From IMG/VR virus record IMGVR_UViG_3300048861_000143, positions 25,078 through 89,077 of that record: DNA of 64,000 nucleotides. One strand, written 5' to 3'. The translations under genes and the position numbers were made by a program. Numbering within the stretch: position 1 is the stretch's first letter; the number at the start of each line of letters is the position of its first letter. Positions 1 through 64,000 of the stretch are shown here, piece by piece. The notes beneath the pieces were generated by a model. It was not told where the DNA came from, made no database searches, and saw nothing but the letters and a program-made list of their open reading frames with translations. The DNA comes from a virus.

Positions 1-767
1 GGATTGCCACCGCCTACGCCGGCGAGGAACACGACCATCTTGTTCGGGTCGATCGCGCGAACCGTGTTGTAGACGAGGACATGCTCGCCCGTGATGTCGC
101 CGCCTTGCGGTTCATTCATGCTCCCCATCCAGACGTACGGCGACGGGAAGTGCTGAACGACGCTCCTGATCCAGGCCGCGTACTGGTCTGGATATCCGGG
201 GATCTCGTACTCGAAGAGGGGGCGGTTGTTGACGCTGTCCCAGGGGTGGAACTCGATCAGGCAGACCACGCCTTGCGCAATCAGCGGATTGATGATCGCA
301 TCCCACGAAGACGGGTCATCGTAGGCCCCGCACGGGCAGCGGACGAACGAAATGCCCGGCCACATGCTCAAGAGCTGATCCGCGGAGCCTCCGTTTGAGT
401 ACTCGTTGATGCCAGCGCCGAACCACAAGCGGCCCTGTAGGTCGTAGATCTTGCCGCCAGCGGTCAGAAAGTGACCTGTTGCTGGCTGGGACGCCCCTCC
501 ACCGCTGGAGGCTAGAGGGCTGAGGGTCGTCCCGTTTGCTGGCGACCACGGGGCGGTAGGGCTGCTCTTGCTCCACCAGTAATTGGAGCTGTTCTCCTGC
601 CACACGGCTCCGGAGACGTAGGCTAGTTCGATGACGTTTGCCGTGGTGGTGTCGATGGTGCCGTTGATGGTGACCTGGGCTGAGGGCGAGATCGCCCACA
701 CGTTTCCGCTGGCGTCCGTGATGGTGCCAGTGCCTGGCGTCACCACCGTCCGATCTGGCGATGCCAT
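1..767 (-). CDS. GH5 (clan GH-A) glycoside hydrolase with N-terminal Trp/Thr-rich module; C-terminus runs off the window edge
   Basis: Manual translation from ATG at 767 is open to base 1 (~255 aa): MASPDRTVVTPGTGTITDASGNVWAIS... then HFLTAGGKIYDLQGRLWFGAGINEY, FVRCP, VCLIEFHPW, VWMGSMNEPQ (NEP acid/base motif). Missing from the ORF track because no stop codon lies in the window. Confidence 0.8.
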   Translation of the reverse strand, partial: MASPDRTVVTPGTGTITDASGNVWAISPSAQVTINGTIDTTTANVIELAYVSGAVWQENSSNYWWSKSSPTAPWSPANGTTLSPLASSGGGASQPATGHFLTAGGKIYDLQGRLWFGAGINEYSNGGSADQLLSMWPGISFVRCPCGAYDDPSSWDAIINPLIAQGVVCLIEFHPWDSVNNRPLFEYEIPGYPDQYAAWIRSVVQHFPSPYVWMGSMNEPQGGDITGEHVLVYNTVRAIDPNKMVVFLAGVGGGN

Positions 768-815
768 GGGCGGTAGTTCCGGCTGAAAGGTTATTGGAGG
801 GCCGCGAAGCCAGGA

Positions 816-836
816 TCCCCCGCCTCAGGCGGGGGA
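816..836. terminator. Intergenic hairpin, possible terminator or processing site
   Basis: TCCCCCGCC-TCA-GGCGGGGGA perfect 9-bp stem between the baseplate gene and the GH5 gene; no clear U-tract. Confidence 0.35.
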
Positions 837-840
837 GTTC

Positions 841-1632
841 TCAGGAAAGCTCTGAGACGTTGAGGACGAAATTGACGTCGAGCAGTGGCGCCGCGGTCTG
901 GATCGGTCCGGTCTGGTCAGAGCTCTTGTCAGTCACGGCCACCCAAAGAACCGTCGCGATCGGCCTGACGTCATTCGCAGCCTCTATGATCTGCTCGTCT
1001 CCGATCGAGATGGCTCCGCCAGATTGGCCTACCATGAACTCGAGGGCTCCCGCGCCGTAGCCGCCGATTGCCGGCGCATAAGCGGAGGTCCGGGCGGACC
1101 CATAACCCTGCACGCCGGAGCCGGAGGAGAGGATTGGCCGGTAAGCCGTCACGAATGCCTGGAACGGCAGGTCGTAGCTGCCGTAGCCGCCCGATTTGCC
1201 GTACGCGAGCCCGGTCCATATCGGCTTGCCGGCGCTGCCGTAGCCGCCGGTGTCTGAGGCAAGGGAAGGTTCGAAGATCCCAGGAGCTTGGCCGGTGACG
1301 GTCTCGATAGCGTCGGAGACGGCTTTGCGGGTGCCCATCTCCCGGAAGATCGAAGCCTTGAGGCGCCGGCGGTATGAGTCGTCCCCTTCCCCGGACAGCC
1401 GCGGCAGGCCGGCGCCGAGGAAGTCCATCGCGATCAGGTCAAGGTTGACGTCGGTCGCGGTGCCGATGCGCCGCTGTTTGGCGACGTAGTCCAGGAGAGA
1501 CCACGCCCAGGACCATATGGCTGCGATACCGGAGAGAACGCCGTCCAGGACAGGCGTTTGATCCGGGAACCATCCGACAGGCGTGACCGCCTTCAGGCGT
1601 CGGAGCAGGTCGTCCTGATCGCCGATGGCCAT
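841..1632 (-). CDS. Baseplate wedge protein (P2 gpI / Mu gp48-like)
   Basis: 263 aa directly after baseplate J; LDLIAMDFLG..LPRLSGEGDDSYRRRLKA pattern typical of this family. Confidence 0.7.
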   Translation of the reverse strand: MAIGDQDDLLRRLKAVTPVGWFPDQTPVLDGVLSGIAAIWSWAWSLLDYVAKQRRIGTATDVNLDLIAMDFLGAGLPRLSGEGDDSYRRRLKASIFREMGTRKAVSDAIETVTGQAPGIFEPSLASDTGGYGSAGKPIWTGLAYGKSGGYGSYDLPFQAFVTAYRPILSSGSGVQGYGSARTSAYAPAIGGYGAGALEFMVGQSGGAISIGDEQIIEAANDVRPIATVLWVAVTDKSSDQTGPIQTAAPLLDVNFVLNVSELS

Positions 1633-2798
1633 CAGTTCACCACGACAGACGCGCCAGTCGCCTTCACCACCTGGGTCGGGCCGCCGCCAATGTCAGAGGT
1701 CCCGTTGTTGAGGAGCACATTGCTGACCGTGCTCACGCCGGGAACGCCATAGGCCAGCGCCGACAGGCGGGTATAGGAGAGAGCTTGGCCGATGCCGAGC
1801 CCGTTGATGTAGTTCTGGATCGCGGTGGAGACGAGGCCCTGCAGGGTCGCTTTGCTGTATCCTGCCGCGGCGGAGATCGTCATGTTGACGTTCGCGTAAA
1901 TGACTGCCGGTCCCTGGACGGTGAAGACGCTCCCGATCGGGCGAACCTGGTCAATCGCGGCATACACGGCAGAGATGAGCGTCGAGGACGGGTTTCCGGT
2001 CCCGTCGTCAATCGTCACGGTGAAAAAGCCATTCCGCGCCTGCCCATTCGGCAGAGTGTTCTCGATCGTGGCGTAGCTCAGCCCCTGCTGAACGGAGATA
2101 ATCGCCTCCTCGACTGCCGCGACGGTCGCGCGCGCCCGGGTGGCGATGAAGACCGCAAAGCGCGCCTTCAGCGCGTCATCAGACTCAGCGTCCTTGCCGT
2201 TCCCGAACGCGGCCGTATTGGTCACAAAATCCACGCCAGGGATCGATGTCCCGAGGAGCGAGATCGCCCCCGCCTGGATGTTTCCCGCGGCTGCGGGCAC
2301 GAGGTTCTGGACCGTCAGATCGACGCTCTGCGCTCCGATCGGAAGGAAGTACCCGCCAAGGCCGGTATTCCAGGCGGCGTTGGTCGTATCGGTGACGACG
2401 CCGAACGTCTGAGACCGATCAACAGTGATGACCGTGGTGCCATTCGCGACGGCTGCTACCGATCCATCCCCCGCGAAATAGGGCACGATGAGTGCCGCGT
2501 ATCCGGCCGAAGAACGGGAAAAGGTCACAGTGCCGGTAGACGGCACCGCTGGATCGCGCACCAGCGTGAAGTCGTTGACGAATGAGTCAACGTCAGCGCC
2601 CTGGCTCGTTTTGAGACGTGTGCCCAGGTAGACCTGGACGATCAGGTATTGCAGCCAGAGTGCGACGGATGATGAAGCCTCGATGATCGAGCGCGTCACC
2701 GATCCAACCGCGAGATTGAGGAGTTTGTTGCACGCCTTCTGGCATGCCGCAGAGCCCAGCTGCACGAGCGCCGGGAAATTCAGCAACGAGAGCTGCAC
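1632..2798 (-). CDS. Baseplate J-like protein
   Basis: 388 aa; G..LD/VD..RDPAVPSTGTVTFSR, NGKDAESDDALKARF motifs; synteny. Confidence 0.9.
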   Translation of the reverse strand: MQLSLLNFPALVQLGSAACQKACNKLLNLAVGSVTRSIIEASSSVALWLQYLIVQVYLGTRLKTSQGADVDSFVNDFTLVRDPAVPSTGTVTFSRSSAGYAALIVPYFAGDGSVAAVANGTTVITVDRSQTFGVVTDTTNAAWNTGLGGYFLPIGAQSVDLTVQNLVPAAAGNIQAGAISLLGTSIPGVDFVTNTAAFGNGKDAESDDALKARFAVFIATRARATVAAVEEAIISVQQGLSYATIENTLPNGQARNGFFTVTIDDGTGNPSSTLISAVYAAIDQVRPIGSVFTVQGPAVIYANVNMTISAAAGYSKATLQGLVSTAIQNYINGLGIGQALSYTRLSALAYGVPGVSTVSNVLLNNGTSDIGGGPTQVVKATGASVVVN

Positions 2799-2856
2799 GA
2801 TGGGTCACTCGAATAGAGGGCGAGGACAGATCCTCGCAGGGCTCGCCAGATAGGCT

Positions 2857-3243
2857 TTAGGGCTGAGCGCCTGCAGGGGACACTGTGAACGGGGTCACGC
2901 GGGAAACCTGCTGGGTGGTGGTGTCCACGTACTGGATTGTCTCAAGCACGGTGCCGTCTGGGCGAGCCTGCACCGAGATGATGGGCGCGGGCGAGCGGGC
3001 GACTGAGGCCTCTTGGAACATCTGGGCCCGGGTGACGGCTGCTATGCGGGCCGACGCCATCGGATTGCCCAGGAACCGGGCTAGGCCGGCTCCATAGTCA
3101 GGGGACCAGACGTAGGCGAAAGGGGCGGTGAACAGGCGCCTCAGGACACGCTCCTGGCCAAGCTCGAGGCCGTCGGATGTCTGGATGTCGCCGGTGGCAT
3201 CGACCAGAAGGTCGCTACCCATCGTGTGGGCGATGTCGGGCAT
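2857..3243 (-). CDS. Baseplate wedge subunit (gp25/GPW/Mu gp46-like)
   Basis: 128 aa; RVLRRLFT...YVWSPDYGAGL motif; lies between spike and J. Confidence 0.8.
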   Translation of the reverse strand: MPDIAHTMGSDLLVDATGDIQTSDGLELGQERVLRRLFTAPFAYVWSPDYGAGLARFLGNPMASARIAAVTRAQMFQEASVARSPAPIISVQARPDGTVLETIQYVDTTTQQVSRVTPFTVSPAGAQP

Positions 3244-3245
3244 GC

Positions 3246-3872
3246 TTACTCCGGATCGGGAATGGTCGTGGTGGACGACGTTTCGCCGCCTGATTTGACT
3301 CCGGTGTGGGCATGCGAGTTGAAGTGACCGCGGAAGCGATCCAGGCTTCCATGTCGGTCATAAACGTCGCCGTCACCGATCGTGCCTTTCTCGGCACGGA
3401 TGTCGCCCTGGACGACAAGGTTGCCCTCGATGTTTACGACTGGCGCCTTGATGTAGATCGTGCCATCGGAGCAGAGCCTGAGCACCGCCCCGGCCTTGCT
3501 GACGAAGGTGATCTCGCCCGGCTGGACTGGCGCTCCATTCTGCTGCTGGAACCCGTTTGGCGGCACCGGCGGAGCCGCCTGCGTGCTGTAGGATAGACCG
3601 ATGACGACGGGGTGCTCGCCGTTCCCCATGTCTGGCGCTATGAACGCCTGCATGTTCGGCTCTGGCGGGCATGCGGCGCCCCATCCCGGCCCGACGAAAT
3701 GGCTGAGCACCGGGATCCACCCGGTGGTCACCCCATCCGGCTGGAGCTGCACCTTCACGAGATATCCGCGATCGGAGGTCATGACGCTGGTGACTAGGCC
3801 CCAGCGATTGACGCCGGAAAGGCCGTGAACGCCCTCGGTGACAGAGCGAATGCCGTTGATCAGGCGGTTCAT
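3246..3872 (-). CDS. Baseplate central spike (gpV/gp45-like)
   Basis: 208 aa; OB-fold N-terminus (VKVQLQPDGVTTGWIPVL) and C-terminal HAHTGV iron-binding HxH motif. Confidence 0.85.
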   Translation of the reverse strand: MNRLINGIRSVTEGVHGLSGVNRWGLVTSVMTSDRGYLVKVQLQPDGVTTGWIPVLSHFVGPGWGAACPPEPNMQAFIAPDMGNGEHPVVIGLSYSTQAAPPVPPNGFQQQNGAPVQPGEITFVSKAGAVLRLCSDGTIYIKAPVVNIEGNLVVQGDIRAEKGTIGDGDVYDRHGSLDRFRGHFNSHAHTGVKSGGETSSTTTIPDPE

Positions 3873-4975
3873 GTGGCTAGCACCGTGGTTTGCGCGGAGT
3901 GGTTCTTGCAGCGGACCTCCATGGTGAAGCCCTCTCGCAAAGAGAGGCGCCTTCTCACCCAGTCCACGTAGTAGGGGTTCTCACCCGAGCTATCCCAGGA
4001 CGAGCTGGTGCCCTGGAAGCGAACCATGTTGCGCGCCGAGAGCGTCTGATCGGCGGGGCATCTGAAGGTCAGGATGCGCTCGTTCCTCGTGATGTCTTCA
4101 CGGAGCTTGTTCGCGAGCTCCTGGGCTTGCTGTTCCGTCAGGTTCGGACGGACAACAGAGAACTGCTGAGCCTTGCCGGATTGGATCGAACCGTAGCGGG
4201 CGCCCGTAGGCGCATACTTCGTGATCTCGCGGGCGTGCATGCTGTTCCAAGAGCGAACTGCGACGATGACGTCCTTCGCAACGGTAAGGCTTCGCTCCAG
4301 TGAAATGGAGCTGACGTTGGAGGAGTATGGACGCTCGTTGAAGATCACCACGAAAGGGTCTGAGTCGGGCGGCGTGGACGGGTGAAAGTGGACCGTCGTG
4401 CCGGTGACCCAGATGTCGAACCCCTCATTCTGGGCGAGCGAGCAGAGCAAGTTCCACTCCGTCGTCGTCCGCACGAATTGGTCCATCGAGAGCCGGTCGT
4501 GCTGCGCCTCGTAGTAGCGGCCGACCGGGGTCGTGGTGGGTGTGACGTCCGCCGTGAGGCCCCTCTTGGCGGCGAGCTCCTCGACCACCTGGCTGGCGGT
4601 GCGGTTGAGGTAGGTCTCCTGGGTCTTGTTGTCGATGAAGCGCGCCGTCAGGTCTCGCCCTTCGAGCGAGATGACACCCTTCTCGAGGATGGCGTTGACG
4701 TGGTCGACCTGCCCAAGAATGTGGGACACCCACGTCTGGCCGTCATCAACGCTGCTCTGCAAGTCCAGGAGGATTTCAGTCTGACCGCCCCACCAGGAGA
4801 TACCGAACTCCGGGTCAAGGTATAGCGAAAACTGAGCAGAGAATGTGTCCGACTGATAGTAATTGTTATTCATTACTTCAAATTGGACAAGTGTCGGTAT
4901 CGTCTTGCCCTGCACAACTGCCCTCAGCCGCGGCTTCCTCAGCAGCGGCTGGGCGTTCGGATCGTTGATCGGCAT
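3869..4975 (-). CDS. Baseplate hub / late control D-like protein
   Basis: 368 aa; SLEGRDLTARFID, TEWNLLCSLAQNEGF motifs; synteny. Confidence 0.85.
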   Translation of the reverse strand: MPINDPNAQPLLRKPRLRAVVQGKTIPTLVQFEVMNNNYYQSDTFSAQFSLYLDPEFGISWWGGQTEILLDLQSSVDDGQTWVSHILGQVDHVNAILEKGVISLEGRDLTARFIDNKTQETYLNRTASQVVEELAAKRGLTADVTPTTTPVGRYYEAQHDRLSMDQFVRTTTEWNLLCSLAQNEGFDIWVTGTTVHFHPSTPPDSDPFVVIFNERPYSSNVSSISLERSLTVAKDVIVAVRSWNSMHAREITKYAPTGARYGSIQSGKAQQFSVVRPNLTEQQAQELANKLREDITRNERILTFRCPADQTLSARNMVRFQGTSSSWDSSGENPYYVDWVRRRLSLREGFTMEVRCKNHSAQTTVLAT

Positions 4976-4981
4976 GACGCC

Positions 4982-5176
4982 TCAGAGCTGTGGGATGCCG
5001 CCGGTTTTCACGGGGGATGGGTCGGGGATGACCAGTTCCATGATGCCGCTGATCATTGGATCCGAGAGGCCGTTCGCTTGGGCGATGGTTATCCACTCGG
5101 CTGCGTTCCCGAGATACCGGGCGGCGACATGGAACAGGGTCCGGTCAGCGCCGCTCACCGTGATTGTCTTCGCCAT
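4982..5176 (-). CDS. LysM-like tail protein X
   Basis: MAKTITVSGADRTLFHVAARYLGNAAEWITIAQANGLSDP; start moved to the ATG at 5176. Confidence 0.75.
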   Translation of the reverse strand: MAKTITVSGADRTLFHVAARYLGNAAEWITIAQANGLSDPMISGIMELVIPDPSPVKTGGIPQL

Positions 5177-5177
5177 C

Positions 5178-6011
5178 TCAGCCGGCCCGGCTGATGGTGT
5201 CGGCAGCCCGGCCGGTGTACGCCGCGAGCGCCACCGCACCGCTGGCAACCGCCGTCGCCGCAGCTGCGGTCTGGAGAGCGTTGGCGGCGTCAATGGCCGT
5301 CGCTGCCCCGAGCACGTTGCCGGCGGCCACGGCGGCCGCTGTCAGCCCTCCGATCTGCCCCTCGGCCACGAGGTCCGCTGCGCTGATCACGCCTGTGGCG
5401 GCCCCCAGAGAGGCTGCCACGGCCGCCGTCGCCTTGGTGCCGGCGGTGATCGCCAGGAGAGGCACAAGCAGCCCCTGGGTGGCCGAGATCGCAGCCAGCG
5501 CCGTGGCCAAGGCCGGATCGACCGGGAGGCCGTAGGCCGCCGAGAGATCGCCGGTGACCGCCTCCAGAGGCGAGACATAGGCCGGAATGGTCTGTGAGAG
5601 GTCGGCGACAACCGTGCACGTGATCCGGTACGGCACGTGGGAGATCAGGCGGGTGTCCGCCGCGAACTCCGCGATGACGACCAGGTAGTAGCGGTCCGCG
5701 AAGACGAGCTCCAGCTCGTCCCCGGCCTTGCGCATGAGGTCGACTTGATCTGCCCGGGACGATGCGTCTGGGCCAAGGAATATCCCGCTCCAGCCAACGT
5801 CGGCGTCATCGGGGCCCATCGCGTCAATCTGGCGGAGCCCGCCGATGAGCTTGTGGACCGCGAGGCTCTGCCGGCCGCCCCAGGTGATAACCTCCGGCAC
5901 CTCGAATCCGTCGAACACGAACCCGCCGAGGCTGACCGGCTGAGGCGCGGCAACCGCGTCCAGCGCGGCTGTGCTGGCTGCCGCCAGGGTAGAGGCGAAG
6001 AAGTCGCTCAA
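5178..6011 (-). CDS. Tail tube initiator (P2 GpU-like) with Ala-rich C-terminus
   Basis: 277 aa after tape measure; VSLGGFVF.GFEVPE.ITWGGRQSLAVHKLIGG motif. Confidence 0.7.
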   Translation of the reverse strand: MSDFFASTLAAASTAALDAVAAPQPVSLGGFVFDGFEVPEVITWGGRQSLAVHKLIGGLRQIDAMGPDDADVGWSGIFLGPDASSRADQVDLMRKAGDELELVFADRYYLVVIAEFAADTRLISHVPYRITCTVVADLSQTIPAYVSPLEAVTGDLSAAYGLPVDPALATALAAISATQGLLVPLLAITAGTKATAAVAASLGAATGVISAADLVAEGQIGGLTAAAVAAGNVLGAATAIDAANALQTAAAATAVASGAVALAAYTGRAADTISRAG

Positions 6012-8560
6012 GGGCCTAGTATCCCGTGAAAGGCCGGCGTGAGATCCATCGAGAGGTCGCCGCCCGTGATGCCCGTGGAGGGCCGGTTGAGGCGGTTTGC
6101 TTGGTGCTCGCTTACGCCAGTCGCGATTTCATGGCCGGAGATCTGGTTCTCGACGTGAACCCTCAGGGGGTTGCCCTGAGTTCCGAGATCGCCGCCGGTC
6201 CGCGGGGGCGGAACCCCCGCAGACGTCTGGCCAGGAACCGGAATGCCGCCCGGCGCCGGACCGGACGACGAAGCCCCGCCAAGCCCGGTCAGAGCACTGA
6301 TCAGCTTCCCAGGCAGCGACAGGAGCCACTGCACGAGGTGCTGAATGAGCGTGTGAAGCCCCTCCCCGATGCCGACCCAGGCGTTCAGAAGGTCCGTCTT
6401 GGCGCTGCGCACCAGATCGCCAGCCCAGCCAGCGGCCGCTCCGGCTACCCGGGCCAGCCCTCTGGATACGAGCGACACGAGGTTGTCGAAGCCGCGCGAG
6501 ATGAGCCCCCACCACACGGTCGCGCCTCGGGCTAGGATGGCTCCCCATACTTCCCCGCCGCGCATCAGGATCGCTCCCCAGCGCGCGGCGCCGCGCATCA
6601 GAACCTGTCCCCACGCACTGAAGAACCGGACGAGCAAGTCTTCGAAGATCGGCTCGCCGCGCTTGACAGCGTCGGCCACGCGCGCCGCGCCCCGGAGGAT
6701 CAGAGTGCTCCAGATCCTGGCGCCCCGCAGGATGCCGTCTCCCCAGATCTGGGCGCCCCGCACGATGGCATCGCCCCAGACGATCGCGCCGCGATGGAGA
6801 ATCTCTCCCCAGAGCGGAAGATACTGCGCCAGGAGGTCGCGGGCCCGGTGCGCGCCGCGCCCGAGGATGACGCCCCACTCATGGGCCCCACGCTGCAGGA
6901 CTTGGCGCCAGGCCATCAGGCCCTCCCGGATCTCGCCGCGGGCCAGCAGGCCCTCGATCCGCATCGCGCCCTGCCAACCGCGCAGGTCGGATCCGCCGAC
7001 GCTCGGAAGCGATCCGCTCCAAAGGCCGTACTTGGAACTGAAATACCCAAGCGCGCTGCCCAGGCCGATCAGGATGGTGCTGAAGGCGAGAAGCGTGCCG
7101 CCGCCGGCGATGGCGCCAATGCCCGCGGCAGCGAGCCCGATCGTGCCCAGGACCGTGACCACGGCCGCGAAGCCGGCCGCGGCGGTCAGAAGCCACTTCG
7201 TCGCCACCGGATGGCGCTCGACGACTTCGGAGAGATACCGGAGGCCGGTCGCAAGCTGATAGATCAGCTCAGTCGTCGCCGGGGCGATGGCCTTCCCCAG
7301 GTCCGTCATGAGCCGTTCCCACTGCTCGCTCATAGCCTTCCGGACGAGGTCGGGATCGTTTCTGACCAACTCCCTGTAGGCTGGATCGATCCGCCACGCG
7401 GCCTCGTTGAGGCCACGGTCGCCAGCGATCCGGCTCTGCTGGAACAGCATCATACCGGTGATCTGCTGGGCGGTTCGGTTGGGGAACAGAGCGGCCAAGA
7501 TCGACCGCAACTCGCCCTCGTGTAGGTATTTCCCGTCCTTGTCCTTGTCGAGATAGTTGGTGTGGGCCCGAAGTGACGGCTCGAGATAGTCGTGAACCCA
7601 GGCAAACGGGTTTTCCGAGTCGACGCCGGAGCCTTTGACCGCGCCTGGGCGCAGGGTCACCGTGCCGTGGTCAAACATGACGTCCTTCGGGCTGAGCAGC
7701 CCGAGGCCCTCAAGGGCGCGAACCGTCTTGCGGTTCATCTGTCCGCCAACGACTTCGGCGAACATCGACGCCAGCGGGTTGCCCGCGCCGCCGCCCTGCC
7801 CGGAGCCGCGGCCGGACTTCATCTCCTGCATGAGCGACGGAAGGATCCTGGTCAGGAACTCGAGCGACATGCCCATGCCGGCGCCGCGAAGGTATTTCAC
7901 CGTGCCGAAGAAGTCGGATCCCTGCAGCTTCCCGCCGGAGGCGATGATCGCCTGTGTCCATCCCTCCAGGAGGGCGTCGAACTTCTTGGGGTCCTGAGAC
8001 AGGCCCAGGATTTCAGCGGCCTTCGCCATCTCGAAAGCCTGGCCGGAACCGTCGAAGGTCTTGCCGTCCTTCGACAGCCTCGAAGCCAGAACGCCGGTGA
8101 TCTTCTGGAAGACGCTGAGATGCTCGATTGCCTCCCGCGTCGCGTCCGCCGGATTGGCCTTCCCATCGGCACGGACGTCCGCGCTCGCGAGTGCCATCCG
8201 GAGCTCACTGATGGTCTTCAGGTTCTCTGTCGGCGTCGTGGTGAGGACGTCCGATGAGACCCGGTTCGCGGCGCGGATGGAGGCTTGAATCTCGGCCGCC
8301 TGCATTCCGGCGACCTTCATCTGCTCAAGCTGGTGGATGTACTTCTCGCCGTGCCGCGAGAGGTCAGCCAAACCCTTCAGCATAGAGCCGCCAAGAGCGA
8401 TGCCAGCGACACTGGCGATGGCCAGCTTCAGGCGGCCCATCTTGGCGACCGCTGCGTCGACGGTCTTGTTGAGTTTCAGAACGTCCTTCTGAATAACCGC
8501 CAACGCACCAGACACGCCGTTCGCCAGCGCGATGCTGATGCCGATCTTGTAGACATCCAT
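6008..8560 (-). CDS. Tape measure protein
   Basis: 850 aa, Ala/Gly-rich and helical, hydrophobic segment, 11-residue Trp repeats (WGEILHRGAIV WGDAIVRGAQI WGDGILRGARI). Confidence 0.85.
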   Translation of the reverse strand: MDVYKIGISIALANGVSGALAVIQKDVLKLNKTVDAAVAKMGRLKLAIASVAGIALGGSMLKGLADLSRHGEKYIHQLEQMKVAGMQAAEIQASIRAANRVSSDVLTTTPTENLKTISELRMALASADVRADGKANPADATREAIEHLSVFQKITGVLASRLSKDGKTFDGSGQAFEMAKAAEILGLSQDPKKFDALLEGWTQAIIASGGKLQGSDFFGTVKYLRGAGMGMSLEFLTRILPSLMQEMKSGRGSGQGGGAGNPLASMFAEVVGGQMNRKTVRALEGLGLLSPKDVMFDHGTVTLRPGAVKGSGVDSENPFAWVHDYLEPSLRAHTNYLDKDKDGKYLHEGELRSILAALFPNRTAQQITGMMLFQQSRIAGDRGLNEAAWRIDPAYRELVRNDPDLVRKAMSEQWERLMTDLGKAIAPATTELIYQLATGLRYLSEVVERHPVATKWLLTAAAGFAAVVTVLGTIGLAAAGIGAIAGGGTLLAFSTILIGLGSALGYFSSKYGLWSGSLPSVGGSDLRGWQGAMRIEGLLARGEIREGLMAWRQVLQRGAHEWGVILGRGAHRARDLLAQYLPLWGEILHRGAIVWGDAIVRGAQIWGDGILRGARIWSTLILRGAARVADAVKRGEPIFEDLLVRFFSAWGQVLMRGAARWGAILMRGGEVWGAILARGATVWWGLISRGFDNLVSLVSRGLARVAGAAAGWAGDLVRSAKTDLLNAWVGIGEGLHTLIQHLVQWLLSLPGKLISALTGLGGASSSGPAPGGIPVPGQTSAGVPPPRTGGDLGTQGNPLRVHVENQISGHEIATGVSEHQANRLNRPSTGITGGDLSMDLTPAFHGILGP

Positions 8561-8587
8561 GAAGACGGCTCCGGGCCCGTGGGCCGA

Positions 8588-9094
8588 TCAGGGAATTTTC
8601 GTGTCAGACGAGCTACGCGAGCCTCCGCGCAGTATCTGCACAGTGGTCCAGCCGATCATGTGACCGACTTCGTCCCGCTTGCGGACGGCCGCGCCGCCCA
8701 AGAACGAGCGGGCCGGCATCTTCTCCGTCCCGAGCTCCTGGACGACTGCCACGTCGGAGTCTGAACCGACGTGGGCTTCGTGGCTGGCCGGAATGACCGT
8801 CCTCTCGATGGAGTCGCGCATCTCTCCGGAGCGCTCGAGCGGGTCATAGTCGGGCGGCGTGAAGCCCAACTGACGCTTGCCGGGATGTCCATTGAAGCCG
8901 TTCACGGTAGTGTCGGCCAGAGGCGCCCATGCGGCGAAAGGGCCCGCCGCATCCTGCTTGGTTCCGATCTCAGCCTTCGCTTCCTCCTGGACCATGCGGG
9001 CCGCCCGATCCAGCAGGTGATAGTTCTCTACCTCAGTCGCTATAATCAGCTTGCCGAGATGCGCGGCGAAGCCGGCCAGATTGAAGTCTGCCAC
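8588..9094 (-). CDS. HK97 gp10-like virion morphogenesis protein
   Basis: 168 aa; PLERSGEMRDSI...AHVGSDSDVAVVQELGTEKMPARSFLG motif. Confidence 0.75.
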   Translation of the reverse strand: MADFNLAGFAAHLGKLIIATEVENYHLLDRAARMVQEEAKAEIGTKQDAAGPFAAWAPLADTTVNGFNGHPGKRQLGFTPPDYDPLERSGEMRDSIERTVIPASHEAHVGSDSDVAVVQELGTEKMPARSFLGGAAVRKRDEVGHMIGWTTVQILRGGSRSSSDTKIP

Positions 9095-9265
9095 TCATCG
9101 CTCCTGCCAGCGCATTTCGTTCCAGAGGAAATGATTCCCCTCGAATTGCCCGAAGATGACGACGTAAGCGAACCTCTCTTCCGGAAGGAGAGAGAAGGCG
9201 ACGTCGTAAGGCACCCCGTTCTTCACGAGCCAGAGAGACTCGATCAGCTCGGGGTGCTGCGTCAG
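9095..9265 (-). CDS. -1 frame extension of tail assembly chaperone (gpGT-type)
   Basis: -1 frame after the slippery site reads LTQHPELIESLWLVKNGVPYDVAFSLLPEERFAYVVIFGQFEGNHFLWNEMRWQER* with no own ATG; the stop abuts the next GTG. Confidence 0.7.
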   Translation of the reverse strand: MTQHPELIESLWLVKNGVPYDVAFSLLPEERFAYVVIFGQFEGNHFLWNEMRWQER

Positions 9266-9615
9266 TTTTTTGCTTCAGCCGCGATCGAGACGGAGCGGCG
9301 CTCAGTCTCGTCCTTCAGCCACATCGCAACCGAGTACATGCCCTCATCGGTGAGCTTGAAGATCACGGACTCGACTTGGTCGGCATTGCGGGCCTCAGGA
9401 ACCGGGGTCTCATCGATCCTCGTGACCGCTAGGGCCACGATGGCGTTGCCCCACCACTCCTGGTTCTGCTGCAGATCGGCCCCGATAAAGCGGGCCAGGC
9501 GCATGCGCAGGAAGCTTGTCGGATACCGGAGCGTGAGCAGGCGCCCGAGCGAGTCCCGGACTTCGGCAGTGGCATTCGCGTCACCGACGACGCGGTTCAC
9601 GGGGGAGTCGACCAT
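9262..9615 (-). CDS. Tail assembly chaperone (gpG-type)
   Basis: MVDSPVNRVV...; TGATG overlap with the tube stop; ends at the slippery site. Confidence 0.75.
   Translation of the reverse strand: MVDSPVNRVVGDANATAEVRDSLGRLLTLRYPTSFLRMRLARFIGADLQQNQEWWGNAIVALAVTRIDETPVPEARNADQVESVIFKLTDEGMYSVAMWLKDETERRSVSIAAEAKN
9265..9271 (-). other. Programmed -1 ribosomal frameshift heptamer A-AAA-AAC
   Basis: GCA AAA AAC TGA at the chaperone 3' end; fits X-XXY-YYZ in the correct phase. Confidence 0.75.
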
Positions 9616-10058
9616 CAGACGGGCCTCCGGCGGTTGGCGTGAAAGGTGAGCTTCTGGGTGACGGCGGAGTCCGATTTCCACGACCCGGCATCATCGAGCT
9701 TGATCGCGACGTTATCGAACGAGAAGGTGGTGGTGCTGCCATCCGCCTCATTGATGTACTGGAACATCGTGCCGACGCCGTAGCTGCCCGTGTCGAGCCA
9801 CAGGGCCTCGATCCTGGACATCAGCATATCCAGAGAGTTGGAGCCGCGAGCGACTTCCATCGATCCCGTCCAGCCCTTCGGCAGCTCGGCGTTGAGCTGC
9901 ACGCCGTCCAGGCGGTCGATCTTGAGCGTCGCAGTCTCCTGCTTCGCCTCGAAGTTCGTGACGTTGTCCAGCTGGACCTGACCGACCGCAGGGTGAATGA
10001 GCACGATCGTGCAGTCGCGGCCGGTGTTGAAGCGGCCTTGTGTTTCATTGATTGCCAT
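9615..10058 (-). CDS. Tail tube protein
   Basis: 147 aa directly after sheath; FNTGRDCTIVL, GWTGSMEVAR motifs. Confidence 0.85.
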   Translation of the reverse strand: MAINETQGRFNTGRDCTIVLIHPAVGQVQLDNVTNFEAKQETATLKIDRLDGVQLNAELPKGWTGSMEVARGSNSLDMLMSRIEALWLDTGSYGVGTMFQYINEADGSTTTFSFDNVAIKLDDAGSWKSDSAVTQKLTFHANRRRPV

Positions 10059-10082
10059 TTGGAGCCTCTATGGATCCGAGGA

Positions 10083-11639
10083 TCAGACCGTGACCTGGCC
10101 GCTCTGGAGCGTCTGCCGGGTCACTGTGACGGTCTGGCCGCCTTCCATGTTGATGATGAAGCGCTCGTTGATGGCCTGGTACTGGACCTGAACATCGATC
10201 TGGAAGAAGCCCAGCTTCACGCGCTCTGGCGGGTTGTTCGTGCCGGGGCCGATGCCGCAGACGACCGAGAACGGCAGCCCACCATCATCATAGTCCTGGC
10301 CGAGCATCCTCTGCCCCACGAGGCCCTGCAGGAACGCGCAAACAGTTGCCTTCGCCTGCCGCACGAGGTCGTTATTGATCGGGCGGCCGAGGTAGACGCC
10401 CATGCCCCGGTCGAGGCTCGTGGCGATGAAGTTGGTCAGCCGCGTGTACCAATCTCCGCACACGTCGGCGCTTGAGCTGGAGTTGTGCCCGATGCGGCAG
10501 GTCCACATCGAGAGCCCGCCGCCGCCAGGGTTGGTGATGACGTCGATGCCAGCATTCTGGAGCTGCTGAATTTCAGCGAGGCTGTAGGTCGCGAGCGTGC
10601 TGGCCGACTTCTGAGACCCGGCAATGCCGTAGAGGGCCTTGTTGAGGGCCGACTGCTCCGGCGAGAGGTTCGCGAGCCTGCCGGCGGCGAAGCCCTGGGG
10701 GCTGACGTAGCGGCTCACCTGGTTGAAGGGGTCGTACCACCACAGCCAGTCGCCGAACATCAGCTTGCAGGCATAGGTGTCGAGCCCGGCAGTCTGCTTG
10801 GCTGTGATCGCGTTGGCGATCGTGTCGCCGCTGGGGCCGGTCAGGATGGCTTCCATCGCCTCGGGCCCGGCCAGCGCATCGACTGTCGTCCACTTCGTGG
10901 GGTCGTCCAGATCGGCCGGAACGAGCAGGCTGCATCCCTGGCTCCGCAGAGCATAGATGCCGGTGCGCTGGACAGCATCCACGCCGACGAGCTGCGCGCT
11001 CGTGACGGCTGCGCCGTCAGTGCCGCCGGAGAAGGTGAAGGTCGCCGCGCTCGGCGCCGTCGTGCCCGCGGCCGCGGTGGCAACGATCAGGCTGGACGGG
11101 CCGCGTCGGCCACCAGTCCCCTTGTTGATCGCATTCGCCAGCGCAACCCAGAACGCGTTTCCGGTCCCGACGATGTTGTCGAAGATCTCGGGCTGTCCGC
11201 CCGGCACCCCGACCATCGCCTTCCAGGAGCTCGCCTTCGAGCCAGCCGAGAGGCTGACCTGCAGTGCGTTCCCGGCGGTTCCGGTGTAGCGCGCCGCGAA
11301 GGTGCAGCATGTCGCGACCCCGGTGGAGGACGCGGCCGTGTCGCTGCCGTCGGTGACGCGGACGATCCGGAAGTTGTTGGCGCCCTGCAGCACCGCGACG
11401 GCGACCTGTGTGCCGGCATCGTATTTCCGGGCCACCGGAGAGCCGAAGGTCAGCGCGTAGGACGGCATGTCGCTGACGGTCACCGGCTGGTTCACCGGGC
11501 CCCAGGCCGCGGTCCCAACCACGCCGATGATGTTCGTCGAGGCGCCCGGGATCAGATAGGTCTGCGGCGGAACGATCGTGACGTAGAGATCGGGGACCAA
11601 GTTTGAGGCCGTGTTATACTGGCCTTGGTTCAGGATCAT
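10083..11639 (-). CDS. Tail sheath protein
   Basis: 518 aa; PDLYVTIVPP, GVVGTAAWGPVNQPV, C-terminal sheath domain (YTRLTNFIA...INERFII). Confidence 0.92.
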   Translation of the reverse strand: MILNQGQYNTASNLVPDLYVTIVPPQTYLIPGASTNIIGVVGTAAWGPVNQPVTVSDMPSYALTFGSPVARKYDAGTQVAVAVLQGANNFRIVRVTDGSDTAASSTGVATCCTFAARYTGTAGNALQVSLSAGSKASSWKAMVGVPGGQPEIFDNIVGTGNAFWVALANAINKGTGGRRGPSSLIVATAAAGTTAPSAATFTFSGGTDGAAVTSAQLVGVDAVQRTGIYALRSQGCSLLVPADLDDPTKWTTVDALAGPEAMEAILTGPSGDTIANAITAKQTAGLDTYACKLMFGDWLWWYDPFNQVSRYVSPQGFAAGRLANLSPEQSALNKALYGIAGSQKSASTLATYSLAEIQQLQNAGIDVITNPGGGGLSMWTCRIGHNSSSSADVCGDWYTRLTNFIATSLDRGMGVYLGRPINNDLVRQAKATVCAFLQGLVGQRMLGQDYDDGGLPFSVVCGIGPGTNNPPERVKLGFFQIDVQVQYQAINERFIINMEGGQTVTVTRQTLQSGQVTV

Positions 11640-11806
11640 CAGCTGTGCTCCTGCGCACTGTCAGGCTGAGCTTGATCGGCCACTTGGACCTTGATCACTG
11701 CGCTCGGATTGCTTTCCAGGACACTCTTGACCTGTTCGGGATCGGCGATGCGGTCACCGGTCGCGTGATCTGCGAACGGATGCACCACCACGAGCTCAAT
11801 GCTCAT
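11639..11806 (-). CDS. Small hypothetical protein upstream of sheath (55 aa)
   Basis: MSIELVVVHPFADHATGDRIADPEQVKSVLESNPSAVIKVQV...; stop overlaps the sheath ATG. Confidence 0.6.
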   Translation of the reverse strand: MSIELVVVHPFADHATGDRIADPEQVKSVLESNPSAVIKVQVADQAQPDSAQEHS

Positions 11807-11857
11807 GCGGGGGCCTCTGTGGATTGATGTGGGAGAGAAGGGCGGCGAGAGCCGAGG

Positions 11858-12727
11858 TCAGATCGTGATCTGGAACTCGGTCCCGTCTTCGTTGACGTCC
11901 ATGCCGACGAACAGCACCTCAGGGTGCGTCTCGACGAGGGTGGTGGAGTATTCGACCGTGTATCGAAGATCCCGGCGCCAGGCGCTGGCCTGCTGCGCCT
12001 TGTCGAAAGTCGCGACCGAGTAGTAGCGCAGGTCTCCGAAGGACGAGTCTGGCAGCTGAATGAAGGTCGTCAGCGCGCCGGCTTCATTGGTGAGACCAGC
12101 GAAGCCCGCGTCGACCACGGACATGACTTTGTCCCGGGCCGCTGGCGTGGGCGCCCACCCCATGACCCAGAAGTGCTGCAGCTGTCGCCGGGTCTCGAGC
12201 CACTCCGTCCGGTCGGCAACAACGTGAGCATCGAGCGTCGCTCCGGAAACGGTCACGACGTTCGATGCGACGGCCGCCCCGGGGATCATGACTGCCAGCG
12301 CGGACGCCACGGTCAGGGGGCTGTCGCCGGCCTTGATGCGGTAGGCGTAGGCCGACGGAGGCACTCCTGAGATCGAGACTTTGATGCCGGCTACCTGCCC
12401 CAGATCGGCGTAACCGGTGAAGGTGACGGTGTCTTGCGAGGCGGTTGCCTCAAGTCGGGGCGTGACGGGCGGAGCCGCGTGCCATTGGGGCACGAACTTA
12501 GTCGTGCGCCGAGTGGCGCCGCCGACCGGGAACACGGTCACGGACATGGTGCCTTCGGCGATGTCCTGGTCCAGGGCCGCGGCGATCGGCCAGCCCCGGT
12601 AGACGCGGCACATCACCCCGGTTTTCTGGGACAGGACGGCGGACCCTTCGCGATAGCTCTGTCCGAGGCCGAGCGATCGGGCGGTCTCGCGGACAAGAAC
12701 AGCCTCGACGTCGGAGAGATCGGCCAT
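11858..12727 (-). CDS. Tail completion/terminator-like neck protein
   Basis: 289 aa; position before the sheath. Function assigned from synteny only. Confidence 0.55.
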   Translation of the reverse strand: MADLSDVEAVLVRETARSLGLGQSYREGSAVLSQKTGVMCRVYRGWPIAAALDQDIAEGTMSVTVFPVGGATRRTTKFVPQWHAAPPVTPRLEATASQDTVTFTGYADLGQVAGIKVSISGVPPSAYAYRIKAGDSPLTVASALAVMIPGAAVASNVVTVSGATLDAHVVADRTEWLETRRQLQHFWVMGWAPTPAARDKVMSVVDAGFAGLTNEAGALTTFIQLPDSSFGDLRYYSVATFDKAQQASAWRRDLRYTVEYSTTLVETHPEVLFVGMDVNEDGTEFQITI

Positions 12728-13021
12728 TCAGGCCTCCACCCCGAAAGCGCCGCGGATGTGGCAGTCCCGACCGGTCACCGTCTGCACGTGCAGATCGATG
12801 GTGTACTGGGTGCCGGCAACGCCGCCCGAGACCCATACGACCGCGACCGGACTGGCGAGCACGACAGTTTCAACGGTCGCGCTGCTGGGGGAGATCGTCG
12901 CTGTCGGAGTGCCCAGGACCGCATCGCTGTCACCGAGCCAAGCCGCTAGATCGAAGCCGAACCCATCCTTGTCGGCGGCGCGCTTGTTGTCGAAGACGTA
13001 GACGGGGAGCGCCTTGGACAC
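12728..13021 (-). CDS. Fibre-adaptor-like small beta protein
   Basis: 97 aa; KR.ADKDGFGFDLAAWL...VVWVSGGVAGTQYTIDLHVQTVTGR aligns by eye with the C-terminal domain of 16735-19776. Confidence 0.6.
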   Translation of the reverse strand: MSKALPVYVFDNKRAADKDGFGFDLAAWLGDSDAVLGTPTATISPSSATVETVVLASPVAVVWVSGGVAGTQYTIDLHVQTVTGRDCHIRGAFGVEA

Positions 13022-13120
13022 AGCACAGTCCTATTCAGAAGAGTGGTTTAAGAGCGGATCGCGGGATCGGATCGGCCCTAGCCGCCCCGGCCAGCGGGGC
13101 TTGGCAATCGATAGGCGTCC

Positions 13121-14338
13121 TTATTCGTTCATCAGAAGGGAGAAGTAAGGCTTAGCCCATTCGGCGTAGCCAGTCCCATTGGGATGGAGGGTGTTTGCGT
13201 ATAGCCCGAGCGGGTTGGTTATCTCGTAAGAACCCCAGCGAGCGGAGCCGTCAATGATCACGCAGCCATTGCTCAGGGCAAGCGTCCGTGCCGCTGCGGT
13301 GTATTGGGCTTGCGTTGCAGCAGTTGTCCGGGTGATCGCGGAGGGTGCCGGCGTCACTACCACGCAATCACCCACCGCCTTCGCCGCACTTATGATCGCC
13401 TGCAAGCCCGTGGTATAAGTCGCCACGCTCTCGGAGTTGACCCAGTCGTTAATGCCGAGATCGATGAATGTTACGTCAGGCGTCAAGGCCGCGATCATCA
13501 GCAGCGGAGACCAGGGGAAGCTGCTGTCGTTCCAGTCCGTTACCCTAGAGCCGGACCACCCGGCGTTCATGATGTGAACAACTCCGGTGGACGGGTCTAT
13601 AGCCTCAATAGCAACGACGTAGCAGGGGCCCCCGGATACCCAATTGAGGGAGATGGTGTTGGCTCCCTGACTTGCACTGAAGGTCTGCGAGGCCAATGCA
13701 ACGCTGCCGAAGTTCGTGTTTACGTTCGTCGCCGCGCCGCCGTTGACAGCCACGCTGAATGTCCCGTTACCGCCGTTGGTCGAATACCAGACTTTGAACC
13801 CCGCGTTTGTCCCTCCAGGTGTGAAAACGCTAGGTGTAGTCGCGGTCGTCAGCATGAGGAGTTGAGCACCCGCCGTGGGATGGGTAGCGAAGAATCCCCC
13901 TGACCCGATGGAGAACCTCGGGTCATTGTCCCTTGCATTTTCAAGGGTAGAAACCCCGAGTCCAATTAGATTGTTGTCAGCAGCCGGAAGCCCAGCCCCG
14001 GTCAACATTTGTCCCAAGACGGTCGGGAAGGCATGTATCCGAGCCTGCGAGGTGGTGGCGCTCGCGTAAGCGCCATAAGTGGTGCTGTCCCCGACAAATA
14101 AGAGGCGAGCCGATCCAGTCTGCGCTCGAACTCGCGCCAGAGCGGCGCGGGTTCTCCGGAGATACACCGGGTTCGCGTTCAAGACATAATTGGCCGCCAG
14201 CATGTTGTCGCCCGGGAATACCGTCCCTGACGTTGTTCCCAAAATAGTGGGAGGAAGCTGGGCCGCACGCGACAGCTTCGACAATCCGGCGGAGGCCGCA
14301 AGCGCAGCAGCCCCGGAGATCAGATGGCGACGCTTCAT
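13121..14338 (-). CDS. SGNH/GDSL esterase with twin-arginine-like leader
   Basis: Blocks FVGDSTT, NAGWSG, LGIND, TLHP; N-terminus MKRRHLISGAAALAASAGL. Confidence 0.85.
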   Translation of the reverse strand: MKRRHLISGAAALAASAGLSKLSRAAQLPPTILGTTSGTVFPGDNMLAANYVLNANPVYLRRTRAALARVRAQTGSARLLFVGDSTTYGAYASATTSQARIHAFPTVLGQMLTGAGLPAADNNLIGLGVSTLENARDNDPRFSIGSGGFFATHPTAGAQLLMLTTATTPSVFTPGGTNAGFKVWYSTNGGNGTFSVAVNGGAATNVNTNFGSVALASQTFSASQGANTISLNWVSGGPCYVVAIEAIDPSTGVVHIMNAGWSGSRVTDWNDSSFPWSPLLMIAALTPDVTFIDLGINDWVNSESVATYTTGLQAIISAAKAVGDCVVVTPAPSAITRTTAATQAQYTAAARTLALSNGCVIIDGSARWGSYEITNPLGLYANTLHPNGTGYAEWAKPYFSLLMNE

Positions 14339-14366
14339 CGGTTGGATCTCCTGGCCCGGTCGAGTG

Positions 14367-15737
14367 TCACCGGGGGCGTGTCGCCAGAATTTTGCTCAAC
14401 ACCTGCTGGGCATACACGGCAATGGCCGCAGCCCCGGCATCATTGTAGTGCGGCGGACGGGCACTGCTGTTGTACGCGGATAGAATAGCGGCAGTGTTTG
14501 CCGGATCGCGAACCGCCGCGTCATGATCGACATACAGCCAACCCGAGTTGCGGATGATGGTATTGAGCGCCTGTCGTGCGGTCTCTGCCGATCCGGACAA
14601 AGCCCACGGCTGGGCCGTCGCGAGCACCGGAACAATCCCGCGCCGAACGCACCAATCGCAGAGCGCGAACGCGTTGGCGAGCGAGACGGCATACGGGCCG
14701 GATGTGACCGATGTCGGCACTCCGTCATTAGGGCTTTCCGGCTTGATAATCAGCACATCCGGCCTCAGTACCGGAGCCAGCGTGTATATTTCAGCGTGAA
14801 ATACCGTGGACTTTCTACCCTGGTATCCGCGATTGGCGAATATGACTGGGGTCGTCGGTGTGGATAACGCAGCGCAGGCAATGTGGTAGGGGCTGTCCTG
14901 ATAGGTATCCGTGCCGAACCCCTGGAACAAACTGTCACCCACCGCCATTACGGAAAGACCGCGAGCACGCGAGATGAACTGCATGCCGGAGCTCGCCATA
15001 TAGCTGGTCGTTTGCACCGGGGCTGTGATCGTCCCCGGGGTGGTGGCGGAGTCACCCCCTACATATCCACCCCGCACGATGCGCCCGCTGGCCACGGCAT
15101 CGAAGGCGGTGAAACTGACAGCAGGGAGTGCGCCAGCACCGTAATTGGTCGATGTATAGACACGGATGAACACTAGCGGCAGCGTACCGCCATCCAACCG
15201 GGCAAGCGACTGAACCTTTGTCCAGTCCCCCAGGATTACTGATGGGTTGAGCAGATTGCCGGTGCCGGTCGTTTGTCCCGCTACTCCCGCTGGCTGCGTT
15301 ACGTTGCGCACCGTGCCAGGCAAGGCCGCGTTCGGCCCGAGCGGCGAAGCGTCGCTACCGCCGTTGTTGAAGTAGACCGGAACCCAGAGAGTATTATCAG
15401 CCACTCCCGATGCGTTGGTCGGATTCGCTCCGTCGTTCAAAGTGCTGCTGGGAGCTATGGATACGGCCGTGATAGCCCCGACCGAAGCGGACTCGTTCAA
15501 AAATACTGGACGAACCCAATCGAAAGCGGCTTCGGCCGTGAAGACTCCGCAGATTGTATAGGTCCCCGTGACCTGGATATTGGCCCCGCAAAACGGGATG
15601 CGGGTCTGAACCGATCCGAACGTGTTCGGCCCGAGTGGCGCGGGCGCCGGCGGAAGGCTGGCAGCAGCGGCCAGCTTCGGAAGCCCGGCCGCGATCGCGA
15701 GCCCAGTAGCCCCGGAGATCAGATGGCGACGTTGCAT
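14367..15737 (-). CDS. SGNH/GDSL esterase with twin-arginine-like leader
   Basis: Blocks AVGDSLF, NRGYQG, SPND, PHYN; N-terminus MQRRHLISGATGLAIAAGL. Confidence 0.8.
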   Translation of the reverse strand: MQRRHLISGATGLAIAAGLPKLAAAASLPPAPAPLGPNTFGSVQTRIPFCGANIQVTGTYTICGVFTAEAAFDWVRPVFLNESASVGAITAVSIAPSSTLNDGANPTNASGVADNTLWVPVYFNNGGSDASPLGPNAALPGTVRNVTQPAGVAGQTTGTGNLLNPSVILGDWTKVQSLARLDGGTLPLVFIRVYTSTNYGAGALPAVSFTAFDAVASGRIVRGGYVGGDSATTPGTITAPVQTTSYMASSGMQFISRARGLSVMAVGDSLFQGFGTDTYQDSPYHIACAALSTPTTPVIFANRGYQGRKSTVFHAEIYTLAPVLRPDVLIIKPESPNDGVPTSVTSGPYAVSLANAFALCDWCVRRGIVPVLATAQPWALSGSAETARQALNTIIRNSGWLYVDHDAAVRDPANTAAILSAYNSSARPPHYNDAGAAAIAVYAQQVLSKILATRPR

Positions 15738-16252
15738 CAGTTGTCCCTCACCGCCACCTTGTCGGTGCTGCTGCCAGAGAACACAGACACCCGCCCCTTG
15801 TGCTCATCGCACGCCATGGAGCCGCCCTGGCCGCCGGCTGTGCCGCCCGAAGCGAGCGAGAACACCGTCGGCGACGCGCCCGCGCCATCATCGAAAACCA
15901 CGAGTTGCGCGCCCGCCGACCGGTTCATGATCTGGCAGTTGTGCCGGCCCGGATTTGCGGGAATGGTCGCGATCAGGGTCTGGCCCGCGATCGAGGGCGT
16001 GTAGCTGGGACCAGAGCCGAAGGAGACGCTTTCCTGGTTCGGCGAGTAATCGGTGCCGTTTCCGCCGGCCGTGGTCATCGGCAGACCGTGGATGCTGTCC
16101 ACGCGCTGCGGCTGACTGTTGGTGCCAATGAACCCGGCGACGAAGCCGCCCCAGGTTGCCCCGCTCGCGTCCTTCATCTCGACGACTGCGCTGAGGGCGG
16201 GAACTGCAATGCAAGCCGCCAGAGCGCCAATCAGGAGGGATTTGCTGGTCAT
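15737..16252 (-). CDS. Hypothetical protein with signal-peptide-like N-terminus
   Basis: MTSKSLLIGALAACIAVPALSA...; start overlaps the stop of the upstream gene (ATGA). Confidence 0.6.
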   Translation of the reverse strand: MTSKSLLIGALAACIAVPALSAVVEMKDASGATWGGFVAGFIGTNSQPQRVDSIHGLPMTTAGGNGTDYSPNQESVSFGSGPSYTPSIAGQTLIATIPANPGRHNCQIMNRSAGAQLVVFDDGAGASPTVFSLASGGTAGGQGGSMACDEHKGRVSVFSGSSTDKVAVRDN

Positions 16253-16731
16253 GCGACTTCTCCAGACATCAGAGCCACAGCGGAGGCGGTTTTCTGGAAT
16301 GGGCCGCTCGACGAAAAGACCAGGACGGCGCCGTTCGTCATGGCGAGTGGCGGGTCGAACCGGACGTCGATGGTCTGGGGCTGCGATGCCTGGAACTGCC
16401 ACGCCTTGACGGGCGAAACCGCGCCATCGGCGGGGATCGCCGTAGCGTCCAGAAGCATGAACCAGCCCGTATCGGTGGCATTCAGGTTGACCGCGAACAC
16501 AAGGCATGCGCTGGCCTTCATCACGAGCCCGGAGGAGATCGCGGTATTGGCGACAGGCGCGACCGGATCGCGGTTCTGCACCGGAAGCCGGTTCGTCGGC
16601 GTGACCGGGCCGCCATTCACTCGCGGCGTGCTCTGCAACGAGACGTTTCCGCCCAGGTCAGCAGTAGCGTTGAATGGTTTCGAACCCGAGGGAGTTACCA
16701 GGGATATCGTCGTCGTTGTGTCATTTGACAT
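16249..16731 (-). CDS. Hypothetical beta-rich structural protein
   Basis: 160 aa; FMLLDATAIPADGAVSP...FDPPLAMTNGAVLVFSSSGPFQKT; tight operon spacing. Confidence 0.6.
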   Translation of the reverse strand: MSNDTTTTISLVTPSGSKPFNATADLGGNVSLQSTPRVNGGPVTPTNRLPVQNRDPVAPVANTAISSGLVMKASACLVFAVNLNATDTGWFMLLDATAIPADGAVSPVKAWQFQASQPQTIDVRFDPPLAMTNGAVLVFSSSGPFQKTASAVALMSGEVA

Positions 16732-16734
16732 CTG

Positions 16735-19700
16735 CTAGAAACCCGACACGAGTGCGATGTAGCCGCTGTTGAGCGCCTGAGAGAAATCAGCGCCTGGAGG
16801 CCAGAAAAGGGATGGGCCATAGTCGGTGGATGGCGACGCCGCGGCGGTCTGGCCGGTTGCGCTGCTGACCTCGATCCCCACTAGCCATTCGAAGGTTCGC
16901 CCGCCCGTGGTGCTGGCATCCAGCTTCACCGTGTAGCTGCGCCCGGGAACTCCCCCAGACAGCCACGCGACTACACGAGTGCCGTTCAGCGCCACCGAGA
17001 CAGGCTGAAGTTCGCCGCTTCCCGACGGCGCGATAGAGATCGAGAGATTTGAAATATCATCGCCTGCATCGATGAGTGGCGCTGAGATTTCGAGCTCGTA
17101 GTCGAGAACCTCCGTTGGCCGCTTCTTAGGCCACCACGCTACGGTCGCGGCCAGCGGCGATGCTTGGGCCGGTACCGTTATGAGCCGGGACATCGTCAAT
17201 GCCAGATCACTCCCATCAGGCGGCAAGCAACTCAGGTCGTGAGCGAGGCTGCGTGTGGATCTTTGGGCGGGAAGCCCAACAACGACGAACCGTGCCGGCG
17301 GCACGGTCATGGCTGTTCGGCTGAGAGGTTGAACCTGCACTAGCCGCGCCAGAGGCACTGACAGAGCTGTTCGGCGGAGATGGCCAACCTGCACTTCCCG
17401 CAAAAGCGGAGCGACAAGTACCTGTTGGGTAGCGGTGGCTCCGAACTGACCAAGGCTGGCCTCAGCCGCGATCGCGTTCGAGGGCTGCTGAACCGACAGG
17501 CCGGCGCCGATCACGACCTTGCCGGCGGCGGCTACGCCCTGATTTGATTGGCGGACGCTGAGCGCGAGCCCGGAGAAGACCTTCCCCAGGACTGACGGAG
17601 CGTTGCCGTCCTGAGAGACCGAGATGTGGCCGCCAATCAGGACTTCGGCGGTGGCAGAGGACGCATTGTCCTGCTGGACCGCCGTCAGACGGGCTTCTGA
17701 TATTGGGCCGCCGGCAGCCGAGAGCGCCTGGGCGTCCTGGCTGATTGCGAGGGGGCCGAAGTCGGTCGAGTAATCGGCGGCGAAGGGTCTGGCGGTAACC
17801 CGCCCCTCGATCGCGGAGGCCGCTGAGGCGGATAGGGTCTGACCGGCCTGCTGAGCCGCACCGTTTCCGGCGACGATCGGCTGTCCGGATGCCGACAGAG
17901 ACTGCTGGGGTTGAGCGAGAGCTCCGGAGCCGGAGACTAGGCCGCCCGCACTCCCCTGCACCCCCTGGGACGCCTGACTGGCCGCCAAGGCGACCGAGAT
18001 GGGCGCCGAGCCTGCGGCGGAAAGTGTGTTCGGCCCCTGAGTGGTCGCCAGCGACAGGGCCATGATGGGCCCGGCCGATGCCGCTACTTGCTGCGGCTCC
18101 TGTTGGGTAGCGAGACTGCCGCGGACCCCGAGAACGCCGGATCCGGCGAAGGTGTGGTCGGCCTGGCTCTGGATGAGCCTGGCGCCGGCCACGATGCTTA
18201 CGCCCAGCGCGTTCCGCTGATCGTCCTGGGTGGCGCTGAGCCCCCCAGAGGCAACCACCGACCCAGTGCCCGCCAAGACCTGGGGGCCCTGCGTCGCGGC
18301 CAGCGGCGCTTGCCATCTCGAGATGGCAGAGGCCGAGAGCGCCTGATCAACCTGTATGAACCCGGAGGGGCCGAAGTCGGTCGAATAATCAGGTGAGAAA
18401 GGGGTCCCGGACGCTACCAGGACGGTAGCGTGCGCTGCCAGCTGAGACGCCTGCCCGGCCGCCAGCGCACCGCCCAGGACGACCCCGCCTGTAGCGTTGA
18501 CGGTCTGCGCGTCCTGCACGATGGCAGCGGAGCCTCGCAGACCCACGGCGGACGAGGTGGCCGCAGTATTCGGGGCCTGAGAGACAGAAACCGCGCCCCT
18601 GACCCGGACAGAAACTGCCGTCGATGCAGCGTTGTCGGACTGGAGCGCCGCGAGATGCCCGACCGAGGTTACGCCCCCCGCCGCCGATAGTACCTGATCG
18701 AACTGGACGATGACCGCCGAGGCCGCCCACCCTGCGACAGCCGACGCAGACACTGAGTTGTCAGGCTGGAGCGACGCCAGCGTCGCGTTCCAACTCGCGA
18801 CGGCTGCGGCCGATAGCACCTGATCAGACTGGCTGAGTGCCGAGGCTGAGGGGCCAAAGTCGGTCGAGTAATCGGAGGAGAAGGGGCTGGCGGTGACGCG
18901 CCCCTCGATCGAGAGAGTAGCAGTCGCCGTTAGGGTTTGGTTGGCCTGAGCGGCCGTGACATGCACGCCCGTCGAGGAAATCCCGGCCGCCGTTAGGGCC
19001 TGATCGGCCTGAGCTGCGGTGACATGCCCACTGACCGTGGAACGTGCGGCAGCCGCTAGGGTTTGGCTGGCCTGAGATGCAGTGACGGTGCCTACTGCAA
19101 GCCCCGAACCACCGGTCGCGGATATGGTCTGCCCGGCTTGAGCGACGGCGACGGACCCGCGCACCACGGAACCGGCGGCCGAGGACAGGGTCTGGCCCTG
19201 CTGAGCTGCGGTGAGAGGCCCGCTCACCGTGGAGCTTGCGGCAGCCGCCAGGGTCTGTCCCGCCTGAGTGGCTGCGAGGACGCCCCGCGCTACGGGGCCG
19301 GCAGCGGCCGCTACGGTTTGGCCCGGCTGAGTGGCCGCGAGGACGCCCCGCGCTAGGGTGACGGCAGCGGCCGCTACGGTTTGGCCGGCTTGATTGGTGG
19401 TTACGCTCCCTCGTACCGAAGAAGTGGCGGAGGCGGTTAGGGTCTGGCCCTCCTGGGCGGCAGCGATGCCTCCGCGCACCGCGGGACCGGCAGCAGCCGC
19501 CAGGGTCTGGCCCGGCTGAGTGGCCGCGAGGCCCGCGCGCGACACGGGGCCGGCAGCGGCCGCTACGGTCTGGCCCGGCTGAGTGGCCGTGACGCTCCCT
19601 GAGATCCTAGAAACAGCAGCGGCCGCTACGGTTTGGCCGGCTTGATTGGTGGCTACGCTCCCTCGTACCGAAGAACTGGCGGAGGCGGTTAGGGTCTGGC

Positions 19701-19776
19701 CGGCCTGCGACACAGCCACAGCTGCGGTGACAGCAGCCGACGCGCTCTCGATGGACAGGCCATAGGCATAGATCAT
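16735..19776 (-). CDS. 1013-aa Ala/Ser/Gln repeat fibre/scaffold with PFxxDYSTDFGP motifs and C-terminal adaptor domain
   Basis: Dozens of ~15-aa xTQxGQTLxAxA repeats; three PFxxDYSTDFGP copies; ends in an adaptor-like domain and DFSQALNSGYIALV. Confidence 0.75.
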   Translation of the reverse strand: MIYAYGLSIESASAAVTAAVAVSQAGQTLTASASSSVRGSVATNQAGQTVAAAAVSRISGSVTATQPGQTVAAAAGPVSRAGLAATQPGQTLAAAAGPAVRGGIAAAQEGQTLTASATSSVRGSVTTNQAGQTVAAAAVTLARGVLAATQPGQTVAAAAGPVARGVLAATQAGQTLAAAASSTVSGPLTAAQQGQTLSSAAGSVVRGSVAVAQAGQTISATGGSGLAVGTVTASQASQTLAAAARSTVSGHVTAAQADQALTAAGISSTGVHVTAAQANQTLTATATLSIEGRVTASPFSSDYSTDFGPSASALSQSDQVLSAAAVASWNATLASLQPDNSVSASAVAGWAASAVIVQFDQVLSAAGGVTSVGHLAALQSDNAASTAVSVRVRGAVSVSQAPNTAATSSAVGLRGSAAIVQDAQTVNATGGVVLGGALAAGQASQLAAHATVLVASGTPFSPDYSTDFGPSGFIQVDQALSASAISRWQAPLAATQGPQVLAGTGSVVASGGLSATQDDQRNALGVSIVAGARLIQSQADHTFAGSGVLGVRGSLATQQEPQQVAASAGPIMALSLATTQGPNTLSAAGSAPISVALAASQASQGVQGSAGGLVSGSGALAQPQQSLSASGQPIVAGNGAAQQAGQTLSASAASAIEGRVTARPFAADYSTDFGPLAISQDAQALSAAGGPISEARLTAVQQDNASSATAEVLIGGHISVSQDGNAPSVLGKVFSGLALSVRQSNQGVAAAGKVVIGAGLSVQQPSNAIAAEASLGQFGATATQQVLVAPLLREVQVGHLRRTALSVPLARLVQVQPLSRTAMTVPPARFVVVGLPAQRSTRSLAHDLSCLPPDGSDLALTMSRLITVPAQASPLAATVAWWPKKRPTEVLDYELEISAPLIDAGDDISNLSISIAPSGSGELQPVSVALNGTRVVAWLSGGVPGRSYTVKLDASTTGGRTFEWLVGIEVSSATGQTAAASPSTDYGPSLFWPPGADFSQALNSGYIALVSGF
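19364..19701. repeat. Near-identical ~85-bp duplication, 252 bp apart, inside the repeat protein
   Basis: 19364-19449 vs 19616-19701 (GCAGCGGCCGCTACGGTTTGGCCGGCTTGATTGGTGG...) differ at about 2 positions. Confidence 0.85.
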
Positions 19777-19792
19777 GGCCTACTCCAGGCGG

Positions 19793-20122
19793 CTACATCC
19801 GCAGCAGTTTCCAATCGAAGCTTCTGGCGACACCGGAAATCTGCTTGAGCGTCACCCTGATGCTCTGATCGCTCGGCTGCGGGGGCGATGCGATCACGAG
19901 CGTCGGTGGCAGCGCGGGGCCGACCGAGGTCTTCCAGGTCACCTCAAGCGTGCCGGCGGCGAGCGTCATCGTGTAGATCCGCAGCTCGAGCACATCGCCT
20001 AGGGCGAGGTTGTTGCAGCGGACTTGGAAATAGTAGGTCGCGTTGGTGGTGTCGGTGGCGAGGGTGAACTCAGTCCCGATCGTCGCGGTCTGGCTGCCTG
20101 ATGCGCTAACGGACCATGTCAC
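19793..20122 (-). CDS. Hypothetical structural protein
   Basis: 109 aa, beta-rich, coupled to its neighbours. Confidence 0.6.
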   Translation of the reverse strand: MTWSVSASGSQTATIGTEFTLATDTTNATYYFQVRCNNLALGDVLELRIYTMTLAAGTLEVTWKTSVGPALPPTLVIASPPQPSDQSIRVTLKQISGVARSFDWKLLRM

Positions 20123-20970
20123 ATTCTGACTCCGTAAAACGTAGCGCCGAGGATGCGATCGGGCGAGGTATTGGTCGCGGACTGAGCGCGTACCGCAATG
20201 CGGGTCCCAGCCCTGATCGGCATCGGGATGTAGGGCGTGATCATCGGCAGGGTTTGAACGGTGCCGCCGTAGAAGTCGCCCTGCGTGTAGAAATTGGGCA
20301 GGACCACCTTCTCGGATCCGCCCGCGCCCGCGCCTATGTCGACGAGGAAGTCGATGGCGCCAGTCGTGCCGTCCGTGCGATTTTGGCAGTCGAAGGCCAC
20401 GAAGAACCCGGCGATATCAGCCGTGAGCGAGGCCGCTAGTTGCGTCCACGCGCCCTTGGTGTTCGCCGTTGCGCCCGGATCAAACGCCGTTCCGACGTTC
20501 GTCGCGGAGATGAACCCGTAGGTGTCCACCATAGACGGTGCACCAGCCATGCCCCCGCGATCGTCGAAGATCGTGACCCTGCACCTATCGCCCCACCACG
20601 CCATATCAGACGATTGCCTGACAGACACGCGCGACCCAGCCCTGATGGCTAGGGGGATCATCAGCGACACGCCGTATCCGTTGCTGCCGTGGATCAGAAG
20701 GTTCTGCACCACGGCAACCTCGCTTCCGCTAGGTCCGACGCCGATGTCGAAGGCATAGGACATGCCACCGCTGCTGCTCCCGCCCCCCTTCCGCAAATCG
20801 ACCATGACCCAGGAAGAGTCGCAGCCAGTCGCAGACACCACCTCCGTCCACGGGCCCTTGGTAAAGGCCGTATCTGAGGGTGCGATCCCGACAGTGCCGG
20901 ATGAGGCGAGGAGTGAACCAAGGTCTTGCGACTGGCCAATCTGCGGTCCGAAATTCCAGCCGCCGGCCAT
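20119..20970 (-). CDS. Hypothetical protein of two tandem homologous domains
   Basis: TKGPWTEVV/TKGAWTQLA; FDIGVGPSGSE/VDIGAGAGGSE; IPLAIRAGSRVSVR/IPMPIRAGTRIAVR. Confidence 0.7.
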   Translation of the reverse strand: MAGGWNFGPQIGQSQDLGSLLASSGTVGIAPSDTAFTKGPWTEVVSATGCDSSWVMVDLRKGGGSSSGGMSYAFDIGVGPSGSEVAVVQNLLIHGSNGYGVSLMIPLAIRAGSRVSVRQSSDMAWWGDRCRVTIFDDRGGMAGAPSMVDTYGFISATNVGTAFDPGATANTKGAWTQLAASLTADIAGFFVAFDCQNRTDGTTGAIDFLVDIGAGAGGSEKVVLPNFYTQGDFYGGTVQTLPMITPYIPMPIRAGTRIAVRAQSATNTSPDRILGATFYGVRM

Positions 20971-20971
20971 G

Positions 20972-21373
20972 TCAGGATGCTCCGATGATTGCCGCCCGGT
21001 CCGAGGTCACGAGGTTGAGGGACACCAAATAGGCGATGCCCTGCTGCACGATCGGCTCGGAGAGGTTGACCGTGGCTGCGGTCATGATCGTCGTGAGATA
21101 CTGGCGCACAACAGGGTCGGCACTGGCCTCGATCCCAGCATATTCCGTCGGCGTGAACCGTTGGATGAACTGCCACGTGTTGATGATCGCGGGCTTTGCA
21201 GGAGGGGCGACAAAGGCCCTGCTCGCCACATCCCAGACCTGACCAGCCGGATTGCCAGTGAGCGTCTGAGCCGTGTATCCAGCGGCGGCCAGCGCCTCAG
21301 CATCGGCGATGACGGTTCCGGTCGATACCAGTGCACCAGCCGCATCCACGATGGCGTACCAGGTATCGGTCAT
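20972..21373 (-). CDS. Fibre assembly chaperone-like protein
   Basis: 133 aa; QFIQRFTPTEYAGI...VTSDRAAII C-terminus resembles tail-fibre assembly proteins. Confidence 0.5.
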   Translation of the reverse strand: MTDTWYAIVDAAGALVSTGTVIADAEALAAAGYTAQTLTGNPAGQVWDVASRAFVAPPAKPAIINTWQFIQRFTPTEYAGIEASADPVVRQYLTTIMTAATVNLSEPIVQQGIAYLVSLNLVTSDRAAIIGAS

Positions 21374-21756
21374 CAGGCATTCCCGGCTGTGACCGCGAAG
21401 CTCGTCACCTGAACGGTCTGACCCGAAGCGATGTTGGTGTTATTCAGCACCAAATCGGTCGTGCAGTTTCCTTGGATGTGACAGACGGCGCTACCGTCGT
21501 AAATCCGGAAGGAAGCCGCGATGCCAGCCGCCGCGGCATTCGCCTGCCACGTGCCGCTCAGGGCTGTTGCGCCTCCTGAGCTCGTCAGGAATGTCGATGG
21601 AAGGGGGATCGTGCAAAGGAGCCCGGTCGGGTCCGCCGAGGCGCAGTTTGCGGGCTCTGCGCCCGAGAAGATCTTGAGGACGCCGGACGTGCCGACAGTC
21701 GCCTGCAGCTGCGCGACCTGGTTGGTGCGCAGGGTCGTGCCATACTGAAAAGCCAT
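21373..21756 (-). CDS. Conserved phage structural protein
   Basis: 127 aa; LKIFSGAEPANC...LVLNNTNIASGQTVQVTSFAVTAGNA pattern familiar from phage virion proteins. Confidence 0.6.
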   Translation of the reverse strand: MAFQYGTTLRTNQVAQLQATVGTSGVLKIFSGAEPANCASADPTGLLCTIPLPSTFLTSSGGATALSGTWQANAAAAGIAASFRIYDGSAVCHIQGNCTTDLVLNNTNIASGQTVQVTSFAVTAGNA

Positions 21757-21805
21757 GAGTTTCTCGCTGTAGGAAGCCGCCTGAGCGGAGTGTTGGGAAG
21801 GCGGA

Positions 21806-22444
21806 TCAGGCGCCGGTGTAAGCCGCGGTCAGGCGCCATCCGAGGTCGGTTCGCTCTGGCCCGGAGATCGTCCAGCAGCGGTTCATGTCGTCGTAGACGC
21901 GGTCAAAGGGGCGGAGGACCACGCCGGGCACCGCCGGGACGAGGATGGCCACCCATGGCGCTCGAGAGTCGCCCGGAAGATCCGCCGCGGTGCGCTCGCC
22001 CTTCGTCCCCTGCAAGATGCTGCAGGGCCAGCCCGACATGAGGACTTCTTCGTCCGTTCGGTTGTCCCCGCCGTAGTAGCTCGGGCCCGCGGCAGCCGCA
22101 GACGGTCGCCGGAACTCGGCAACCTGATTGCAGGAGACGCACAGCGGGGGCTTGTTCGGCTCCATGCCGGCGACGAACCATGTGCCCTGATCGGCAATCA
22201 GGTAGTCGCCACGCATGACGTCGGTTGCGTCGAAGAGCCCGTAGTAGGCCGGGTTCGCGTATTTGCCGGGGGCCTTGTAGGAGAAGGTCGGATCGACGTC
22301 GAAGTCGGCCTGAAGGGTGCCGATCCGGTTCGAGAGCGCGTTCAGCGGGTCGGTCGGGCGATAATGTGCGAAGGGAGCCCCCAGGAACCGGGCGGCGATG
22401 CCGTAGCCCCGATTGACCTTGGATTGAATCCCCTGCCTGTTCAC
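21806..22444 (-). CDS. Head closure / head-tail joining protein
   Basis: 212 aa; MNRQGIQSKVNRGYGIAARFLG, LMSGWPCSIL; family recognised loosely, supported by synteny. Confidence 0.6.
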   Translation of the reverse strand: MNRQGIQSKVNRGYGIAARFLGAPFAHYRPTDPLNALSNRIGTLQADFDVDPTFSYKAPGKYANPAYYGLFDATDVMRGDYLIADQGTWFVAGMEPNKPPLCVSCNQVAEFRRPSAAAAGPSYYGGDNRTDEEVLMSGWPCSILQGTKGERTAADLPGDSRAPWVAILVPAVPGVVLRPFDRVYDDMNRCWTISGPERTDLGWRLTAAYTGA

Positions 22445-22447
22445 GTG

Positions 22448-22588
22448 TCAGTCCTCTAGGTCGAAATCCGACAACGGCGGCAGGTTGAGGAAGGGGTATG
22501 CGGCCCGCATGAGCTCGTATCCGATGCCCGCGAGCGCGCCGCAAAGCTCACCAACGCGTTCGCTCTCCTGGTCGGAGAGCCACCACAT
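22448..22588 (-). CDS. Small hypothetical protein (46 aa)
   Basis: MWWLSDQESERVGELCGALAGIGYELMRAAYPFLNLPPLSDFDLED; TGATG coupling. Confidence 0.45.
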   Translation of the reverse strand: MWWLSDQESERVGELCGALAGIGYELMRAAYPFLNLPPLSDFDLED

Positions 22589-22977
22589 CAGGCCCATACG
22601 CCGAGCACCGCGGCACTCTCGTCTGGATCGCTCGGGACGAGGCCGTATGTCGTCGGATCGAAGGTGAGATCCGAGGGGGACACCGTCGCGCGAATGTGGA
22701 TGTACCAGCTGTCGGGATCGCCGCAGGCTGGCACAGTCACGGACTGCTGGGTCATGTCGTCGGTGTAGGTGAACGCTGCCCTGCCCTTTCGTCCGGCAAA
22801 AGCGGCTTCTGGGTCGCCGCGGTCCACGACATTGCCTGTCGCGTCCCGCGCATCGCCCAGCATGTTCTCCGGCAGCCCAGTCGCGCTCAGGATACCGACC
22901 GTGCGCAGCTCCTGCATCGCGCCAAGCGCTTTGGTCAAGTCGGTGAACTTGAAACGGTAGTCGAAGTAATCGCTCAT
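22588..22977 (-). CDS. Hypothetical protein, possible fibre chaperone
   Basis: 129 aa; ATGA-coupled to the end of the head fibre gene. Confidence 0.55.
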   Translation of the reverse strand: MSDYFDYRFKFTDLTKALGAMQELRTVGILSATGLPENMLGDARDATGNVVDRGDPEAAFAGRKGRAAFTYTDDMTQQSVTVPACGDPDSWYIHIRATVSPSDLTFDPTTYGLVPSDPDESAAVLGVWA

Positions 22978-25900
22978 GTCGTTACCTGCTGAAGTTCGGT
23001 ATTGGAGAGAGCACGAGGCCAGTAGCGCAGGCGGCTCAGATAGCCGTTTTCAAGGCTGGTGTTGACCGAGTTCTGTCCGAGACGAAGCGTAGTCAATGAA
23101 GTGGGAAGCGTGCCGCTGATCGCGCCGACCGCGCCACCATTGAACGCGGCAGAAATTGCACTAGCGGCCGCGACCATGCCAGCCTTGAAGGGCACTCCTG
23201 GTGTGAAATTACCGGCAGGTGCCGAAGAGGTAGGCGTGCCTGCGGCGGATGCGGCGGCATTCAATACAGTCGTGCCTTGGTTCCGCAAGATGATGCGGTT
23301 CGCAGTAGTTCCGTCATCCAAAAGCGCAAGACCCCCGAGAAGTGCGCCGGGAAGTGATTGCGGGATCATCGCTGAAACAACAACACTACTGGCGCTCTGG
23401 TTGAACCATGAGCCGAGCGGCATCGCGGCTAGTTCCCCGCTCCGAGTCGCTACGCCGGGCGATCCGGCGGGCGGAAGAATAACAGAAGTTGCAAACGCAC
23501 CTTGTTCAAGCTGCGGAGCACCGATGCGCAGTGTGATATCGACCGGAACGCCCGAGGTCACACCATAGGACATCCATGGCATGACGAAGGCTACATTGGC
23601 TGCGGCAGATGCCAGGGACACGGTATAGCGCTGTGTGGCCAATGGAGCATTGGTCGGCGTTAGCGCCACGCTCACGTCACCGCCGATGGCGACCAGCCCC
23701 GAGTCATACTGACGGATGCGCGAAATGACGTTGTTAAAGCCGGCCAGTGATCCGGCCATAAGGCGGAGATATACAGAATGCGTCCACGCCTGTGATGCTG
23801 CTGATGCGATCGCTCCCGCCTGCTCGAACAGATACACGGCAAAGCCAGTGTTCGTGATGGTCGGAGTTCCCCATATTCGCACGTCGATGTAGGGGATTCC
23901 GGACTCACTACCCGTTCCCAAAATCGAGGCAGACAGTCCGCTCGATACGACGTTCGTCCCGCCCCAATTCGTCGGAGCCGTTCCGGGCGTCCCCGCGACC
24001 GCGCCTTCGCCCCTGGGATTTCGGATCGAGTTTGTTCTCTGCTCTTCGACTAGGAGACCCCGCGCAGCGAGGGTCGCCGGATCGTAGTCGAAGCGCGGCT
24101 GGTTCGCGACAGCTGATTGCAGCGTGCCTGTTCTGTCGAAGTAACTCGCGCCGGACGCCCGTGTGAACGCGATGCGGGGATCGAGCGGCGAGGAGGTCAG
24201 ATCTAGGTCGAGGGTCGTGTCCTGGGCATTGAGGCTCGTCACGATCGGAAGCTCGGTCGCGGAGAGCGCGCGCGGCCAGCAGCGCACGCGGCGCATGTGG
24301 CCGCCGATCTCGGCCCCGGTTCCCCAAGGCGCGCCGCCGATCGACAGCCGCGAAATCCACGGATAGGGGCCGTCGTTCATCGACGCCGAGGTAGCTGCGG
24401 AGCCGTTGCCGGAAGCCCGCATGGTCCCGGAGCCATAGGAAGCCGCCTGCCTATTCAGCACGTCCCCGAGGACGACCGCCCCTGTGTTCACCCCAGCGCT
24501 GGCGTTCTCGCCGATGGCAGCCAAGCCATTACCGACAAAATACAGCGAGTTTCCGAATGTGCCATCCGACATCCCAATTGGAACGGAGCTGCTGGGGGTC
24601 CGGGTGGTGCCGAAATCCGCGCAGAACGCGCCCTCCGCCGGGTTGAACCAGGAGCCCGCAGAGGTCGGGACGTAAGCTTGATCCGCGGCCCGGGTGGCGA
24701 CGGCCGGCGTGCCGGCAGCCGGAAGGATGAGCGAGGTCGGGAATGCGCCGAGTTCAAGCTGGGGACCGCCGACCCGGATTGTGAAATCGGCTGCGGCCGA
24801 CGTATTGAACCGAAGCCCCAAAGCAACAAACGCCGTGCTCGCCGGCGCAGTGGCAGTAATCGCTACGCGCGCCAGCGTGCTTGATGGCGTGAATATCGTC
24901 CACGTCTGCGCCAGGAATGTCTGGGACGCATCATAGAACCGGAGGGTGAGTTCGATATCGGTGAGGTTGGCGATCGAGCCGGCGGCCAGCTTTGCGTAAA
25001 TCGAACCGCTCCAGACCTGCGTAGCCGAGGCTGCGACCGCATTAACGGCCTCGAAAAGAAAAGTTGCCGCAGACATAACGGAGGCAGACGCGAACCGCAC
25101 GTCGGCGCATGTCATGCCCTGCTCAGTAGCGGTCGCAATACTAGTTTGAGCGGTGCCTTGCCCCCAGTTCGTCGGGGACGTCCCGGGCGAACCGGCAACC
25201 GCGCCTTCCGCTCGCGGATTGCGGATGGCATTGGTCCGCTGTTCCTCGATCAGGAGTCCGAGCGCGGTCGCGCCGAGTGTGACGACCGATCCAGAGGTCG
25301 GGATAAAGGGCGTTGCTTCAAAGCCTCGCTCTAGCTGCGGGGAACCGACGCGGAAAGTTGCGTTGATGACAGCACCGGACGTTACTCCGAACCTGTAACC
25401 AACGCTCACCGTAGTCGCCCCGGCATTGGGCGTGTAGGTCATCGAGAAGCGCTGCGTATCAAGGGCGGCGGTTGTCGGGGCTAGGGCGCTTCCATTGGCC
25501 GCGCCTGCGGCATTGTCATCAAAGCGAAGAGACGGGGTAACATTGAGCGTGCCCGAGATCAAACGCGCATAGGAGGAAAGGGTCAAAACCGAGTTGCCGG
25601 CATAGGGCGCTACCGTATCGAACCTCACATAAAGGCCGAAGGTGTTAGTCGCTGTTCCGGCGATGTTGACCTCAATATAAGGGATACCATTCTCAATGCC
25701 AAAGCCCGTCTGAGTCATGGTGACACCGAAGCCGGCAGTCCCCATTGCAGGGCTGGCCGCCCAGTTCGTGGGCAGTGTTCCGGCGCCGACGCCCTGCAAT
25801 GTCGAGTTACGTATCCAGTTCGTCCGCCCAGCCGGCGTCGGCCCGTAGTCGATCCGCGGCGCGTTGTTCGCTGCGGTCTTGAGGGTGCCCGTCGCGTCGA

Positions 25901-27860
25901 AGTATGTCCCGCCGCTCGCCCTCGAGAAAGTGATGCTCGGATCGAGAGCGGGTTGCGTCAGGTCGAAGTCTAGCGCAACGTCCGACACGTTCGGGTTGGT
26001 GACGAGCGAAAGCTCGGTAGCGGATAGAGCTCGGGGCCAGTAGCGGATGCGGCGGACGTAGCCATTCATAGGCGACCCTGTGTTGTTGCCAACACGCAGG
26101 GTCGTTACACCCGCAAGCAGCCCTTGAGAGTTGGCGCCCGAGACTACCGCGCCGCCATTTAGGCACACGGCAACAGTCGCAGCCTGGAACACCGCTCCCA
26201 TCTTGATCGTGGAGTTTACGGTTGCGGCGCCTGTGGTAGCAGATCCGCCAACAGTGCCGTTTACCTGCGGGAATGCCGCAACCGTGCCAACTGCTTGGTT
26301 GATGTATTGGACGTAACGGCTCGAGGCGACCCCATTGTCAACCTGATACGCCACCTGATTTGCGCCCGGCAGGATGCCCTCGAAGGAACCTTCCCAGGTA
26401 AACGAAGCGGGCACCCCCTGGATGAACCACGGCGTCGCCGCAGTGCTCGCCATCTCCGCCGCCCGCGTGCTGGCCGCCGGAGCGCCGGCCGTTGGCAGGA
26501 TCAGCGAGGTTGCGAACGCGCCAAGCTCGAGCTGCGGGGCGCCGATACGGAGGGTGAAATCGACCGTAACGCCCGACGCATAGCTGAAATAGATGTAGCT
26601 GAAGGCATAGGCGGTTGCTGCATTGTTGAATGTGCGCGTCGCCACAACACGCTGCGTCGCCAGGGGCGCTGCGGTTGGAACGAACGGAACATCAGTGGCT
26701 ATAAGCCCATTGCCGGAAACGTCCCGCTCGAATATCCGGAGCAGCGGATTGATGTTGGCGGCGCTGCCTCCGACCACCCTCACATATGCCGATCCGGTCC
26801 ATATCTGGCCGGAGACAGCCGGCACCTGGGTATTCCCCTCAAAGGTGCATATCGTAATGCCGAGCGTGCCCGTCGTGGTGCCGCTATAGCGGAAGTCCAC
26901 ATAAGGCACGCCGCTCTCGGTTCCGGTCCCGACAATCTGGCGAGACAGTCCATCGCCGTTCGAGTTGCCGGTGTAAAAGGTCGGCAGGGTTCCCGGCGAT
27001 CCGGCTACCGCGCCCTCCATGCGGGGATTGCGGATCTGGTTCGTCCGCTGCTCCTCGATCAGGAGCCCGAGCGGACTCGCTGCAACCGTGGCGATGGAGC
27101 CGGAGGTTGGGATAAAGGCCGTTGCCTGATAGCCGCGCTCAAGCTGAGGCTGCGAGATCCGAAGGGTGAAATCAACGACGGCCCCGGAAGCGCAGCCCCA
27201 GCGGAATATCGGCTGAACGTATGCGGCGCTCGCGGCGGTTGTCGTCGCGGTCGTCACGAACTGAGTATCCACGCCGGTTGGCGAGATCACCACGGAATGG
27301 CTTGCAACCAGCGCGACGGAGGCCGAGCGCTCGGCTATATCCTGGGATAGCGTCCCGGACAGGACGCCCGCAACTACCTGGACATTGACGCCAAGTGTCC
27401 AGGCTTGGCCCTGCGCGCCCGGGATGACATTGCCCTGCTCCGGCGAGAGGAAGGCTGTGGAGTTCCCAATAGTGGCGCTGGCCGTCCCGCTGAGGCGTAT
27501 GTCGAAATACGATCGCCCCTGCGCCGTGGTGCCGGTGCCGACGACGGTATAGCCGATGCCAGATCCCGGGGAGAATGCGGCCCAATTGGTCGGGACAACG
27601 CCGGCCCCGCCGCCCTGCATCGTCGAGTTCCGGACCCAGTTCGTCCGGTTGCTCGGCGCCGGACCGTAGTCGATCCGCGGCACGTTGTTCGCTGCGATCT
27701 GCAGGGTGCCGGTCGCATCGAAATAGCTCGCGCCGCTTGCGCGGGTGAACGCGATGCGCGGATCCACCGTCCCGCTGAGGAAGTCCAGCGTCAGAGACTG
27801 ACGCGACTGCCACGAGGTTAGTATGCCTGCGGACCTATGCGCCGCCAGCGAAGGCATCAT
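22974..27860 (-). CDS. Head spike fibre-type protein, three repeated modules (~1628 aa)
   Basis: 3x LD..DPRI.F.RASG.SYFD.TGTL..A.N.PR.DY, 5x RTN.IRN domains, 3x R.RYWPRALS.TEL (LamG-like); start moved to MMPSL. Confidence 0.8.
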   Translation of the reverse strand: MMPSLAAHRSAGILTSWQSRQSLTLDFLSGTVDPRIAFTRASGASYFDATGTLQIAANNVPRIDYGPAPSNRTNWVRNSTMQGGGAGVVPTNWAAFSPGSGIGYTVVGTGTTAQGRSYFDIRLSGTASATIGNSTAFLSPEQGNVIPGAQGQAWTLGVNVQVVAGVLSGTLSQDIAERSASVALVASHSVVISPTGVDTQFVTTATTTAASAAYVQPIFRWGCASGAVVDFTLRISQPQLERGYQATAFIPTSGSIATVAASPLGLLIEEQRTNQIRNPRMEGAVAGSPGTLPTFYTGNSNGDGLSRQIVGTGTESGVPYVDFRYSGTTTGTLGITICTFEGNTQVPAVSGQIWTGSAYVRVVGGSAANINPLLRIFERDVSGNGLIATDVPFVPTAAPLATQRVVATRTFNNAATAYAFSYIYFSYASGVTVDFTLRIGAPQLELGAFATSLILPTAGAPAASTRAAEMASTAATPWFIQGVPASFTWEGSFEGILPGANQVAYQVDNGVASSRYVQYINQAVGTVAAFPQVNGTVGGSATTGAATVNSTIKMGAVFQAATVAVCLNGGAVVSGANSQGLLAGVTTLRVGNNTGSPMNGYVRRIRYWPRALSATELSLVTNPNVSDVALDFDLTQPALDPSITFSRASGGTYFDATGTLKTAANNAPRIDYGPTPAGRTNWIRNSTLQGVGAGTLPTNWAASPAMGTAGFGVTMTQTGFGIENGIPYIEVNIAGTATNTFGLYVRFDTVAPYAGNSVLTLSSYARLISGTLNVTPSLRFDDNAAGAANGSALAPTTAALDTQRFSMTYTPNAGATTVSVGYRFGVTSGAVINATFRVGSPQLERGFEATPFIPTSGSVVTLGATALGLLIEEQRTNAIRNPRAEGAVAGSPGTSPTNWGQGTAQTSIATATEQGMTCADVRFASASVMSAATFLFEAVNAVAASATQVWSGSIYAKLAAGSIANLTDIELTLRFYDASQTFLAQTWTIFTPSSTLARVAITATAPASTAFVALGLRFNTSAAADFTIRVGGPQLELGAFPTSLILPAAGTPAVATRAADQAYVPTSAGSWFNPAEGAFCADFGTTRTPSSSVPIGMSDGTFGNSLYFVGNGLAAIGENASAGVNTGAVVLGDVLNRQAASYGSGTMRASGNGSAATSASMNDGPYPWISRLSIGGAPWGTGAEIGGHMRRVRCWPRALSATELPIVTSLNAQDTTLDLDLTSSPLDPRIAFTRASGASYFDRTGTLQSAVANQPRFDYDPATLAARGLLVEEQRTNSIRNPRGEGAVAGTPGTAPTNWGGTNVVSSGLSASILGTGSESGIPYIDVRIWGTPTITNTGFAVYLFEQAGAIASAASQAWTHSVYLRLMAGSLAGFNNVISRIRQYDSGLVAIGGDVSVALTPTNAPLATQRYTVSLASAAANVAFVMPWMSYGVTSGVPVDITLRIGAPQLEQGAFATSVILPPAGSPGVATRSGELAAMPLGSWFNQSASSVVVSAMIPQSLPGALLGGLALLDDGTTANRIILRNQGTTVLNAAASAAGTPTSSAPAGNFTPGVPFKAGMVAAASAISAAFNGGAVGAISGTLPTSLTTLRLGQNSVNTSLENGYLSRLRYWPRALSNTELQQVTT

Positions 27861-28273
27861 GTCAGGTCGCCCGATACAATCCACTCATCGACGGCGCGCT
27901 GCCTCAGCGACACCGACGAATATTGAGCGCGGGTCGTCAGAGTGGCCGACGGAGTCCGAAGCGTAACGCCCGCTGCGGGTACGATCGTCACTTGGCCTGC
28001 ACCGTATTGGCAGACCTCAAGCACAGTCCCCACATCGAACGGGACGCTGGAGTTCTGTGGAACTGTGACCGTGACAGCGGTCGCCGAGTTCATGTCGACC
28101 GCGCACACCCGATCTGTCAGGCCCAGCGTGTAATTTGCGGTCTGGGTGTTGATCTGAAGAAGCGCCGTGCTCAGAACCAGGTTCCGCATAGTCTGCGGAG
28201 TGATCGAACCAGCAGGCTGGCCATCAGCGAAAGAGGCCAACAGCGCCGCGATCGGCTTTGCCGAGTCTGCCAT
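27857..28273 (-). CDS. Short fibre-tip domain protein
   Basis: 138 aa; TANYTLGLTD...VPFDVGTVLEVCQYGAGQVTI...RAQYSSVSL...WIVSGDL, a domain usually found at fibre C-termini. Confidence 0.65.
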   Translation of the reverse strand: MADSAKPIAALLASFADGQPAGSITPQTMRNLVLSTALLQINTQTANYTLGLTDRVCAVDMNSATAVTVTVPQNSSVPFDVGTVLEVCQYGAGQVTIVPAAGVTLRTPSATLTTRAQYSSVSLRQRAVDEWIVSGDLT

Positions 28274-28303
28274 GTGAAATGTCCGGTCTTGGGCTGGAGT
28301 GAG

Positions 28304-28393
28304 TTAGGGCCCGAAGTCAGGGCTATAATCAGCAGTGAATGGGTTCGGTCTGGCGGTGATGAACCGCCAGATGACAAGGCCTAGGCTTATCAT
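28304..28393 (-). CDS. 29-aa micro-ORF MISLGLVIWRFITARPNPFTADYSPDFGP
   Basis: ATG 9 nt after the spike-base stop; ends in the same motif repeated in the 1013-aa protein. Below the ORF-track cutoff. Confidence 0.7.
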   Translation of the reverse strand: MISLGLVIWRFITARPNPFTADYSPDFGP

Positions 28394-28402
28394 CGCGGCC
28401 GC

Positions 28403-28711
28403 CTACCACATCGCTACGATCGAAGTAGCGGTCGTGGCCGCCATCACCTTGACGGCCTGGACTGGCAAGATCATCCCGGCCCCAACACTGAAGGTCACGA
28501 GGTCGCCGCCCGACGTTGTCAGGACGAGATTGCCACTTCCGCCGACGTAGATGGCGCGGGTTGGCGGAGTCAGTGTCGTGGCGTCGCTGGGAACGACCGC
28601 TACGGCTCGGGTAGCCGGGCCGTCCGACGCCGAGGTGAGACCCGACGAGGGGTCAACCATGATCACCGGCAGCGCCGTCACATTGCCGCTCGGGGCGGGA
28701 AACTGGCTCAT
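28403..28711 (-). CDS. Head spike base protein (RcGTA Rcc01079-like)
   Basis: PATRAVAVVPSDATTL..PTRAIYVGGSGNLVL....G..VTF...AG.ILPVQA.KV.A.TTAT.IVAMW family pattern. Confidence 0.8.
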   Translation of the reverse strand: MSQFPAPSGNVTALPVIMVDPSSGLTSASDGPATRAVAVVPSDATTLTPPTRAIYVGGSGNLVLTTSGGDLVTFSVGAGMILPVQAVKVMAATTATSIVAMW

Positions 28712-29151
28712 CAGGGGCTCCAAGGGGAAGGCCGATCGAGGTGCGGCGATAGGCGCGCAAGCGCCTCAGCCTCCCGTCGCAAATCGACCTGGTATTTGTG
28801 CTCGAAAGTCTTCCAGCCGGTCTGGTGGCCCTCGCCGTGGTGCGCTGCGCAAACCGGTGCGGTCCACTCGTCACCCGGCTTGATCGCCGTCCCGCCACCG
28901 TTTCCGGCCCGCACGTGATGGGCATGGATGGGGGAGCCCGTGCAGCCGAGTACGGCGCACGGGAAAGAGCGGATCCAAGCCAGATGAGCAGGGCATCGGC
29001 CCTTACTCGGCTCTCTTTGAGGGCGTGGTGGGGGAGATAGGCGAACGGCGGCGCGGTCAGCCTTGTACTGCGCCTGGCATCGTCGGCAGCGCTTGCCTAT
29101 GCCGAATATGGCTTGGCCGCACCCACAGGCGCGGCTGGAGGGTGGCGGCAT
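28711..29151 (-). CDS. DUF968/Ref-like Zn-binding nuclease
   Basis: HLAWIRSFPCAVLGC...HAHHVR.G..GG...KPGDEWTAPVCAAHHGEGH. Confidence 0.75.
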   Translation of the reverse strand: MPPPSSRACGCGQAIFGIGKRCRRCQAQYKADRAAVRLSPPPRPQREPSKGRCPAHLAWIRSFPCAVLGCTGSPIHAHHVRAGNGGGTAIKPGDEWTAPVCAAHHGEGHQTGWKTFEHKYQVDLRREAEALARLSPHLDRPSPWSP

Positions 29152-29311
29152 TGCTCAACTCGGTAGAGAGGGGTGAACGGGCAGCATCCGACCGGACGGG
29201 CATTGCCTTTACGGCCACCCATCCCCCTGCCCCACTGCTCGCGGCAGGTCCGCGGCGCGCAACGCGCGCGCCCGTTCACTCTCGCACGCCGGCCGAAGCC
29301 GGCGATCTCGG

Positions 29312-29794
29312 TCAGGCGCTCTTGGCACCTGACGGTTGGATGAGCCCGAACCCGAAGGGCACGCCGAGCGCCTTGGCCAGGACCGAGAGCGTCCGGACGC
29401 CCACGTCGGGCTCCCGGCCGGTCATGATCGAGTAGAGCACCGTCTCGGAGATGCCGGTCGCCTTCGCCAGCTGCTCGGGCACGACGCTGTTGCGCCCCAT
29501 CAGCTGCGTGAGCTGGCCCGCCAGAACGAGCAGGGACATGCGGAGCTGAATGTCGCTGTCCGGCGTCGGAGCCGGCGCGGAAGCCGCAACCGGGAACTTG
29601 CCCAGATCGAGCGCGGCTTCCGACGAGATGGGCGCCATGGTCGCGGCGGCCGAAACAACGGCCGGGGACACGGTGTCAGAGGTCGGGGCAGTGGCGGAAG
29701 CGGTATCGGACATGGGGCCTGCTTTCTGTGTCTGCGGAAGGGTCAGCGTGGGTTCCTGGCGGCGATGCCAGGGCGTCCATGCGGCTGCGGTCAT
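29312..29794 (-). CDS. XRE-family HTH protein (start 29794 or 29713)
   Basis: EQLAKATGISETVLYSIMTGREPDVGVRTLSVLAKALGV. Confidence 0.75.
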   Translation of the reverse strand: MTAAAWTPWHRRQEPTLTLPQTQKAGPMSDTASATAPTSDTVSPAVVSAAATMAPISSEAALDLGKFPVAASAPAPTPDSDIQLRMSLLVLAGQLTQLMGRNSVVPEQLAKATGISETVLYSIMTGREPDVGVRTLSVLAKALGVPFGFGLIQPSGAKSA

Positions 29795-29812
29795 TCATCC
29801 ACCTCGGCGAAG

Positions 29813-30214
29813 TCAGACGGCGAATACCGCCGGGACGATCCCGCCACTCGTGAGAGAGGTCGGCGCGTAAACGCCCGGCCCGGCGGGAACACCCAGGAAG
29901 TTGGCGAGCTGCTGGCGCCAAGAAAAGTAGAGCGCCTGACGATCGCTGAGCTCGTTCTGGTTGTGTGTCCAGACCGCCGCCTTTTCCGTATCGAGATTCG
30001 CGCTCGCGCCCATGATCGCGGCCTCGAGCTGATACAGATTGGCGAGGTAAACCGTCGTGAGGACGGTCTCCTGGTCGGCGGTGAGCTGCCCGAGCAGACG
30101 GTCGAGAGCAGCGCTGTTCTGGACGGTATCCGGGTCGCCAATCCCCACGGCCGCCTGGACCGAGTAGCCGCAGAACCTGCGGGTATCCAAGGCCTGGGCG
30201 GCTGTCAGGGACAT
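29813..30214 (-). CDS. Head-tail adaptor protein
   Basis: 133 aa after MCP; DTRRFCGY, ANLDTEKAAVWTHNQNELSDRQALY. Confidence 0.7.
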   Translation of the reverse strand: MSLTAAQALDTRRFCGYSVQAAVGIGDPDTVQNSAALDRLLGQLTADQETVLTTVYLANLYQLEAAIMGASANLDTEKAAVWTHNQNELSDRQALYFSWRQQLANFLGVPAGPGVYAPTSLTSGGIVPAVFAV

Positions 30215-30217
30215 GGG

Positions 30218-30499
30218 TCAGCCCTTCTTCTTGCTGTCGTCAGCCTTCGGAGCAGGCTCGGAAGCTGCGGGCTCAGCGGCTGGCGCTACCGGAGCCGGTG
30301 CCGGCGCCGCGGCGGGTGCCGGGGCTTCCTGGACCTCGAGCTCCCGGCTCGCCACCATGCCAAGGAACACGGGGCACTTCGGGTCGGCCAGTATCACGTC
30401 CGCAGTCGTCTCTCCGGGATTGATCATCAGCGCGACCATGTCGTCCTCGCCGACAATGTTGATCCCGCGGATGCCCGGCGAGGTGTTCTTGATGATCAT
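30218..30499 (-). CDS. Small protein with Pro/Ala-rich tail
   Basis: MIIKNTSPGIRGINIVG...; typical small gene following MCP. Confidence 0.6.
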   Translation of the reverse strand: MIIKNTSPGIRGINIVGEDDMVALMINPGETTADVILADPKCPVFLGMVASRELEVQEAPAPAAAPAPAPVAPAAEPAASEPAPKADDSKKKG

Positions 30500-30591
30500 G
30501 TAAGTCGGTCTCCCGTTGGTGCCTCCTGCCGGCACCACTCCAGAATTGGAGAAGCTGTCAGCAGGAGATCACTCAGAACGACGACGGAATA

Positions 30592-31551
30592 TCAGATCCC
30601 GTCAACGTAGCGGAACGCGCCGGGGCGACGAATGTCGACGCCACCGAAGCGGAAGATGCCAGGGACTTCCCACAGCATCGGGCCAACGTGCCACGGGGTC
30701 GGGAGGAAGCGGTATGGCATCGGCAGATGCATCTTCACCACCGTCGGATCCTTGCGGTACGCGACGAGGCGAGAGGTCGCGCCGGAGCCGGCCGTGTCGA
30801 GGCCGCGGATGGCCTTGATCGTGAGGCGCTGGCCGGTTTCCGCCGTGTAGACGTTCTTCTCCTGCATCCAGTCGAGGATCGTCTTCTCGCTCAGGTTGTG
30901 CAGGCGAGTCGTCGCGACATACGACCAAACGTTGAGGCCGAGCAGAACGGTGTCGGCCATTTCAACGGTTGCCGACCCGGTCCACACGCCGGTCAGCGTG
31001 TTGTTGACGTCCGAGAGGATCTGGTCAGGGGTCTTCGTCGACCAAGTCGTCGTGCTGCCCGTGCCGGTCGCCGGAGCGGTCGAGGTGGTCACCGTCGAGT
31101 TGTTCAGCAGGCCCTGGTAGCCGACCTTGCTGTCGCCGAAGAGAGCCGCCTGGTCGATGAACTTCTCCGCCGCGAGCCGCGCATAGCGCGCCTTGTCGTC
31201 GGTGAGGTTGCGGCCCAGGAGGGCGCCCTGCGACAGCTCTTCGATGTCGTAGCGGTAGCCGATACCGGCCATCCGCACGGACGTCTCGAACTTGTTGTAG
31301 TTGACGTCGGCGTGCTGCATGTCCTGCGCACCGCCGGCGAACCACGCCGCAGACCCGGCGCCATCGGTCGAGAAGTAGGTGACCGACGGGATCCAGGGGT
31401 TGGCCGAGGTGTCAATCGGGATCAGGCCCGGGTAACGGATCTCGGGGTATTTCACCACGTACACCGACTTCTCGATGTGCGTGAGCTGTGAAATCAGGAA
31501 GGCCTCAGCCTGCTGGGCATCCAGCATGCGGGACGCGTCGTAAACGTTCAT
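30592..31551 (-). CDS. Major capsid protein (DUF2184/HK97-fold)
   Basis: 319 aa; FLISQLTHIE, GIGYRYDIEEL, VPGIFRFGGVDIRRPGA. Confidence 0.92.
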   Translation of the reverse strand: MNVYDASRMLDAQQAEAFLISQLTHIEKSVYVVKYPEIRYPGLIPIDTSANPWIPSVTYFSTDGAGSAAWFAGGAQDMQHADVNYNKFETSVRMAGIGYRYDIEELSQGALLGRNLTDDKARYARLAAEKFIDQAALFGDSKVGYQGLLNNSTVTTSTAPATGTGSTTTWSTKTPDQILSDVNNTLTGVWTGSATVEMADTVLLGLNVWSYVATTRLHNLSEKTILDWMQEKNVYTAETGQRLTIKAIRGLDTAGSGATSRLVAYRKDPTVVKMHLPMPYRFLPTPWHVGPMLWEVPGIFRFGGVDIRRPGAFRYVDGI

Positions 31552-31563
31552 CGGTGCAGGTCC

Positions 31564-32016
31564 TTACGACAGCCGCAGCTTGGCGAGGCCAGCCCCGGAG
31601 GTGGTGCTGTCGAACTTGGCGTTCGGGATGGCGGTATTGCTGGTGGAAACGTTCGTGATCGCGCCAGCGGAGGTGAAGTAGGCCGAGTCGCCGGCGTTGA
31701 CCGCGACAGCGCCATTCACCCACACGCACCCGCGCGTCAGGACCGCAACCACGTCGCCGGGCTGATACTGGTCAGCGGCGTCGGGACGGGTCGCAACGTT
31801 CACCAGGGCAATGCCCAAGAAAGCCGTGCCGAGGGCGCCGTCTTTCACGGTGTTCGCCGGATCGGAGCCACGCACAACCACGCGGCCGAACGCGATGTTC
31901 GTCGCGGCGGCAATGTCGTTCTCGCGGGAAATGACGGTCGCCGGGGTCGCGTCCGCGATCCGGCCAACGAAGCCCGCTACCGGGGCGTCATTGTAGGTGG
32001 GCTGCAGGTTCGGCAT
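31564..32016 (-). CDS. Head decoration/cement protein
   Basis: 150 aa between protease and MCP; IAFGRVVV, VAVLTRGCVWV. Confidence 0.8.
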   Translation of the reverse strand: MPNLQPTYNDAPVAGFVGRIADATPATVISRENDIAAATNIAFGRVVVRGSDPANTVKDGALGTAFLGIALVNVATRPDAADQYQPGDVVAVLTRGCVWVNGAVAVNAGDSAYFTSAGAITNVSTSNTAIPNAKFDSTTSGAGLAKLRLS

Positions 32017-32017
32017 A

Positions 32018-33268
32018 TCAGTTGCCCCCGTTCGGCAGATGCGCCATCTCGAGCGACTTCACGAACGCCAGGTAGGGCGCATCGCGGTCGGAGACGGTCG
32101 CGGGCTTGGTGTTGGAGCGAAGCGCATCGCGCACGGGATCGGCAGCAGCGGCCCCGCCGGCAACGGCGGTCAGGGTGTCGAAGGCTGCGGAGACGTACTC
32201 GTCGCTCTTGTCCTTGACCTGAGCGTCACCGAGGCGCTGAACCACCGCCATGCGGCGGACGTCAGCTGCGGTCTTGCCCGCGAAATCGGCCTTGTCGCCG
32301 AGGATCTTGCGGGCTGCGTCGAACACCCGGGCGCGATCGGCGATCAGAGCGTCCATCGCCGCTGCATCGGGAACCTGAGCCTTGAGAGCGGCGATTTCGC
32401 CGTCCTTGGCTTCGATGGCCGCAGTGTGAGCGGACTTCAGGCCGGCGATCTCGCCGTCCTTCGCCTCGAGCGCCTTGCCGTGGTTCGCCTTCAGGCCGGC
32501 GATTTCACCGTCGCGGGTCGCGAGCTCCTTAGCGTGCGCGTCGCGCAGGCTGGAAATCTCTGCGTCGCGGGCAGCAATTGCCGTCGTGTGCGATGCCACT
32601 GCGTCCGAGATCTGCTTCTGCAGCTTCTCGACGGCCTGTGCGCCTTGGTCGGTCGTGCTGATGGACAGACCATCAATGGTCACTGTCCGGAGTGCCACTT
32701 CTGGCATATCCTTGTCCTTAGTTGTGGGTATGGTGGGCCATGAGTCGCCAATACGCGCCTGCGGGCCGGCCCTCGCCCGATCGACCAAAGCGATGTGATT
32801 CACACGGATGTCGCGCTGTTCCGCGTCGAACTTCTCACCGTCTTCGGTGACGCCTCCCGTCCAATCGAGCTGCGCGGTGTAGCCGACTGACAGCTCGCAC
32901 TTGCCGGACTTGAAGTCATCGATTGCCGACTGATCCATCATGGTCAGTGGCACCCGGATGAAGGTCCCGTCCCGTGCGACGGTGTCACCGACGAACCCGA
33001 TCGAAAGCCGCTTCCAGTTCTTGGAGTCGACCATTTCGGAGGGGTGGTCGTTCGTCATCGGCTTGTAGACGAACGTGCCCATCGACTGCTCGGAGAAGAC
33101 TTCGTCGGCGGAGCGCAAAACGCGCACCACGCTCATCTCCGGCATGCCCATTTCGTCGCCGGTGTAGAGTTGGATGCCGGTCCGCGCGACCCTCGCATCG
33201 GCTACGAGATAGCCCGAGCCGGTCAGTCGCGGCTTACCGTCCAGCACGACGCTGTCTGTGAAAAGCAT
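32018..33268 (-). CDS. DUF2213 prohead protease-scaffold fusion
   Basis: GYLVADARVARTGIQLY, KPMTNDHP, ELSVGYTA, VNHIALVDRARAG; helical repeat scaffold C-terminus. Confidence 0.92.
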   Translation of the reverse strand: MLFTDSVVLDGKPRLTGSGYLVADARVARTGIQLYTGDEMGMPEMSVVRVLRSADEVFSEQSMGTFVYKPMTNDHPSEMVDSKNWKRLSIGFVGDTVARDGTFIRVPLTMMDQSAIDDFKSGKCELSVGYTAQLDWTGGVTEDGEKFDAEQRDIRVNHIALVDRARAGPQARIGDSWPTIPTTKDKDMPEVALRTVTIDGLSISTTDQGAQAVEKLQKQISDAVASHTTAIAARDAEISSLRDAHAKELATRDGEIAGLKANHGKALEAKDGEIAGLKSAHTAAIEAKDGEIAALKAQVPDAAAMDALIADRARVFDAARKILGDKADFAGKTAADVRRMAVVQRLGDAQVKDKSDEYVSAAFDTLTAVAGGAAAADPVRDALRSNTKPATVSDRDAPYLAFVKSLEMAHLPNGGN

Positions 33269-33315
33269 TGCAGTCAGCCCAATAGAAAAAGGCCGCTTGG
33301 GAGCGGCCTGGTGGG

Positions 33316-34794
33316 TTACGCGGTCGGCGCTTTTGCGCGGCGCGGTCGGCGGGGCAGCGGGGTCTGGTCTATCGGCGGCCGCTCAACGTGAGCCGCGACT
33401 GCCGTCTCTTCCCAGAGCTCATCGTGCGAGGCCGTCGGGTCGTTCAGCATCTTCACGGCCAAGTTCGGATCGACGGCCTTTTCCTGAGCCAGCATCGGCT
33501 CGGCCTTTTCGCCCTTGTGGCTCTCGAGGATCTGCTCGAGGCCAGGATATGTGCCGTCGTCGATCAGCTGGGCCTGGACCGCCTCCTGCAGGGCGATCGG
33601 CGGCATAACACCGACCACCGAGTAGATCTGGCTGGTCTGGGCCTTCTGCATGGCCACAGCCGCTTTCTCTCGATCGCTCATCTGCCAGAGCGGGTTCCAC
33701 TCGTACCAGACGTCAGAGGGCTTGGCGCCAGCGTGCCGGATCAGAACCTGGTCGAGCCGGTTGAGCGCCGGCCCCATCTCCGTCTTCTGCTTGCTGCTCA
33801 GCGTGTCGTAGTAGTGCCGAAGATCAGCCTCACCGGTGGAGTTCAAGCCAGTGGGCGACTTGCCTAGCAGCCGGGTGACCGGCATGTTCGCCGCGCCCGC
33901 CGCGATCTCCATGAACTTGGCGATCACCTCCGGGTAGCCCGCGAAGTGAAGCTGCTTCTGGTCCCACTCCTCAAGCGCATCCATCAGCAAGGCCGAGTTG
34001 ATCGACTTGCCGCGCTGAGCCAGCGCGAGACGGGCGAGGAGCTTGTTCCGGTATTCCGGGTTGCTGACGTTCTGCGTCAGGCCCGGGATCTTGATGATGT
34101 CGACCTTCGCTTCGTAGGCGAGCGAGGCGATGTTGGACGTGACCGAGGCGGCGTTACGCACCGCGTCATAGACGCGCTGCAGGATCGGGTGTCCCCAGCC
34201 GTCGATCGACCAGGTGAGCTCGAGCTGCTGGATGCCCTGGAAGCGGACGATCCGGCTCGGGTGAATGAGCACCGGGCCGAAGCTTGACGCCAGGCTGGGG
34301 TCAGCCGCGCCGCCAGCGGTCAGCTGATACATGGTCGGCTCGCCGAACGTGGGCGACACCGGATCACGGTCGAGGTCGCCTGCGAAGATCTCCCACCGCG
34401 AGAGCGAGTGCAGATACTTGATCCCACCCTTCTGGACCGACTCAGGATCCAAAGGCTTCGACGGGTCCGGGTCGCCGGTTCCGATCAGCAGGGCCGATCC
34501 GCCGTAGAGGCGAGCCTGCTTCAGGCAGCGGTTGACCACCTGGACGACGTTGAGCTGCTTTTCCGAGGTCTCGATCGACTTCAGGTGCCGCTTGCCGGCT
34601 TTCCAGGAGCGCCACTCGCGCGTCATGTCGTCCGCGGGAGCGTCGACAATCGTGCCGGCGATCCAGTCCGACGTGTACATGTTCAGCAGCTCGGGGCGGC
34701 CGAGAAGATTGCCGGTGAACGTCGAAAACGTCGCCTTGTCGCGGTCGGTTCCGAGCCCGGAGACTAGGTTCTGGAGCGAGTCGGAGAACTGCAT
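33316..34794 (-). CDS. Portal protein (DUF1073 family)
   Basis: 492 aa; LQNLVSGLGTDRDK, MYTSDWIAGTIVDAPADDMTREW, MPVTRLLGKSPTGLNSTGEADL.HYYD. Confidence 0.92.
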   Translation of the reverse strand: MQFSDSLQNLVSGLGTDRDKATFSTFTGNLLGRPELLNMYTSDWIAGTIVDAPADDMTREWRSWKAGKRHLKSIETSEKQLNVVQVVNRCLKQARLYGGSALLIGTGDPDPSKPLDPESVQKGGIKYLHSLSRWEIFAGDLDRDPVSPTFGEPTMYQLTAGGAADPSLASSFGPVLIHPSRIVRFQGIQQLELTWSIDGWGHPILQRVYDAVRNAASVTSNIASLAYEAKVDIIKIPGLTQNVSNPEYRNKLLARLALAQRGKSINSALLMDALEEWDQKQLHFAGYPEVIAKFMEIAAGAANMPVTRLLGKSPTGLNSTGEADLRHYYDTLSSKQKTEMGPALNRLDQVLIRHAGAKPSDVWYEWNPLWQMSDREKAAVAMQKAQTSQIYSVVGVMPPIALQEAVQAQLIDDGTYPGLEQILESHKGEKAEPMLAQEKAVDPNLAVKMLNDPTASHDELWEETAVAAHVERPPIDQTPLPRRPRRAKAPTA

Positions 34795-34810
34795 GAAGGG
34801 CTTCCAGAAA

Positions 34811-36283
34811 TCAGGTCAATGCCCCCACCCAGCTCATGGAAGCGTCGTAGACGAACTCGCCAAGCTGCCCGAAGGCTCTGGATGTGGCGTCGGCGGTGTC
34901 GTCCTTCGCAGCTACCGGGAAAGCCTCCAGACGCTCAAACCAGGCCTTGTTCCACTCGCCAGGCACGTAGAGCACGTTGCCGGCCTCGCACTGCGCCGAG
35001 AACGGCGAAAAACGGCCGATTTTGGCGGCCTTTGCCGCCGATCCGACCGCGGCCGCAGTGGCGGCGCGGCTCTCCGTCGAGGTCCGAACGTCGTAGCCGA
35101 CCAGCAGCTTCGTGAAGGCTGCCGCCTGCGCTTTCCCCGCCGCCGCAGGGTCCTGCGGGATCGAGATCGTCACGTAGCGGCCGCTGTCCTTGTCCTGCTT
35201 CGCGACACGAAGAATCTCGTTCTCAACTTCGCTCGGGCTGCCTTGAAGGAACGTGTGGTCGGCGATGATGAAGCGTCCATCGAGCGTGCGCCCGATCAGA
35301 ACCGACTCCGTGAAGTCGGGATTGTTCGTCGCGGTCTTCGGTGTCGACGCCAAATCCCAGCCCCGCGCCCAGATAGTCGCGTCGGGGATCATCTGCGGAG
35401 CGATCGGCTTCAGCCATTTGCGCTGGAAGTAGAGCCCGGCTGCTTGCCGGATTTTCCAGTTGCCGCCCAACAGGCGCTCGCGCTCAACCGTCGGCAGGGC
35501 GAGAAGGTTCGCCATGTAGCCGGGATCGGCCTTCATCAGCGCCTTGTTGTCGGTCAAGGTCGCCGGGATGAAGGTCACCGACTTCGGCAGGATCTGCTCG
35601 GCCGGCATCTTGCCGGTGAATTTGTCGACCAGCTCTTGCCGGGTGTCGGCCCAGTGCAGCGTGTCATTGACCCGAAGAAGCCAGCGAAGCACGCCGGCCC
35701 GCTCCTGGATGGGAAGGCCGTCTTCGCCGAGCCACCATTCGATGAAGTTCGCCACCCAACTATCGGCGTCGGGGTTGCACGTCGCTCGGACGTAGCCCTT
35801 CACGCCGGAGGTGGAGCGATTCCGGCTGACCATGTACCAGAACATCGACTCGCTGAAATGCGTCAGCTCGTCGAAACACAGGAGCGGGATTTCCGCCCCC
35901 TGGTATTCGTTCTTCGTCTTCTCGTGCTCAAGGTGAGCGAACTTGATCCGGCCGCCCTTGGGCCAGATCCACTCGAGAGACTGCACGCGAGGATGCGCGC
36001 CTAGCTTGGGGTAGAGATTGCCCGCAGCGTCCCACAAGCCACCAGGGTTTGTGACCTGCGTAGTAGTCCGCCGAAAGAAGACCGCCCGGAATTTCGCGTT
36101 ACTGACAACGTGTCGAAGTGGCTCCAGAAGGAGCGCCCATGTCTTGCTTCAGTGCCCCGCAGATTGCGCCGCGGGGCGTCATAAGCCTCCCCCAGCCGAA
36201 CCGCCGTAAATAGCAATGTCTGCCGAGCTCGACAGGAACACGCTCTGGGGTCCGGGCTGGGGGGAAATCCGTTCGGGAGGCAT
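34811..36283 (-). CDS. terL: Terminase large subunit, interrupted in Walker A by a 39-nt in-frame element (477 aa if removed)
   Basis: MPPERISPQPGPQSVFLSSSADIAIYGGSAGGG [13 codons] KTWALLLEPLRH...; Walker B LCFDELTHF; nuclease RGWDLAS, DDTADA. All in one frame. Confidence 0.9.
36146..36184 (-). other. 39-nt stop-containing hairpin insertion in terL (candidate bypass element or mini-intron)
   Basis: TTA TGA CGC CCC GCG GCG CAA TCT GCG GGG CAC TGA AGC lies between the Gly (GGC) and Lys (AAG) codons of GGGKT. Confidence 0.85.
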
Positions 36284-36374
36284 GCTGGCCCTTCGACGGA
36301 GGGGGCGCCTCCGGTCCTGATCGTGAACTGATTGCGCGCTCGCGGTTCAATCCATTGAACTGCGAATTCGCAGT

Positions 36375-36536
36375 TCAGGGTCGCAGGCGAGCCGCGCGAA
36401 GAGTCACACGGTCCAAATGGTTGCGCAGAGCGTCGGGTCTGATGGGCAGACCGATCCAACACGCCAGGCGAGCGGCGCTCACATAGGGAGCCCACCACCA
36501 AGCGAATCTGATTTCGAACGTGAGTTCAGTCATCAT
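36375..36536 (-). CDS. Small hydrophobic protein between terS and terL
   Basis: MMTELTFEIRFAWWWAPYVSAARLACWIGL...; overlaps the terS stop. Confidence 0.45.
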   Translation of the reverse strand: MMTELTFEIRFAWWWAPYVSAARLACWIGLPIRPDALRNHLDRVTLRAARLRP

Positions 36537-37173
36537 CGTATTCGCTCTCAGGTTCCGCCTCGGGGAAGGCGTCGATCTCAGCGGCGATGTCCGCCAAGTT
36601 CTGTTCGATGGCCGGCATGAGAGCTGGGGAAACATCGCCCCTAGAATTGTCGGGCAGAACAATTTGAATTGCGTGCTCGACCGGGCCGCCCTCTTTGCCG
36701 GTTTGCTCGACGCGGCTGGTTTCGACGAAGCCCATCTTGGTCTTCGCCCAGAAGATCGCGGCAGTGGCAGTCGTTTTCAGCTCGGCCGGCCCGGTCGCCA
36801 TCTCGAACAGCTTCATGCCAACCTTGAGGTTGGCTTCGATCCGGCCGCGCTCGATGTCCTCGGAATAGTGCTTCCTCAGCGTCTCGTCCCCGATGTCGAG
36901 GAACTTCGCGATCGACTCGTTCGCGACCTGCATGCCGGCCAGCATCCAGACCTTCTTCCGATTATCGGGCGTCGGCTCGTGTGGCTTTCGGCCATTGATC
37001 AAGCCGGCGCGCTCGAGCTGCTGTGGGTAGTGCCGCCTCAGCGTCTCTTCGCCAATCCCCAACTGCTTCGCGATCTTCCAGAGAGGAACGTCGGCAGAGA
37101 GAAGCGTTTGGACGGCAAGGCGGTGCGCTTTGTTAGCGCGGTATGGAACTGACATCGGGTTCGTTTTCAGCAA
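36526..37173 (-). CDS. terS: Terminase small subunit with duplicated HTH
   Basis: IAKQLGIGEETLRRHY / IAKFLDIGDETLRKHY; AAIFWAKTKMG; EQTGKEGGPV. Confidence 0.85.
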   Translation of the reverse strand: MLKTNPMSVPYRANKAHRLAVQTLLSADVPLWKIAKQLGIGEETLRRHYPQQLERAGLINGRKPHEPTPDNRKKVWMLAGMQVANESIAKFLDIGDETLRKHYSEDIERGRIEANLKVGMKLFEMATGPAELKTTATAAIFWAKTKMGFVETSRVEQTGKEGGPVEHAIQIVLPDNSRGDVSPALMPAIEQNLADIAAEIDAFPEAEPESEYDDD

Positions 37174-37609
37174 GCCAGCTGGAATCGGTGGCTGAGATTT
37201 CCGGAGCCGAGAGCGCCGCTTCCTTCGGCGCGAACTGGCCGCGAACGCGCGGCCGTGTCGTCATCCTCAGGATCTTGTCGTTCGATCTCGTCAGGCGCTC
37301 GGAGACGCGCCCGAGTTCGGTGGCCACGATCTCCAGGTTCCGCGAGTGCTCGTGGTCCATGGTCTTGATTTCGCGGATCATGGCCTGGCGCGACGCATAG
37401 TCGGCGCTCTCGATCTTCTCCGCGGAGTGTTGGCGCCAAGCCTCGTTGGCGTCCAGGAAGAGCGGCAGGCCGAGTGACACGCAACCGGTGGCCGTGAGCA
37501 CGATGTCGCCCAGAGATCCAAGCATGGCGACCGAGACGGCGTCGCCGACCGCTATTGCGAGGAGGAGGCCGCCGATGCCGTAGAGAACGGCGTGGTGAAA
37601 GCTCCTCAT
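37133..37609 (-). CDS. Membrane protein (two predicted TM segments)
   Basis: Two hydrophobic stretches in the first ~52 aa, then a charged coiled-coil-like tail. Confidence 0.55.
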   Translation of the reverse strand: MRSFHHAVLYGIGGLLLAIAVGDAVSVAMLGSLGDIVLTATGCVSLGLPLFLDANEAWRQHSAEKIESADYASRQAMIREIKTMDHEHSRNLEIVATELGRVSERLTRSNDKILRMTTRPRVRGQFAPKEAALSAPEISATDSSWLAENEPDVSSIPR

Positions 37610-37884
37610 TCTGCAACTCCTGCGTCAGAGACCAGCCTGAGGGCCGGCTTTCCCCGCGGGGCGCCTGTATCGGCTTGGGTCAGTGCAGAGAAGGCGACGA
37701 GGTCCAGCGCGAGGTTCCGCACGGTGAACACCGCCTCAACGAGCCCTTCAGGCTCAATCGGGCGGATTTCGATCTTCGTGATTCCGCTTCGCCCCCACCG
37801 GATCGGCTCGCCGTTACCATCGAGCACGACGGTGCCATTGGCACGGCCGTCGGAGACGATCTTCACCTTGCCGCGGTCGCTCAT
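37606..37884 (-). CDS. Hypothetical protein
   Basis: MSDRGKVKIVSDG...; RBS and ATGA coupling. Confidence 0.55.
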   Translation of the reverse strand: MSDRGKVKIVSDGRANGTVVLDGNGEPIRWGRSGITKIEIRPIEPEGLVEAVFTVRNLALDLVAFSALTQADTGAPRGKPALRLVSDAGVAE

Positions 37885-37913
37885 TTGCCGGTTCCTGTAG
37901 GTCTGTCTGCGCT

Positions 37914-37985
37914 TCAGCGGGAGGCTTCCCAGCAAAGGACGCCGATGATGAGGAGGAAAAGCACGATCGCAACAAGGTGGGTCAT
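37914..37985 (-). CDS. 23-aa single-TM peptide
   Basis: MTHLVAIVLFLLIIGVLCWEASR. Confidence 0.35.
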   Translation of the reverse strand: MTHLVAIVLFLLIIGVLCWEASR

Positions 37986-38011
37986 TGTCTGCGATCCTTC
38001 AGCGACGGCCG

Positions 38012-39403
38012 CTATGCGCGTCGATCCTGCTCTATCTCGTCAAACGAGCGACCATCACCCTCAAGCGTGGCGAACTGCCCGGCGAACTTGCTCCATCGGC
38101 GTATCGCCACATCGACATAGGCCGGTGCGATTTCCATGGCGCGAGCGCTGCGCCCGTTCTTCTGGGCCGAGATCAGCGTCGTGCCGGACCCGCTGAAGGG
38201 CTCGTAGACGATCTGATCCGGCTTGGTGAAAGCGGTCAGCATCTCGGAGACCAGATCGACCGGGAAAACTGCGGGGTGTGCGCCTGCGTCGCCCAGGCCA
38301 CCGGTGTGACGGGTGACGCGGATCACGCTGTCCGGGATCTTGTGGGTGTGCAGAGCGCTTTTGGGCGAGGCATTCACGGAGTTCATGCCGTTGCTGCCGT
38401 CACCCTTGCGGTAGTTCTTGATCCCGGTCTTGTCCTTGATGTTCTCGGGCTTCTTCGGGACGGTCCGGTTCACCTCACCGGCGTGCCGGTTGAAGTGGAA
38501 GACCCACTCGTGGCTCGGCGCCAGTCGACCTTGCCAGTCGCCCTGCATGCCCCAGCCCTGATCCCACACGTACCAGCCAAAGCGGCGCCATCCGGCCGCG
38601 CGCATCCACTCGATCCACCCGTCCCAGTAGGAGATGCATTCGCCCTCCTTGTGCACCAGGCCGAGGTTCACCAGGACCTGCGCGTCAGGCGTGAGAGGCA
38701 GGAGCCCGAAGACGCCCTGCATGAGGGCGTCCCAGTCTGAGATGCCCTCTTCGAGCTCGTATTTCCGCTGCTTGCCGTAGGGCGGGCTCGTGAAGCAGAA
38801 GTCGGCCAGCTCGCCTTGCATGAGGCGCTCGATGTGCTGCGGGTTGGTGCTGTCTCCGCACATCAGCCGATGCCGGCCCATGATCCAGATGTCGCCGGGG
38901 ACGGTGACGGGGATCGCGGGAGGAGCGGAGACCTCGTCTTCCCCTGCAGCGTTTTCGTCCGCCTGCGGCCCAGCGCCGCCCAGGAGAGCGGCAAGTTCGT
39001 CCTCGTTGAAGCCCGTGAGGGAAAGGTCGATTTCCTCGTGTAGATCGCCAAGCTCCATCAGGAGCAAATCTGTATCCCAGCCCGAGTCCAGCGCGCTCTT
39101 GTTGTCCATCAGGACGTAGGCTTTGCGCTGGGTAGCGGAGAGATGGCTCAGATCGACAGTCGGGCCGCTCCATGCATCCGGGTTTCTCGGGATTACTACG
39201 CCTTGCTCTGCCATCTCAAGAGCGGCGATCAGGCGACCGTGCCCAGCGATCATCTGACCGTCCGCCACGAGCATCGGGTTTGCCCAGCCGTATTCCGCCA
39301 GACTCGCCTTGAGCTTCTGAACCTGATGGCGCGGGTGCGTCCTAGCGTTGCGGGAGTAAGGGACCAAGGACTTGAGTGGGCGATACTCGATCTTCAGCGT
39401 CAT
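38012..39403 (-). CDS. ParB-N fused DNA methyltransferase (SPPY type, likely m4C)
   Basis: ParB-like PYSRNARTH, IAGHGRL; MTase FTSPPY and EPFSGSGTT. Confidence 0.9.
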   Translation of the reverse strand: MTLKIEYRPLKSLVPYSRNARTHPRHQVQKLKASLAEYGWANPMLVADGQMIAGHGRLIAALEMAEQGVVIPRNPDAWSGPTVDLSHLSATQRKAYVLMDNKSALDSGWDTDLLLMELGDLHEEIDLSLTGFNEDELAALLGGAGPQADENAAGEDEVSAPPAIPVTVPGDIWIMGRHRLMCGDSTNPQHIERLMQGELADFCFTSPPYGKQRKYELEEGISDWDALMQGVFGLLPLTPDAQVLVNLGLVHKEGECISYWDGWIEWMRAAGWRRFGWYVWDQGWGMQGDWQGRLAPSHEWVFHFNRHAGEVNRTVPKKPENIKDKTGIKNYRKGDGSNGMNSVNASPKSALHTHKIPDSVIRVTRHTGGLGDAGAHPAVFPVDLVSEMLTAFTKPDQIVYEPFSGSGTTLISAQKNGRSARAMEIAPAYVDVAIRRWSKFAGQFATLEGDGRSFDEIEQDRRA

Positions 39404-40307
39404 GCTCGGCTGCTCTCGCTCTCAGGCGCTGCATTCTCCACGCCTGCTTCCATCCGTACGTGTCAGTCTGCTTGTGGCACGACCTACAAAGCGTCCGCCC
39501 GTTGGACAGAACGGTTGCCAAGTCCGGGCGCTCAGATTTCGGCTGTATGTGGTCTGGATCGAGAACGATCCCTGTACCCCGACCGCCCTGAACTCCGCAA
39601 AGGACACAGCGAAAGGCATCGCGCTTGAAAACGGCCTGTCGCCAGTCGCGATATTCGCGGCTTAATCTTAGAAGATCATGGCCGTTCGTCAGGCCCCCGG
39701 CCCAAAAATGGCTGTTCTCTCCCCGTTGTCGGATGCTTGCCGCACGATCTGAACAAACCTTGCTGCAATATTTCCGCTTCGAGTTGGCAGGCTTGAACAG
39801 TGTCTGGCAGTGGGCGCAAGGAATCTCGATGAGGGTTCTCGTGCAGCGCCTTGAACAAAACACTCGCCTAAGAGATGGCTTCGTCTCGAAGACCTTGCCG
39901 CACCCACGGCAAGTGACCGGTTCGCGACGCTTAAGATCTAGCCTGCGGCTTGACTTTTGCGGGCTCGGCTTGCCGACTTTTGACGAGACATAGCACTGTC
40001 GGGAGCAGAAGACCCTAGCTTGGTATCCAACAACCCGGAATGATTGTCCGCAATTCCGACACTGGCGGGTATTGTTCGATCGCGCGACGCCCCGGCACTT
40101 CGGGGTGCAATATCGACCTCCAGACCGACCGAAGAAGGCTGTCCCGCACACGGCACACGGCTTCCATGACCGACCGGCACACTCCCGGCACAATCGGGCA
40201 GGGCTGCCGGATGAAGTCTGAAAGAACTCCGAGGTGCTTTTTTCCAGTCCGCATGCGCCGCATACTTTCGTCCATGCCGCAGCATGGCTATGTCGTTGGT
40301 TAGCCAA
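39342..40307 (-). CDS. HNH endonuclease with multiple Zn-ribbon repeats
   Basis: Repeated CxxCG..F......(F/Y)C(S/T)..C units; C-terminal CVLCG..LDPDHIQP...NGRTLCRSCH. Confidence 0.85.
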   Translation of the reverse strand: MANQRHSHAAAWTKVCGACGLEKSTSEFFQTSSGSPARLCRECAGRSWKPCAVCGTAFFGRSGGRYCTPKCRGVARSNNTRQCRNCGQSFRVVGYQARVFCSRQCYVSSKVGKPSPQKSSRRLDLKRREPVTCRGCGKVFETKPSLRRVFCSRRCTRTLIEIPCAHCQTLFKPANSKRKYCSKVCSDRAASIRQRGENSHFWAGGLTNGHDLLRLSREYRDWRQAVFKRDAFRCVLCGVQGGRGTGIVLDPDHIQPKSERPDLATVLSNGRTLCRSCHKQTDTYGWKQAWRMQRLRARAAEHDAEDRVSPTQVLGPLLPQR

Positions 40308-40377
40308 AGTCGTGCATTCCAGTGCTCGTTTTGGTCAGAGGCCCGTAGGTGTGTCCAGCACCTACGGGCCTCGCAGC

Positions 40378-40752
40378 TTACTTGGCTTTTCGATCCTTAA
40401 ATCGCAAGTCAGGCTCGACATCCGCCGCCGGGTCCTCGTGGGTGATCCAGGCGACCAACACCTTCTCTCGCCCCAGCATCAGGGAAGCGATGAACTGGTG
40501 GCGGCCGTCAGAAACTGAGAATCTTGACCCGCTCCAAGTGCCGGTGATCGGCGGCCAAACGGCGGCGTCGCCCTGGCACAGAAGCTGGCGGTATTTGGCC
40601 TCGACGTCGCCGACAGCCATCCGGGATCTGTTCGCAAGGAAGCAGTCCTCGACCCCAACCCACGCCGTCCTGACGACTTGCCCAGGTTCGATCCGGAGGG
40701 ACCGATCCTCGGCGCTCCATGCGGCGGGAGCCGCGTCCAACGATTGCGGCAA
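40378..40752 (-). CDS. ParB/Srx-like domain protein
   Basis: WPPITG....FSVSDGRHQFIASLMLG. Confidence 0.6.
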   Translation of the reverse strand: MPQSLDAAPAAWSAEDRSLRIEPGQVVRTAWVGVEDCFLANRSRMAVGDVEAKYRQLLCQGDAAVWPPITGTWSGSRFSVSDGRHQFIASLMLGREKVLVAWITHEDPAADVEPDLRFKDRKAK

Positions 40753-40754
40753 GG

Positions 40755-40982
40755 TCAGTTCCTCGCGACTCCGGTTGGCCGACCGCTCAGGCCCGGCATC
40801 TCGGTGCCGGCCCCAGGAGTCAGGCCCTTGACCTCGCCAGTCATGACGAAGTCGGCGATCGCGCCGGCCTGGAGCATCGCGTCCTGCACTGTCCGTGCAC
40901 GTCCGCTCTCGATCAGGCTCAGAGCCGCATCCAAGCGCACGCTCTGGACGGTGGTCAGATTGTCTCGTTTCTGCTGGGGCAT
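40755..40982 (-). CDS. Hypothetical protein
   Basis: 75 aa, compact operon placement. Confidence 0.45.
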   Translation of the reverse strand: MPQQKRDNLTTVQSVRLDAALSLIESGRARTVQDAMLQAGAIADFVMTGEVKGLTPGAGTEMPGLSGRPTGVARN

Positions 40983-41169
40983 CGCGGATCTCGGTAAACG
41001 CTGAGGCTGGGCCTCTCGCGGGGTGTCACTGAAGCGCGGCCGTGTCCGCTGCTCATCAGCGGCGCAGCCTCGTGCCCGACCCCGGTTTTCCGAGCGTCAA
41101 AGCCGCGGCGATTGATGAAGTCCCAAGACGGCCCGTAATTCAGGCCCTCGCGGATCGAGATCAGATGCG

Positions 41170-41361
41170 TCATGCGACCTCCGAGTTCATGTGCGCCTTC
41201 GCCAGAACGTCGCGCGCAAATGCCAGGATGTCGTCCAGGTTCGCTACCGCAGTGCGGCTCGTGCCTGTCCGGTCCGTGTAGCAGGTCTGGACTCGGTTCC
41301 CATCGTCCATCCGGACGACGAACTCCCCTGCCGTCAGCTGCAAACGCACCGTACCGGGCAT
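41170..41361 (-). CDS. Hypothetical protein
   Basis: 63 aa with normal codon pattern. Confidence 0.5.
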   Translation of the reverse strand: MPGTVRLQLTAGEFVVRMDDGNRVQTCYTDRTGTSRTAVANLDDILAFARDVLAKAHMNSEVA

Positions 41362-41424
41362 TCGTCGCGCCTCTCACGCCCGCAGGCGCTCCCTGGATGA
41401 AAATGGGGGTTCATGCCGCTTCGA

Positions 41425-41772
41425 TCAGCTTTTTCGGGCTGAACGAGGGCTTCGATGGGCTTGCGTGGAGGCTGAGATTGGAGGCGTGAGCACTCCGAGC
41501 GCTTTCAAGGCGGCCTGATGTCGGCGCAGAAGGGTCAGCAGAGCTATGACCTCGCCTGGGACACCTGCCCGGCCGATCCACCAGCGCCGGACGCGACGCT
41601 CGACGGACGCTTGTTCGCCGGGATCACCAAGATCCCGGAGCAGTTCAGCGAACTGCTGAGGCTCTAGACCGACGTCACCGAGGGCCTGCTTAAACTGCCC
41701 GCTGTCCATGAGCCCTCGGCGTTCGGTCGGCGTCATGGGCCGGATCGTTCGCGGGGATGAGCACGACGTCAA
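41425..41772 (-). CDS. HTH-like DNA-binding protein
   Basis: QFKQALGDVGLEPQQFAELL...VRRWWIGRAGVPGEVIALL. Confidence 0.6.
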   Translation of the reverse strand: MTSCSSPRTIRPMTPTERRGLMDSGQFKQALGDVGLEPQQFAELLRDLGDPGEQASVERRVRRWWIGRAGVPGEVIALLTLLRRHQAALKALGVLTPPISASTQAHRSPRSARKS

Positions 41773-42088
41773 AGACCCGCATCCAGCGGGCCAAGGCCTC
41801 GCTGGTCACGTCGGGGAGGCTGTAGGCGCTCGGGACGATGTAGAGCCGGGTGCCCGGCCGCAGATGCTCGAGCCGGGCCGGGTCTTCGACCAGGTTCACC
41901 GTCTCGCCGTTCGGCGTGCGCCACCGGTTCCGGACGGCGTTCAGCGGCGTCCAGTGCCAGTCGAACCAAAGGGTCGGCCAGAGCTCGCCAATGCTGGCCG
42001 TGAGGAGGAACGCAGCCGGCCAGGACCGGCGCCCGGAGGCCGGCGGGGCGGCGAGATGCGCGCGCCCAGCGTCAGCACGGTCACACAA
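41690..42088 (-). CDS. Hypothetical protein
   Basis: 132 aa; start uncertain. Confidence 0.35.
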   Translation of the reverse strand: MCDRADAGRAHLAAPPASGRRSWPAAFLLTASIGELWPTLWFDWHWTPLNAVRNRWRTPNGETVNLVEDPARLEHLRPGTRLYIVPSAYSLPDVTSEALARWMRVFDVVLIPANDPAHDADRTPRAHGQRAV

Positions 42089-42404
42089 GGTCGCCTGAAT
42101 GGCTCGTCTCCATCCGATCGGGCCGCGCCGGGCCGGCGCTAAGTCATTGATGATAGCAAGTTAGCAGGCTAGCCGGATAGCTAGACGTGAACTCAGACAG
42201 GAGCCCGTCTGATCCGGGGCAGCCAGCGGACGGCGCCGTCAGCGATCAGGGAAATCTGGATCGTCACGCTCTGCAGGGCCCGCTTTTGACCGTCGGTCAA
42301 CGGATCCGGCCAACGTCTGACCGCCCCCTCGCCGGCGCACACCGCGCGCTCGGTTGCTGCCCGCGGCATCACCCGGGCCAGGTGGCACATCTCGTCGTTG
42401 GTCA

Positions 42405-42794
42405 TCAGAACCGCACGCACATTTCGTCGGCCCCAATGGCCGGGTTCATGAACTGGAGCCGGCTTTCCATCTCCTGAGCCTTCGCCTCGCGCGTCACTGA
42501 CGCCACGATCCGGGCAAGAAGGACGGCCGGCGTGAGGCCGATCGGCTCTAGGCCGACAATCTGGCTGGCCCGGACCCGCTGAAGCGTGTTGCACCGGACC
42601 ACCGGGTAACGGAGGCTCAGCCCGCAGGCCGCAATGTCGGAGAGATCATCGATCTGGACCTCCGCACGGTGCCTCGGCGGCCCGTTCTTCCCCCAAATCG
42701 GCAGCAGCCACACGTCGCCGTCTCGCGCCGTCCAAACGACACCAAGGCCAGCGCGACGCAAGGCTACCACGTGACCTCGTGCATAGGCGGTCAT
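42405..42794 (-). CDS. Hypothetical protein, possible PemK/MazF-like barrel
   Basis: MTAYARGHVVALR...VWLLPI...VVRCNTLQRV; first gene of the leftward arm. Fold call is weak. Confidence 0.45.
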   Translation of the reverse strand: MTAYARGHVVALRRAGLGVVWTARDGDVWLLPIWGKNGPPRHRAEVQIDDLSDIAACGLSLRYPVVRCNTLQRVRASQIVGLEPIGLTPAVLLARIVASVTREAKAQEMESRLQFMNPAIGADEMCVRF

Positions 42795-43061
42795 GGGCGC
42801 TCGCAGATGAAATTGTATGGGGGTCGCCCGGGGTGGGTCGCAACACACGCCAAGCTAGTGTTTTCAAGCCGAGTTCTGCGCTCAAGTCAAGCACTTATGC
42901 GAGAGCATCTACATGCACCCAGCCAAGCGTCTGAAAACACACCCTTACGCGCGTATGTTGTAGCGCGATTGTCACCCGCCGGGCGTAGGAACTCCGGCGC
43001 AGCACAACCATCGCGGGCATTTCTGTCCGGCATCCGGGATATGAACGACCGGATCGATATG

Positions 43062-43153
43062 GCAAAAATTTTGCAAAATTTCAGGGAAAATCCATCTGGG
43101 CTGCTGCACAGCTCCCCTACCCCCCCGGGTGCCCTTTTTCGACATGGGGGGGT
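43062..43153. repeat. AT-rich palindrome plus C7/G7 inverted repeat
   Basis: AATTTTGCAAAATT (43067-43080) perfect palindrome; ACCCCCCC (43119-43126) and GGGGGGGT (43146-43153). Confidence 0.75.
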
Positions 43154-43159
43154 CGAGTC

Positions 43160-43283
43160 CTCGCGCCTCGCCGAGCCGTGACCTGATGCTCGCACCTCGG
43201 CGAGCCGTGATCCCTGACGCACGATCACGCGTCCCAGACCTACCCGATGCCGGACCGAGTGCTCGCGCCTCGGCGAGCCGTTA
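43160..43283. repeat. Three 22-bp direct repeats CTCGCRCCTCGSCGAGCCGTKA
   Basis: Copies at 43160-43181, 43189-43210 and 43262-43283. Confidence 0.9.
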
Positions 43284-43390
43284 CGTTCGATAATGCCCGT
43301 TTCCGAACGTCACGCGTCCGTGATCACTCGCTGCGCCTCCCTGGCAATCGTGCCGGACCCGATCCGGATTCAAGTTTGAGCACGTGCTCC

Positions 43391-43446
43391 GGACATAATG
43401 TCCATACCGACCCGGCAATCCGGGCATATCGCGGACATTATGTCCG
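43391..43446. promoter_or_regulatory. Two operator-like palindromes GGACAT-W-ATGTCC
   Basis: GGACATAATGTCC 43391-43403; CGGACATTATGTCCG 43432-43446. Confidence 0.65.
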
Positions 43447-43600
43447 ATCCCAGCCTCAGCGAACGCACGCGCACATATACGCGCGCGCGCACGTGTGCCT
43501 GATCGCGCGCGCGACGCGGGCAAGCCCGGACAGGCACCAGACGCCAAATCGCCTCGCGAACCAGTTACCAGATTTATTCGTCTTTCCAGTGACCTAGCGC

Positions 43601-43629
43601 TTGCAAAGACGCCACCGTGGCGTCATTCT
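43601..43629 (+). promoter_or_regulatory. Sigma70-like promoter with palindromic operator in the spacer
   Basis: TTGCAA-N17-CATTCT; GACGCCAC-C-GTGGCGTC at 43608-43624. Confidence 0.6.
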
Positions 43630-43635
43630 CCCGTT

Positions 43636-44160
43636 GTCAGCAAGGCACGGCGGGACGGGTTCCCAGGGTAGAGAGGAGTTGCCAAGCGGACGGACGGGAC
43701 AGGATCGGAACCCTGTCAACGTTCACTTGCCCACCCTGATCTTTGACATACCACCGACGCTTGCCGGTAAGCGGGTCGCGGGATGAATAGGAGGGTTCAC
43801 TGCATCGGGTTTCCCCTTTGCGGAGTGCCTACAGGATACAGGGGCGGAAGCTCCCTGGTTACGTCCAGTCTGCTACCGACGCCACACGGACAAGGCGTTA
43901 GGCGCATGACTGCAAGCCTGTAGGTCCGCACGGATTAGGAAGCCGGACAGTCAACCCGACGCATAAGTCTGACAGTGCGCTGTGTGAGAGATGGCGCGTC
44001 AGATGGAGCGTTACCGGCAACGGTAGCGCGATCGGGCGGTAATCAGGTCGCCCGATGGAAGCACTCCAACGGAAGGAATGACGGAACGAAGCCGCGTCAC
44101 GCGATGGCGCGGCAGGTTCCCCACAATCCGCGTCAGTGGGGCGCGGATTATGGGGAGCTG
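43636..44160 (+). ncRNA. Candidate large structured RNA / leader
   Basis: About ten helices by eye, including a 14-bp bulged stem (43819-43835 / 43917-43930) and GNRA loops (GGAA 43846-43849, GCAA 44017-44020). Confidence 0.45.
44031..44056 (+). promoter_or_regulatory. Early-arm hairpin element copy 1
   Basis: ATCGGGCGG-TAATCAGG-TCGCCCGAT; RBS and ATG at 44078. Confidence 0.8.
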
Positions 44161-44165
44161 TTCAT

Positions 44166-44399
44166 ATGCTGAACGTTGAAATCACGATGCGGCCCGCCCG
44201 TGGCGGTGTTGAGATATGCGCATTCGAAGCGTCAAGCGTGGCGGTCGCGATGCAAGTTGCGGCGGAAGCGTTGGCGGATCGTCAGGATTTGCGGAGCGTT
44301 GTCGTGGAAATCGGCCCTATCACCGATCAAAGCGCGACCGACGCGGAAGTGGATGGCGCGACGCTGGAGGCGGAAGCCCCGGCCGACGGAGAGATCTAA
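44166..44399 (+). CDS. Hypothetical acidic protein
   Basis: MLNVEITMRPARGG...; GGGGAG RBS. Confidence 0.6.
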   Translation: MLNVEITMRPARGGVEICAFEASSVAVAMQVAAEALADRQDLRSVVVEIGPITDQSATDAEVDGATLEAEAPADGEI

Positions 44400-44511
44400 G
44401 CCTATGCGGGCGCGGCTTCCGGGTCGCGTCCCGGGGTTCCCACAACGCTTGGCGGACTGGAACGCGCGCGGGCTTCGGACCGTGGCGCTTTCCAGCCTGC
44501 GAAAGCGGGAC

Positions 44512-44531
44512 GCGCGGTAATCGGGCCGCGC
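44512..44531 (+). promoter_or_regulatory. Early-arm hairpin element copy 2
   Basis: GCGCGG-TAATCGGG-CCGCGC; ATG at 44552. Confidence 0.85.
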
Positions 44532-44551
44532 TGCAAACGGAGGATTGGACA

Positions 44552-45226
44552 ATGGCGGACTATGAAAGCCGGGCCGAGGCGGAACAGGCTCTTACTGACT
44601 CCGACCTGCCCGTGGGCTCCCACGTGGAGATGAACCATGCGGAGCGGTACGAGCTCCGCTTGCCGGATGGTTCTCTGCCCGAGGCTCAGGACGCGGCCGC
44701 GGCGGCGGGCGACAAGCCCAAGGCCGAACGCAAGGCAATCACGTTCCACGCGGTGGCGCAGGAGGGCGATTTGGCTTTCCGCCTCCCCGAAGGCGCGGGC
44801 ATTCCGGCGGCGGAGTTGCAGGCGCTGGTTATGCAGATGGCGCGCCGGTTCGGCATCCCGCTGGACGTGGTTGATCCGACCACCGGCAACACGGTTCGGA
44901 CCGTCCAGCCTGGCGAAAAGGCGGAGCGCGCGGCACGGATTGCCGTTCCGACGGAGGCGCAAAAGGTAATCATCAGCCTTTGCACGCGGCCCGAGGGCGC
45001 GGACACGTTCGCGCTTTTCCAGGGTGGCGCCGCGCCGGGCGGGAAGTTCAACACGATTGCATGGTGGCAGCACGTGAAGGCTTGCGAGAAGTTCGGGTAC
45101 GTGGCGCACAAGTCAGCCACGATCAAAAACAACAAGCCGATCTCGGTCTATCACCTCTCCCCAATCGCGGGACAGAACGAAGCGGACGTGGAGGCGGACC
45201 CGGAATACCGGCTTGCGGCGGACTGA
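44552..45226 (+). CDS. Hypothetical protein with winged-helix-like C-terminus (paralog of 51640-52335)
   Basis: MADYESRAEAEQAL...IISLCTRPEGA...KPISVYHL. Confidence 0.7.
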   Translation: MADYESRAEAEQALTDSDLPVGSHVEMNHAERYELRLPDGSLPEAQDAAAAAGDKPKAERKAITFHAVAQEGDLAFRLPEGAGIPAAELQALVMQMARRFGIPLDVVDPTTGNTVRTVQPGEKAERAARIAVPTEAQKVIISLCTRPEGADTFALFQGGAAPGGKFNTIAWWQHVKACEKFGYVAHKSATIKNNKPISVYHLSPIAGQNEADVEADPEYRLAAD

Positions 45227-45269
45227 TCGGCACGGAACGGGCGGGCTTCGGCCTGCCCGCTCCCGACAC

Positions 45270-45295
45270 AACGGGCGGTAATCGGGCCGCCCGTT
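45270..45295 (+). promoter_or_regulatory. Early-arm hairpin element copy 3
   Basis: AACGGGCGG-TAATCGGG-CCGCCCGTT; ATG at 45313. Confidence 0.85.
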
Positions 45296-45312
45296 CTGCG
45301 GGGAGCAAACCA

Positions 45313-45504
45313 ATGGCTATTCGCTTGCTGAACGACAACGATCCGCTTTTCAGCGTGATCGAAGAGGCGATGGAAACCGTCACGCTTTCGGAGGTCGCCG
45401 AGATTGCCGGCCTCGCGCTCGGGCAGATCCTGAGCCAGGCCGAGGCGCCGCAGGATATGACCGTCGGTGAATGGGGCCGAATGCTTTGCGGCGGGCAGGT
45501 CTGA
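45313..45504 (+). CDS. Hypothetical protein (63 aa)
   Basis: MAIRLLNDNDPLFSVIEEAM...; GGGGAG RBS. Confidence 0.65.
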   Translation: MAIRLLNDNDPLFSVIEEAMETVTLSEVAEIAGLALGQILSQAEAPQDMTVGEWGRMLCGGQV

Positions 45505-45507
45505 GCC

Positions 45508-45801
45508 ATGGGCGCGCCAATCCAGTGGCAGGACAAGCGGGAGGTCTTCGGCTTCCCGGCTTATGAGGCCGAGGTCAACGGCCACCGCATGACCGTGTGG
45601 CAGGCCGAGGTCGGAGTGTGGGGAGCGCAGGTCACGATCGGCACGCGCGAGGCGGAGGTCGCGTGCCGGAACAACGGGCACAAGGCGAAGGCGGCCGCGG
45701 TCGCGTGGGCGCTGGAGCACGAGGCTGGCAAGGTGCGGCTTGAACTTACCAGGCGCTTCGGGGCAATAGCCTGGCGTGTGGCCGAGGAGGTCGCGGCGTG
45801 A
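45508..45801 (+). CDS. Hypothetical protein
   Basis: 97 aa; operon-coupled. Confidence 0.65.
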   Translation: MGAPIQWQDKREVFGFPAYEAEVNGHRMTVWQAEVGVWGAQVTIGTREAEVACRNNGHKAKAAAVAWALEHEAGKVRLELTRRFGAIAWRVAEEVAA

Positions 45802-45876
45802 GCGTCGCTATCGTCAGCCTGTTCGATCAGACCTAGCGGGAGGCGCGGGCTTCGGCCCGCTCCTCTCTGGACAGCA

Positions 45877-45894
45877 AGCGGCAATTGGGTCGCT
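45877..45894 (+). promoter_or_regulatory. Early-arm hairpin element copy 4
   Basis: AGCGG-CAATTGGG-TCGCT; ATG at 45915. Confidence 0.75.
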
Positions 45895-45914
45895 CGCTTT
45901 CCAGGGAGGCTTGG

Positions 45915-46100
45915 ATGTTAGTGGTGATAACCGAGGGCGGAGGCTTATGGAGCTACACGGACGAGGAAAGCCTTCACTTCCGGATCTTGCGGGAGGAGGC
46001 GGCCCGAGGAACGCGCCCCAATTTCTATGATGTGTGGTCTTGGGACGAGGTCTGTGACGCTAAGGGCGCGGGCATGATCTCCGGCGAGGAGCTGGCATGA
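45915..46100 (+). CDS. Hypothetical protein (61 aa)
   Basis: MLVVITEGGGLWSYTDEE...; GGGAGG RBS. Confidence 0.6.
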   Translation: MLVVITEGGGLWSYTDEESLHFRILREEAARGTRPNFYDVWSWDEVCDAKGAGMISGEELA

Positions 46101-46363
46101 CCCCGCGCGGCCGCGTTCTGACGTGCGTTTTCTCGACTGGCGTGGCTTGGGCCGATCGGGAGCGCGAGCGCGATGGGGATTACGTCAGGCTGGCGTTCCT
46201 GCCGTTCGACACGCTCGAGCTCAAGGTTGCGCCGGACTGCCCCGAGCACCTCAAGGCGGGCATCCAGCGGGAGGCTGCGGCCGTCCAGGCTCGGCGCGGG
46301 CAGGAATACCAAATCTCGACCAGCGGCCAGACCGTGAGGCTCGGCCAGGAACGGAGGATTTGA
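46097..46363 (+). CDS. Hypothetical protein
   Basis: 88 aa; ATGA coupling. Confidence 0.6.
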   Translation: MTPRGRVLTCVFSTGVAWADRERERDGDYVRLAFLPFDTLELKVAPDCPEHLKAGIQREAAAVQARRGQEYQISTSGQTVRLGQERRI

Positions 46364-46602
46364 TGCCCAAGTTTACGCTCGTGCTCAAGGAGCACCGCAC
46401 CCAAATCCGCTACTTCGAAATTGAAGCGGAGGCTGACACACTAGATCAGGCGGCCGAACTCGCCATTGAGCAGTACGGTCAAGAGGACAAGTTTTTCGAG
46501 CAACTCGACGCCACGCTGCCGGACGATACCTGGTATGAGGCCGAAATCGCCCATCACGACGAGGCCGGCATCTATCACGTTCTGGTCCCAATGGACCATT
46601 AA
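46363..46602 (+). CDS. Acidic hypothetical protein (79 aa)
   Basis: MPKFTLVLKEHRTQIRYFEIEAEADTLDQA...; TGATG coupling. Confidence 0.65.
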   Translation: MPKFTLVLKEHRTQIRYFEIEAEADTLDQAAELAIEQYGQEDKFFEQLDATLPDDTWYEAEIAHHDEAGIYHVLVPMDH

Positions 46603-46793
46603 GGCGCAAGCATTGACCAAGTATAGGTTCGTGCAACACACGGACTGCGAGTTGGTGGAGGAAATGCACCTCCCCTCGCCTCCATCCGTGGGAGCGTATG
46701 TGCGGCTGACCACGGAGCTCGGGCACGTTGGCTTGTGGCTCGTGCGTCGGGTGACACCGCACCGAACCTATACCGAGGTCCGGGTCGAATAGG

Positions 46794-46812
46794 AGGCGGC
46801 AATCAAGCCGCC
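46794..46812 (+). promoter_or_regulatory. Early-arm hairpin element copy 5
   Basis: AGGCGG-CAATCAAG-CCGCC; AGGAGG RBS, ATG at 46831. Confidence 0.8.
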
Positions 46813-46830
46813 GCCTAGAAAGGAGGCACT

Positions 46831-47019
46831 ATGGATCCCCTATCCGAGACGTGGCTTCGCATCTGGTATCCGGGCGAGGAAGTGGATGCCCATGTCGCAG
46901 CGGAGCGCGCCAGGGCCGAGGCTGCCGAGCTCGCGCGGGAGTCGGCGACACTGGCTCAGTGGCGCGCCGCCTCGGCGGCTGGCACGCTCCACACGCTTCT
47001 CCCGCCCGACGAGCTCTGA
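46831..47019 (+). CDS. Hypothetical protein
   Basis: 62 aa; strong RBS. Confidence 0.65.
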   Translation: MDPLSETWLRIWYPGEEVDAHVAAERARAEAAELARESATLAQWRAASAAGTLHTLLPPDEL

Positions 47020-47029
47020 GGAGGAGCGC

Positions 47030-47371
47030 ATGACCGAAGACCAGATGGCGAAGCTGGAGAGCATCAAGAACTTCCACACTCGGTATGAGGTGGAGGTCGT
47101 GCGGACCGCTGACGGGGCGAGGCGGTTGGTTTGCTACACGCCACGCAAGAGCCGTCGCGGACTCGCTGACGCGATCGGCCAACGAGCCTCTTCCATCAAG
47201 GCGTTCTTGGGCCTTGGCGAGCAAGCGATGGGAGATTTTCGCGGCACCACGGAGTATCTCGTTTTCCCGAACGTTGGCTCGATACGGTTCTCGGGCCGGA
47301 CGCAACGGGACGCCATCCTCGCCGGCGAATTGACCTATGTGGTCGAGGAGGTGGCAGACAAGGCCGCGTGA
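47030..47371 (+). CDS. Hypothetical protein (113 aa)
   Basis: MTEDQMAKLESIKNFH...; GAGGAG RBS. Confidence 0.65.
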   Translation: MTEDQMAKLESIKNFHTRYEVEVVRTADGARRLVCYTPRKSRRGLADAIGQRASSIKAFLGLGEQAMGDFRGTTEYLVFPNVGSIRFSGRTQRDAILAGELTYVVEEVADKAA

Positions 47372-47429
47372 CACATCGGCAGCAGGCGGGGCGATGCTCG
47401 GCCTGCTGTCCATGCGCCATGCATGGGCG

Positions 47430-47445
47430 GCGGCAATCAGGCCGC
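47430..47445 (+). promoter_or_regulatory. Early-arm hairpin element copy 6
   Basis: GCGG-CAATCAGG-CCGC; ATG at 47467. Confidence 0.8.
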
Positions 47446-47466
47446 GGCCAGGTGGAGGCAATCGCA

Positions 47467-48027
47467 ATGACCGAGGAAGTCACATACGGGCTGCTGATCC
47501 AGCGGTTTCACCGCTACGGGTCGGAGCATGTCTCGGCGAAGGTAATGCAGAAAAAGCCCGGAGACGATTTCCCAACTCACATCGGAAGCTTCTCGTCGTG
47601 GGATGGTCGGTGGGACCTCGCCGACCTGGGCATTTACGGGATGGTCTCCGACGGCAGCTTCGGCAAGCCTGAGCACTTCCTGTGTGGAAGCGGGATCGAG
47701 TGGGAGGATACCGGCCGCGTGCCACTAGGCCGAGCGAAGGCGATGGCGAAGATGGCCGCCAAGATCGAAAAGGCGCTTTCCGCAGAGGATGCCCGCGAGC
47801 CTGGGGATATGTTCATGGTCCTGGCCAAGATCGCCGGCGCTCGGTGGGTGGCGATGCCCCGCGGCGGCGAGCCGAACGGATCATCTTCGCTCCGGGACGA
47901 GCGGTGGGTCTGGTACACCGTGCCCGAGGGACGGAACCGGTATCGCCAACTGATCCAGGAGGCCGAGGAGGCCGTCCGAAAGCGGATTGGCTGGAAGCCC
48001 AAGGCCGAGATGTCCGAGGCAGCCTGA
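47467..48027 (+). CDS. Hypothetical protein (186 aa)
   Basis: MTEEVTYGLLIQRFHRYG...; GGAGG RBS. Confidence 0.65.
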   Translation: MTEEVTYGLLIQRFHRYGSEHVSAKVMQKKPGDDFPTHIGSFSSWDGRWDLADLGIYGMVSDGSFGKPEHFLCGSGIEWEDTGRVPLGRAKAMAKMAAKIEKALSAEDAREPGDMFMVLAKIAGARWVAMPRGGEPNGSSSLRDERWVWYTVPEGRNRYRQLIQEAEEAVRKRIGWKPKAEMSEAA

Positions 48028-48081
48028 CGAGTTGGGAGCCAGCGGCTCGATCCGCTGTCTCCTCATGCGCCAGGAGCGCAG

Positions 48082-48105
48082 CGCTGCGGTAATCGGGCCG
48101 CGGCG
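48082..48105 (+). promoter_or_regulatory. Early-arm hairpin element copy 7
   Basis: CGCTGCGG-TAATCGGG-CCGCGGCG; ATG at 48121. Confidence 0.85.
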
Positions 48106-48120
48106 AGGTGGGAGATCCCC

Positions 48121-48891
48121 ATGGACCGAGAAGCCATCCTGAACCGCCTTCGCGCCTTGGCCGCGAGGACGACGGACAACGGATGTACCGAGGCCGAGGC
48201 GCTCATGGCCGCCTCCAAGCTGGCGAGCATGATGGACCGCTACGACTTCGACCAGGCCGACCTCGCCACATCCGGTGAGCCCGAGGAGGTGGTCAACAGG
48301 AACCACTTCGTCCCGCGCACGAAGACGCTGGGAAACCTCAAATTCGTGCTGAAAGCCACGGCCGAGTTCTGCGACTGCCGGGTGTGGGGATCCAATGCGC
48401 AGGTCGAGAAGCGTGGACGTGTCGAGGTTGGTGTCTACTTTGGGCGCGAGAGTGACGTGCTGATGGCGGTCTACCTTACGCACCTGTTCGAGACCGCTGC
48501 ACGTACGGGCTGGTCCGAGTATCGCGCCAGTCTTGGAGCCGTGCTCGATCCTGTCACGGGTCGGCCGAAGGCGAACGGCAACAAGATGGACCGAAACTCG
48601 TTCGAGTGCGGCATGATGAAGCGGTTGAGCGAGCGCCTGCGCGAGATGAAGGCGGCGCGGAATGCTCATGTAGACGATCAGACCGGGCGCACCGGACAGA
48701 GCCTCGTGGTCACGAAGAACCGGCTTGTCGAGCAAGCCTTTCAAGCGCTGTCGGTCAAGCTTCACAGCCGGAACTACAAGACGAGGTTCAACGTGGCTGG
48801 ATACGACGCGGGCCGAAGCGCGGCCGATCGGGTCAACATCACCACAGGGATCGGCGGCAGCTCGCGCCAGTCGGCGGCGTTGCTGACATGA
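48121..48891 (+). CDS. DUF2786 domain protein
   Basis: ILNRLRALAARTTDNGCTEAEALMAASKLASMMDRYD N-terminus. Confidence 0.85.
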   Translation: MDREAILNRLRALAARTTDNGCTEAEALMAASKLASMMDRYDFDQADLATSGEPEEVVNRNHFVPRTKTLGNLKFVLKATAEFCDCRVWGSNAQVEKRGRVEVGVYFGRESDVLMAVYLTHLFETAARTGWSEYRASLGAVLDPVTGRPKANGNKMDRNSFECGMMKRLSERLREMKAARNAHVDDQTGRTGQSLVVTKNRLVEQAFQALSVKLHSRNYKTRFNVAGYDAGRSAADRVNITTGIGGSSRQSAALLT

Positions 48892-48949
48892 TCCGCACGC
48901 TTGCATTGGCGCTGCTCGGACTCACGACGTTCAGGAAAGGAGGTTCAAT

Positions 48950-49399
48950 TTGCGTACCCTGACACAAGATGAAATCAAGGCCGCGCTCGCCACGCTGATT
49001 AGCAATGGCCTCACGTTTAGTCAGTGCGTGCAAGCCTTCCATGATCGCTCGCTCCCATATGAGAAGATCTATATCAGGCACGCGAAAACCAAGGCAGGCG
49101 AGGTCGAGGTAGACTCCAACGCCATAGTCTCGGTGAGCGATGACAACGGCGCCTACGTCATGGCGTGGCTCTGGGTGGCTGACTCTGACATCTGGAAGGG
49201 TCCGACCGACAGTGACGGCGAACCATGCCGGTTCGTAAACCACTACCACTGCGAGGAGTGTGACCAAACATGGTCGGACCAGTGGTCGTGCGCTTGCAAT
49301 GACGAGTGTCCTTCATGCGGCGCCGAGATCGAGCCAACCGAAAGCACTGAGCTGGATCTCGAGGGCAGTCCAATAGACGAGCTTGAAGTCACAGCCTGA
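48950..49399 (+). CDS. Hypothetical protein with Zn ribbon
   Basis: FVNHYHCEECDQTWSDQWSCACNDECPSCG. Confidence 0.7.
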   Translation: MRTLTQDEIKAALATLISNGLTFSQCVQAFHDRSLPYEKIYIRHAKTKAGEVEVDSNAIVSVSDDNGAYVMAWLWVADSDIWKGPTDSDGEPCRFVNHYHCEECDQTWSDQWSCACNDECPSCGAEIEPTESTELDLEGSPIDELEVTA

Positions 49400-49450
49400 C
49401 CGTTGGGGAGTGGCCGCCGAGTGCGGCCCCTCTCTATGGGCCAGCCCATA

Positions 49451-49472
49451 CGAGCGGCAATCGAGCCGCTCG
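49451..49472 (+). promoter_or_regulatory. Early-arm hairpin element copy 8
   Basis: CGAGCGG-CAATCGAG-CCGCTCG; AAGGAG RBS, ATG at 49489. Confidence 0.85.
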
Positions 49473-49488
49473 ACCAAGGAGAAATCAG

Positions 49489-49662
49489 ATGGCGAAGACC
49501 TCGAGGGTGAAAAATCGCAAGCGCGCGGCTGAAATGTTGCGTAAGCTCGTGGACGGCGAGTGCGGCGAGGGCCTCCGCCGGTCTGCCCTGCGGATGGCCG
49601 AACGCCTTGAAGGCCGGCCGGTCCCGCGGGTTCGCCAGATCGTTTTCCTCTCCAACTCGTAG
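49489..49662 (+). CDS. Basic small protein (57 aa)
   Basis: MAKTSRVKNRKRAAEMLRKLVDGECGEGLRRSALRMAERLEG...; below the ORF-track cutoff. Confidence 0.6.
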   Translation: MAKTSRVKNRKRAAEMLRKLVDGECGEGLRRSALRMAERLEGRPVPRVRQIVFLSNS

Positions 49663-49698
49663 CCGGGGGCGCATCGCCTCCGACCAGGATTACCCGAA

Positions 49699-50019
49699 AT
49701 GCGGAACGACAACATTCGCAGGCTGGCCGAGATGGTCAGCCGCCAGAGAGACGGCGAGCACGCCAGCAAGGTTGTGCTCGCTGGGTGTGTAGCGTGGCCC
49801 GAGCAAATGCGCCCGATCCTGGACATTCCCGGACTGTCCGAGAGGTCGCTTGCGGCGCTGGTGCCGATCGCAACCGGTCTCGCCTTGAGACGGCCGACCT
49901 GCCAGCCCCAGGTTCGAGCGATGTGGCTCGCAGTGCAGCGGGATCACCCTTCTGCGCGGCCAGCCGAGGATCTGCGGCTCCAAAAGCGTGACCTCGGCGC
50001 GCGCTACCTCTGCGGATGA
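49699..50019 (+). CDS. Hypothetical protein
   Basis: 106 aa ORF in operon orientation. Confidence 0.4.
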   Translation: MRNDNIRRLAEMVSRQRDGEHASKVVLAGCVAWPEQMRPILDIPGLSERSLAALVPIATGLALRRPTCQPQVRAMWLAVQRDHPSARPAEDLRLQKRDLGARYLCG

Positions 50020-50030
50020 GGGAGGAAATC

Positions 50031-50228
50031 ATGCCAGCAGACAAGTATGAGATCGACGCTGCGGTTCTGGGCTTCTACAGGGACGAGAACACGGGGAAGT
50101 GGAGGCACCCAGACTGCCGGGAGTATGCCACCACGAAGGCTCGTTACGCCGTTGAGGATTACGGCATGATCCAGGTGCAGAAGATACAGCTTGCCAAGGC
50201 GAACGAACCACGGAGACACACGTCGTGA
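50031..50228 (+). CDS. Hypothetical protein
   Basis: MPADKYEIDAAVLGFYRDE...; GGAGG RBS. Confidence 0.6.
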   Translation: MPADKYEIDAAVLGFYRDENTGKWRHPDCREYATTKARYAVEDYGMIQVQKIQLAKANEPRRHTS

Positions 50229-50301
50229 GCCCGAGCGCTCGCGCGCAAACGAGTTGATGTCTCCAGCCCTGCCGCTATCGTGGCGGGGCGCTGACGCATT
50301 G

Positions 50302-50335
50302 CCTTGCAGACGAGTGGATTGTCTCGTCTGCAAGG
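50302..50335. terminator. 13-bp perfect hairpin
   Basis: CCTTGCAGACGAG-TGGATTGT-CTCGTCTGCAAGG upstream of element copy 9. Confidence 0.55.
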
Positions 50336-50357
50336 TCATACGCCAGAACAGCGTAGG

Positions 50358-50381
50358 CGCTGCGGTAATCGGGCCGCAGCG
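50358..50381 (+). promoter_or_regulatory. Early-arm hairpin element copy 9
   Basis: CGCTGCGG-TAATCGGG-CCGCAGCG; ATG at 50402. Confidence 0.85.
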
Positions 50382-50401
50382 AAGCAAGAGAGAGTGGGCA
50401 C

Positions 50402-51580
50402 ATGCCGCTCGAGGTAACTGCAAAATTCGACGTTTCCCAGGACACGGGTCGCACCGACTGGTCGCTGTCGCGCCAGTGGGCGTCTCGCCCGAAGGACCAG
50501 CGCTTTGTCACGCTGGAAGAGATGCGGACCATGCTCGACGCGCGCTCTGCCAAGTCCAGCACCATCGACCTGCCGATCGGTCGCATCCGGCCCGAGCTGG
50601 ACAGTGACGGAGAGCTCGGGTTCGAGGCGGAGGGTAAGCTGTTCCGACCGACGAATTACAGCTTCCAGCAGCTCTGCCGTTCGATCGACGTGCCGTCATT
50701 CTTCCTGACGAACACGCTCAAGGACGCACCCTGGTTGGTGGCCGAAAACCTCCGGTACGGTGTCAAGGCGCACCCGGATCAGGACAAGGATGTTCAGTTC
50801 TACGTCTCGGGCGACAACCTCCGGGCCGTGACCGGCCCCAACTACGGCCGCATCGAAGATCGTGAGGTGCTGCGCGCGGCGATGGAGGCTTTCGCCGAGA
50901 GCGGGTGCAACTGGCAGGTGCCAACCGCATTCGCCCGGCCAGGGACGCCATACAAGTGCATTGACCCCTCCCTCGAGGAGACGACGCTCTACGCCTCCGA
51001 CCGGGACATGTACCTCTGCCTCGTCGATCAGGAGAACCCGATCGAGGCCGGCTTCATCACAGATCCCCGGACCGGGGCGCGCATCCCTGACCTCTATTCG
51101 CGGGGCGTCATCATCAAGCATGGCGAGTGCGGTGATCGGAAGGGCGAGATCTGGTCCTTCCTGTATCGCTGGATCTGCTGCAACCGCTCGATCCGCGAGC
51201 AGAAGCTGCTGCAGAAGCTCTCATGGCGGCACACCGCGAACGTGCGCGACCACTTCCACAGCAACGTGGTTCCCGCCCTTCAGGCGTTCGTCAACGGCTC
51301 GGCCGCTGGCGTGGCTGGAGCAATCAAGTCGGCACGCGAGGCAACCGTCGTGAGAACCGTCGAGGAGTCGATCCCCTGGATGGTTGAGACCCTGAAGATC
51401 TCGGCCGACAAGGCCACGGAGGTCGCGCGCATCGGCCTCGAGGAGGAAGGACGCCCGATCGAGACGCTCTACGATGTTGTGCAGGCAGTGAGCGCGTTCG
51501 CCCGCCGCATGCCCCATCAGGATGAGCGCGTCCTGGTCGAGCGCCAGGTTGGGCGCCTGCTCGACAAAGTCGCGGCCTAA
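50402..51580 (+). CDS. DUF932 family protein
   Basis: LSRQWASRPKDQRFVTLEE, LRAVTGPNYGRI, TLYASDRDMY.CLVD, R.ICCNRSI. Confidence 0.85.
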   Translation: MPLEVTAKFDVSQDTGRTDWSLSRQWASRPKDQRFVTLEEMRTMLDARSAKSSTIDLPIGRIRPELDSDGELGFEAEGKLFRPTNYSFQQLCRSIDVPSFFLTNTLKDAPWLVAENLRYGVKAHPDQDKDVQFYVSGDNLRAVTGPNYGRIEDREVLRAAMEAFAESGCNWQVPTAFARPGTPYKCIDPSLEETTLYASDRDMYLCLVDQENPIEAGFITDPRTGARIPDLYSRGVIIKHGECGDRKGEIWSFLYRWICCNRSIREQKLLQKLSWRHTANVRDHFHSNVVPALQAFVNGSAAGVAGAIKSAREATVVRTVEESIPWMVETLKISADKATEVARIGLEEEGRPIETLYDVVQAVSAFARRMPHQDERVLVERQVGRLLDKVAA

Positions 51581-51587
51581 GCAAAGC

Positions 51588-51607
51588 GGCGCACCGCGAG
51601 GTGCGCC
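51588..51607 (+). terminator. GNRA-capped hairpin followed by pyrimidine tract
   Basis: GGCGCACC-GCGA-GGTGCGCC just after the DUF932 stop. Confidence 0.5.
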
Positions 51608-51639
51608 ATCCCCTTCCCTCTGTTCCAAGGATTGCACCA

Positions 51640-52335
51640 ATGACCCACCCGAATGACACGTTCCGCTATGCCAGCCGCGGCGCTGCGATCGAGGCCGCGG
51701 AGATGGCCGGACTGGATCTCGACGATCTCGTGGTCAAGCAGCTCGGCGGCGTGTGGGGCTGGCTGGTGGAGGGTGCCGATGATGCCCCGCCTTCCCCGCC
51801 CCAGAACCCCGCCCAGACGGCCCCTGAGCCGTCCCCCGGGGTGGTTGTGCGGTTGCCGCCGGTGAACCGCCCGGCCCCCTCCCCTGCGCCATCAGTGAGC
51901 GCCACGATGGACCCTTCCCGTCAGCCTGAGCCGGGCGATCTCGTCCTCCAGTATCTCGGTCCTCAGCCGGCGATGGGCGCCATCCTGATGGCGGAGGAAA
52001 TGGCGAAGCAGCATGAAGGCTTCTTCGTCTTGAAGAATGCCATCACGGGCGAGGTGGTGAAGATCGTGCAGGGCAAGAAGCCACGCAACTCCAGCGGGCT
52101 CACCGCCGAGCAGCACGCCAAGATGATCGAGATGTGCTGCGACGATGGCGGCACCACAGCTCGTCGGCTGGACCAGGAACTTGGGGTCAAGAAGACCGGC
52201 CCGCAGTGGGTCAAGATCCTGACTGCCTGCGCCGACTACGAGTTCGATGGCAGCACTGCGATCCAGGAGAACGGACGCCCGACACAGGTTTACATCCTGC
52301 GCCGCAAGGCGGAGTTGGAAGAAAAAGCGGCGTGA
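51640..52335 (+). CDS. Hypothetical protein with winged-helix-like C-terminus (paralog of 44552-45226)
   Basis: MTHPNDTFRYASRGAAIEAA...MIEMCCDDGGT...RPTQVYIL. Confidence 0.7.
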   Translation: MTHPNDTFRYASRGAAIEAAEMAGLDLDDLVVKQLGGVWGWLVEGADDAPPSPPQNPAQTAPEPSPGVVVRLPPVNRPAPSPAPSVSATMDPSRQPEPGDLVLQYLGPQPAMGAILMAEEMAKQHEGFFVLKNAITGEVVKIVQGKKPRNSSGLTAEQHAKMIEMCCDDGGTTARRLDQELGVKKTGPQWVKILTACADYEFDGSTAIQENGRPTQVYILRRKAELEEKAA

Positions 52336-52672
52336 TGCGTCGGAGCGACCGGCCGGCGGGGAGCTTAGCTCCCCGAGTTCTGTTACTAGCCATGGCGACG
52401 GCGTTCCTCATCGAGGTGACGCCCGTTGACTGGCTCAACGACCTGATGACGAGCGAGGGCTGCGGCGGAGCGCCCGCAATCCAGATGGGATACCGAACGG
52501 GCTGGCGCTGCGATGTCCCGGACTATGGCAGCGCTCCTCCGCACAAGCGCCGGCATAGCAAGCGCGAAGACCGCGATACCAGGAGACGGGAGCAGGATTT
52601 CGGCCAGCGCTGAGGCCGAAAGGCATGGGGAGCGTGCGCGTTACGCGGCGCTCTCCCTATGCCACGCGAACA

Positions 52673-52692
52673 CTGCGGCAATCGGGCCGCAG
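52673..52692 (+). promoter_or_regulatory. Early-arm hairpin element copy 10
   Basis: CTGCGG-CAATCGGG-CCGCAG; GTG at 52714. Confidence 0.8.
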
Positions 52693-52713
52693 GAACGATC
52701 GGAGGAATGAACC

Positions 52714-52902
52714 GTGCCACGGTTTAACATCGAGGGAATCGTCCACCTCGCCGAAGGCTTTCAGATATCGGTGGAAGCCGAAGACGAAAGAGCCGCTGAG
52801 AAACTGGCAATGCGGATGCTCAATCGTTGTGCCTTTCGCGAAGCTGAGCTCCAGGAAGTGTGCATCTCGACTTGTCAAGAGGTCACATCAGAGAAGCGGT
52901 AA
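52714..52902 (+). CDS. Hypothetical protein
   Basis: 62 aa; GGAGG RBS. Confidence 0.6.
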   Translation: MPRFNIEGIVHLAEGFQISVEAEDERAAEKLAMRMLNRCAFREAELQEVCISTCQEVTSEKR

Positions 52903-52998
52903 CTTCACGCAACGGAACAAGCCCAGGCAACGCAAGGAGATAACTACCAGCGAGCGACGCCGCGCGGCTCTTTTGGGCTTGGCGCGCGCGCCGTTGGC

Positions 52999-53014
52999 GT
53001 GGTAATTTTACCAC
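52999..53014. promoter_or_regulatory. Operator-like palindrome next to TTGACG
   Basis: GTGGTAA-TT-TTACCAC immediately 5' of a -35-like TTGACG. Confidence 0.5.
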
Positions 53015-53049
53015 CTTGACGGCTAGGCGGGACACGAGAGATCACCACG

Positions 53050-53283
53050 ATGCAAGCAAAAGCACCTGAGAACCAGGACCTATTTGCGCCTTCGCCGTCG
53101 GCGCCAGCGGCGATCCGCGAGGAGTTCACAACAGTCGCGCAGGCGCACGCGTGGATTGACCGCAACGGTTGGCTTCCTCGCCACGGCGGCGGCTATGAGC
53201 GGGCCGGTTCAGGCGTTGGCAAGCTCTTCGGTGAGAAGAGCAAGAACAGTGACGCTACGGTGCTGGTGTTCGAGGCGCCCTGA
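53050..53283 (+). CDS. Hypothetical protein
   Basis: 77 aa. Confidence 0.55.
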   Translation: MQAKAPENQDLFAPSPSAPAAIREEFTTVAQAHAWIDRNGWLPRHGGGYERAGSGVGKLFGEKSKNSDATVLVFEAP

Positions 53284-53311
53284 TCCGCGCCCGTGCACCA
53301 CTACTCAGGAC

Positions 53312-53329
53312 TGCGGTAATCGGGCCGCA
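53312..53329 (+). promoter_or_regulatory. Early-arm hairpin element copy 11
   Basis: TGCGG-TAATCGGG-CCGCA; ATG at 53349. Confidence 0.8.
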
Positions 53330-53348
53330 ATCAAGCGAGAGCATCATC

Positions 53349-56300
53349 ATGCAGGGAACACCATCGGGTGCCATCGAGGGCTCCGCAGACACGCTGGAAG
53401 GCCCCGTGACCACTTCTCAACTCAGCTTCTTCTCTACTCATGCACCGGAAGCGGCCGACGTTCCGGCCACGGACTACCGGCTGTTCGGTCGCCGCGCCCT
53501 GGCCTCCGGCTGGAAAGCCCGGGCGCTCGACAACATCGTGGCGGTCGAGCTCTCCAAGAGGATCGAGAGCGAGGGCCGCCCGGCCACGGATGAGGAAAAA
53601 GACCAACTCATCAAGTTCGTCGGGTTCGGGGCCACCGAACTGGCCACGAGCATCATCTCTAAGCCGTTTCGTGCCGGGTGGGAGAAGATCGGCACGCGCC
53701 TCCACCGCGCGATTACAGCGGAGGAACTGAAAGAGCTCGCGCGCGCGACGCAGTATGCGCACTACACGCCCGAGTTCATCATCAAGGCGATGTGGAAGGG
53801 AATGCGCCGCCTGGGGTTCACTGGCGGCGCCGTGCTCGAGCCTGGGTGCGGAACCGGCCTGTTCCTCGCTCTCATGCCGGAGGGGATGAAGAGCCGGTCC
53901 ACCTTCCTTGGTGTGGAAGCGTGCTCTGTCACAGCCCGGATCTCGCGGCTGCTCTATCCCGAGAGCGACATTTGGTGCGGCGACTTCACGCGGGAGACGA
54001 TCCCGCCGGCCTTCGACCTGGCGATCGGCAACCCGCCGTTCTCGTCAGTCTCCATCCAAGGACGGGACGAAATCGGCAAGCTGGGCCTGTCTCTCCACGA
54101 CTACTTCATTGCCCGATCCATCGACGCGTTGCGGCCGGGCGGTCTCGCCGCCTTCGTGGTCTCCCGCTACACGATGGACAAGTCGGACACGACGGCTCGC
54201 GAGTTCATCGCCGACCGCGCCGATCTACTCGGCGCCATTCGGATGCCCCACGGCGCGATGAGCGCTGAGGCTGGGACCGAGGTCGTGGTTGACCTGCTGT
54301 TCTTCCAGCGTCGTGAGACTCTGCTCGGCGCCGACGCGGCGCGGCCCGAGTGGGTGAACGTCGGCCCGACCTACCTGTCGATCGACGGCAAGCCCGCGCA
54401 CATCAACGAATACTTCCTCTCCAACCCGCACATGATGTTGGGCGAGGGCGCGATCGTCAGCAGCCAGCACGGCCCGACATGGACCTGCAAGGGAAGCGTC
54501 ACCGACCTCGACATCCTTCTGGCCGATGCGATCCGCATGCTGCCAGAGAAGATCTACCAGCCAACGACGCTGCCTCGGCCGGCCCCGGCGGCCGGACCGC
54601 GCGTCCGGATCGGCACCGCGGCCGACCGCGCCCGCATCAAGGAAGGCAGCTACTTCGTCCAGGACGACACGCTTTTCCAGGTGATCGACGGCGCGCCTAT
54701 GACGGTGCAGGTCAAGGACGGAAAGGGCACCGAGGGTATTTTCAAGAAAACGGCCAAGATCATCCGCGGGATGATCGGGCTGAGGGATGCCGTCCGGGAC
54801 ATTCTCGCCGCTCAGGAAGCGGATCTACCCTGGCAGGAGCACCAGGCCCGGCTTCGGACGCTCTACGCGGGGTTCGTGCACGAGTTCGGGCCGGTCAACC
54901 TCACCACGGTCTCGGAGCGGCCGGACCCAAAGACCGGCGAGCCACGGCAGTATTTCAGATACCCGAACGTCGCGGCGTTCCGGGACGATCCTGACTGTCC
55001 GCTGGTGCAGGTCATCGAGGACTATGACCCGACCACGGGGATCGCAACCAAGGGTCCGATCTTCACTGACCGGGTGATCTCTCCTCCAACCGAGGTGATC
55101 ATATCCTGCCCTGCCGACGCCCTGGTCGTGGTTCTCAACGAGCTCGGTAAGGTCAACCTGGGCCGCATCGGGGAGCTGCTCGGGGTGCCGGAGCCAGCCG
55201 TCATCTCGGCTCTCGGTGACCTGATCTACCTGAACCCGTCATCCGGCGAGTGGGAAACGGCCGATGCCTACCTGTCGGGCAACGTTCGCAGAAAACTCGC
55301 GGAGGCAAAGGAAGCCGCGGCCACGGACCATCGCCTCGAAAGGAATGTGAAGGCGCTGCAGGAAAAGCTGCCCGTCGATCTGCTTCCGAGCGAGATCACC
55401 GCGCGCTTGGGCGCATCGTGGATCCCGGTGGATGTTATCGAAGCGTTCAGCCTCGAGGTGCTCAAGATCAGGGCTCGCGTATTCCACACGCCGGAGATCG
55501 GTCTGTGGTCAGTGGACGCGGCCGCGTTCAAGTCGTCAGCAGCCGCTCTTGCGGACTGGGGCACTCGGCGGCGCCACGCGGGCGACCTACTGCTGGATGC
55601 GCTGACGTCCAACATCCCGCAGATTTACGACACGATCAGGGACATCAACGGCGAGGTCCGTGTCCTCAACGTGAAGGAGACGCAGGCAGCCCAGGACAAG
55701 CTCGCGGCCATCAAGGAGGCATTCTCCGAATGGGTTTGGAAGGAGCCCAAGCGCGCCGATCGGTTGGCCGGGATCTACAACGAGACCTTCAACAACATCG
55801 TGCCTCGGTCATTCGACGGAAGCCACCTGGTGCTGCCGGGCGCGTCCGACACGGTGCAGCTCCGGCAGCACCAGAAGCGAGGCGCATGGCGCATGGTGTG
55901 CGCCGGCTCGACGTATCTCTCGCACGTCGTCGGAGCTGGCAAGACCATGTGCCTTATCGCTGGCTGCATGGAGCAGAAGCGCCTCGGCCTGATCACGAAG
56001 CCAATGATCGTCGTGCCGGGCCATACGCTCTACCAGTGGGCGCGCGAGTTCCTGCAGCTTTATCCGAACGCGAACATACTGCTGGCCGACGAGGAGAACT
56101 TCTCCAAGGAGAAGCGCAAGCGCTTCGTGGCGCGCGCCGCCACCGGCAACTGGGATGCGGTCATCATCACGCACTCAGCCTTCAAGTTCATCTCGGTCCC
56201 GACGGAATTCGAGGCCGGCATGATCGAAGCCCAGCTCGATACCTACGACGAGATGCTAGAGCACGCGGACAAGTCGGATCGGACTTCCGTCAAGAAGCTC

Positions 56301-58451
56301 GAACGTCTCAAAGAGGGCCTGCAGCGTCGGCTCGACGCCCTCTCCGCGATCAAGGACGATCTGCTGACCATCGGAGAGATGGGCGTGGACAGCCTTGTGG
56401 TGGACGAGGCGCAGCAGTTCCGCAAGCTGCCGTTCCCAACGAACATGAGCGGCCTCAAGGGAGTGGATCCCGAGGGGTCGCAGCGGGCCTGGGATCTCTA
56501 CGTCAAGTCCAAGTATCTCGACGAGCGGAACCCTGGTCGCGCGCTGTTCATGGCATCGGGCACGCCCATCACCAACACGATGGGCGAGCTGTTCACACTG
56601 CTCCGCTTCATGAACGAGCCGGCCCTGTTCGAGCGCAACATCCAGTACTTCGATGCCTGGGCGTCGTGCTTTGGTGAGACCAAGACGGAGCTCGAGCTTC
56701 AGCCGTCGGGGCAATACAAGGCTGTCACTCGGTTCAGTCAGTTCGTGAACATCCCTGAGCTGACGTCGATGTTTCTCGATGTGGCTGACGTCGTGCTCTC
56801 CGATGACCTTGCCCAGTTCGTGAAGCTGCCTGCGATACTGGGCGGCCAGCGGAAGGTATTGACCTTCGACGGCGGCTCGGGGTTCCGGGCGGCTCAGAAG
56901 CTGCTCGCGACCCGTCTGGAAAAGATCAAGCAGCGCTCAGGTAAGCCGCAAAAGGGAGACGACATCATCCTGACCGTCATCAATGACGGCAGGCTCGATG
57001 CGATCGACCTGCGTCAGGGCGGCCTTGCGAACAGCGTCAGGGTGCTCGGCAAGGACTCCTCGGATGGCTGGTATACCGAGGTTATGCGGCGTCTCAACAG
57101 CATGGAGGCGTTCGCCAACAACCCCGGGAACAAGCTGAATGGGATGATCGACAACGTCATCTCCATTTGGCGGGAAACAGCGAACGATCGGTTCGTGAAC
57201 CCGGCCAACGGCGAGTACTATCCACGTCCGGGCGGGGCTCAGATGATCTTCTGCGACATCGGAACCCCGGCCACTGCCGAAAAGCATGGGTTCAGCGCTT
57301 ACGACTGGATCGTGAGGCGGCTGGTGGCGGCTGGCATCCCGCGAGAGGAAATCGCGGTCATCCACGACTTCAACAAGCTCGAGGCCAAGCTCCGGCTGTT
57401 CAGCGCGGTCAACCAGGGCAGCGTTCGCATTTTGCTCGGTTCCTCCGAGAAGATGGGCACGGGCGTCAATGCGCAGCAGCGCCTCGTAGCGATGCACCAC
57501 CTGGATGCTCCGTGGCTGCCAGCCTTGGTGGAGCAGCGCGAGGGCCGCATCCGGCGGCAGGGAAACCAGAACGAGACGATCCGCATCTTCGCCTACGCGA
57601 CTCTCGGATCAATGGACGCCACGATGTGGCAAATTCTGGAACGCAAGATGCGGTTCATCGACGCCGTGATGCGCGGCGACAAGTCGGTGCGCCGTCTCGA
57701 CGACCTGGATACAGACAGTCAGGCAGATCAGTTCGCGATGGCGAAGGCCATGGCGAGTGGTGACGACCGCCTGATGCAGAAGGCGGGTCTCGAGGTGCAG
57801 ATCGCCAGGCTCCAGCGCCAGCGGGCCGCCTATTACGATGCGCAGTCGCTGATCCGGCGCGAGATCAAATACGCCGAGGAGTCGCTGCTCAGCGCCCGGT
57901 CGGATCTGGAGAAGATCGCTGCTGACGAGGCGATCATGCAGGTTCCGGAGCCGTTCAGCATCACGGTCGCCGGCGAGGTGCACACGGAGCGGAAGCCCGC
58001 GGCCGAATCGCTTATGGGCTGGATCCGGACCGCTGACCTCGAAAAGCGGGTCGGGACCTTCACGATCGGAGATTACGCGGGCTTCAAACTGGAAGCGCGC
58101 GGGTCTCGATACGAGAAGGCCAAGGGAGAGCTCGGCTACGCCCTGACCCTGAGGGTCATGCGGACCGGCCTCAGCAAAGGCGTGTACGACATGGACATCT
58201 CCGATCCGCTCTCGCTGCTGCGGCGGATCGAGCACGCGGTGGTTCCCGGCATCGCCGATCACCGCGCGCAAGTAGAGATGGTCATTGAGGCCGCCGAGAA
58301 GCGCATCGCTGAATTCAAGCCACGCATCAGCGATGCGCCGTTCGATCACCAAGCAGACCTGGACGAGAAACAGGAACGCCTCAGGGAGATCGAGGAGAGC
58401 CTTGCCGCCTCGGAGCAGGCGGAAACCCAGCAGGAGCAGAAAGCCGCCTGA
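53349..58451 (+). CDS. N6-adenine methyltransferase-SNF2 helicase fusion (DarB-like)
   Basis: LEPGCGTGLF, IGNPPF; helicase HVVGAGKT, VDEAQ, ASGTPITN, HHLDAPW..ALVEQREGRIRRQGN. Confidence 0.92.
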   Translation: MQGTPSGAIEGSADTLEGPVTTSQLSFFSTHAPEAADVPATDYRLFGRRALASGWKARALDNIVAVELSKRIESEGRPATDEEKDQLIKFVGFGATELATSIISKPFRAGWEKIGTRLHRAITAEELKELARATQYAHYTPEFIIKAMWKGMRRLGFTGGAVLEPGCGTGLFLALMPEGMKSRSTFLGVEACSVTARISRLLYPESDIWCGDFTRETIPPAFDLAIGNPPFSSVSIQGRDEIGKLGLSLHDYFIARSIDALRPGGLAAFVVSRYTMDKSDTTAREFIADRADLLGAIRMPHGAMSAEAGTEVVVDLLFFQRRETLLGADAARPEWVNVGPTYLSIDGKPAHINEYFLSNPHMMLGEGAIVSSQHGPTWTCKGSVTDLDILLADAIRMLPEKIYQPTTLPRPAPAAGPRVRIGTAADRARIKEGSYFVQDDTLFQVIDGAPMTVQVKDGKGTEGIFKKTAKIIRGMIGLRDAVRDILAAQEADLPWQEHQARLRTLYAGFVHEFGPVNLTTVSERPDPKTGEPRQYFRYPNVAAFRDDPDCPLVQVIEDYDPTTGIATKGPIFTDRVISPPTEVIISCPADALVVVLNELGKVNLGRIGELLGVPEPAVISALGDLIYLNPSSGEWETADAYLSGNVRRKLAEAKEAAATDHRLERNVKALQEKLPVDLLPSEITARLGASWIPVDVIEAFSLEVLKIRARVFHTPEIGLWSVDAAAFKSSAAALADWGTRRRHAGDLLLDALTSNIPQIYDTIRDINGEVRVLNVKETQAAQDKLAAIKEAFSEWVWKEPKRADRLAGIYNETFNNIVPRSFDGSHLVLPGASDTVQLRQHQKRGAWRMVCAGSTYLSHVVGAGKTMCLIAGCMEQKRLGLITKPMIVVPGHTLYQWAREFLQLYPNANILLADEENFSKEKRKRFVARAATGNWDAVIITHSAFKFISVPTEFEAGMIEAQLDTYDEMLEHADKSDRTSVKKLERLKEGLQRRLDALSAIKDDLLTIGEMGVDSLVVDEAQQFRKLPFPTNMSGLKGVDPEGSQRAWDLYVKSKYLDERNPGRALFMASGTPITNTMGELFTLLRFMNEPALFERNIQYFDAWASCFGETKTELELQPSGQYKAVTRFSQFVNIPELTSMFLDVADVVLSDDLAQFVKLPAILGGQRKVLTFDGGSGFRAAQKLLATRLEKIKQRSGKPQKGDDIILTVINDGRLDAIDLRQGGLANSVRVLGKDSSDGWYTEVMRRLNSMEAFANNPGNKLNGMIDNVISIWRETANDRFVNPANGEYYPRPGGAQMIFCDIGTPATAEKHGFSAYDWIVRRLVAAGIPREEIAVIHDFNKLEAKLRLFSAVNQGSVRILLGSSEKMGTGVNAQQRLVAMHHLDAPWLPALVEQREGRIRRQGNQNETIRIFAYATLGSMDATMWQILERKMRFIDAVMRGDKSVRRLDDLDTDSQADQFAMAKAMASGDDRLMQKAGLEVQIARLQRQRAAYYDAQSLIRREIKYAEESLLSARSDLEKIAADEAIMQVPEPFSITVAGEVHTERKPAAESLMGWIRTADLEKRVGTFTIGDYAGFKLEARGSRYEKAKGELGYALTLRVMRTGLSKGVYDMDISDPLSLLRRIEHAVVPGIADHRAQVEMVIEAAEKRIAEFKPRISDAPFDHQADLDEKQERLREIEESLAASEQAETQQEQKAA

Positions 58452-58455
58452 GCAG

Positions 58456-58483
58456 CGGCGGGTGGCGATCAGGCCACCCGCCG
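58456..58483 (+). promoter_or_regulatory. Early-arm hairpin element copy 12
   Basis: CGGCGGGTGG-CGATCAGG-CCACCCGCCG (compensatory GTGG/CCAC); ATG at 58504. Confidence 0.75.
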
Positions 58484-58503
58484 AAGAAATAGGAGCCACG
58501 AGA

Positions 58504-58842
58504 ATGCACTGCACGCCAACATACCGCTTCCACATCCGTCGCCTGCAGGCTGGAAGCAATGTCTTCGGGGACTGCGAAGTCTGCGGGAAGCCCGTTGCCA
58601 CGGTCTACCAGCAGATCAGGGAATGCGCGATCGCACTCGAGCGCGACGACGCCGCGCGGCTCTGGAAGATTTACCCCAGCGGTACGGCGTGGGCTCCAGC
58701 AGGTGACCTCTACGGGCACTTCGACTGCCTCTTGAAGGTCAGGACGCAGGGGTGCCGCGGCACCCAGGAGCCGTCCTTTCTCGCTGCGACGATCGCCCCC
58801 GCCGGGCGCATGCACCAACAGCAGGACGGAGGCACGGCATGA
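58504..58842 (+). CDS. Hypothetical protein with CxxC
   Basis: MHCTPTYRFHIRRL...FGDCEVCGKP; AGGAG RBS. Confidence 0.6.
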   Translation: MHCTPTYRFHIRRLQAGSNVFGDCEVCGKPVATVYQQIRECAIALERDDAARLWKIYPSGTAWAPAGDLYGHFDCLLKVRTQGCRGTQEPSFLAATIAPAGRMHQQQDGGTA

Positions 58843-59114
58843 CCGAAGAACTCATCGAGCTTCGCCGGCCACTGCCGGACTTGGCGCTGTCGATCCAGGG
58901 ACTGCCTCCCGATCTGCCGCGACCCTACGAGAGCGTCCGGCTCAGAGTGCCAGGTCGCCGCGTGCCAATCGCCTACGTCCTCACCGGTTATTCGAAGGAC
59001 GATGAAGGCGAGTGGCACTTCAATGCTCGCGATGCTTTCGGCCGCGAAGTGCCCGGGCACATCGACCAGCTGCGGCCTCTCACCAAGCTGGAGTCCCACC
59101 ATGCTGACAGATGA
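58839..59114 (+). CDS. Hypothetical protein
   Basis: MTEELIELRRPLPDL...; ATGA coupling. Confidence 0.6.
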   Translation: MTEELIELRRPLPDLALSIQGLPPDLPRPYESVRLRVPGRRVPIAYVLTGYSKDDEGEWHFNARDAFGREVPGHIDQLRPLTKLESHHADR

Positions 59115-59355
59115 ACCGAAGAGCCTCACGGGCGTCGAAGAAGACGTCCAGAATATCCTGACAGCCCTCGCCCCGCTTCGGCTCACGGCGCGGTCTGTCA
59201 TCGGTGCGGCGATCGTCGGGCAGCCGAGCGTCATGCGGATGCTGATCAAGGACCTCTCCGACCAGGCCACTCATCTCGCTGAGTGCTGCGAGGCGCTCCT
59301 CAACACCACGGATCACCTCGAGCTGGAACCGGCTGAGGATGTCCCGTCATGCTGA
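59101..59355 (+). CDS. Hypothetical helical protein
   Basis: MLTDEPKSLTGVEEDVQNIL...; GGAG RBS. Confidence 0.55.
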   Translation: MLTDEPKSLTGVEEDVQNILTALAPLRLTARSVIGAAIVGQPSVMRMLIKDLSDQATHLAECCEALLNTTDHLELEPAEDVPSC

Positions 59356-60356
59356 TAACCGCAGGGGAAAGGGGACTGGCCGAGCGCGTCGCGGAGCTGC
59401 AGGAGCGTTCGGCCGAGTATGCGGCCCAGGCCTACGGCGAGGGCACCCGGGCAGTGTACCGGCGTTCCGGGGTGGCCTACCAGGATTGGTGCCGCCGGCA
59501 TGCCCGCGCGGCTTACGACGGAGATCCTGAGACCGTCGCGCTCTACATCACCGACTGCGCCGAGCGTGGGTTCTCTGTCAGCACCATCCGGATCCATCTC
59601 GCGGCGATCCGTACGGCCCACAAGCTGGTCGGCGTCCCGCTTGATCTGAGCCATCCCCGTCTGGCCATGGTGCGGGAGGGTATCGCCCGGTCAAAGGGCG
59701 TGGCGCCGCGCCGCAGGGCGGCTGCAGCGGTCCCGGACGTGCTCCGGGCCATGCTGGGCACCCGGCAGCCTGCGACGGCCCCAGCGGGCGCCAGAGACCG
59801 CGCAATGCTGCTGATCGGGTTTGGGGCCGGGCTCCGCCGATCGGAGCTGGTCGGGCTGCACATCGGCGACGTCGAGATCGTCCCTGGCCGTGGCCTGCGC
59901 GTGAATATCCGCCGGTCGAAGACGGATCAGCGTGGCACGGGGTGTACGGTCAACGTGTGCGCCAACCCTAAGGATCCTGATTTCTGCCCAGCAGAGGCGC
60001 TCGACCGATGGATGGAGCACCGCTCGGCCGCCGCCGATGGCGCGCCTCCTGATGGGCCGCTCTTCTGTGGTGTGCGCCGGTCGGGGAGACTGAAGGCCGA
60101 GCCGTTGTGCGACCAGACTGTCGCTCTGCTGGTCAAGGACGCGGCCCGCAAGGCGGGATACGACCCGACCTCGTTCTCCGGGCACTCCCTGCGGCGCGGC
60201 CTTGTCACGACCCTGGCCGGCCGGGGCGCCTCGCTGTCGGGCACGATGGAGCACGTCCGGCATGCCGATCCGAAGAACACGATGATCTACATCGAGCAGC
60301 AGCGGGGCTGGGAGAGCAACGTCACGGGCCTGATCTTCGGGGGAGAGCGGCCATGA
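59349..60356 (+). CDS. Tyrosine recombinase (Cre/Xer-like)
   Basis: SAM-like N-domain; RDRAMLLIGFGAGLRRSEL, SKTDQ, FSGHSLRRG, RH, MIY catalytic residues. Confidence 0.92.
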   Translation: MLITAGERGLAERVAELQERSAEYAAQAYGEGTRAVYRRSGVAYQDWCRRHARAAYDGDPETVALYITDCAERGFSVSTIRIHLAAIRTAHKLVGVPLDLSHPRLAMVREGIARSKGVAPRRRAAAAVPDVLRAMLGTRQPATAPAGARDRAMLLIGFGAGLRRSELVGLHIGDVEIVPGRGLRVNIRRSKTDQRGTGCTVNVCANPKDPDFCPAEALDRWMEHRSAAADGAPPDGPLFCGVRRSGRLKAEPLCDQTVALLVKDAARKAGYDPTSFSGHSLRRGLVTTLAGRGASLSGTMEHVRHADPKNTMIYIEQQRGWESNVTGLIFGGERP

Positions 60357-60724
60357 AGGCGCCCCTCGCCGTGGCTGCGCTCCTCATCCTGACCCTTGGA
60401 CCCGCTCTGGCCCAGGATGACGAGGCGATCGACGTCTCTCCGGGCCCATCTCATCTCGAGCTGTCGCTCATGACAAAAGGCGAGCAGCTGATGGATCAGG
60501 GCGACATCAGCGGCGCCAGAAAGGCGCTCTTGCCAGCAGCAAACCATGGGGCGGCCGAGGCGCTGCGCTGCCTGGCTCAGACCTACGATCCGAAGTGGCT
60601 CGCTGACCACAACGTGGTCGGCCTCGAGGGACTGACCGACCTCGGGAAGGCTGCCGAGCTCTACGCCAAAGCCAAGGCTGCCGGCGACAAGATCGCGGCG
60701 GCGCGTTTTCCAGGAGACCGATGA
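60353..60724 (+). CDS. Exported Sel1/TPR-like protein
   Basis: Signal peptide MKAPLAVAALLILTLGPALA; QGDISGARKALLPAA..G.AEAL..LAQTYDP...AAELYAKAK. Confidence 0.75.
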   Translation: MKAPLAVAALLILTLGPALAQDDEAIDVSPGPSHLELSLMTKGEQLMDQGDISGARKALLPAANHGAAEALRCLAQTYDPKWLADHNVVGLEGLTDLGKAAELYAKAKAAGDKIAAARFPGDR

Positions 60725-61758
60725 TGATGAAGCGCGTTCTTGCGGCCCTTCTCGGGGCAACCATGCTCGCCTCCCCTGCGCTGGCCGACCAGGGCCCCGT
60801 TGGCGTGATCACCGGAATGCCGAGCGGCACTTACGCGGCGACCGGGTGGAATCTGACTAGCCTGGACACGCCGCAAATGCGCGTCGTCGTCATGCTGGGA
60901 AAGGGCTCCCTCCAGAACCTCAGTGACCTGCTCCACCTCCGCGGGGTCGATGCGGCCTTCGTGCAGGGTGACGCACTCGCCTACGCTCGAGCTCACAACC
61001 TGTTCCCTCCGTCGGACCTGGCGCAGATCCAGTATGTCGCGAAGCTCTACGATGAGGAGGTGCACGTCCTCGCTCGCGCCGGCGTCGAGCGGATAGCGGA
61101 TCTCGCGGGGAAGACGGTGAATGTGGACGTGGAAGGCAGCGGATCCGCCATGACTGCGGAGATCCTGCTTCAGGCGCTCGGGGTCAACGCGAACGTCACC
61201 CACAGGCGCCAGGCCGACGCCGTTGTCGCTCTGAAGAACGGCGAGATTGACGCGATCATTCACGTCGGCGGCGCGCCGATACCGGTGCTCAGCAGCCTCC
61301 CGACCGGGACGCTGCACTTCGTGCCGGTGGCCCTGACGGACACCCTCATCAACACCTATCTGCCAGCCGAGATCACACACGACGAATATCCGAATCTGAT
61401 ACCGGCCGGGGCCGATCCGGTTCAGACGATCGCCGTGAGCGACGTGCTCGCTGTCTTTGGATGGTCGCCGAGCAACCCGAGATACGCCAATGTCGCCCGG
61501 CTGGTGCACGAGCTCTTCGCCCATATCTCCGACCTACAGCAGCCGCCGAACCATCCGAAGTGGCGCGAGGTCAATCTTGCCGCAACTGTGCCCGGGTGGA
61601 CGCGCTTTGCTGGGGCTCAGGCGGAACTCGATAGCGTCTCGCAGCTCCGGCAGTTCAAGGCATTCGCCCAGGCCAGGGACATCCCACCTCCGGTCGTGGA
61701 GCAGCTCTTCCAGGCCTACACGGACTGTGTGCGGAAGCACCTCGCTGCCTGCCAATGA
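60721..61758 (+). CDS. TAXI-family TRAP solute-binding protein
   Basis: Signal peptide; ITGMPSGTY, KGSLQNL.DL, DAAFVQGD, KLYDEEVHVLA, VNVDVEGSGSAMTA. Confidence 0.88.
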   Translation: MMMKRVLAALLGATMLASPALADQGPVGVITGMPSGTYAATGWNLTSLDTPQMRVVVMLGKGSLQNLSDLLHLRGVDAAFVQGDALAYARAHNLFPPSDLAQIQYVAKLYDEEVHVLARAGVERIADLAGKTVNVDVEGSGSAMTAEILLQALGVNANVTHRRQADAVVALKNGEIDAIIHVGGAPIPVLSSLPTGTLHFVPVALTDTLINTYLPAEITHDEYPNLIPAGADPVQTIAVSDVLAVFGWSPSNPRYANVARLVHELFAHISDLQQPPNHPKWREVNLAATVPGWTRFAGAQAELDSVSQLRQFKAFAQARDIPPPVVEQLFQAYTDCVRKHLAACQ

Positions 61759-63086
61759 GTGCGGCCGCGTCGCTGGAGCGGCCTCGGGAGGAGGCCTTCC
61801 AGCTCACCAACGACCAGAAGATCGCCCGGCTCGAGATCCTGAAGAACATGAAGCCGCGCCGACGGCATTTGCTTGAGGGCGAGGCCGGGACCGGCAAGAC
61901 GTTCCTCACACAGGAGGTCGTGCGCGAGGCTCAGAGGCAACGGAAGTCCGTTGCGTGGCTCGCGCCCACCCACAAGGTCGTCGGCGTCGGCGCGCGCAAG
62001 ATGCGCCAGGCTGGGTTAGAGGTGCCTTGCGCTACCGCCGCCAGCTTCCTCGGTCTCGATCTGAAGCCCGGGCCGGAAGGCCGGCTCCGCTTGGAGCGGC
62101 GGAAGTATGCCGAAATCCCCAAGGTTGATGTGGTGATACTCGACGAGGGCTCGCTGATCGATAGTGGATTGTGGGGCCACTGCGAGAGGCTTCTCAGTCA
62201 CGCATTCATCCTGGTGACGGCCGACTTCTGGCAGCTATGGCCGGTCGAAGACAATCAGATCAGCCCGACGTCCGCAATCCCCCATCGGAGCGTCCTAACG
62301 GAGACAGTTAGGCAAGCCGAGGACAATCCCATCCTGCACGTCGCCCGCGCGATCAGGCGACTGCAAGAGGTAGAGGGTATGGACCGGTCCTGGTGCAAGC
62401 CATGCCGGGTGAATGGCAAGGGCGTGTACTTGCCCAGCGATCCCGATGCATGGATGCGCAAAGCCTTCACGTCCCCGGACTTCGCTGCTGATAACGACGC
62501 GTTTCGCTACCTGTGCTGGACAAATGATCGAGTGACGCAGGTCAACGCTCGGGTGCGCCAGTGGATCTATGGAGAGACCGACACCCCGTTTGCGCCCGGC
62601 GAGCGTGTGTTGGCACGCCAACCCATCACGCGCGACGACACAGTGATCCTGAACAACAACGACGAGGCCGTGGTCAAATCGATCAGGCCCAGCGTTTATA
62701 GGCAGCGCTTCCAAACTAAGGGCGATTTCGCCGAGTGGTCTACCGAGATAGACTCTTGGGAGATCGAGCTGATCGCTCCAGAGCAGGAGATCAAAGTCCA
62801 CATCCCGCGTGATGATCGAGCGGTTTCCAACGTCCTGGATCGTCTCGCATCCGAAGCGCGCGGGGTCTGGGCGCGATGGAAGGACTACCACTCGTTCAGA
62901 AACGGCATGGGCCGCCTACAGGCGATTTATGCTCAGACAATCCATACCGCCCAGGGCTCGACACATGCCCACGACTTTGTCGATCTGGGCGACATTTCGC
63001 GCTGTCGTGACGAACAGACGTTGAAGAAGCTTCTCTACGTGGCTGCTTCGCGCCCGACGACGGCGCTGATGTTCGTCGGAACGTAG
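61755..63086 (+). CDS. Dda/RecD-like SF1B helicase
   Basis: GEAGTGKT, LAPTHK, LDEGS, VRQAEDNPI, YAQTIHTAQGST, LYVAASRP. Confidence 0.92.
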   Translation: MSAAASLERPREEAFQLTNDQKIARLEILKNMKPRRRHLLEGEAGTGKTFLTQEVVREAQRQRKSVAWLAPTHKVVGVGARKMRQAGLEVPCATAASFLGLDLKPGPEGRLRLERRKYAEIPKVDVVILDEGSLIDSGLWGHCERLLSHAFILVTADFWQLWPVEDNQISPTSAIPHRSVLTETVRQAEDNPILHVARAIRRLQEVEGMDRSWCKPCRVNGKGVYLPSDPDAWMRKAFTSPDFAADNDAFRYLCWTNDRVTQVNARVRQWIYGETDTPFAPGERVLARQPITRDDTVILNNNDEAVVKSIRPSVYRQRFQTKGDFAEWSTEIDSWEIELIAPEQEIKVHIPRDDRAVSNVLDRLASEARGVWARWKDYHSFRNGMGRLQAIYAQTIHTAQGSTHAHDFVDLGDISRCRDEQTLKKLLYVAASRPTTALMFVGT

Positions 63087-63112
63087 AGGCTTAACCGAAC
63101 GGGATAAGCAAA

Positions 63113-63976
63113 ATGGTTGGCAACTGCCCAGCGCAGGACGGCAAATGCCGACCTGCGGAGGATATCCTGTTTCCCGAAGTCTGCAGCTCCTGCGGTGAAG
63201 CCTTCCATCTCGAGATTTCCGAGGTGTGGCACGGCCGGGACTTCACGGTGGCCGGCTGTTGCGAGGCGACTGAGACCGAGGCCCTGGAGTGGCTGCAGGA
63301 CCCAACCGACGGCGCTGCGCTCATGCGCGCGCTGGGCATCGAGCATCTGAGCCCCCTGGGCTCCCTCCGTCGCGTGGCGGACGACGGCATGGGCCATCTC
63401 GAGTTGGATTGGCAGATCTCGGTCGAGCTCGCTGGCCCTGGCCATCGGGTCAGCTACGGCGAAGTGAAGCGGTTCATTCAACAGCACCACGGGCACGCGA
63501 AGAACACGAATGCGACCTGGCGCTTCGGCGGAGCGATTTGGAACGGCCCCACCATGCTGGGCGTGATCTGGGTGGGCAATCCGGTGAGCAAGGAGCTGAT
63601 GCTGCGCGACCGGGGACTGATCGAGGTGAACCGACTCTGCCTGGACTTCGGCATCCCTGATCACCTGCGATGGAAGGCTGCGAGCACCGCGTATCGCTGG
63701 GCAGCCAGCGAAGCGGAGCGCAGAGGGTTCACGTCGATCCAGACCTACACGCTGGCCGACGAAGAGAGCGGCATGTCGCTCCGGTACGCCAGGTGGAAGG
63801 TGCTGGACGAAAACGCCGGCGGAAAATCCTGGAACAGCAAGAGCCGGCACCGGCCGAACAAGACCACGCCCGGCCGCAAGATCAGGTGGGGCAAGAAGCT
63901 CCATCCGACCGTCGCTCGCATCGTCAATCGGCCGCTGACGCCGAGTCAGCAGCTTTCGTTCCTTTTCGCAGCTTGA
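63113..63976 (+). CDS. XF1762/Mom-like DNA modification protein with Cys-rich N-terminal extension
   Basis: VKRFIQQHH.H, GVIWVGNPVS, LIEVNRLC, RGFTSIQTYTL..ESG.SL...RW. Confidence 0.75.
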   Translation: MVGNCPAQDGKCRPAEDILFPEVCSSCGEAFHLEISEVWHGRDFTVAGCCEATETEALEWLQDPTDGAALMRALGIEHLSPLGSLRRVADDGMGHLELDWQISVELAGPGHRVSYGEVKRFIQQHHGHAKNTNATWRFGGAIWNGPTMLGVIWVGNPVSKELMLRDRGLIEVNRLCLDFGIPDHLRWKAASTAYRWAASEAERRGFTSIQTYTLADEESGMSLRYARWKVLDENAGGKSWNSKSRHRPNKTTPGRKIRWGKKLHPTVARIVNRPLTPSQQLSFLFAA

Positions 63977-64000
63977 GGGTTTCGAATGAGCGCTCACACG

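Follow-up and report, generated by a model that had tools for sequence, protein, structure and literature searches.

How should a 530-nt stretch without genes, positioned between the two divergent arms of an uncultured phage genome, be read: as a new non-coding RNA, as DNA with a function of its own, or as part of a message? The stretch (43636-44165) belongs to a 64,000-nt window, the whole of the DNA analyzed here, taken from an IMG/VR virus record of 149.8 kb (bases 25078-89077) that represents a soil phage of high GC content; positions given below are those of the window, and features lie on the + strand unless stated otherwise. Codon-position GC periodicity combined with ORF filtering placed the last leftward gene at 42405-42848 (- strand) and the first and second rightward genes at 44166-44399 and 44552-45226 (both + strand), leaving a gap of 1.3 kb without genes, of which the stretch is the right-hand part; the periodicity was too noisy for the genome-wide detection of non-coding gaps. 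To the left, packaging and head genes (portal, large terminase, DUF2213), followed by a ParB-type methylase, are carried by the - strand, and early-type genes (DUF2786, a methylase-SNF2 fusion, integrase, helicase) lie to the right on the + strand. An initial annotation had described about 500 nt of dense base pairing here and proposed a large phage ncRNA, a ribozyme, or a multi-switch leader. The results presented below indicate that the stretch is most likely the leader of an early message rather than a new free-standing RNA, and a probability of about 0.5 is assigned to the specific reading that the rightward early operon begins with this stretch as a long, untranslated 5' leader, possibly protected by boxA and Nus factors, with the ribosome-binding site of the first gene locked in a hairpin.

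For the coding potential, all three + frames of the stretch carried several stops, codon-position GC periodicity was absent from 42850 to 44165, and the short ORFs of the stretch gave no Pfam match, which led to the rejection of a hidden gene or pseudogene and agrees with the initial failure to see a convincing ORF. Moreover, an Rfam scan, which had been proposed as a check, returned no match at gathering thresholds across the whole window and only chance-level matches for 43200-44400 at E<=10 (the best being CRISPR-DR56, with 16.8 bits vs a threshold of 35), the families tested comprising riboswitches, ribozymes, RNase P, tmRNA, 6S, GOLLD/ROOL, C4, CsrB/Rsm, pRNA, and others. ARAGORN likewise detected no tRNA or tmRNA in the window. 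The earlier statement that the sequence matched no tRNA, tmRNA, RNase P, or known riboswitch was thus borne out, whereas the proposal of a ribozyme found no Rfam family in its favor, even at E<=10. The stretch is therefore non-coding and falls within no described family. The weak likeness of 43681-43711 to CRISPR-DR56 (E 4.5) was taken as chance.

Searches for relatives were also negative. Blastn in distant mode with 43400-44400 retrieved nothing from 50,697 phage records, the neighboring proteins retrieved nothing from viral contigs, and the 224-residue right-hand neighbor protein had no relative among 5.8 billion proteins. The leader had no paralogue in the 149.8-kb genome, and a MITE-like element was rejected on account of the single genome copy and the lack of a target duplication. 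In addition, 83 loci carrying relatives of the ParB methylase or portal showed no similarity to the leader and no copy of the repeated element described below, and the closest cultured phages reached a portal identity of only ~40%. The product of the last leftward gene (42405-42848, - strand), P0002, corresponds to phrog_27245 and had only two relatives among 5.8 billion proteins, both metagenomic, P0003 (on a 6.2-kb Logan contig) at 73% and P0004 (on a 65.9-kb JGI contig) at 49% identity, with the core GPPRHRAEV...DIAACG invariant in all three; scans with this protein family across metagenome, viral, and genome collections recovered no locus.

Folding energies were compared with those of dinucleotide shuffles, a comparison named initially among the possible refutations. 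The whole 530 nt folded at -241.8 kcal/mol vs -206.4 +/- 6.2 in the shuffles (z -5.75, with 0 of 100 shuffles as good), and the opposite strand beat its shuffles as well (z -5.41). The excess of structure was local. The left third, 43636-43815, was at chance level (z +1.28; 181 of 200 shuffles as good), whereas 43816-43934, which holds a three-way junction, reached z -3.43 on the + strand and -4.08 on the opposite strand, and 43935-44165 reached z -5.86 and -4.90, respectively; a sliding-window scan revealed the same pattern, with no excess in the left third. Inspection of the sequence confirmed the position of every helix quoted in the initial annotation, later hairpins included. Among these, the first two (CAGGGT at 43664 with ACCCTG at 43733, and GACAGG at 43698 with CCTGTC at 43712) are nevertheless at chance level, given the z-score of the left third, and 43664-43738 folded alone gave z -1.5. 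Thus, the claim of about 500 nt of dense pairing stands for 43816-44165 and fails for 43636-43815, and the structure is genuine over the right two thirds of the stretch.

Within the structured part, the three-way junction (43819-43930) is closed by a helix of 14 bp with a 3-nt bulge, in which TGCGGA and CCTACAGG (43819-43835) pair with CCTGTAGG and TCCGCA (43917-43930), as quoted initially. The enclosed hairpins, also correctly described, are 8 nt apart, one with a GGAA loop (43840-43857) and one formed by CAGTCTGC and GCATGACTG with a 10-nt loop (43866-43912; alone z -3.4). The junction is followed by hairpin 1 (43967-44004), composed of TCTGAC/GTCAGA and an inner GC helix (-17.3 kcal/mol, z -2.9), by hairpin 2 (44008-44029), with 9 bp including one G-U pair and a GCAA tetraloop (-15 kcal/mol, z -5.2), and by the hairpin of the first copy of the repeated element, element copy 1 (44030-44057; z -3.5). 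Further downstream, a purine-rich spacer with four GGA motifs (44058-44090) is mostly unpaired (unpaired probabilities 0.4-0.75) and precedes hairpin 4 (44091-44113), formed by GCCGCGTCA and TGGCGCGGC with one U-G pair (-16.9 kcal/mol, z -3.4), and hairpin 5 (44115-44159), with 19 bp and one C-A mismatch (-33.3 kcal/mol, z -6.6). The 3' arm of hairpin 1 is repeated at 44103 as GATGGCGCG-N-CAG, and hairpins 1, 4, and 5 have arm sequences in common (repeat families D5 and D9), suggesting local duplication. Together with the chance-level left third and the singleton nature of the sequence, for which no conserved relatives were retrieved, these common arms could be taken to mean that the stretch is a largely functionless spacer holding relics of duplicated intergenic hairpins, with selection acting only on the hairpin at the ribosome-binding site and on element copy 1. 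However, phage genomes are compact, 530 bases without genes at the head of an early operon would be unusual, and the junction and hairpins are individually significant, making this the least probable of the readings weighed here.

Since the opposite strand folds nearly as well, folding energy cannot separate an RNA of the + strand from inverted repeats in DNA. The energy difference between the strands (~16 kcal/mol) equals the difference between the shuffled means of both strands, and tetraloop counts were too few for a statistical strand assignment. The inverted repeats might therefore act as DNA, either as protein-binding palindromes or as part of an origin or of a packaging region where the two arms diverge, as would be consistent with the similar folding of both strands and with the iterons and unique palindromes in the repeat-rich 43060-43630 adjoining the stretch on the left. 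However, 43636-44165 contained no motif for DnaA, CtrA, or IHF and was free of AT-rich patches (the AT-rich patch lies at ~43055, outside the stretch), and no genome-wide GC-skew turning point falls there, by which origin motifs inside the stretch and a skew-based origin signal were rejected. Moreover, the hairpins, with their long loops, bulges, and junction, are more in keeping with RNA than with cruciforms, and the family to which element copy 1 belongs is confined to one strand and contains G-U pairs. Action at the DNA level is accordingly considered improbable.

Element copy 1 carries the core GCGG-YAATCRRG-YCGC and scored 35.1 bits with a covariance model, R1, built from all twelve copies of the element. 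A whole-genome search with R1 yielded exactly 12 matches of 30-38 bits (family range 30.6-38.2), all on the + strand from 44030 to 58483, and the best match outside the family reached 18 bits; the hairpin at 43698 was not a member, and degenerate extra copies in the leader were rejected, as none was found with R1. The stems of these paralogues covary (both bases differ in 7 of 11 pairs, and the observed covariation score was reached by 0 of 500 shuffles), and at two positions of the stem G-U or U-G pairs occur that would become mismatches if read on the opposite strand. Most of the other copies are preceded by a GC-rich hairpin, the "hairpin A" place that is taken here by hairpin 2, and hairpin 2 plus copy 1 constitute the first of twelve modules on the + strand, each consisting of a hairpin and a conserved covarying hairpin. 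In the other units the module follows a gene, whereas here it follows a folded stretch without ORFs. The features of the array, including C(UUCG)G loops in three of the partner hairpins, point to RNA-level structure on the + strand across the whole early arm, implying that transcription reaches copy 1 from upstream, through at least part of the stretch. The 16-nt element core retrieved only single, chance-level matches from viral and genome contigs.

No intrinsic terminator was detected between 43600 and 44166, and there was no excess of them across 42800-59400; a rightward transcript would thus enter gene 44166. This bears on the proposal of a discrete ncRNA of ~250-400 nt, with a core made up of the three-way junction and hairpin 1. 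Such an RNA would stand in the place of a "first cistron," and the 44008-44057 module would be where it ends or is released; its action would be in trans, perhaps as a host-factor decoy. The position of the first module, behind a folded stretch where other units have a gene, would fit such an RNA, as would the well-defined junction, in which the minimum-energy fold is the centroid, the two GNRA loops on the + strand, and a boxA-like site (see below) of the kind typical of long untranslated RNAs. The missing terminator and Rfam match speak against it, as do the lack of a paralogue or an antisense target in the genome and the equally good folding of the junction on the opposite strand. No reverse-complement match to the leader exceeded 13 nt in the genome, which is a chance length, and duplex energies of 43636-44030 against 12 start regions and 12 element cores gave z +1.8 and +0.8, respectively, relative to shuffled leaders; an antisense regulator (c4-type or anti-RBS) of the phage's own early genes was rejected for this lack of excess complementarity. 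In addition, GGA was the most enriched trinucleotide in the leader (23 vs 10.6 +/- 3.7) yet was not preferentially exposed (mean unpaired probability 0.43 vs 0.34 overall, with ~8 motifs exposed), and no CsrB or Rsm model matched, which lends no support to a Csr sponge. A discrete ncRNA is consequently regarded as doubtful. Still less likely is the more specific proposal that the ORF-less 43780-44030 is a stand-alone phage RNA, the first to be made after infection, carried through by boxA-type antitermination, cut at the first module, and acting in trans on a host factor, although, if true, it would represent a new class of early phage ncRNA.

The left third contains the boxA-like site GATCTTTGACA (43738-43748), a post hoc discovery, which was the sole match to G-N-TCTTT-R-A-N-A on both strands of the 149.8-kb genome; when the leader was dinucleotide-shuffled 20000 times, the pattern appeared in 18 of the shuffles. 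BoxA serves rRNA operons, lambda nut, and T7 as the site for NusB/NusE. The phage site is identical at 10 of 11 bases to GCTCTTTGACA, the boxA of a Sphingomonas rRNA leader, found in a complete genome at a distance of 192 nt ahead of a 16S rRNA gene. Compared with GYTCTTTAANA, the boxA consensus in gamma-proteobacteria (PMC5725501), 9 of 11 bases agree, position 2 being A rather than C or T. The site also overlaps a perfect TTGACA hexamer at 43743 and could, as a result, be a -35 box instead of a boxA. In that case transcription would start inside the stretch, at ~43778, so that 43636-43777 would be promoter DNA and the RNA would consist of the structured two thirds only. The perfect hexamer favors an internal start, and the part without structure is exactly that upstream of ~43800; however, no acceptable -10 hexamer was found 16-19 nt after TTGACA, and the Sphingomonas counterpart of the 11-mer is a transcribed boxA, rendering an internal start rather unlikely.

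A small hairpin, CGCTT/AAGCG (43757-43772), begins 8 nt past the boxA-like site and is present in the predicted folds, but alone is not significant; its position relative to boxA is that of boxB in a nut site. For the start of the transcript, a scan of 42800-59400 detected no sigma-70 consensus promoter. A weak promoter-like sequence, TTGCAA-17-CATTCT (43601-43629; 7 of 12 consensus positions), lies just outside the stretch and is assumed here to be the leader start. It is overlapped by a palindrome with 11-bp arms (43605-43627), GACGCCAC-C-GTGGCGTC, which occurs once in the genome. No T7-type RNA polymerase gene was found (the control for this search was uninformative), suggesting that host polymerase reads the arm from an upstream start. 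A perfect AGGAGG is also present in the left third, at 43789-43794, with no start codon 4-10 nt downstream.

Regarding boxA-like words in other genomes, the Sphingomonas genome G005 (loci L225 and L227-L235) contained ~10 further exact copies of GCTCTTTGACA besides those of the rRNA leaders. Most of them lie 20-24 nt past a GCACTAT or ATGCTAGC motif, and three are followed by a common GCAACCGTGACTTTTG-type segment; on this sequence pattern, the extra copies may form a family of boxA-headed transcripts. Furthermore, an Ancylobacter genome (G001, loci L239-L241) carried three near-identical repeat copies with GATCTTTGAGA, and in the one copy checked (L239) no rRNA gene was located within ~3 kb, indicating that boxA-like words do not always mark rRNA leaders.

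At the right-hand end, the Shine-Dalgarno sequence GGGGAG (44152-44157) of the first rightward gene (ATG at 44166) lies within the 3' arm of hairpin 5, confirming the initial observation that the last hairpin covers the ribosome-binding site. The other 11 element copies stand 19-26 nt ahead of a Shine-Dalgarno sequence and start codon; copy 1 differs from them in that the real gene start is 114 nt away, with the purine-rich spacer, hairpin 4, and hairpin 5 in between. A possible upstream ORF of 33 codons (44078-44179) begins with an ATG 26 nt past the element core, within the range of the other copies, crosses both hairpin 4 and hairpin 5, and has its stop 11 nt past ATG 44166. The chance of a start codon at such a distance is about 1 in 3, the Shine-Dalgarno spacing of this ORF is poor, and its codon-position GC gives no coding signal; that it is a real frame coupling translation to gene 44166 is accordingly a speculative suggestion from its placement. 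An alternative pairing, 44105-44112 with 44128-44135, reaches -11.5 kcal/mol vs -33 for the hairpin at the ribosome-binding site, and with the upstream arm masked the fold keeps hairpin 5 and the Shine-Dalgarno sequence is not freed. A translational attenuator of the ermC type was rejected on these grounds, and the multi-switch part of the initial proposal likewise finds no support, as this sole alternative pairing found cannot rival hairpin 5. The 19 bp of hairpin 5, with the mismatch forming a 1x1 internal loop, are adequate in length for an RNase III processing hairpin, for which about two helical turns of duplex are expected. The gene behind the hairpin shows a codon-position GC pattern and encodes 77 residues with a strongly acidic composition (15 D+E, 4 K+R, pI ~4.05); this protein had no relative in viral contigs.

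Taken together, of the three possibilities named in the initial annotation, ncRNA, ribozyme, or multi-switch leader, it is the leader alone that is supported, by the missing terminator, the hairpin at the ribosome-binding site, and the element module. An untranslated early leader is favored by the non-coding frames, by the strong folds of 43816-44165, by the uninterrupted path into a gene whose ribosome-binding site lies in hairpin 5, and by membership in a module present in 12 copies on the + strand, in the early arm only, and with covarying stems. It is further favored by the boxA-like site, which is unique in the genome, rare in shuffles, placed in the part without structure, and close to an rRNA-leader boxA. 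The reading is weakened by the lack of a convincing promoter, the best candidate reaching 7 of 12 positions, and by the nearly equal folding of the opposite strand. The boxA-like site also weakens it in that it departs from the consensus at position 2, contains TTGACA, and was found post hoc, and the three-way junction has no role in this reading, nor does the poor Shine-Dalgarno spacing of the upstream frame help it.

If the stretch is such a leader, host RNA polymerase would transcribe it on the + strand. The first ~180 nt would remain unstructured, and the boxA-like site there may load host Nus factors, after which the polymerase would pass the three-way junction, a hairpin, the two-hairpin module, and finally the 19-bp hairpin that locks the ribosome-binding site. 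Loaded with Nus factors, it could cross ~400 nt of folded untranslated RNA and the GC-rich hairpins between the genes without terminating, and a functional boxA would account for the escape of those ~400 untranslated nt from Rho. Gene 44166 would then be translated only once hairpin 5 opens, for which RNase III-type cleavage, ribosomes translating the short upstream frame, or a factor could be responsible; the simplest analogy would be RNase III cutting the 19-bp duplex, as in the lambda N leader.

This arrangement resembles the early control region of T7 (host promoters A1-A3, boxA, RNase III site R0.3, and gene 0.3/Ocr), in which a non-coding leader of several hundred bases likewise heads an early polycistronic RNA made by host polymerase. 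In T7, a boxA lies behind the early host promoters (PMC3709561), and the early polycistronic RNA is cut at hairpins before each early gene (PMC4858673). The resemblance extends to the small, very acidic first early protein, but there is no sequence similarity, no consensus promoters were found here, one base of the boxA-like site is off consensus, and the repeated hairpins are short with a conserved loop, unlike the T7 RNase III sites. Gene 44166 occupies the place that the gene for the acidic anti-restriction protein Ocr has in T7. In the pL leader of lambda, nutL (boxA and boxB) is followed by an RNase III-sensitive hairpin next to the ribosome-binding site of N. The present leader is similar in having, in this order, a boxA-like site, a small hairpin 8 nt on, and a long hairpin occluding the start of the first early gene. 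It differs in that an N-like protein was not found, in that the loop of the small hairpin is unlike that of boxB, and in having over twice the length, with the three-way junction in addition.

The put RNA of HK022, a double hairpin of ~65 nt, makes polymerase resistant to termination (PMC8632103), and is defined by two stem-loops one unpaired base apart that act in cis on the polymerase. The junction resembles it as a pair of adjacent hairpins in an early leader, ahead of many hairpin-rich intergenic regions; its hairpins, however, are separated by 8 nt and enclosed in a third helix, and with no sequence likeness the comparison is pure analogy. Cluster K mycobacteriophages carry start-associated sequences, a private motif at a fixed short distance before start codons (PMC3203893). 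Element copy 1 similarly belongs to a private conserved motif found before many starts, but the element is a covarying hairpin that precedes the start by 19-26 nt, and the Shine-Dalgarno sequence follows it instead of being part of it.

If the leader reading is correct, infection by this phage would begin with a long untranslated RNA, perhaps borrowing an antitermination signal of the host rRNA type, and the small acidic first early protein would be kept behind a very stable hairpin, so that an uncultured soil phage of high GC content, unrelated to T7 or lambda, would follow a control logic like theirs. As such, the leader is an ordinary kind of object in a phage without known relatives, and, its sequence being a singleton, it is of use chiefly for the context that it gives to the hairpin system of the early arm. 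It marks the start of the twelve-copy array that organizes the whole arm, and where it starts and how it is processed bear on whether the array hairpins serve as processing sites, stabilizers, or translational operators.

Several minor observations concern the array and the gap. The usual early intergenic layout (44400-58510) consists of a stop, a GC-rich hairpin, a pyrimidine tract, the element, a Shine-Dalgarno sequence, and a start, and in several units the pyrimidine tract is predicted to pair with the Shine-Dalgarno sequence across the element. C(UUCG)G loops are present in three partner hairpins, before the copies at 44514, 45275, and 45878. In the gap between the arms, the palindromes GGACATAATGTCC and GGACATTATGTCC (43391-43446), at a distance of 42 nt from each other, are both unique in the genome. 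A CATAAT-type -10 hexamer is present on one strand of each, and from their sequence the two resemble operators or a back-to-back pair of promoters serving the divergent arms.

Follow-up and report, generated by a model that had tools for sequence, protein, structure and literature searches.

Twelve copies of a short hairpin, in which a conserved apex sits on a stem of freely varying sequence, head nearly every early transcription unit in the 64,000-nucleotide window analyzed here, which forms part of the 149.8-kb record IMGVR_UViG_3300048861_000143 of an uncultured soil phage. The hairpins adjoin the ribosome-binding site on its 5' side, recur within the same layout in seven distant metagenomic relatives (73 copies in total across the eight elements), and are restricted to this phage lineage. 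The motif most likely represents an undescribed RNA leader signal of putative function; its action as RNA, its binding by a factor and the direction of its effect are what we infer from these patterns. We put the probability at roughly 40% that the hairpins constitute an operator in the RNA leader, recognized by a single factor that the element itself probably encodes. Each hairpin would then be an RNA element in the 5' leader of the first cistron of an early block, combining a short stem and a fixed apex (G-C, C-G, loop AAUNGG) just upstream of the ribosome-binding site, with a second small motif or hairpin, AUGCGCCAG, ahead of about one copy in four. The apex would be read by a single trans-acting factor, most likely an element-encoded protein, which would set translation initiation, mRNA lifetime, or both, for all anti-defence and early genes together, the outcome being a post-transcriptional regulon.

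Census, structure and placement of the hairpins

The initial annotation had placed twelve plus-strand cores between 44036 and 58462 and none in the late arm. All twelve were recovered by a pattern search as well as by a covariance model, and a search of the complete 149.8-kb record returned exactly these copies and none elsewhere. The GCGGYRATYRRGCCGC pattern, allowing up to two mismatches, gave 16 matches where 3.69 were expected; all twelve copies were among these matches, nine of them being exact, and none of 100 shuffled sequences reached 16. The covariance model, R1, returned twelve matches at 31.8-39.5 bits, while the next best match anywhere scored 18.2 bits. A degenerate thirteenth copy (GTGGT-AATTTT-ACCAC) was also noted. 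The hairpins head 12 of the 15 array gaps of at least 50 nt, in addition to the one headed by the degenerate copy, which bears out the claim that nearly every early unit is headed in this way. Translationally coupled genes have no copy. The coordinates of the array features are compiled in Table 1.

Table 1. Features of the hairpin array and its surroundings (positions are those of the window).
Feature	Coordinates	Strand	Description
Non-coding stretch ahead of array	42900..44030		~1.1 kb; iteron-like repeats CGCCTCGGCGAGCCGT (x4); AT-rich patch; 14-bp inverted pair
h01	44031..44056	+	10-bp stem, loop AATCAG; heads array leader; followed by 33-aa mini-ORF starting at 44078 and first real gene at 44166
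h02	44512..44531	+	7-bp stem, loop AATCGG; 22 nt before ATG 44552 (g2)
g2	44552..45226	+	224 aa; first conserved array gene in all relatives
h03	45270..45295	+	10-bp stem, loop AATCGG; outer helix GCUCCC/GGGAGC covers ribosome-binding site
h04	45873..45898	+	Loop AATTGG, core G·U; extended helix covers ribosome-binding site; start ATG 45915
h05	46795..46812	+	6-bp stem, loop AATCAA; begins 3 nt past stop codon of preceding gene
h06	47430..47445	+	5-bp perfect stem, loop AATCAG; upstream box ATGCGCCAT at 47412-47420
h07 upstream box	48065-48073		ATGCGCCAG
h07	48082..48105	+	9-bp stem, loop AATCGG; before DUF2786/DUF7168 gene 48121-48891
h08	49451..49472	+	8-bp stem, loop AATCGA; upstream box ATGGGCCAG at 49436-49444 pairs with CCCAT
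h09 upstream box	50338-50346		ATACGCCAG
h09	50358..50381	+	9-bp stem, loop AATCGG; before DUF932 gene 50402-51580
h10	52673..52692	+	7-bp stem, loop AATCGG
Degenerate 13th copy	52999..53014	+	35 nt before ATG 53050; missed by both models
h11	53312..53329	+	6-bp stem, loop AATCGG; 19 nt (20 from core end) before 53349
DarB-like methylase-helicase gene	53349-58451		1700 aa; downstream of h11
h12	58456..58483	+	11-bp stem, GTGG/CCAC core swap, loop GATCAG; last copy; begins 5 nt past DarB-like stop codon
Tyrosine recombinase	59349-60356		Far end of array

The loops of the window copies are 6 nt long and conform to AATCRR, with AATTGG and GATCAG as exceptions in one copy each, and the perfect stems measure 5-11 bp. 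In all twelve cases the minimum-energy structure is this hairpin (z-scores -0.9 to -5.6, ten of the twelve below -2.7). The outer stems, previously described as variable yet complementary, are indeed so: the covariation score of the twelve copies is 0.497 as compared to 0.210 in shuffles, with none of 500 shuffles reaching the former value, and the pair adjoining the core varies on both sides, with G-C, C-G, A-U, U-A and U-G all represented. Across the 73 copies, pairing amounts to 92% versus 56% in shuffles and double-sided changes to 207 versus 73. Common to all elements is the apex alone, GC-AAUNGG-GC, the fourth loop position of which is unconstrained (C 32, A 17, G 16 and U 7 in 72 copies), while the stems, of 5-19 bp, vary freely. 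This covariation of free stems beneath a conserved apex, seen in the window and in the seven relatives, supports the earlier proposal of a single-stranded signal and speaks against a protein site in duplex DNA.

With regard to the strand, mismatches within the three apical pairs comprise 18 G·U and no A·C, those at pairs 2-3, which had not been pre-selected, being divided 10 to 0, and the sense strand is therefore the one that folds. Since, moreover, 71 of the 72 model matches are carried by the gene-sense strand, RNA appears to be favoured over template-strand single-stranded DNA. The outer pairs 4-8 contain 27 G·U and 27 A·C mismatches, a symmetry that gives no evidence of pure RNA selection in the outer stem and is counted against an RNA leader operator.

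The position of the hairpins relative to the downstream gene is narrowly defined, with the end of the loop 26.0 ± 2.4 nt, and the end of the stem approximately 17 nt, ahead of the start codon. The spacing of 19-26 nt between core end and start codon given in the initial annotation holds for the twelve copies once the start behind h04 is corrected to that in Table 1. Stem length has almost no bearing on the distance from the apex to the start codon (slope 0.18), an observation that was dropped as a discriminator between DNA and RNA because stems can extend outward from a fixed apex.

Further upstream, no box common to the twelve window copies was found, as had been noted before for a -35 box, while across the eight elements AUGCGCCAG is found 13-22 nt upstream of 19 of the 73 copies (0.2 expected), with compensatory variants present; the upstream hairpin has a loop of variable length. 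GC-rich stems precede approximately nine to ten of the twelve copies, h05 and h12 being without an upstream hairpin, and several have UUCG loops, so that the typical order is a stable hairpin (often UUCG), the conserved hairpin and the ribosome-binding site. The terminator-like hairpins described earlier are thus present as stems, but they are not canonical terminators, as none carries a T tract; the region contains about as many T-tract terminators as chance predicts (13 versus 11.4 expected). The UUCG-loop hairpins and the AUGCGCCAG box are sense-strand, RNA-type leader features and are counted in favour of an RNA leader operator.

A scan of 17.5 kb for sigma-70-like promoters, using the E. 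coli consensus on DNA of 64% G+C, returned none where 2.5 were expected, and neither a -35 nor a -10 box appears in the 72 aligned copies. The lack of such a promoter to place the hairpins inside a transcript is counted against the operator. So is the finding that sequestration of the ribosome-binding site is not general: it is seen for h03 and h04 only, and general sequestration by an upstream pyrimidine tract or larger folds was rejected (5.42 versus 5.05 nt, p = 0.12). A kissing partner or antisense RNA was likewise rejected, as no sense-strand complement of the apex occurs in the non-coding leader of any element, with the exception of a chance-level 8-mer at 43498 which matches the divergent h12 only.

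Distribution among distant relatives

The hairpins of the seven relatives belong to the same family as those of the window, and a gap of 0.6-2 kb ahead of the array occupies the same place as the non-coding stretch of the window. The gene content of the arrays is very different among relatives, while the hairpin module recurs before each block. Orthologous hairpins in front of DUF932 genes, for example, have unrelated stems and an identical apex across elements, and copies within an element are more alike than orthologous copies between elements. Loops and inner stems are uniform within a given element and differ between elements, with AAUCGG in the present element, AAUGGG/AAUAGG in relative L034 and AAUGGU in L032, a pattern that fits a co-evolving, element-encoded reader.

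Beyond these relatives the motif was not encountered. Two control sets, totalling 2.8 Mb, contained no hairpin arrays, an exact-motif scan of IMG/VR gave single chance matches only, and no close DNA relatives were present in phages, plasmids or IMG/VR. Single-protein locus searches for relatives found nothing, and in representative genomes the only matches were DUF932 proteins at no more than 36% identity. Among sequencing runs, the array sequence was present in the source soil DNA run only, and in no run as RNA. Furthermore, the Rfam covariance models gave nothing with E < 0.6 across 42000-64000 and nothing on the hairpins, in agreement with the earlier statement that no known family could be assigned.

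Alternative readings and comparison with described systems

The SAS of Cluster K mycobacteriophages is reportedly a 13-bp linear motif which directly adjoins the start codon and contains the ribosome-binding site, whereas in the present element conservation is confined to a hairpin apex located 24-31 nt upstream and distinct from the ribosome-binding site, and there is no sequence similarity. What the two have in common is a short motif that recurs, within one phage lineage, in front of the start codons of some genes, to which the ESAS adds upstream inverted repeats (PMC4351075). The RegA regulon of phage T4, in which a single factor targets the initiation regions of many early messages, and the T4 gene 43 operator, a short hairpin just 5' of the ribosome-binding site, offer further likenesses, although RegA recognizes unstructured sequence overlapping the AUG and the operator of gene 43 occurs only once (PMC3014915). 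No RegA homologue was detected in the element.

It is conceivable, albeit unlikely, that the hairpin is a processing or stabilizing punctuation mark without a dedicated regulator. A host endonuclease would then cut the polycistronic RNA between the GC-rich and the conserved hairpin, or within the AAU loop, leaving messages with protective 3' and 5' hairpins and insulating each ribosome-binding site from its context. The order of elements in the leaders agrees with such a scheme, as does the observation that AAU is the sole A/U-rich single-stranded patch in leaders of 64% G+C, and no internal promoters were found. A host enzyme would, however, leave the element-specific loops and inner stems unexplained, and two copies, as indicated above, have no upstream hairpin. 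RNase III intercistronic sites, such as those of the T7 early region, comprise about two helical turns of duplex, for which perfect stems of 5-11 bp are too short, and this identity was rejected.

Processive antitermination of the nut type, which we regard as quite unlikely, would equate AUGCGCCAG with boxA and the hairpin with boxB, a small, fast-evolving N-like protein being reloaded on RNA polymerase at each block so as to read through the inter-block GC-rich hairpins. Lambda nut and N resemble the present case in having a small hairpin with a conserved, lineage-specific loop and a free stem, with a linear box before some copies, and the blocks are indeed separated by GC-rich hairpins with no internal promoters detected; any termination at these hairpins is, however, putative because T tracts are absent. 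A lambda-type nut site was rejected: the loop is an AAUNGG hexaloop and not a GNRA-like pentaloop, the box is unlike boxA and occurs in about a quarter of the copies, and arrays hold 12-20 sites (twelve in the present one) compared with a single site per operon in lambda, or one to two among lambdoid phages. The element yielded neither a boxA consensus nor an N-like protein nor a NusG paralogue, and the first small ORFs of the arrays are not conserved.

Two related identities were also discarded. The RfaH ops element has the sequence GGCGGTAG and 16S rRNA positions 527-534 read GCGGUAAU; the GCGGTAAT stretch, which we take to resemble ops and the 16S 530 loop, is common to the window copies only, the stems of the relatives being unrelated, and no NusG was found. 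ANTAR targets consist of two tandem hairpins whose hexaloops begin with A and have G as the fourth base, whereas here position 4 is free in 72 copies and the loop length of the upstream hairpin is variable.

The initial annotation had also listed a hairpin promoter. A promoter of this kind, formed by a DNA hairpin or by single-stranded DNA, is now weakened as a possibility, and we hold it to be improbable. A polymerase would recognize the extruded or single-stranded hairpin and start approximately 10 nt downstream, leaving the ribosome-binding site as the only content of the leader. Both the N4 virion-polymerase promoters and plasmid Frpo/ssi are strand-specific hairpins ahead of early or leading anti-defence genes, and the gene content of the array is of the leading-region type, as in Frpo/ssi plasmids (PMC11541004). 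The record encodes a full conjugation system along with the plasmid-type leading-region genes DarB-like, DUF932 and DUF7168, and the stem-independent spacing, the lack of sigma-70 promoters and the strand-symmetric outer-stem mismatches would all suit such a promoter. However, hairpins of the N4 and Frpo types function on the template strand, N4 requiring its virion polymerase and Frpo imitating -35 and -10 boxes by means of a long fold (PMC11541004), whereas the apical pairs fit the non-template, sense strand only (18 to 0) and stems of 5-11 bp are far too short for such mimicry, with neither box and no sigma-70-like site present. An N4-type hairpin, with its 5-7 bp stem and 3-nt loop, also differs from the 6-nt loop and the stems of up to 19 bp observed here. 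The relaxase is located at 122.5-127.1 kb of the genome and the array at 69-83.5 kb, so that the likely oriT, beside the relaxase, is more than 40 kb away, and the closest T4CP homologues are apparently on contigs other than those of the hairpin-bearing relatives. A dedicated promoter is further disfavoured because no element-encoded RNA polymerase, sigma factor or NusG was found; the large ORFs all carry tail, fibre, hydrolase, methylase-helicase or relaxase annotations, and the PF00940 profile had no match in the record, although its control matched nowhere either.

Very improbable is a portable cassette boundary, in which the repeated module would serve as a homology patch for swapping small genes between phages, with any role in expression being secondary. 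The variable gene content behind a recurring module and the greater similarity of copies within an element point in this direction, but the strict strand, the start-codon spacing and the compensatory stems imply a selected molecular function, and homologous exchange between elements is unlikely because only 10 nt are shared. Integron attC sites have conserved R''/R' boxes at the base of the stem, a variable centre and an adjacent IntI; the attC-like recombination site suggested earlier fails because conservation here lies in the apex, the base being free to vary. In addition, the tyrosine recombinase is at the far end of the array and is, in relative L033, merely another hairpin-headed gene. 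PeSL cassettes of T4-type phages, for which a similar gene-swap role has been proposed, Cluster O 17-bp palindromes and Cluster A stoperators are likewise dense, lineage-specific repeats at gene boundaries of non-structural regions, linked to regulation and gene shuffling, but in those repeats it is the sequence that is conserved, in the form of promoter boxes, dyad protein sites or asymmetric duplex sites (PMC4351075), whereas here the apex alone is conserved.

Finally, a stoperator-type operator is highly improbable. In this reading a repressor such as g2 would bind the asymmetric 10-bp core GCAATNGGGC as duplex DNA and, in the lysogenic or plasmid state, keep transcription from proceeding across the array. 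In its favour, the core is asymmetric, intergenic, present in many copies and always oriented the same way with respect to transcription, the element has an integrase gene and is likely to be temperate, and a conserved winged-helix gene heads the array. Complementary flanks, however, would be superfluous at a duplex site, and yet the stems covary strongly.

Candidate reader and significance

For the RNA leader operator, the candidate trans factor is g2, which has a DUF3489-like C-terminal winged helix and a conserved C-terminal LAAD tail. Its structure model is modest (pLDDT 66.6) with weak PDB matches to winged helices, and this sole conserved candidate reader has the appearance of a winged helix that binds DNA. 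The element yielded no recognizable RNA-binding protein, and Pfam searches with ten small flanking and array ORFs gave no matches. A more specific proposal, which we regard as doubtful, is that an element protein, possibly g2, recognizes the AAUNGG apex as RNA and that the whole early array is switched post-transcriptionally through lineage-matched pairs of apex and reader, the same 60-nt leader giving each newly acquired gene a plug-in cassette for its expression.

The motif constitutes a clean and strong case of covariation, with 73 copies, free stems and a fixed apex, that has no Rfam match, and the natural compensatory variants within this defined family make its mechanism directly testable by reporters. 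If the hairpins are an operator, one small RNA-protein pair would control an entire anti-defence gene battery in a phage lineage that bears conjugation genes, and would thus provide a handle for turning such batteries off.

Hairpin copies in the window and in related elements

The 16-nt core (GCGG...CCGC) was found in twelve copies, all on the plus strand as initially described and nine of them exact. With up to two mismatches allowed the pattern returned 16 matches against 3.7 expected, a number reached by none of the shuffles, and a scan of the whole 149.8-kb virus record, of which the window represents bases 25078-89077, returned no core copy outside the window. Every window copy forms a perfect 5-11 bp stem with a 6-nt loop, the conserved hairpin being the minimum-energy fold in 12 of 12, and a covariance model built from the twelve scored them at 31.8-39.5 bits, the runner-up in 280 kb scoring 18.2 bits. 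The initial annotation described outer stems that vary yet stay complementary, and this is upheld by changes on both sides of pairs beyond the GCGG/CCGC core; the distance of 19-26 nt to the start codon also holds when measured from the core. The claim that the hairpin heads nearly every early unit agrees with the gene calls made in this analysis, on which the count of 15 array gaps of at least 50 nt rests: twelve contain a copy, one a degenerate copy and two none. No copy lies between overlapping or closely spaced array genes.

Seven metagenomic contigs, L032-L038, were reached by way of a DUF932 subfamily (40-50% identity). In each of them a terminase and a ParB-methylase share one strand and the array occupies the other, with 0.6-2 kb of non-coding sequence in between; the DNA identity of these contigs to the window is just 65-72% and limited to large genes. 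The hairpin is present in all seven, so that the twelve copies first reported become a family of 73 listed copies in eight elements, and the observation is solid. Family-wide conservation is confined to the apex, i.e., G-C, C-G and a loop AAUNGG, the first three loop positions being A (66/72), A (72/72) and U (72/72). Stem cells are paired in 92% of cases versus 56% in shuffles, with double-sided changes numbering 207 versus 73, although inner-pair pairing is inflated because a stem requirement partly guided the choice of family copies; the window copies were chosen by core sequence alone, and outer pairs show like covariation. Furthermore, hairpins ahead of DUF932 at orthologous sites have unrelated stems, indicating that the compensation reflects real evolution and not copy spread alone.

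In the covariance-model searches that the initial annotation had proposed, the family model returned 72 matches at E <= 0.05 in the 196 kb of the eight elements, with 71 in sense orientation. In 1.37 Mb of control sequence, drawn from further viral contigs with DUF932, from plasmid regions and from the remainder of the record, it gave no match at E < 0.5, and only 11 scattered single matches at E <= 1 in 1.39 Mb of alphaproteobacterial genomes; no Rfam family matches the hairpins. Published analogues are SAS, PeSL, stoperators and Cluster O repeats (PMC4351075) and the T4 operators (PMC3014915).

Features of the window, the full record and the other loci (window coordinates unless stated)
Feature	Position	Strand or remarks
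Major head protein, portal, large terminase, tape measure, baseplate, fibres	1-40 kb arm	minus
AT-rich patch	43060-43095	pre-array gap
Iteron-like direct repeats CGCCTCGGCGAGCCGT	43130-43560	4 copies, non-coding gap before array
Inverted pair, perfect, 14 bp	43390-43446	pre-array gap
Hairpin cores	44036-58462	plus
DarB-like methylase-helicase (1700 aa), DUF932 protein, DUF2786/DUF7168 protein, many small ORFs	hairpin array	
g2 gene	44552-45226	224 aa
AUGCGCCAG motif	47412-47420, 48065-48073, 49436-49444, 50338-50346	
Gene with C-terminal domain resembling that of the g2 family	51640-52335	resemblance by eye
Degenerate hairpin copy	52999-53014	one of 15 array gaps
Conjugation block: VirB1-like SLT, VirB4, weak VirB5-like match, VirB6, VirB9, VirB10, VirB11, VirD4 coupling protein, 1530-aa TrwC relaxase-helicase-primase; also a ParA-like ATPase	genome 107144-127088 and 136978-137862 (L004, L008)	outside window, between phage replication genes and tail-fibre genes
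DarB-like gene, at least 2097 aa	L035:14993-21167	weak intein-splicing match within helicase domain
Methylocystis/Sphingobium plasmid element	L028:11860-11950, 13200-13290, 15500-15600; L029:11890-11975	
GCGCCCTTGCCCC box and two hairpins	L030, upstream of genes at 5736, 7686, 11474, 15315, 23344	Roseomonas plasmid
Near-identical ~90-nt element	L031, ahead of genes at 5941 and 24042	

Strand, molecule and candidate reader

The three apical pairs contain 18 G·U, no A·C and no other mismatches in 219 cells (10 versus 0 for pairs 2 and 3, which are unbiased by copy selection), whereas further out G·U and A·C occur 27 times each. This apical excess, with parity outside, implies that it is the sense strand on which the apical mini-hairpin has to fold; the outer stem, unlike the apical pairs, accepts either mismatch kind. 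The loop ends 26.0 ± 2.4 nt before the start codon, placing the hairpin directly 5' of the ribosome-binding site. The earlier proposal of a single-stranded signal, RNA or ssDNA, is supported. RNA, or less probably the non-template DNA strand, is favoured by the apical wobble, by the strictly kept orientation, by the location just ahead of the ribosome-binding site and by RNA-type leader features on the sense strand (UUCG-loop hairpins and AUGCGCCAG); the mechanism is one that we infer from sequence. Also considered and discarded were resemblances to ops and to a 16S loop, a partner RNA that kisses the loop, and the idea that the ribosome-binding site is generally sequestered.

Part of the family has a bipartite leader: AUGCGCCAG occurs 19 times at 13-22 nt upstream of the hairpin, against 0.2 expected, and accompanies about one quarter of all family copies. 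It mostly follows a pyrimidine run and frequently forms a small 5-6 bp hairpin, with compensatory variants ATGGGC...GCCCAT and ATACGC...GCGTA. UUCG-loop hairpins likewise lie in hairpin-bearing leaders; T-tract terminators are not above chance.

Loops and inner stems are alike within an element and unlike between elements, which points to either a reader encoded by the element or homogenisation among copies. Among proteins encoded at the array heads, g2, the first conserved gene product, is the only one that all arrays share, and its gene has its own hairpin in six of seven elements. Its C-terminal domain is predicted to be a winged helix (pLDDT 81-90 there, the whole model being modest) that DUF3489, PadR and MarR match weakly, and g2 is a candidate hairpin reader and nothing more. 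Members of the g2 family (alignment A3) share a conserved end, (K/R)(L/M)AAD, and a common winged-helix motif, RPEGA(T/D/N).

Promoter readings and the conjugation block

The hairpin may still be a promoter, but the case is weak. It draws on the absence of sigma-70-like sites in 17.5 kb (0 versus 2.5 expected) and on the chance-level T-tract terminators. However, searches turned up no gene for a sigma factor, for NusG or for a T7-type polymerase, the PF00940 control for the last likewise giving no match. All large ORFs are otherwise assigned, and the stems are too short for duplex-promoter mimicry; moreover, given the energetics of cruciforms, hexaloop stems of 5-7 bp would be expected to extrude poorly.

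The array gene content is typical of early or leading-region anti-defence genes, and an integrase gene follows next. The array is preceded by ~1.1 kb without convincing ORFs that holds iteron-like repeats, which, with the AT-rich patch and the inverted pair, form a possible origin or operator region. The first 157 bases of the record equal its last 157, which means a circular or terminally repeated genome; the collection entry says linear.

Myovirus-like virion genes, a full conjugation set (complete type IV secretion set, coupling protein and TrwC-type relaxase-helicase-primase) and a ParA-like ATPase occur in this one record, which is either a conjugative phage-plasmid candidate or an assembly chimera. 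Plasmids of Methylocystis and Sphingobium carry another conserved element ahead of DUF932, ParB and strawberry-notch genes, consisting of TAGAG.GAGAGG and then a long hairpin with a loop rich in GAGAGAGAG; it has no Rfam entry and may be a local counterpart of the leading-region single-strand promoter. In a Roseomonas plasmid, the repeated box GCGCCCTTGCCCC and two hairpins lie ahead of many leading-region-type genes.

The conjugation set made it attractive to read the window hairpins themselves as leading-region single-strand promoters of the Frpo type, whose nature and orientation rule have been described (PMC11541004), but the evidence is against this. Over 40 kb separate the array from the relaxase with its likely oriT, the wobble pattern suits the wrong strand, and the nearest coupling-protein homologues are on contigs that match none of the hairpin-bearing relatives in length. 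On these grounds the hairpins are assigned to the backbone of the phage; the conjugation block looks like an added module.
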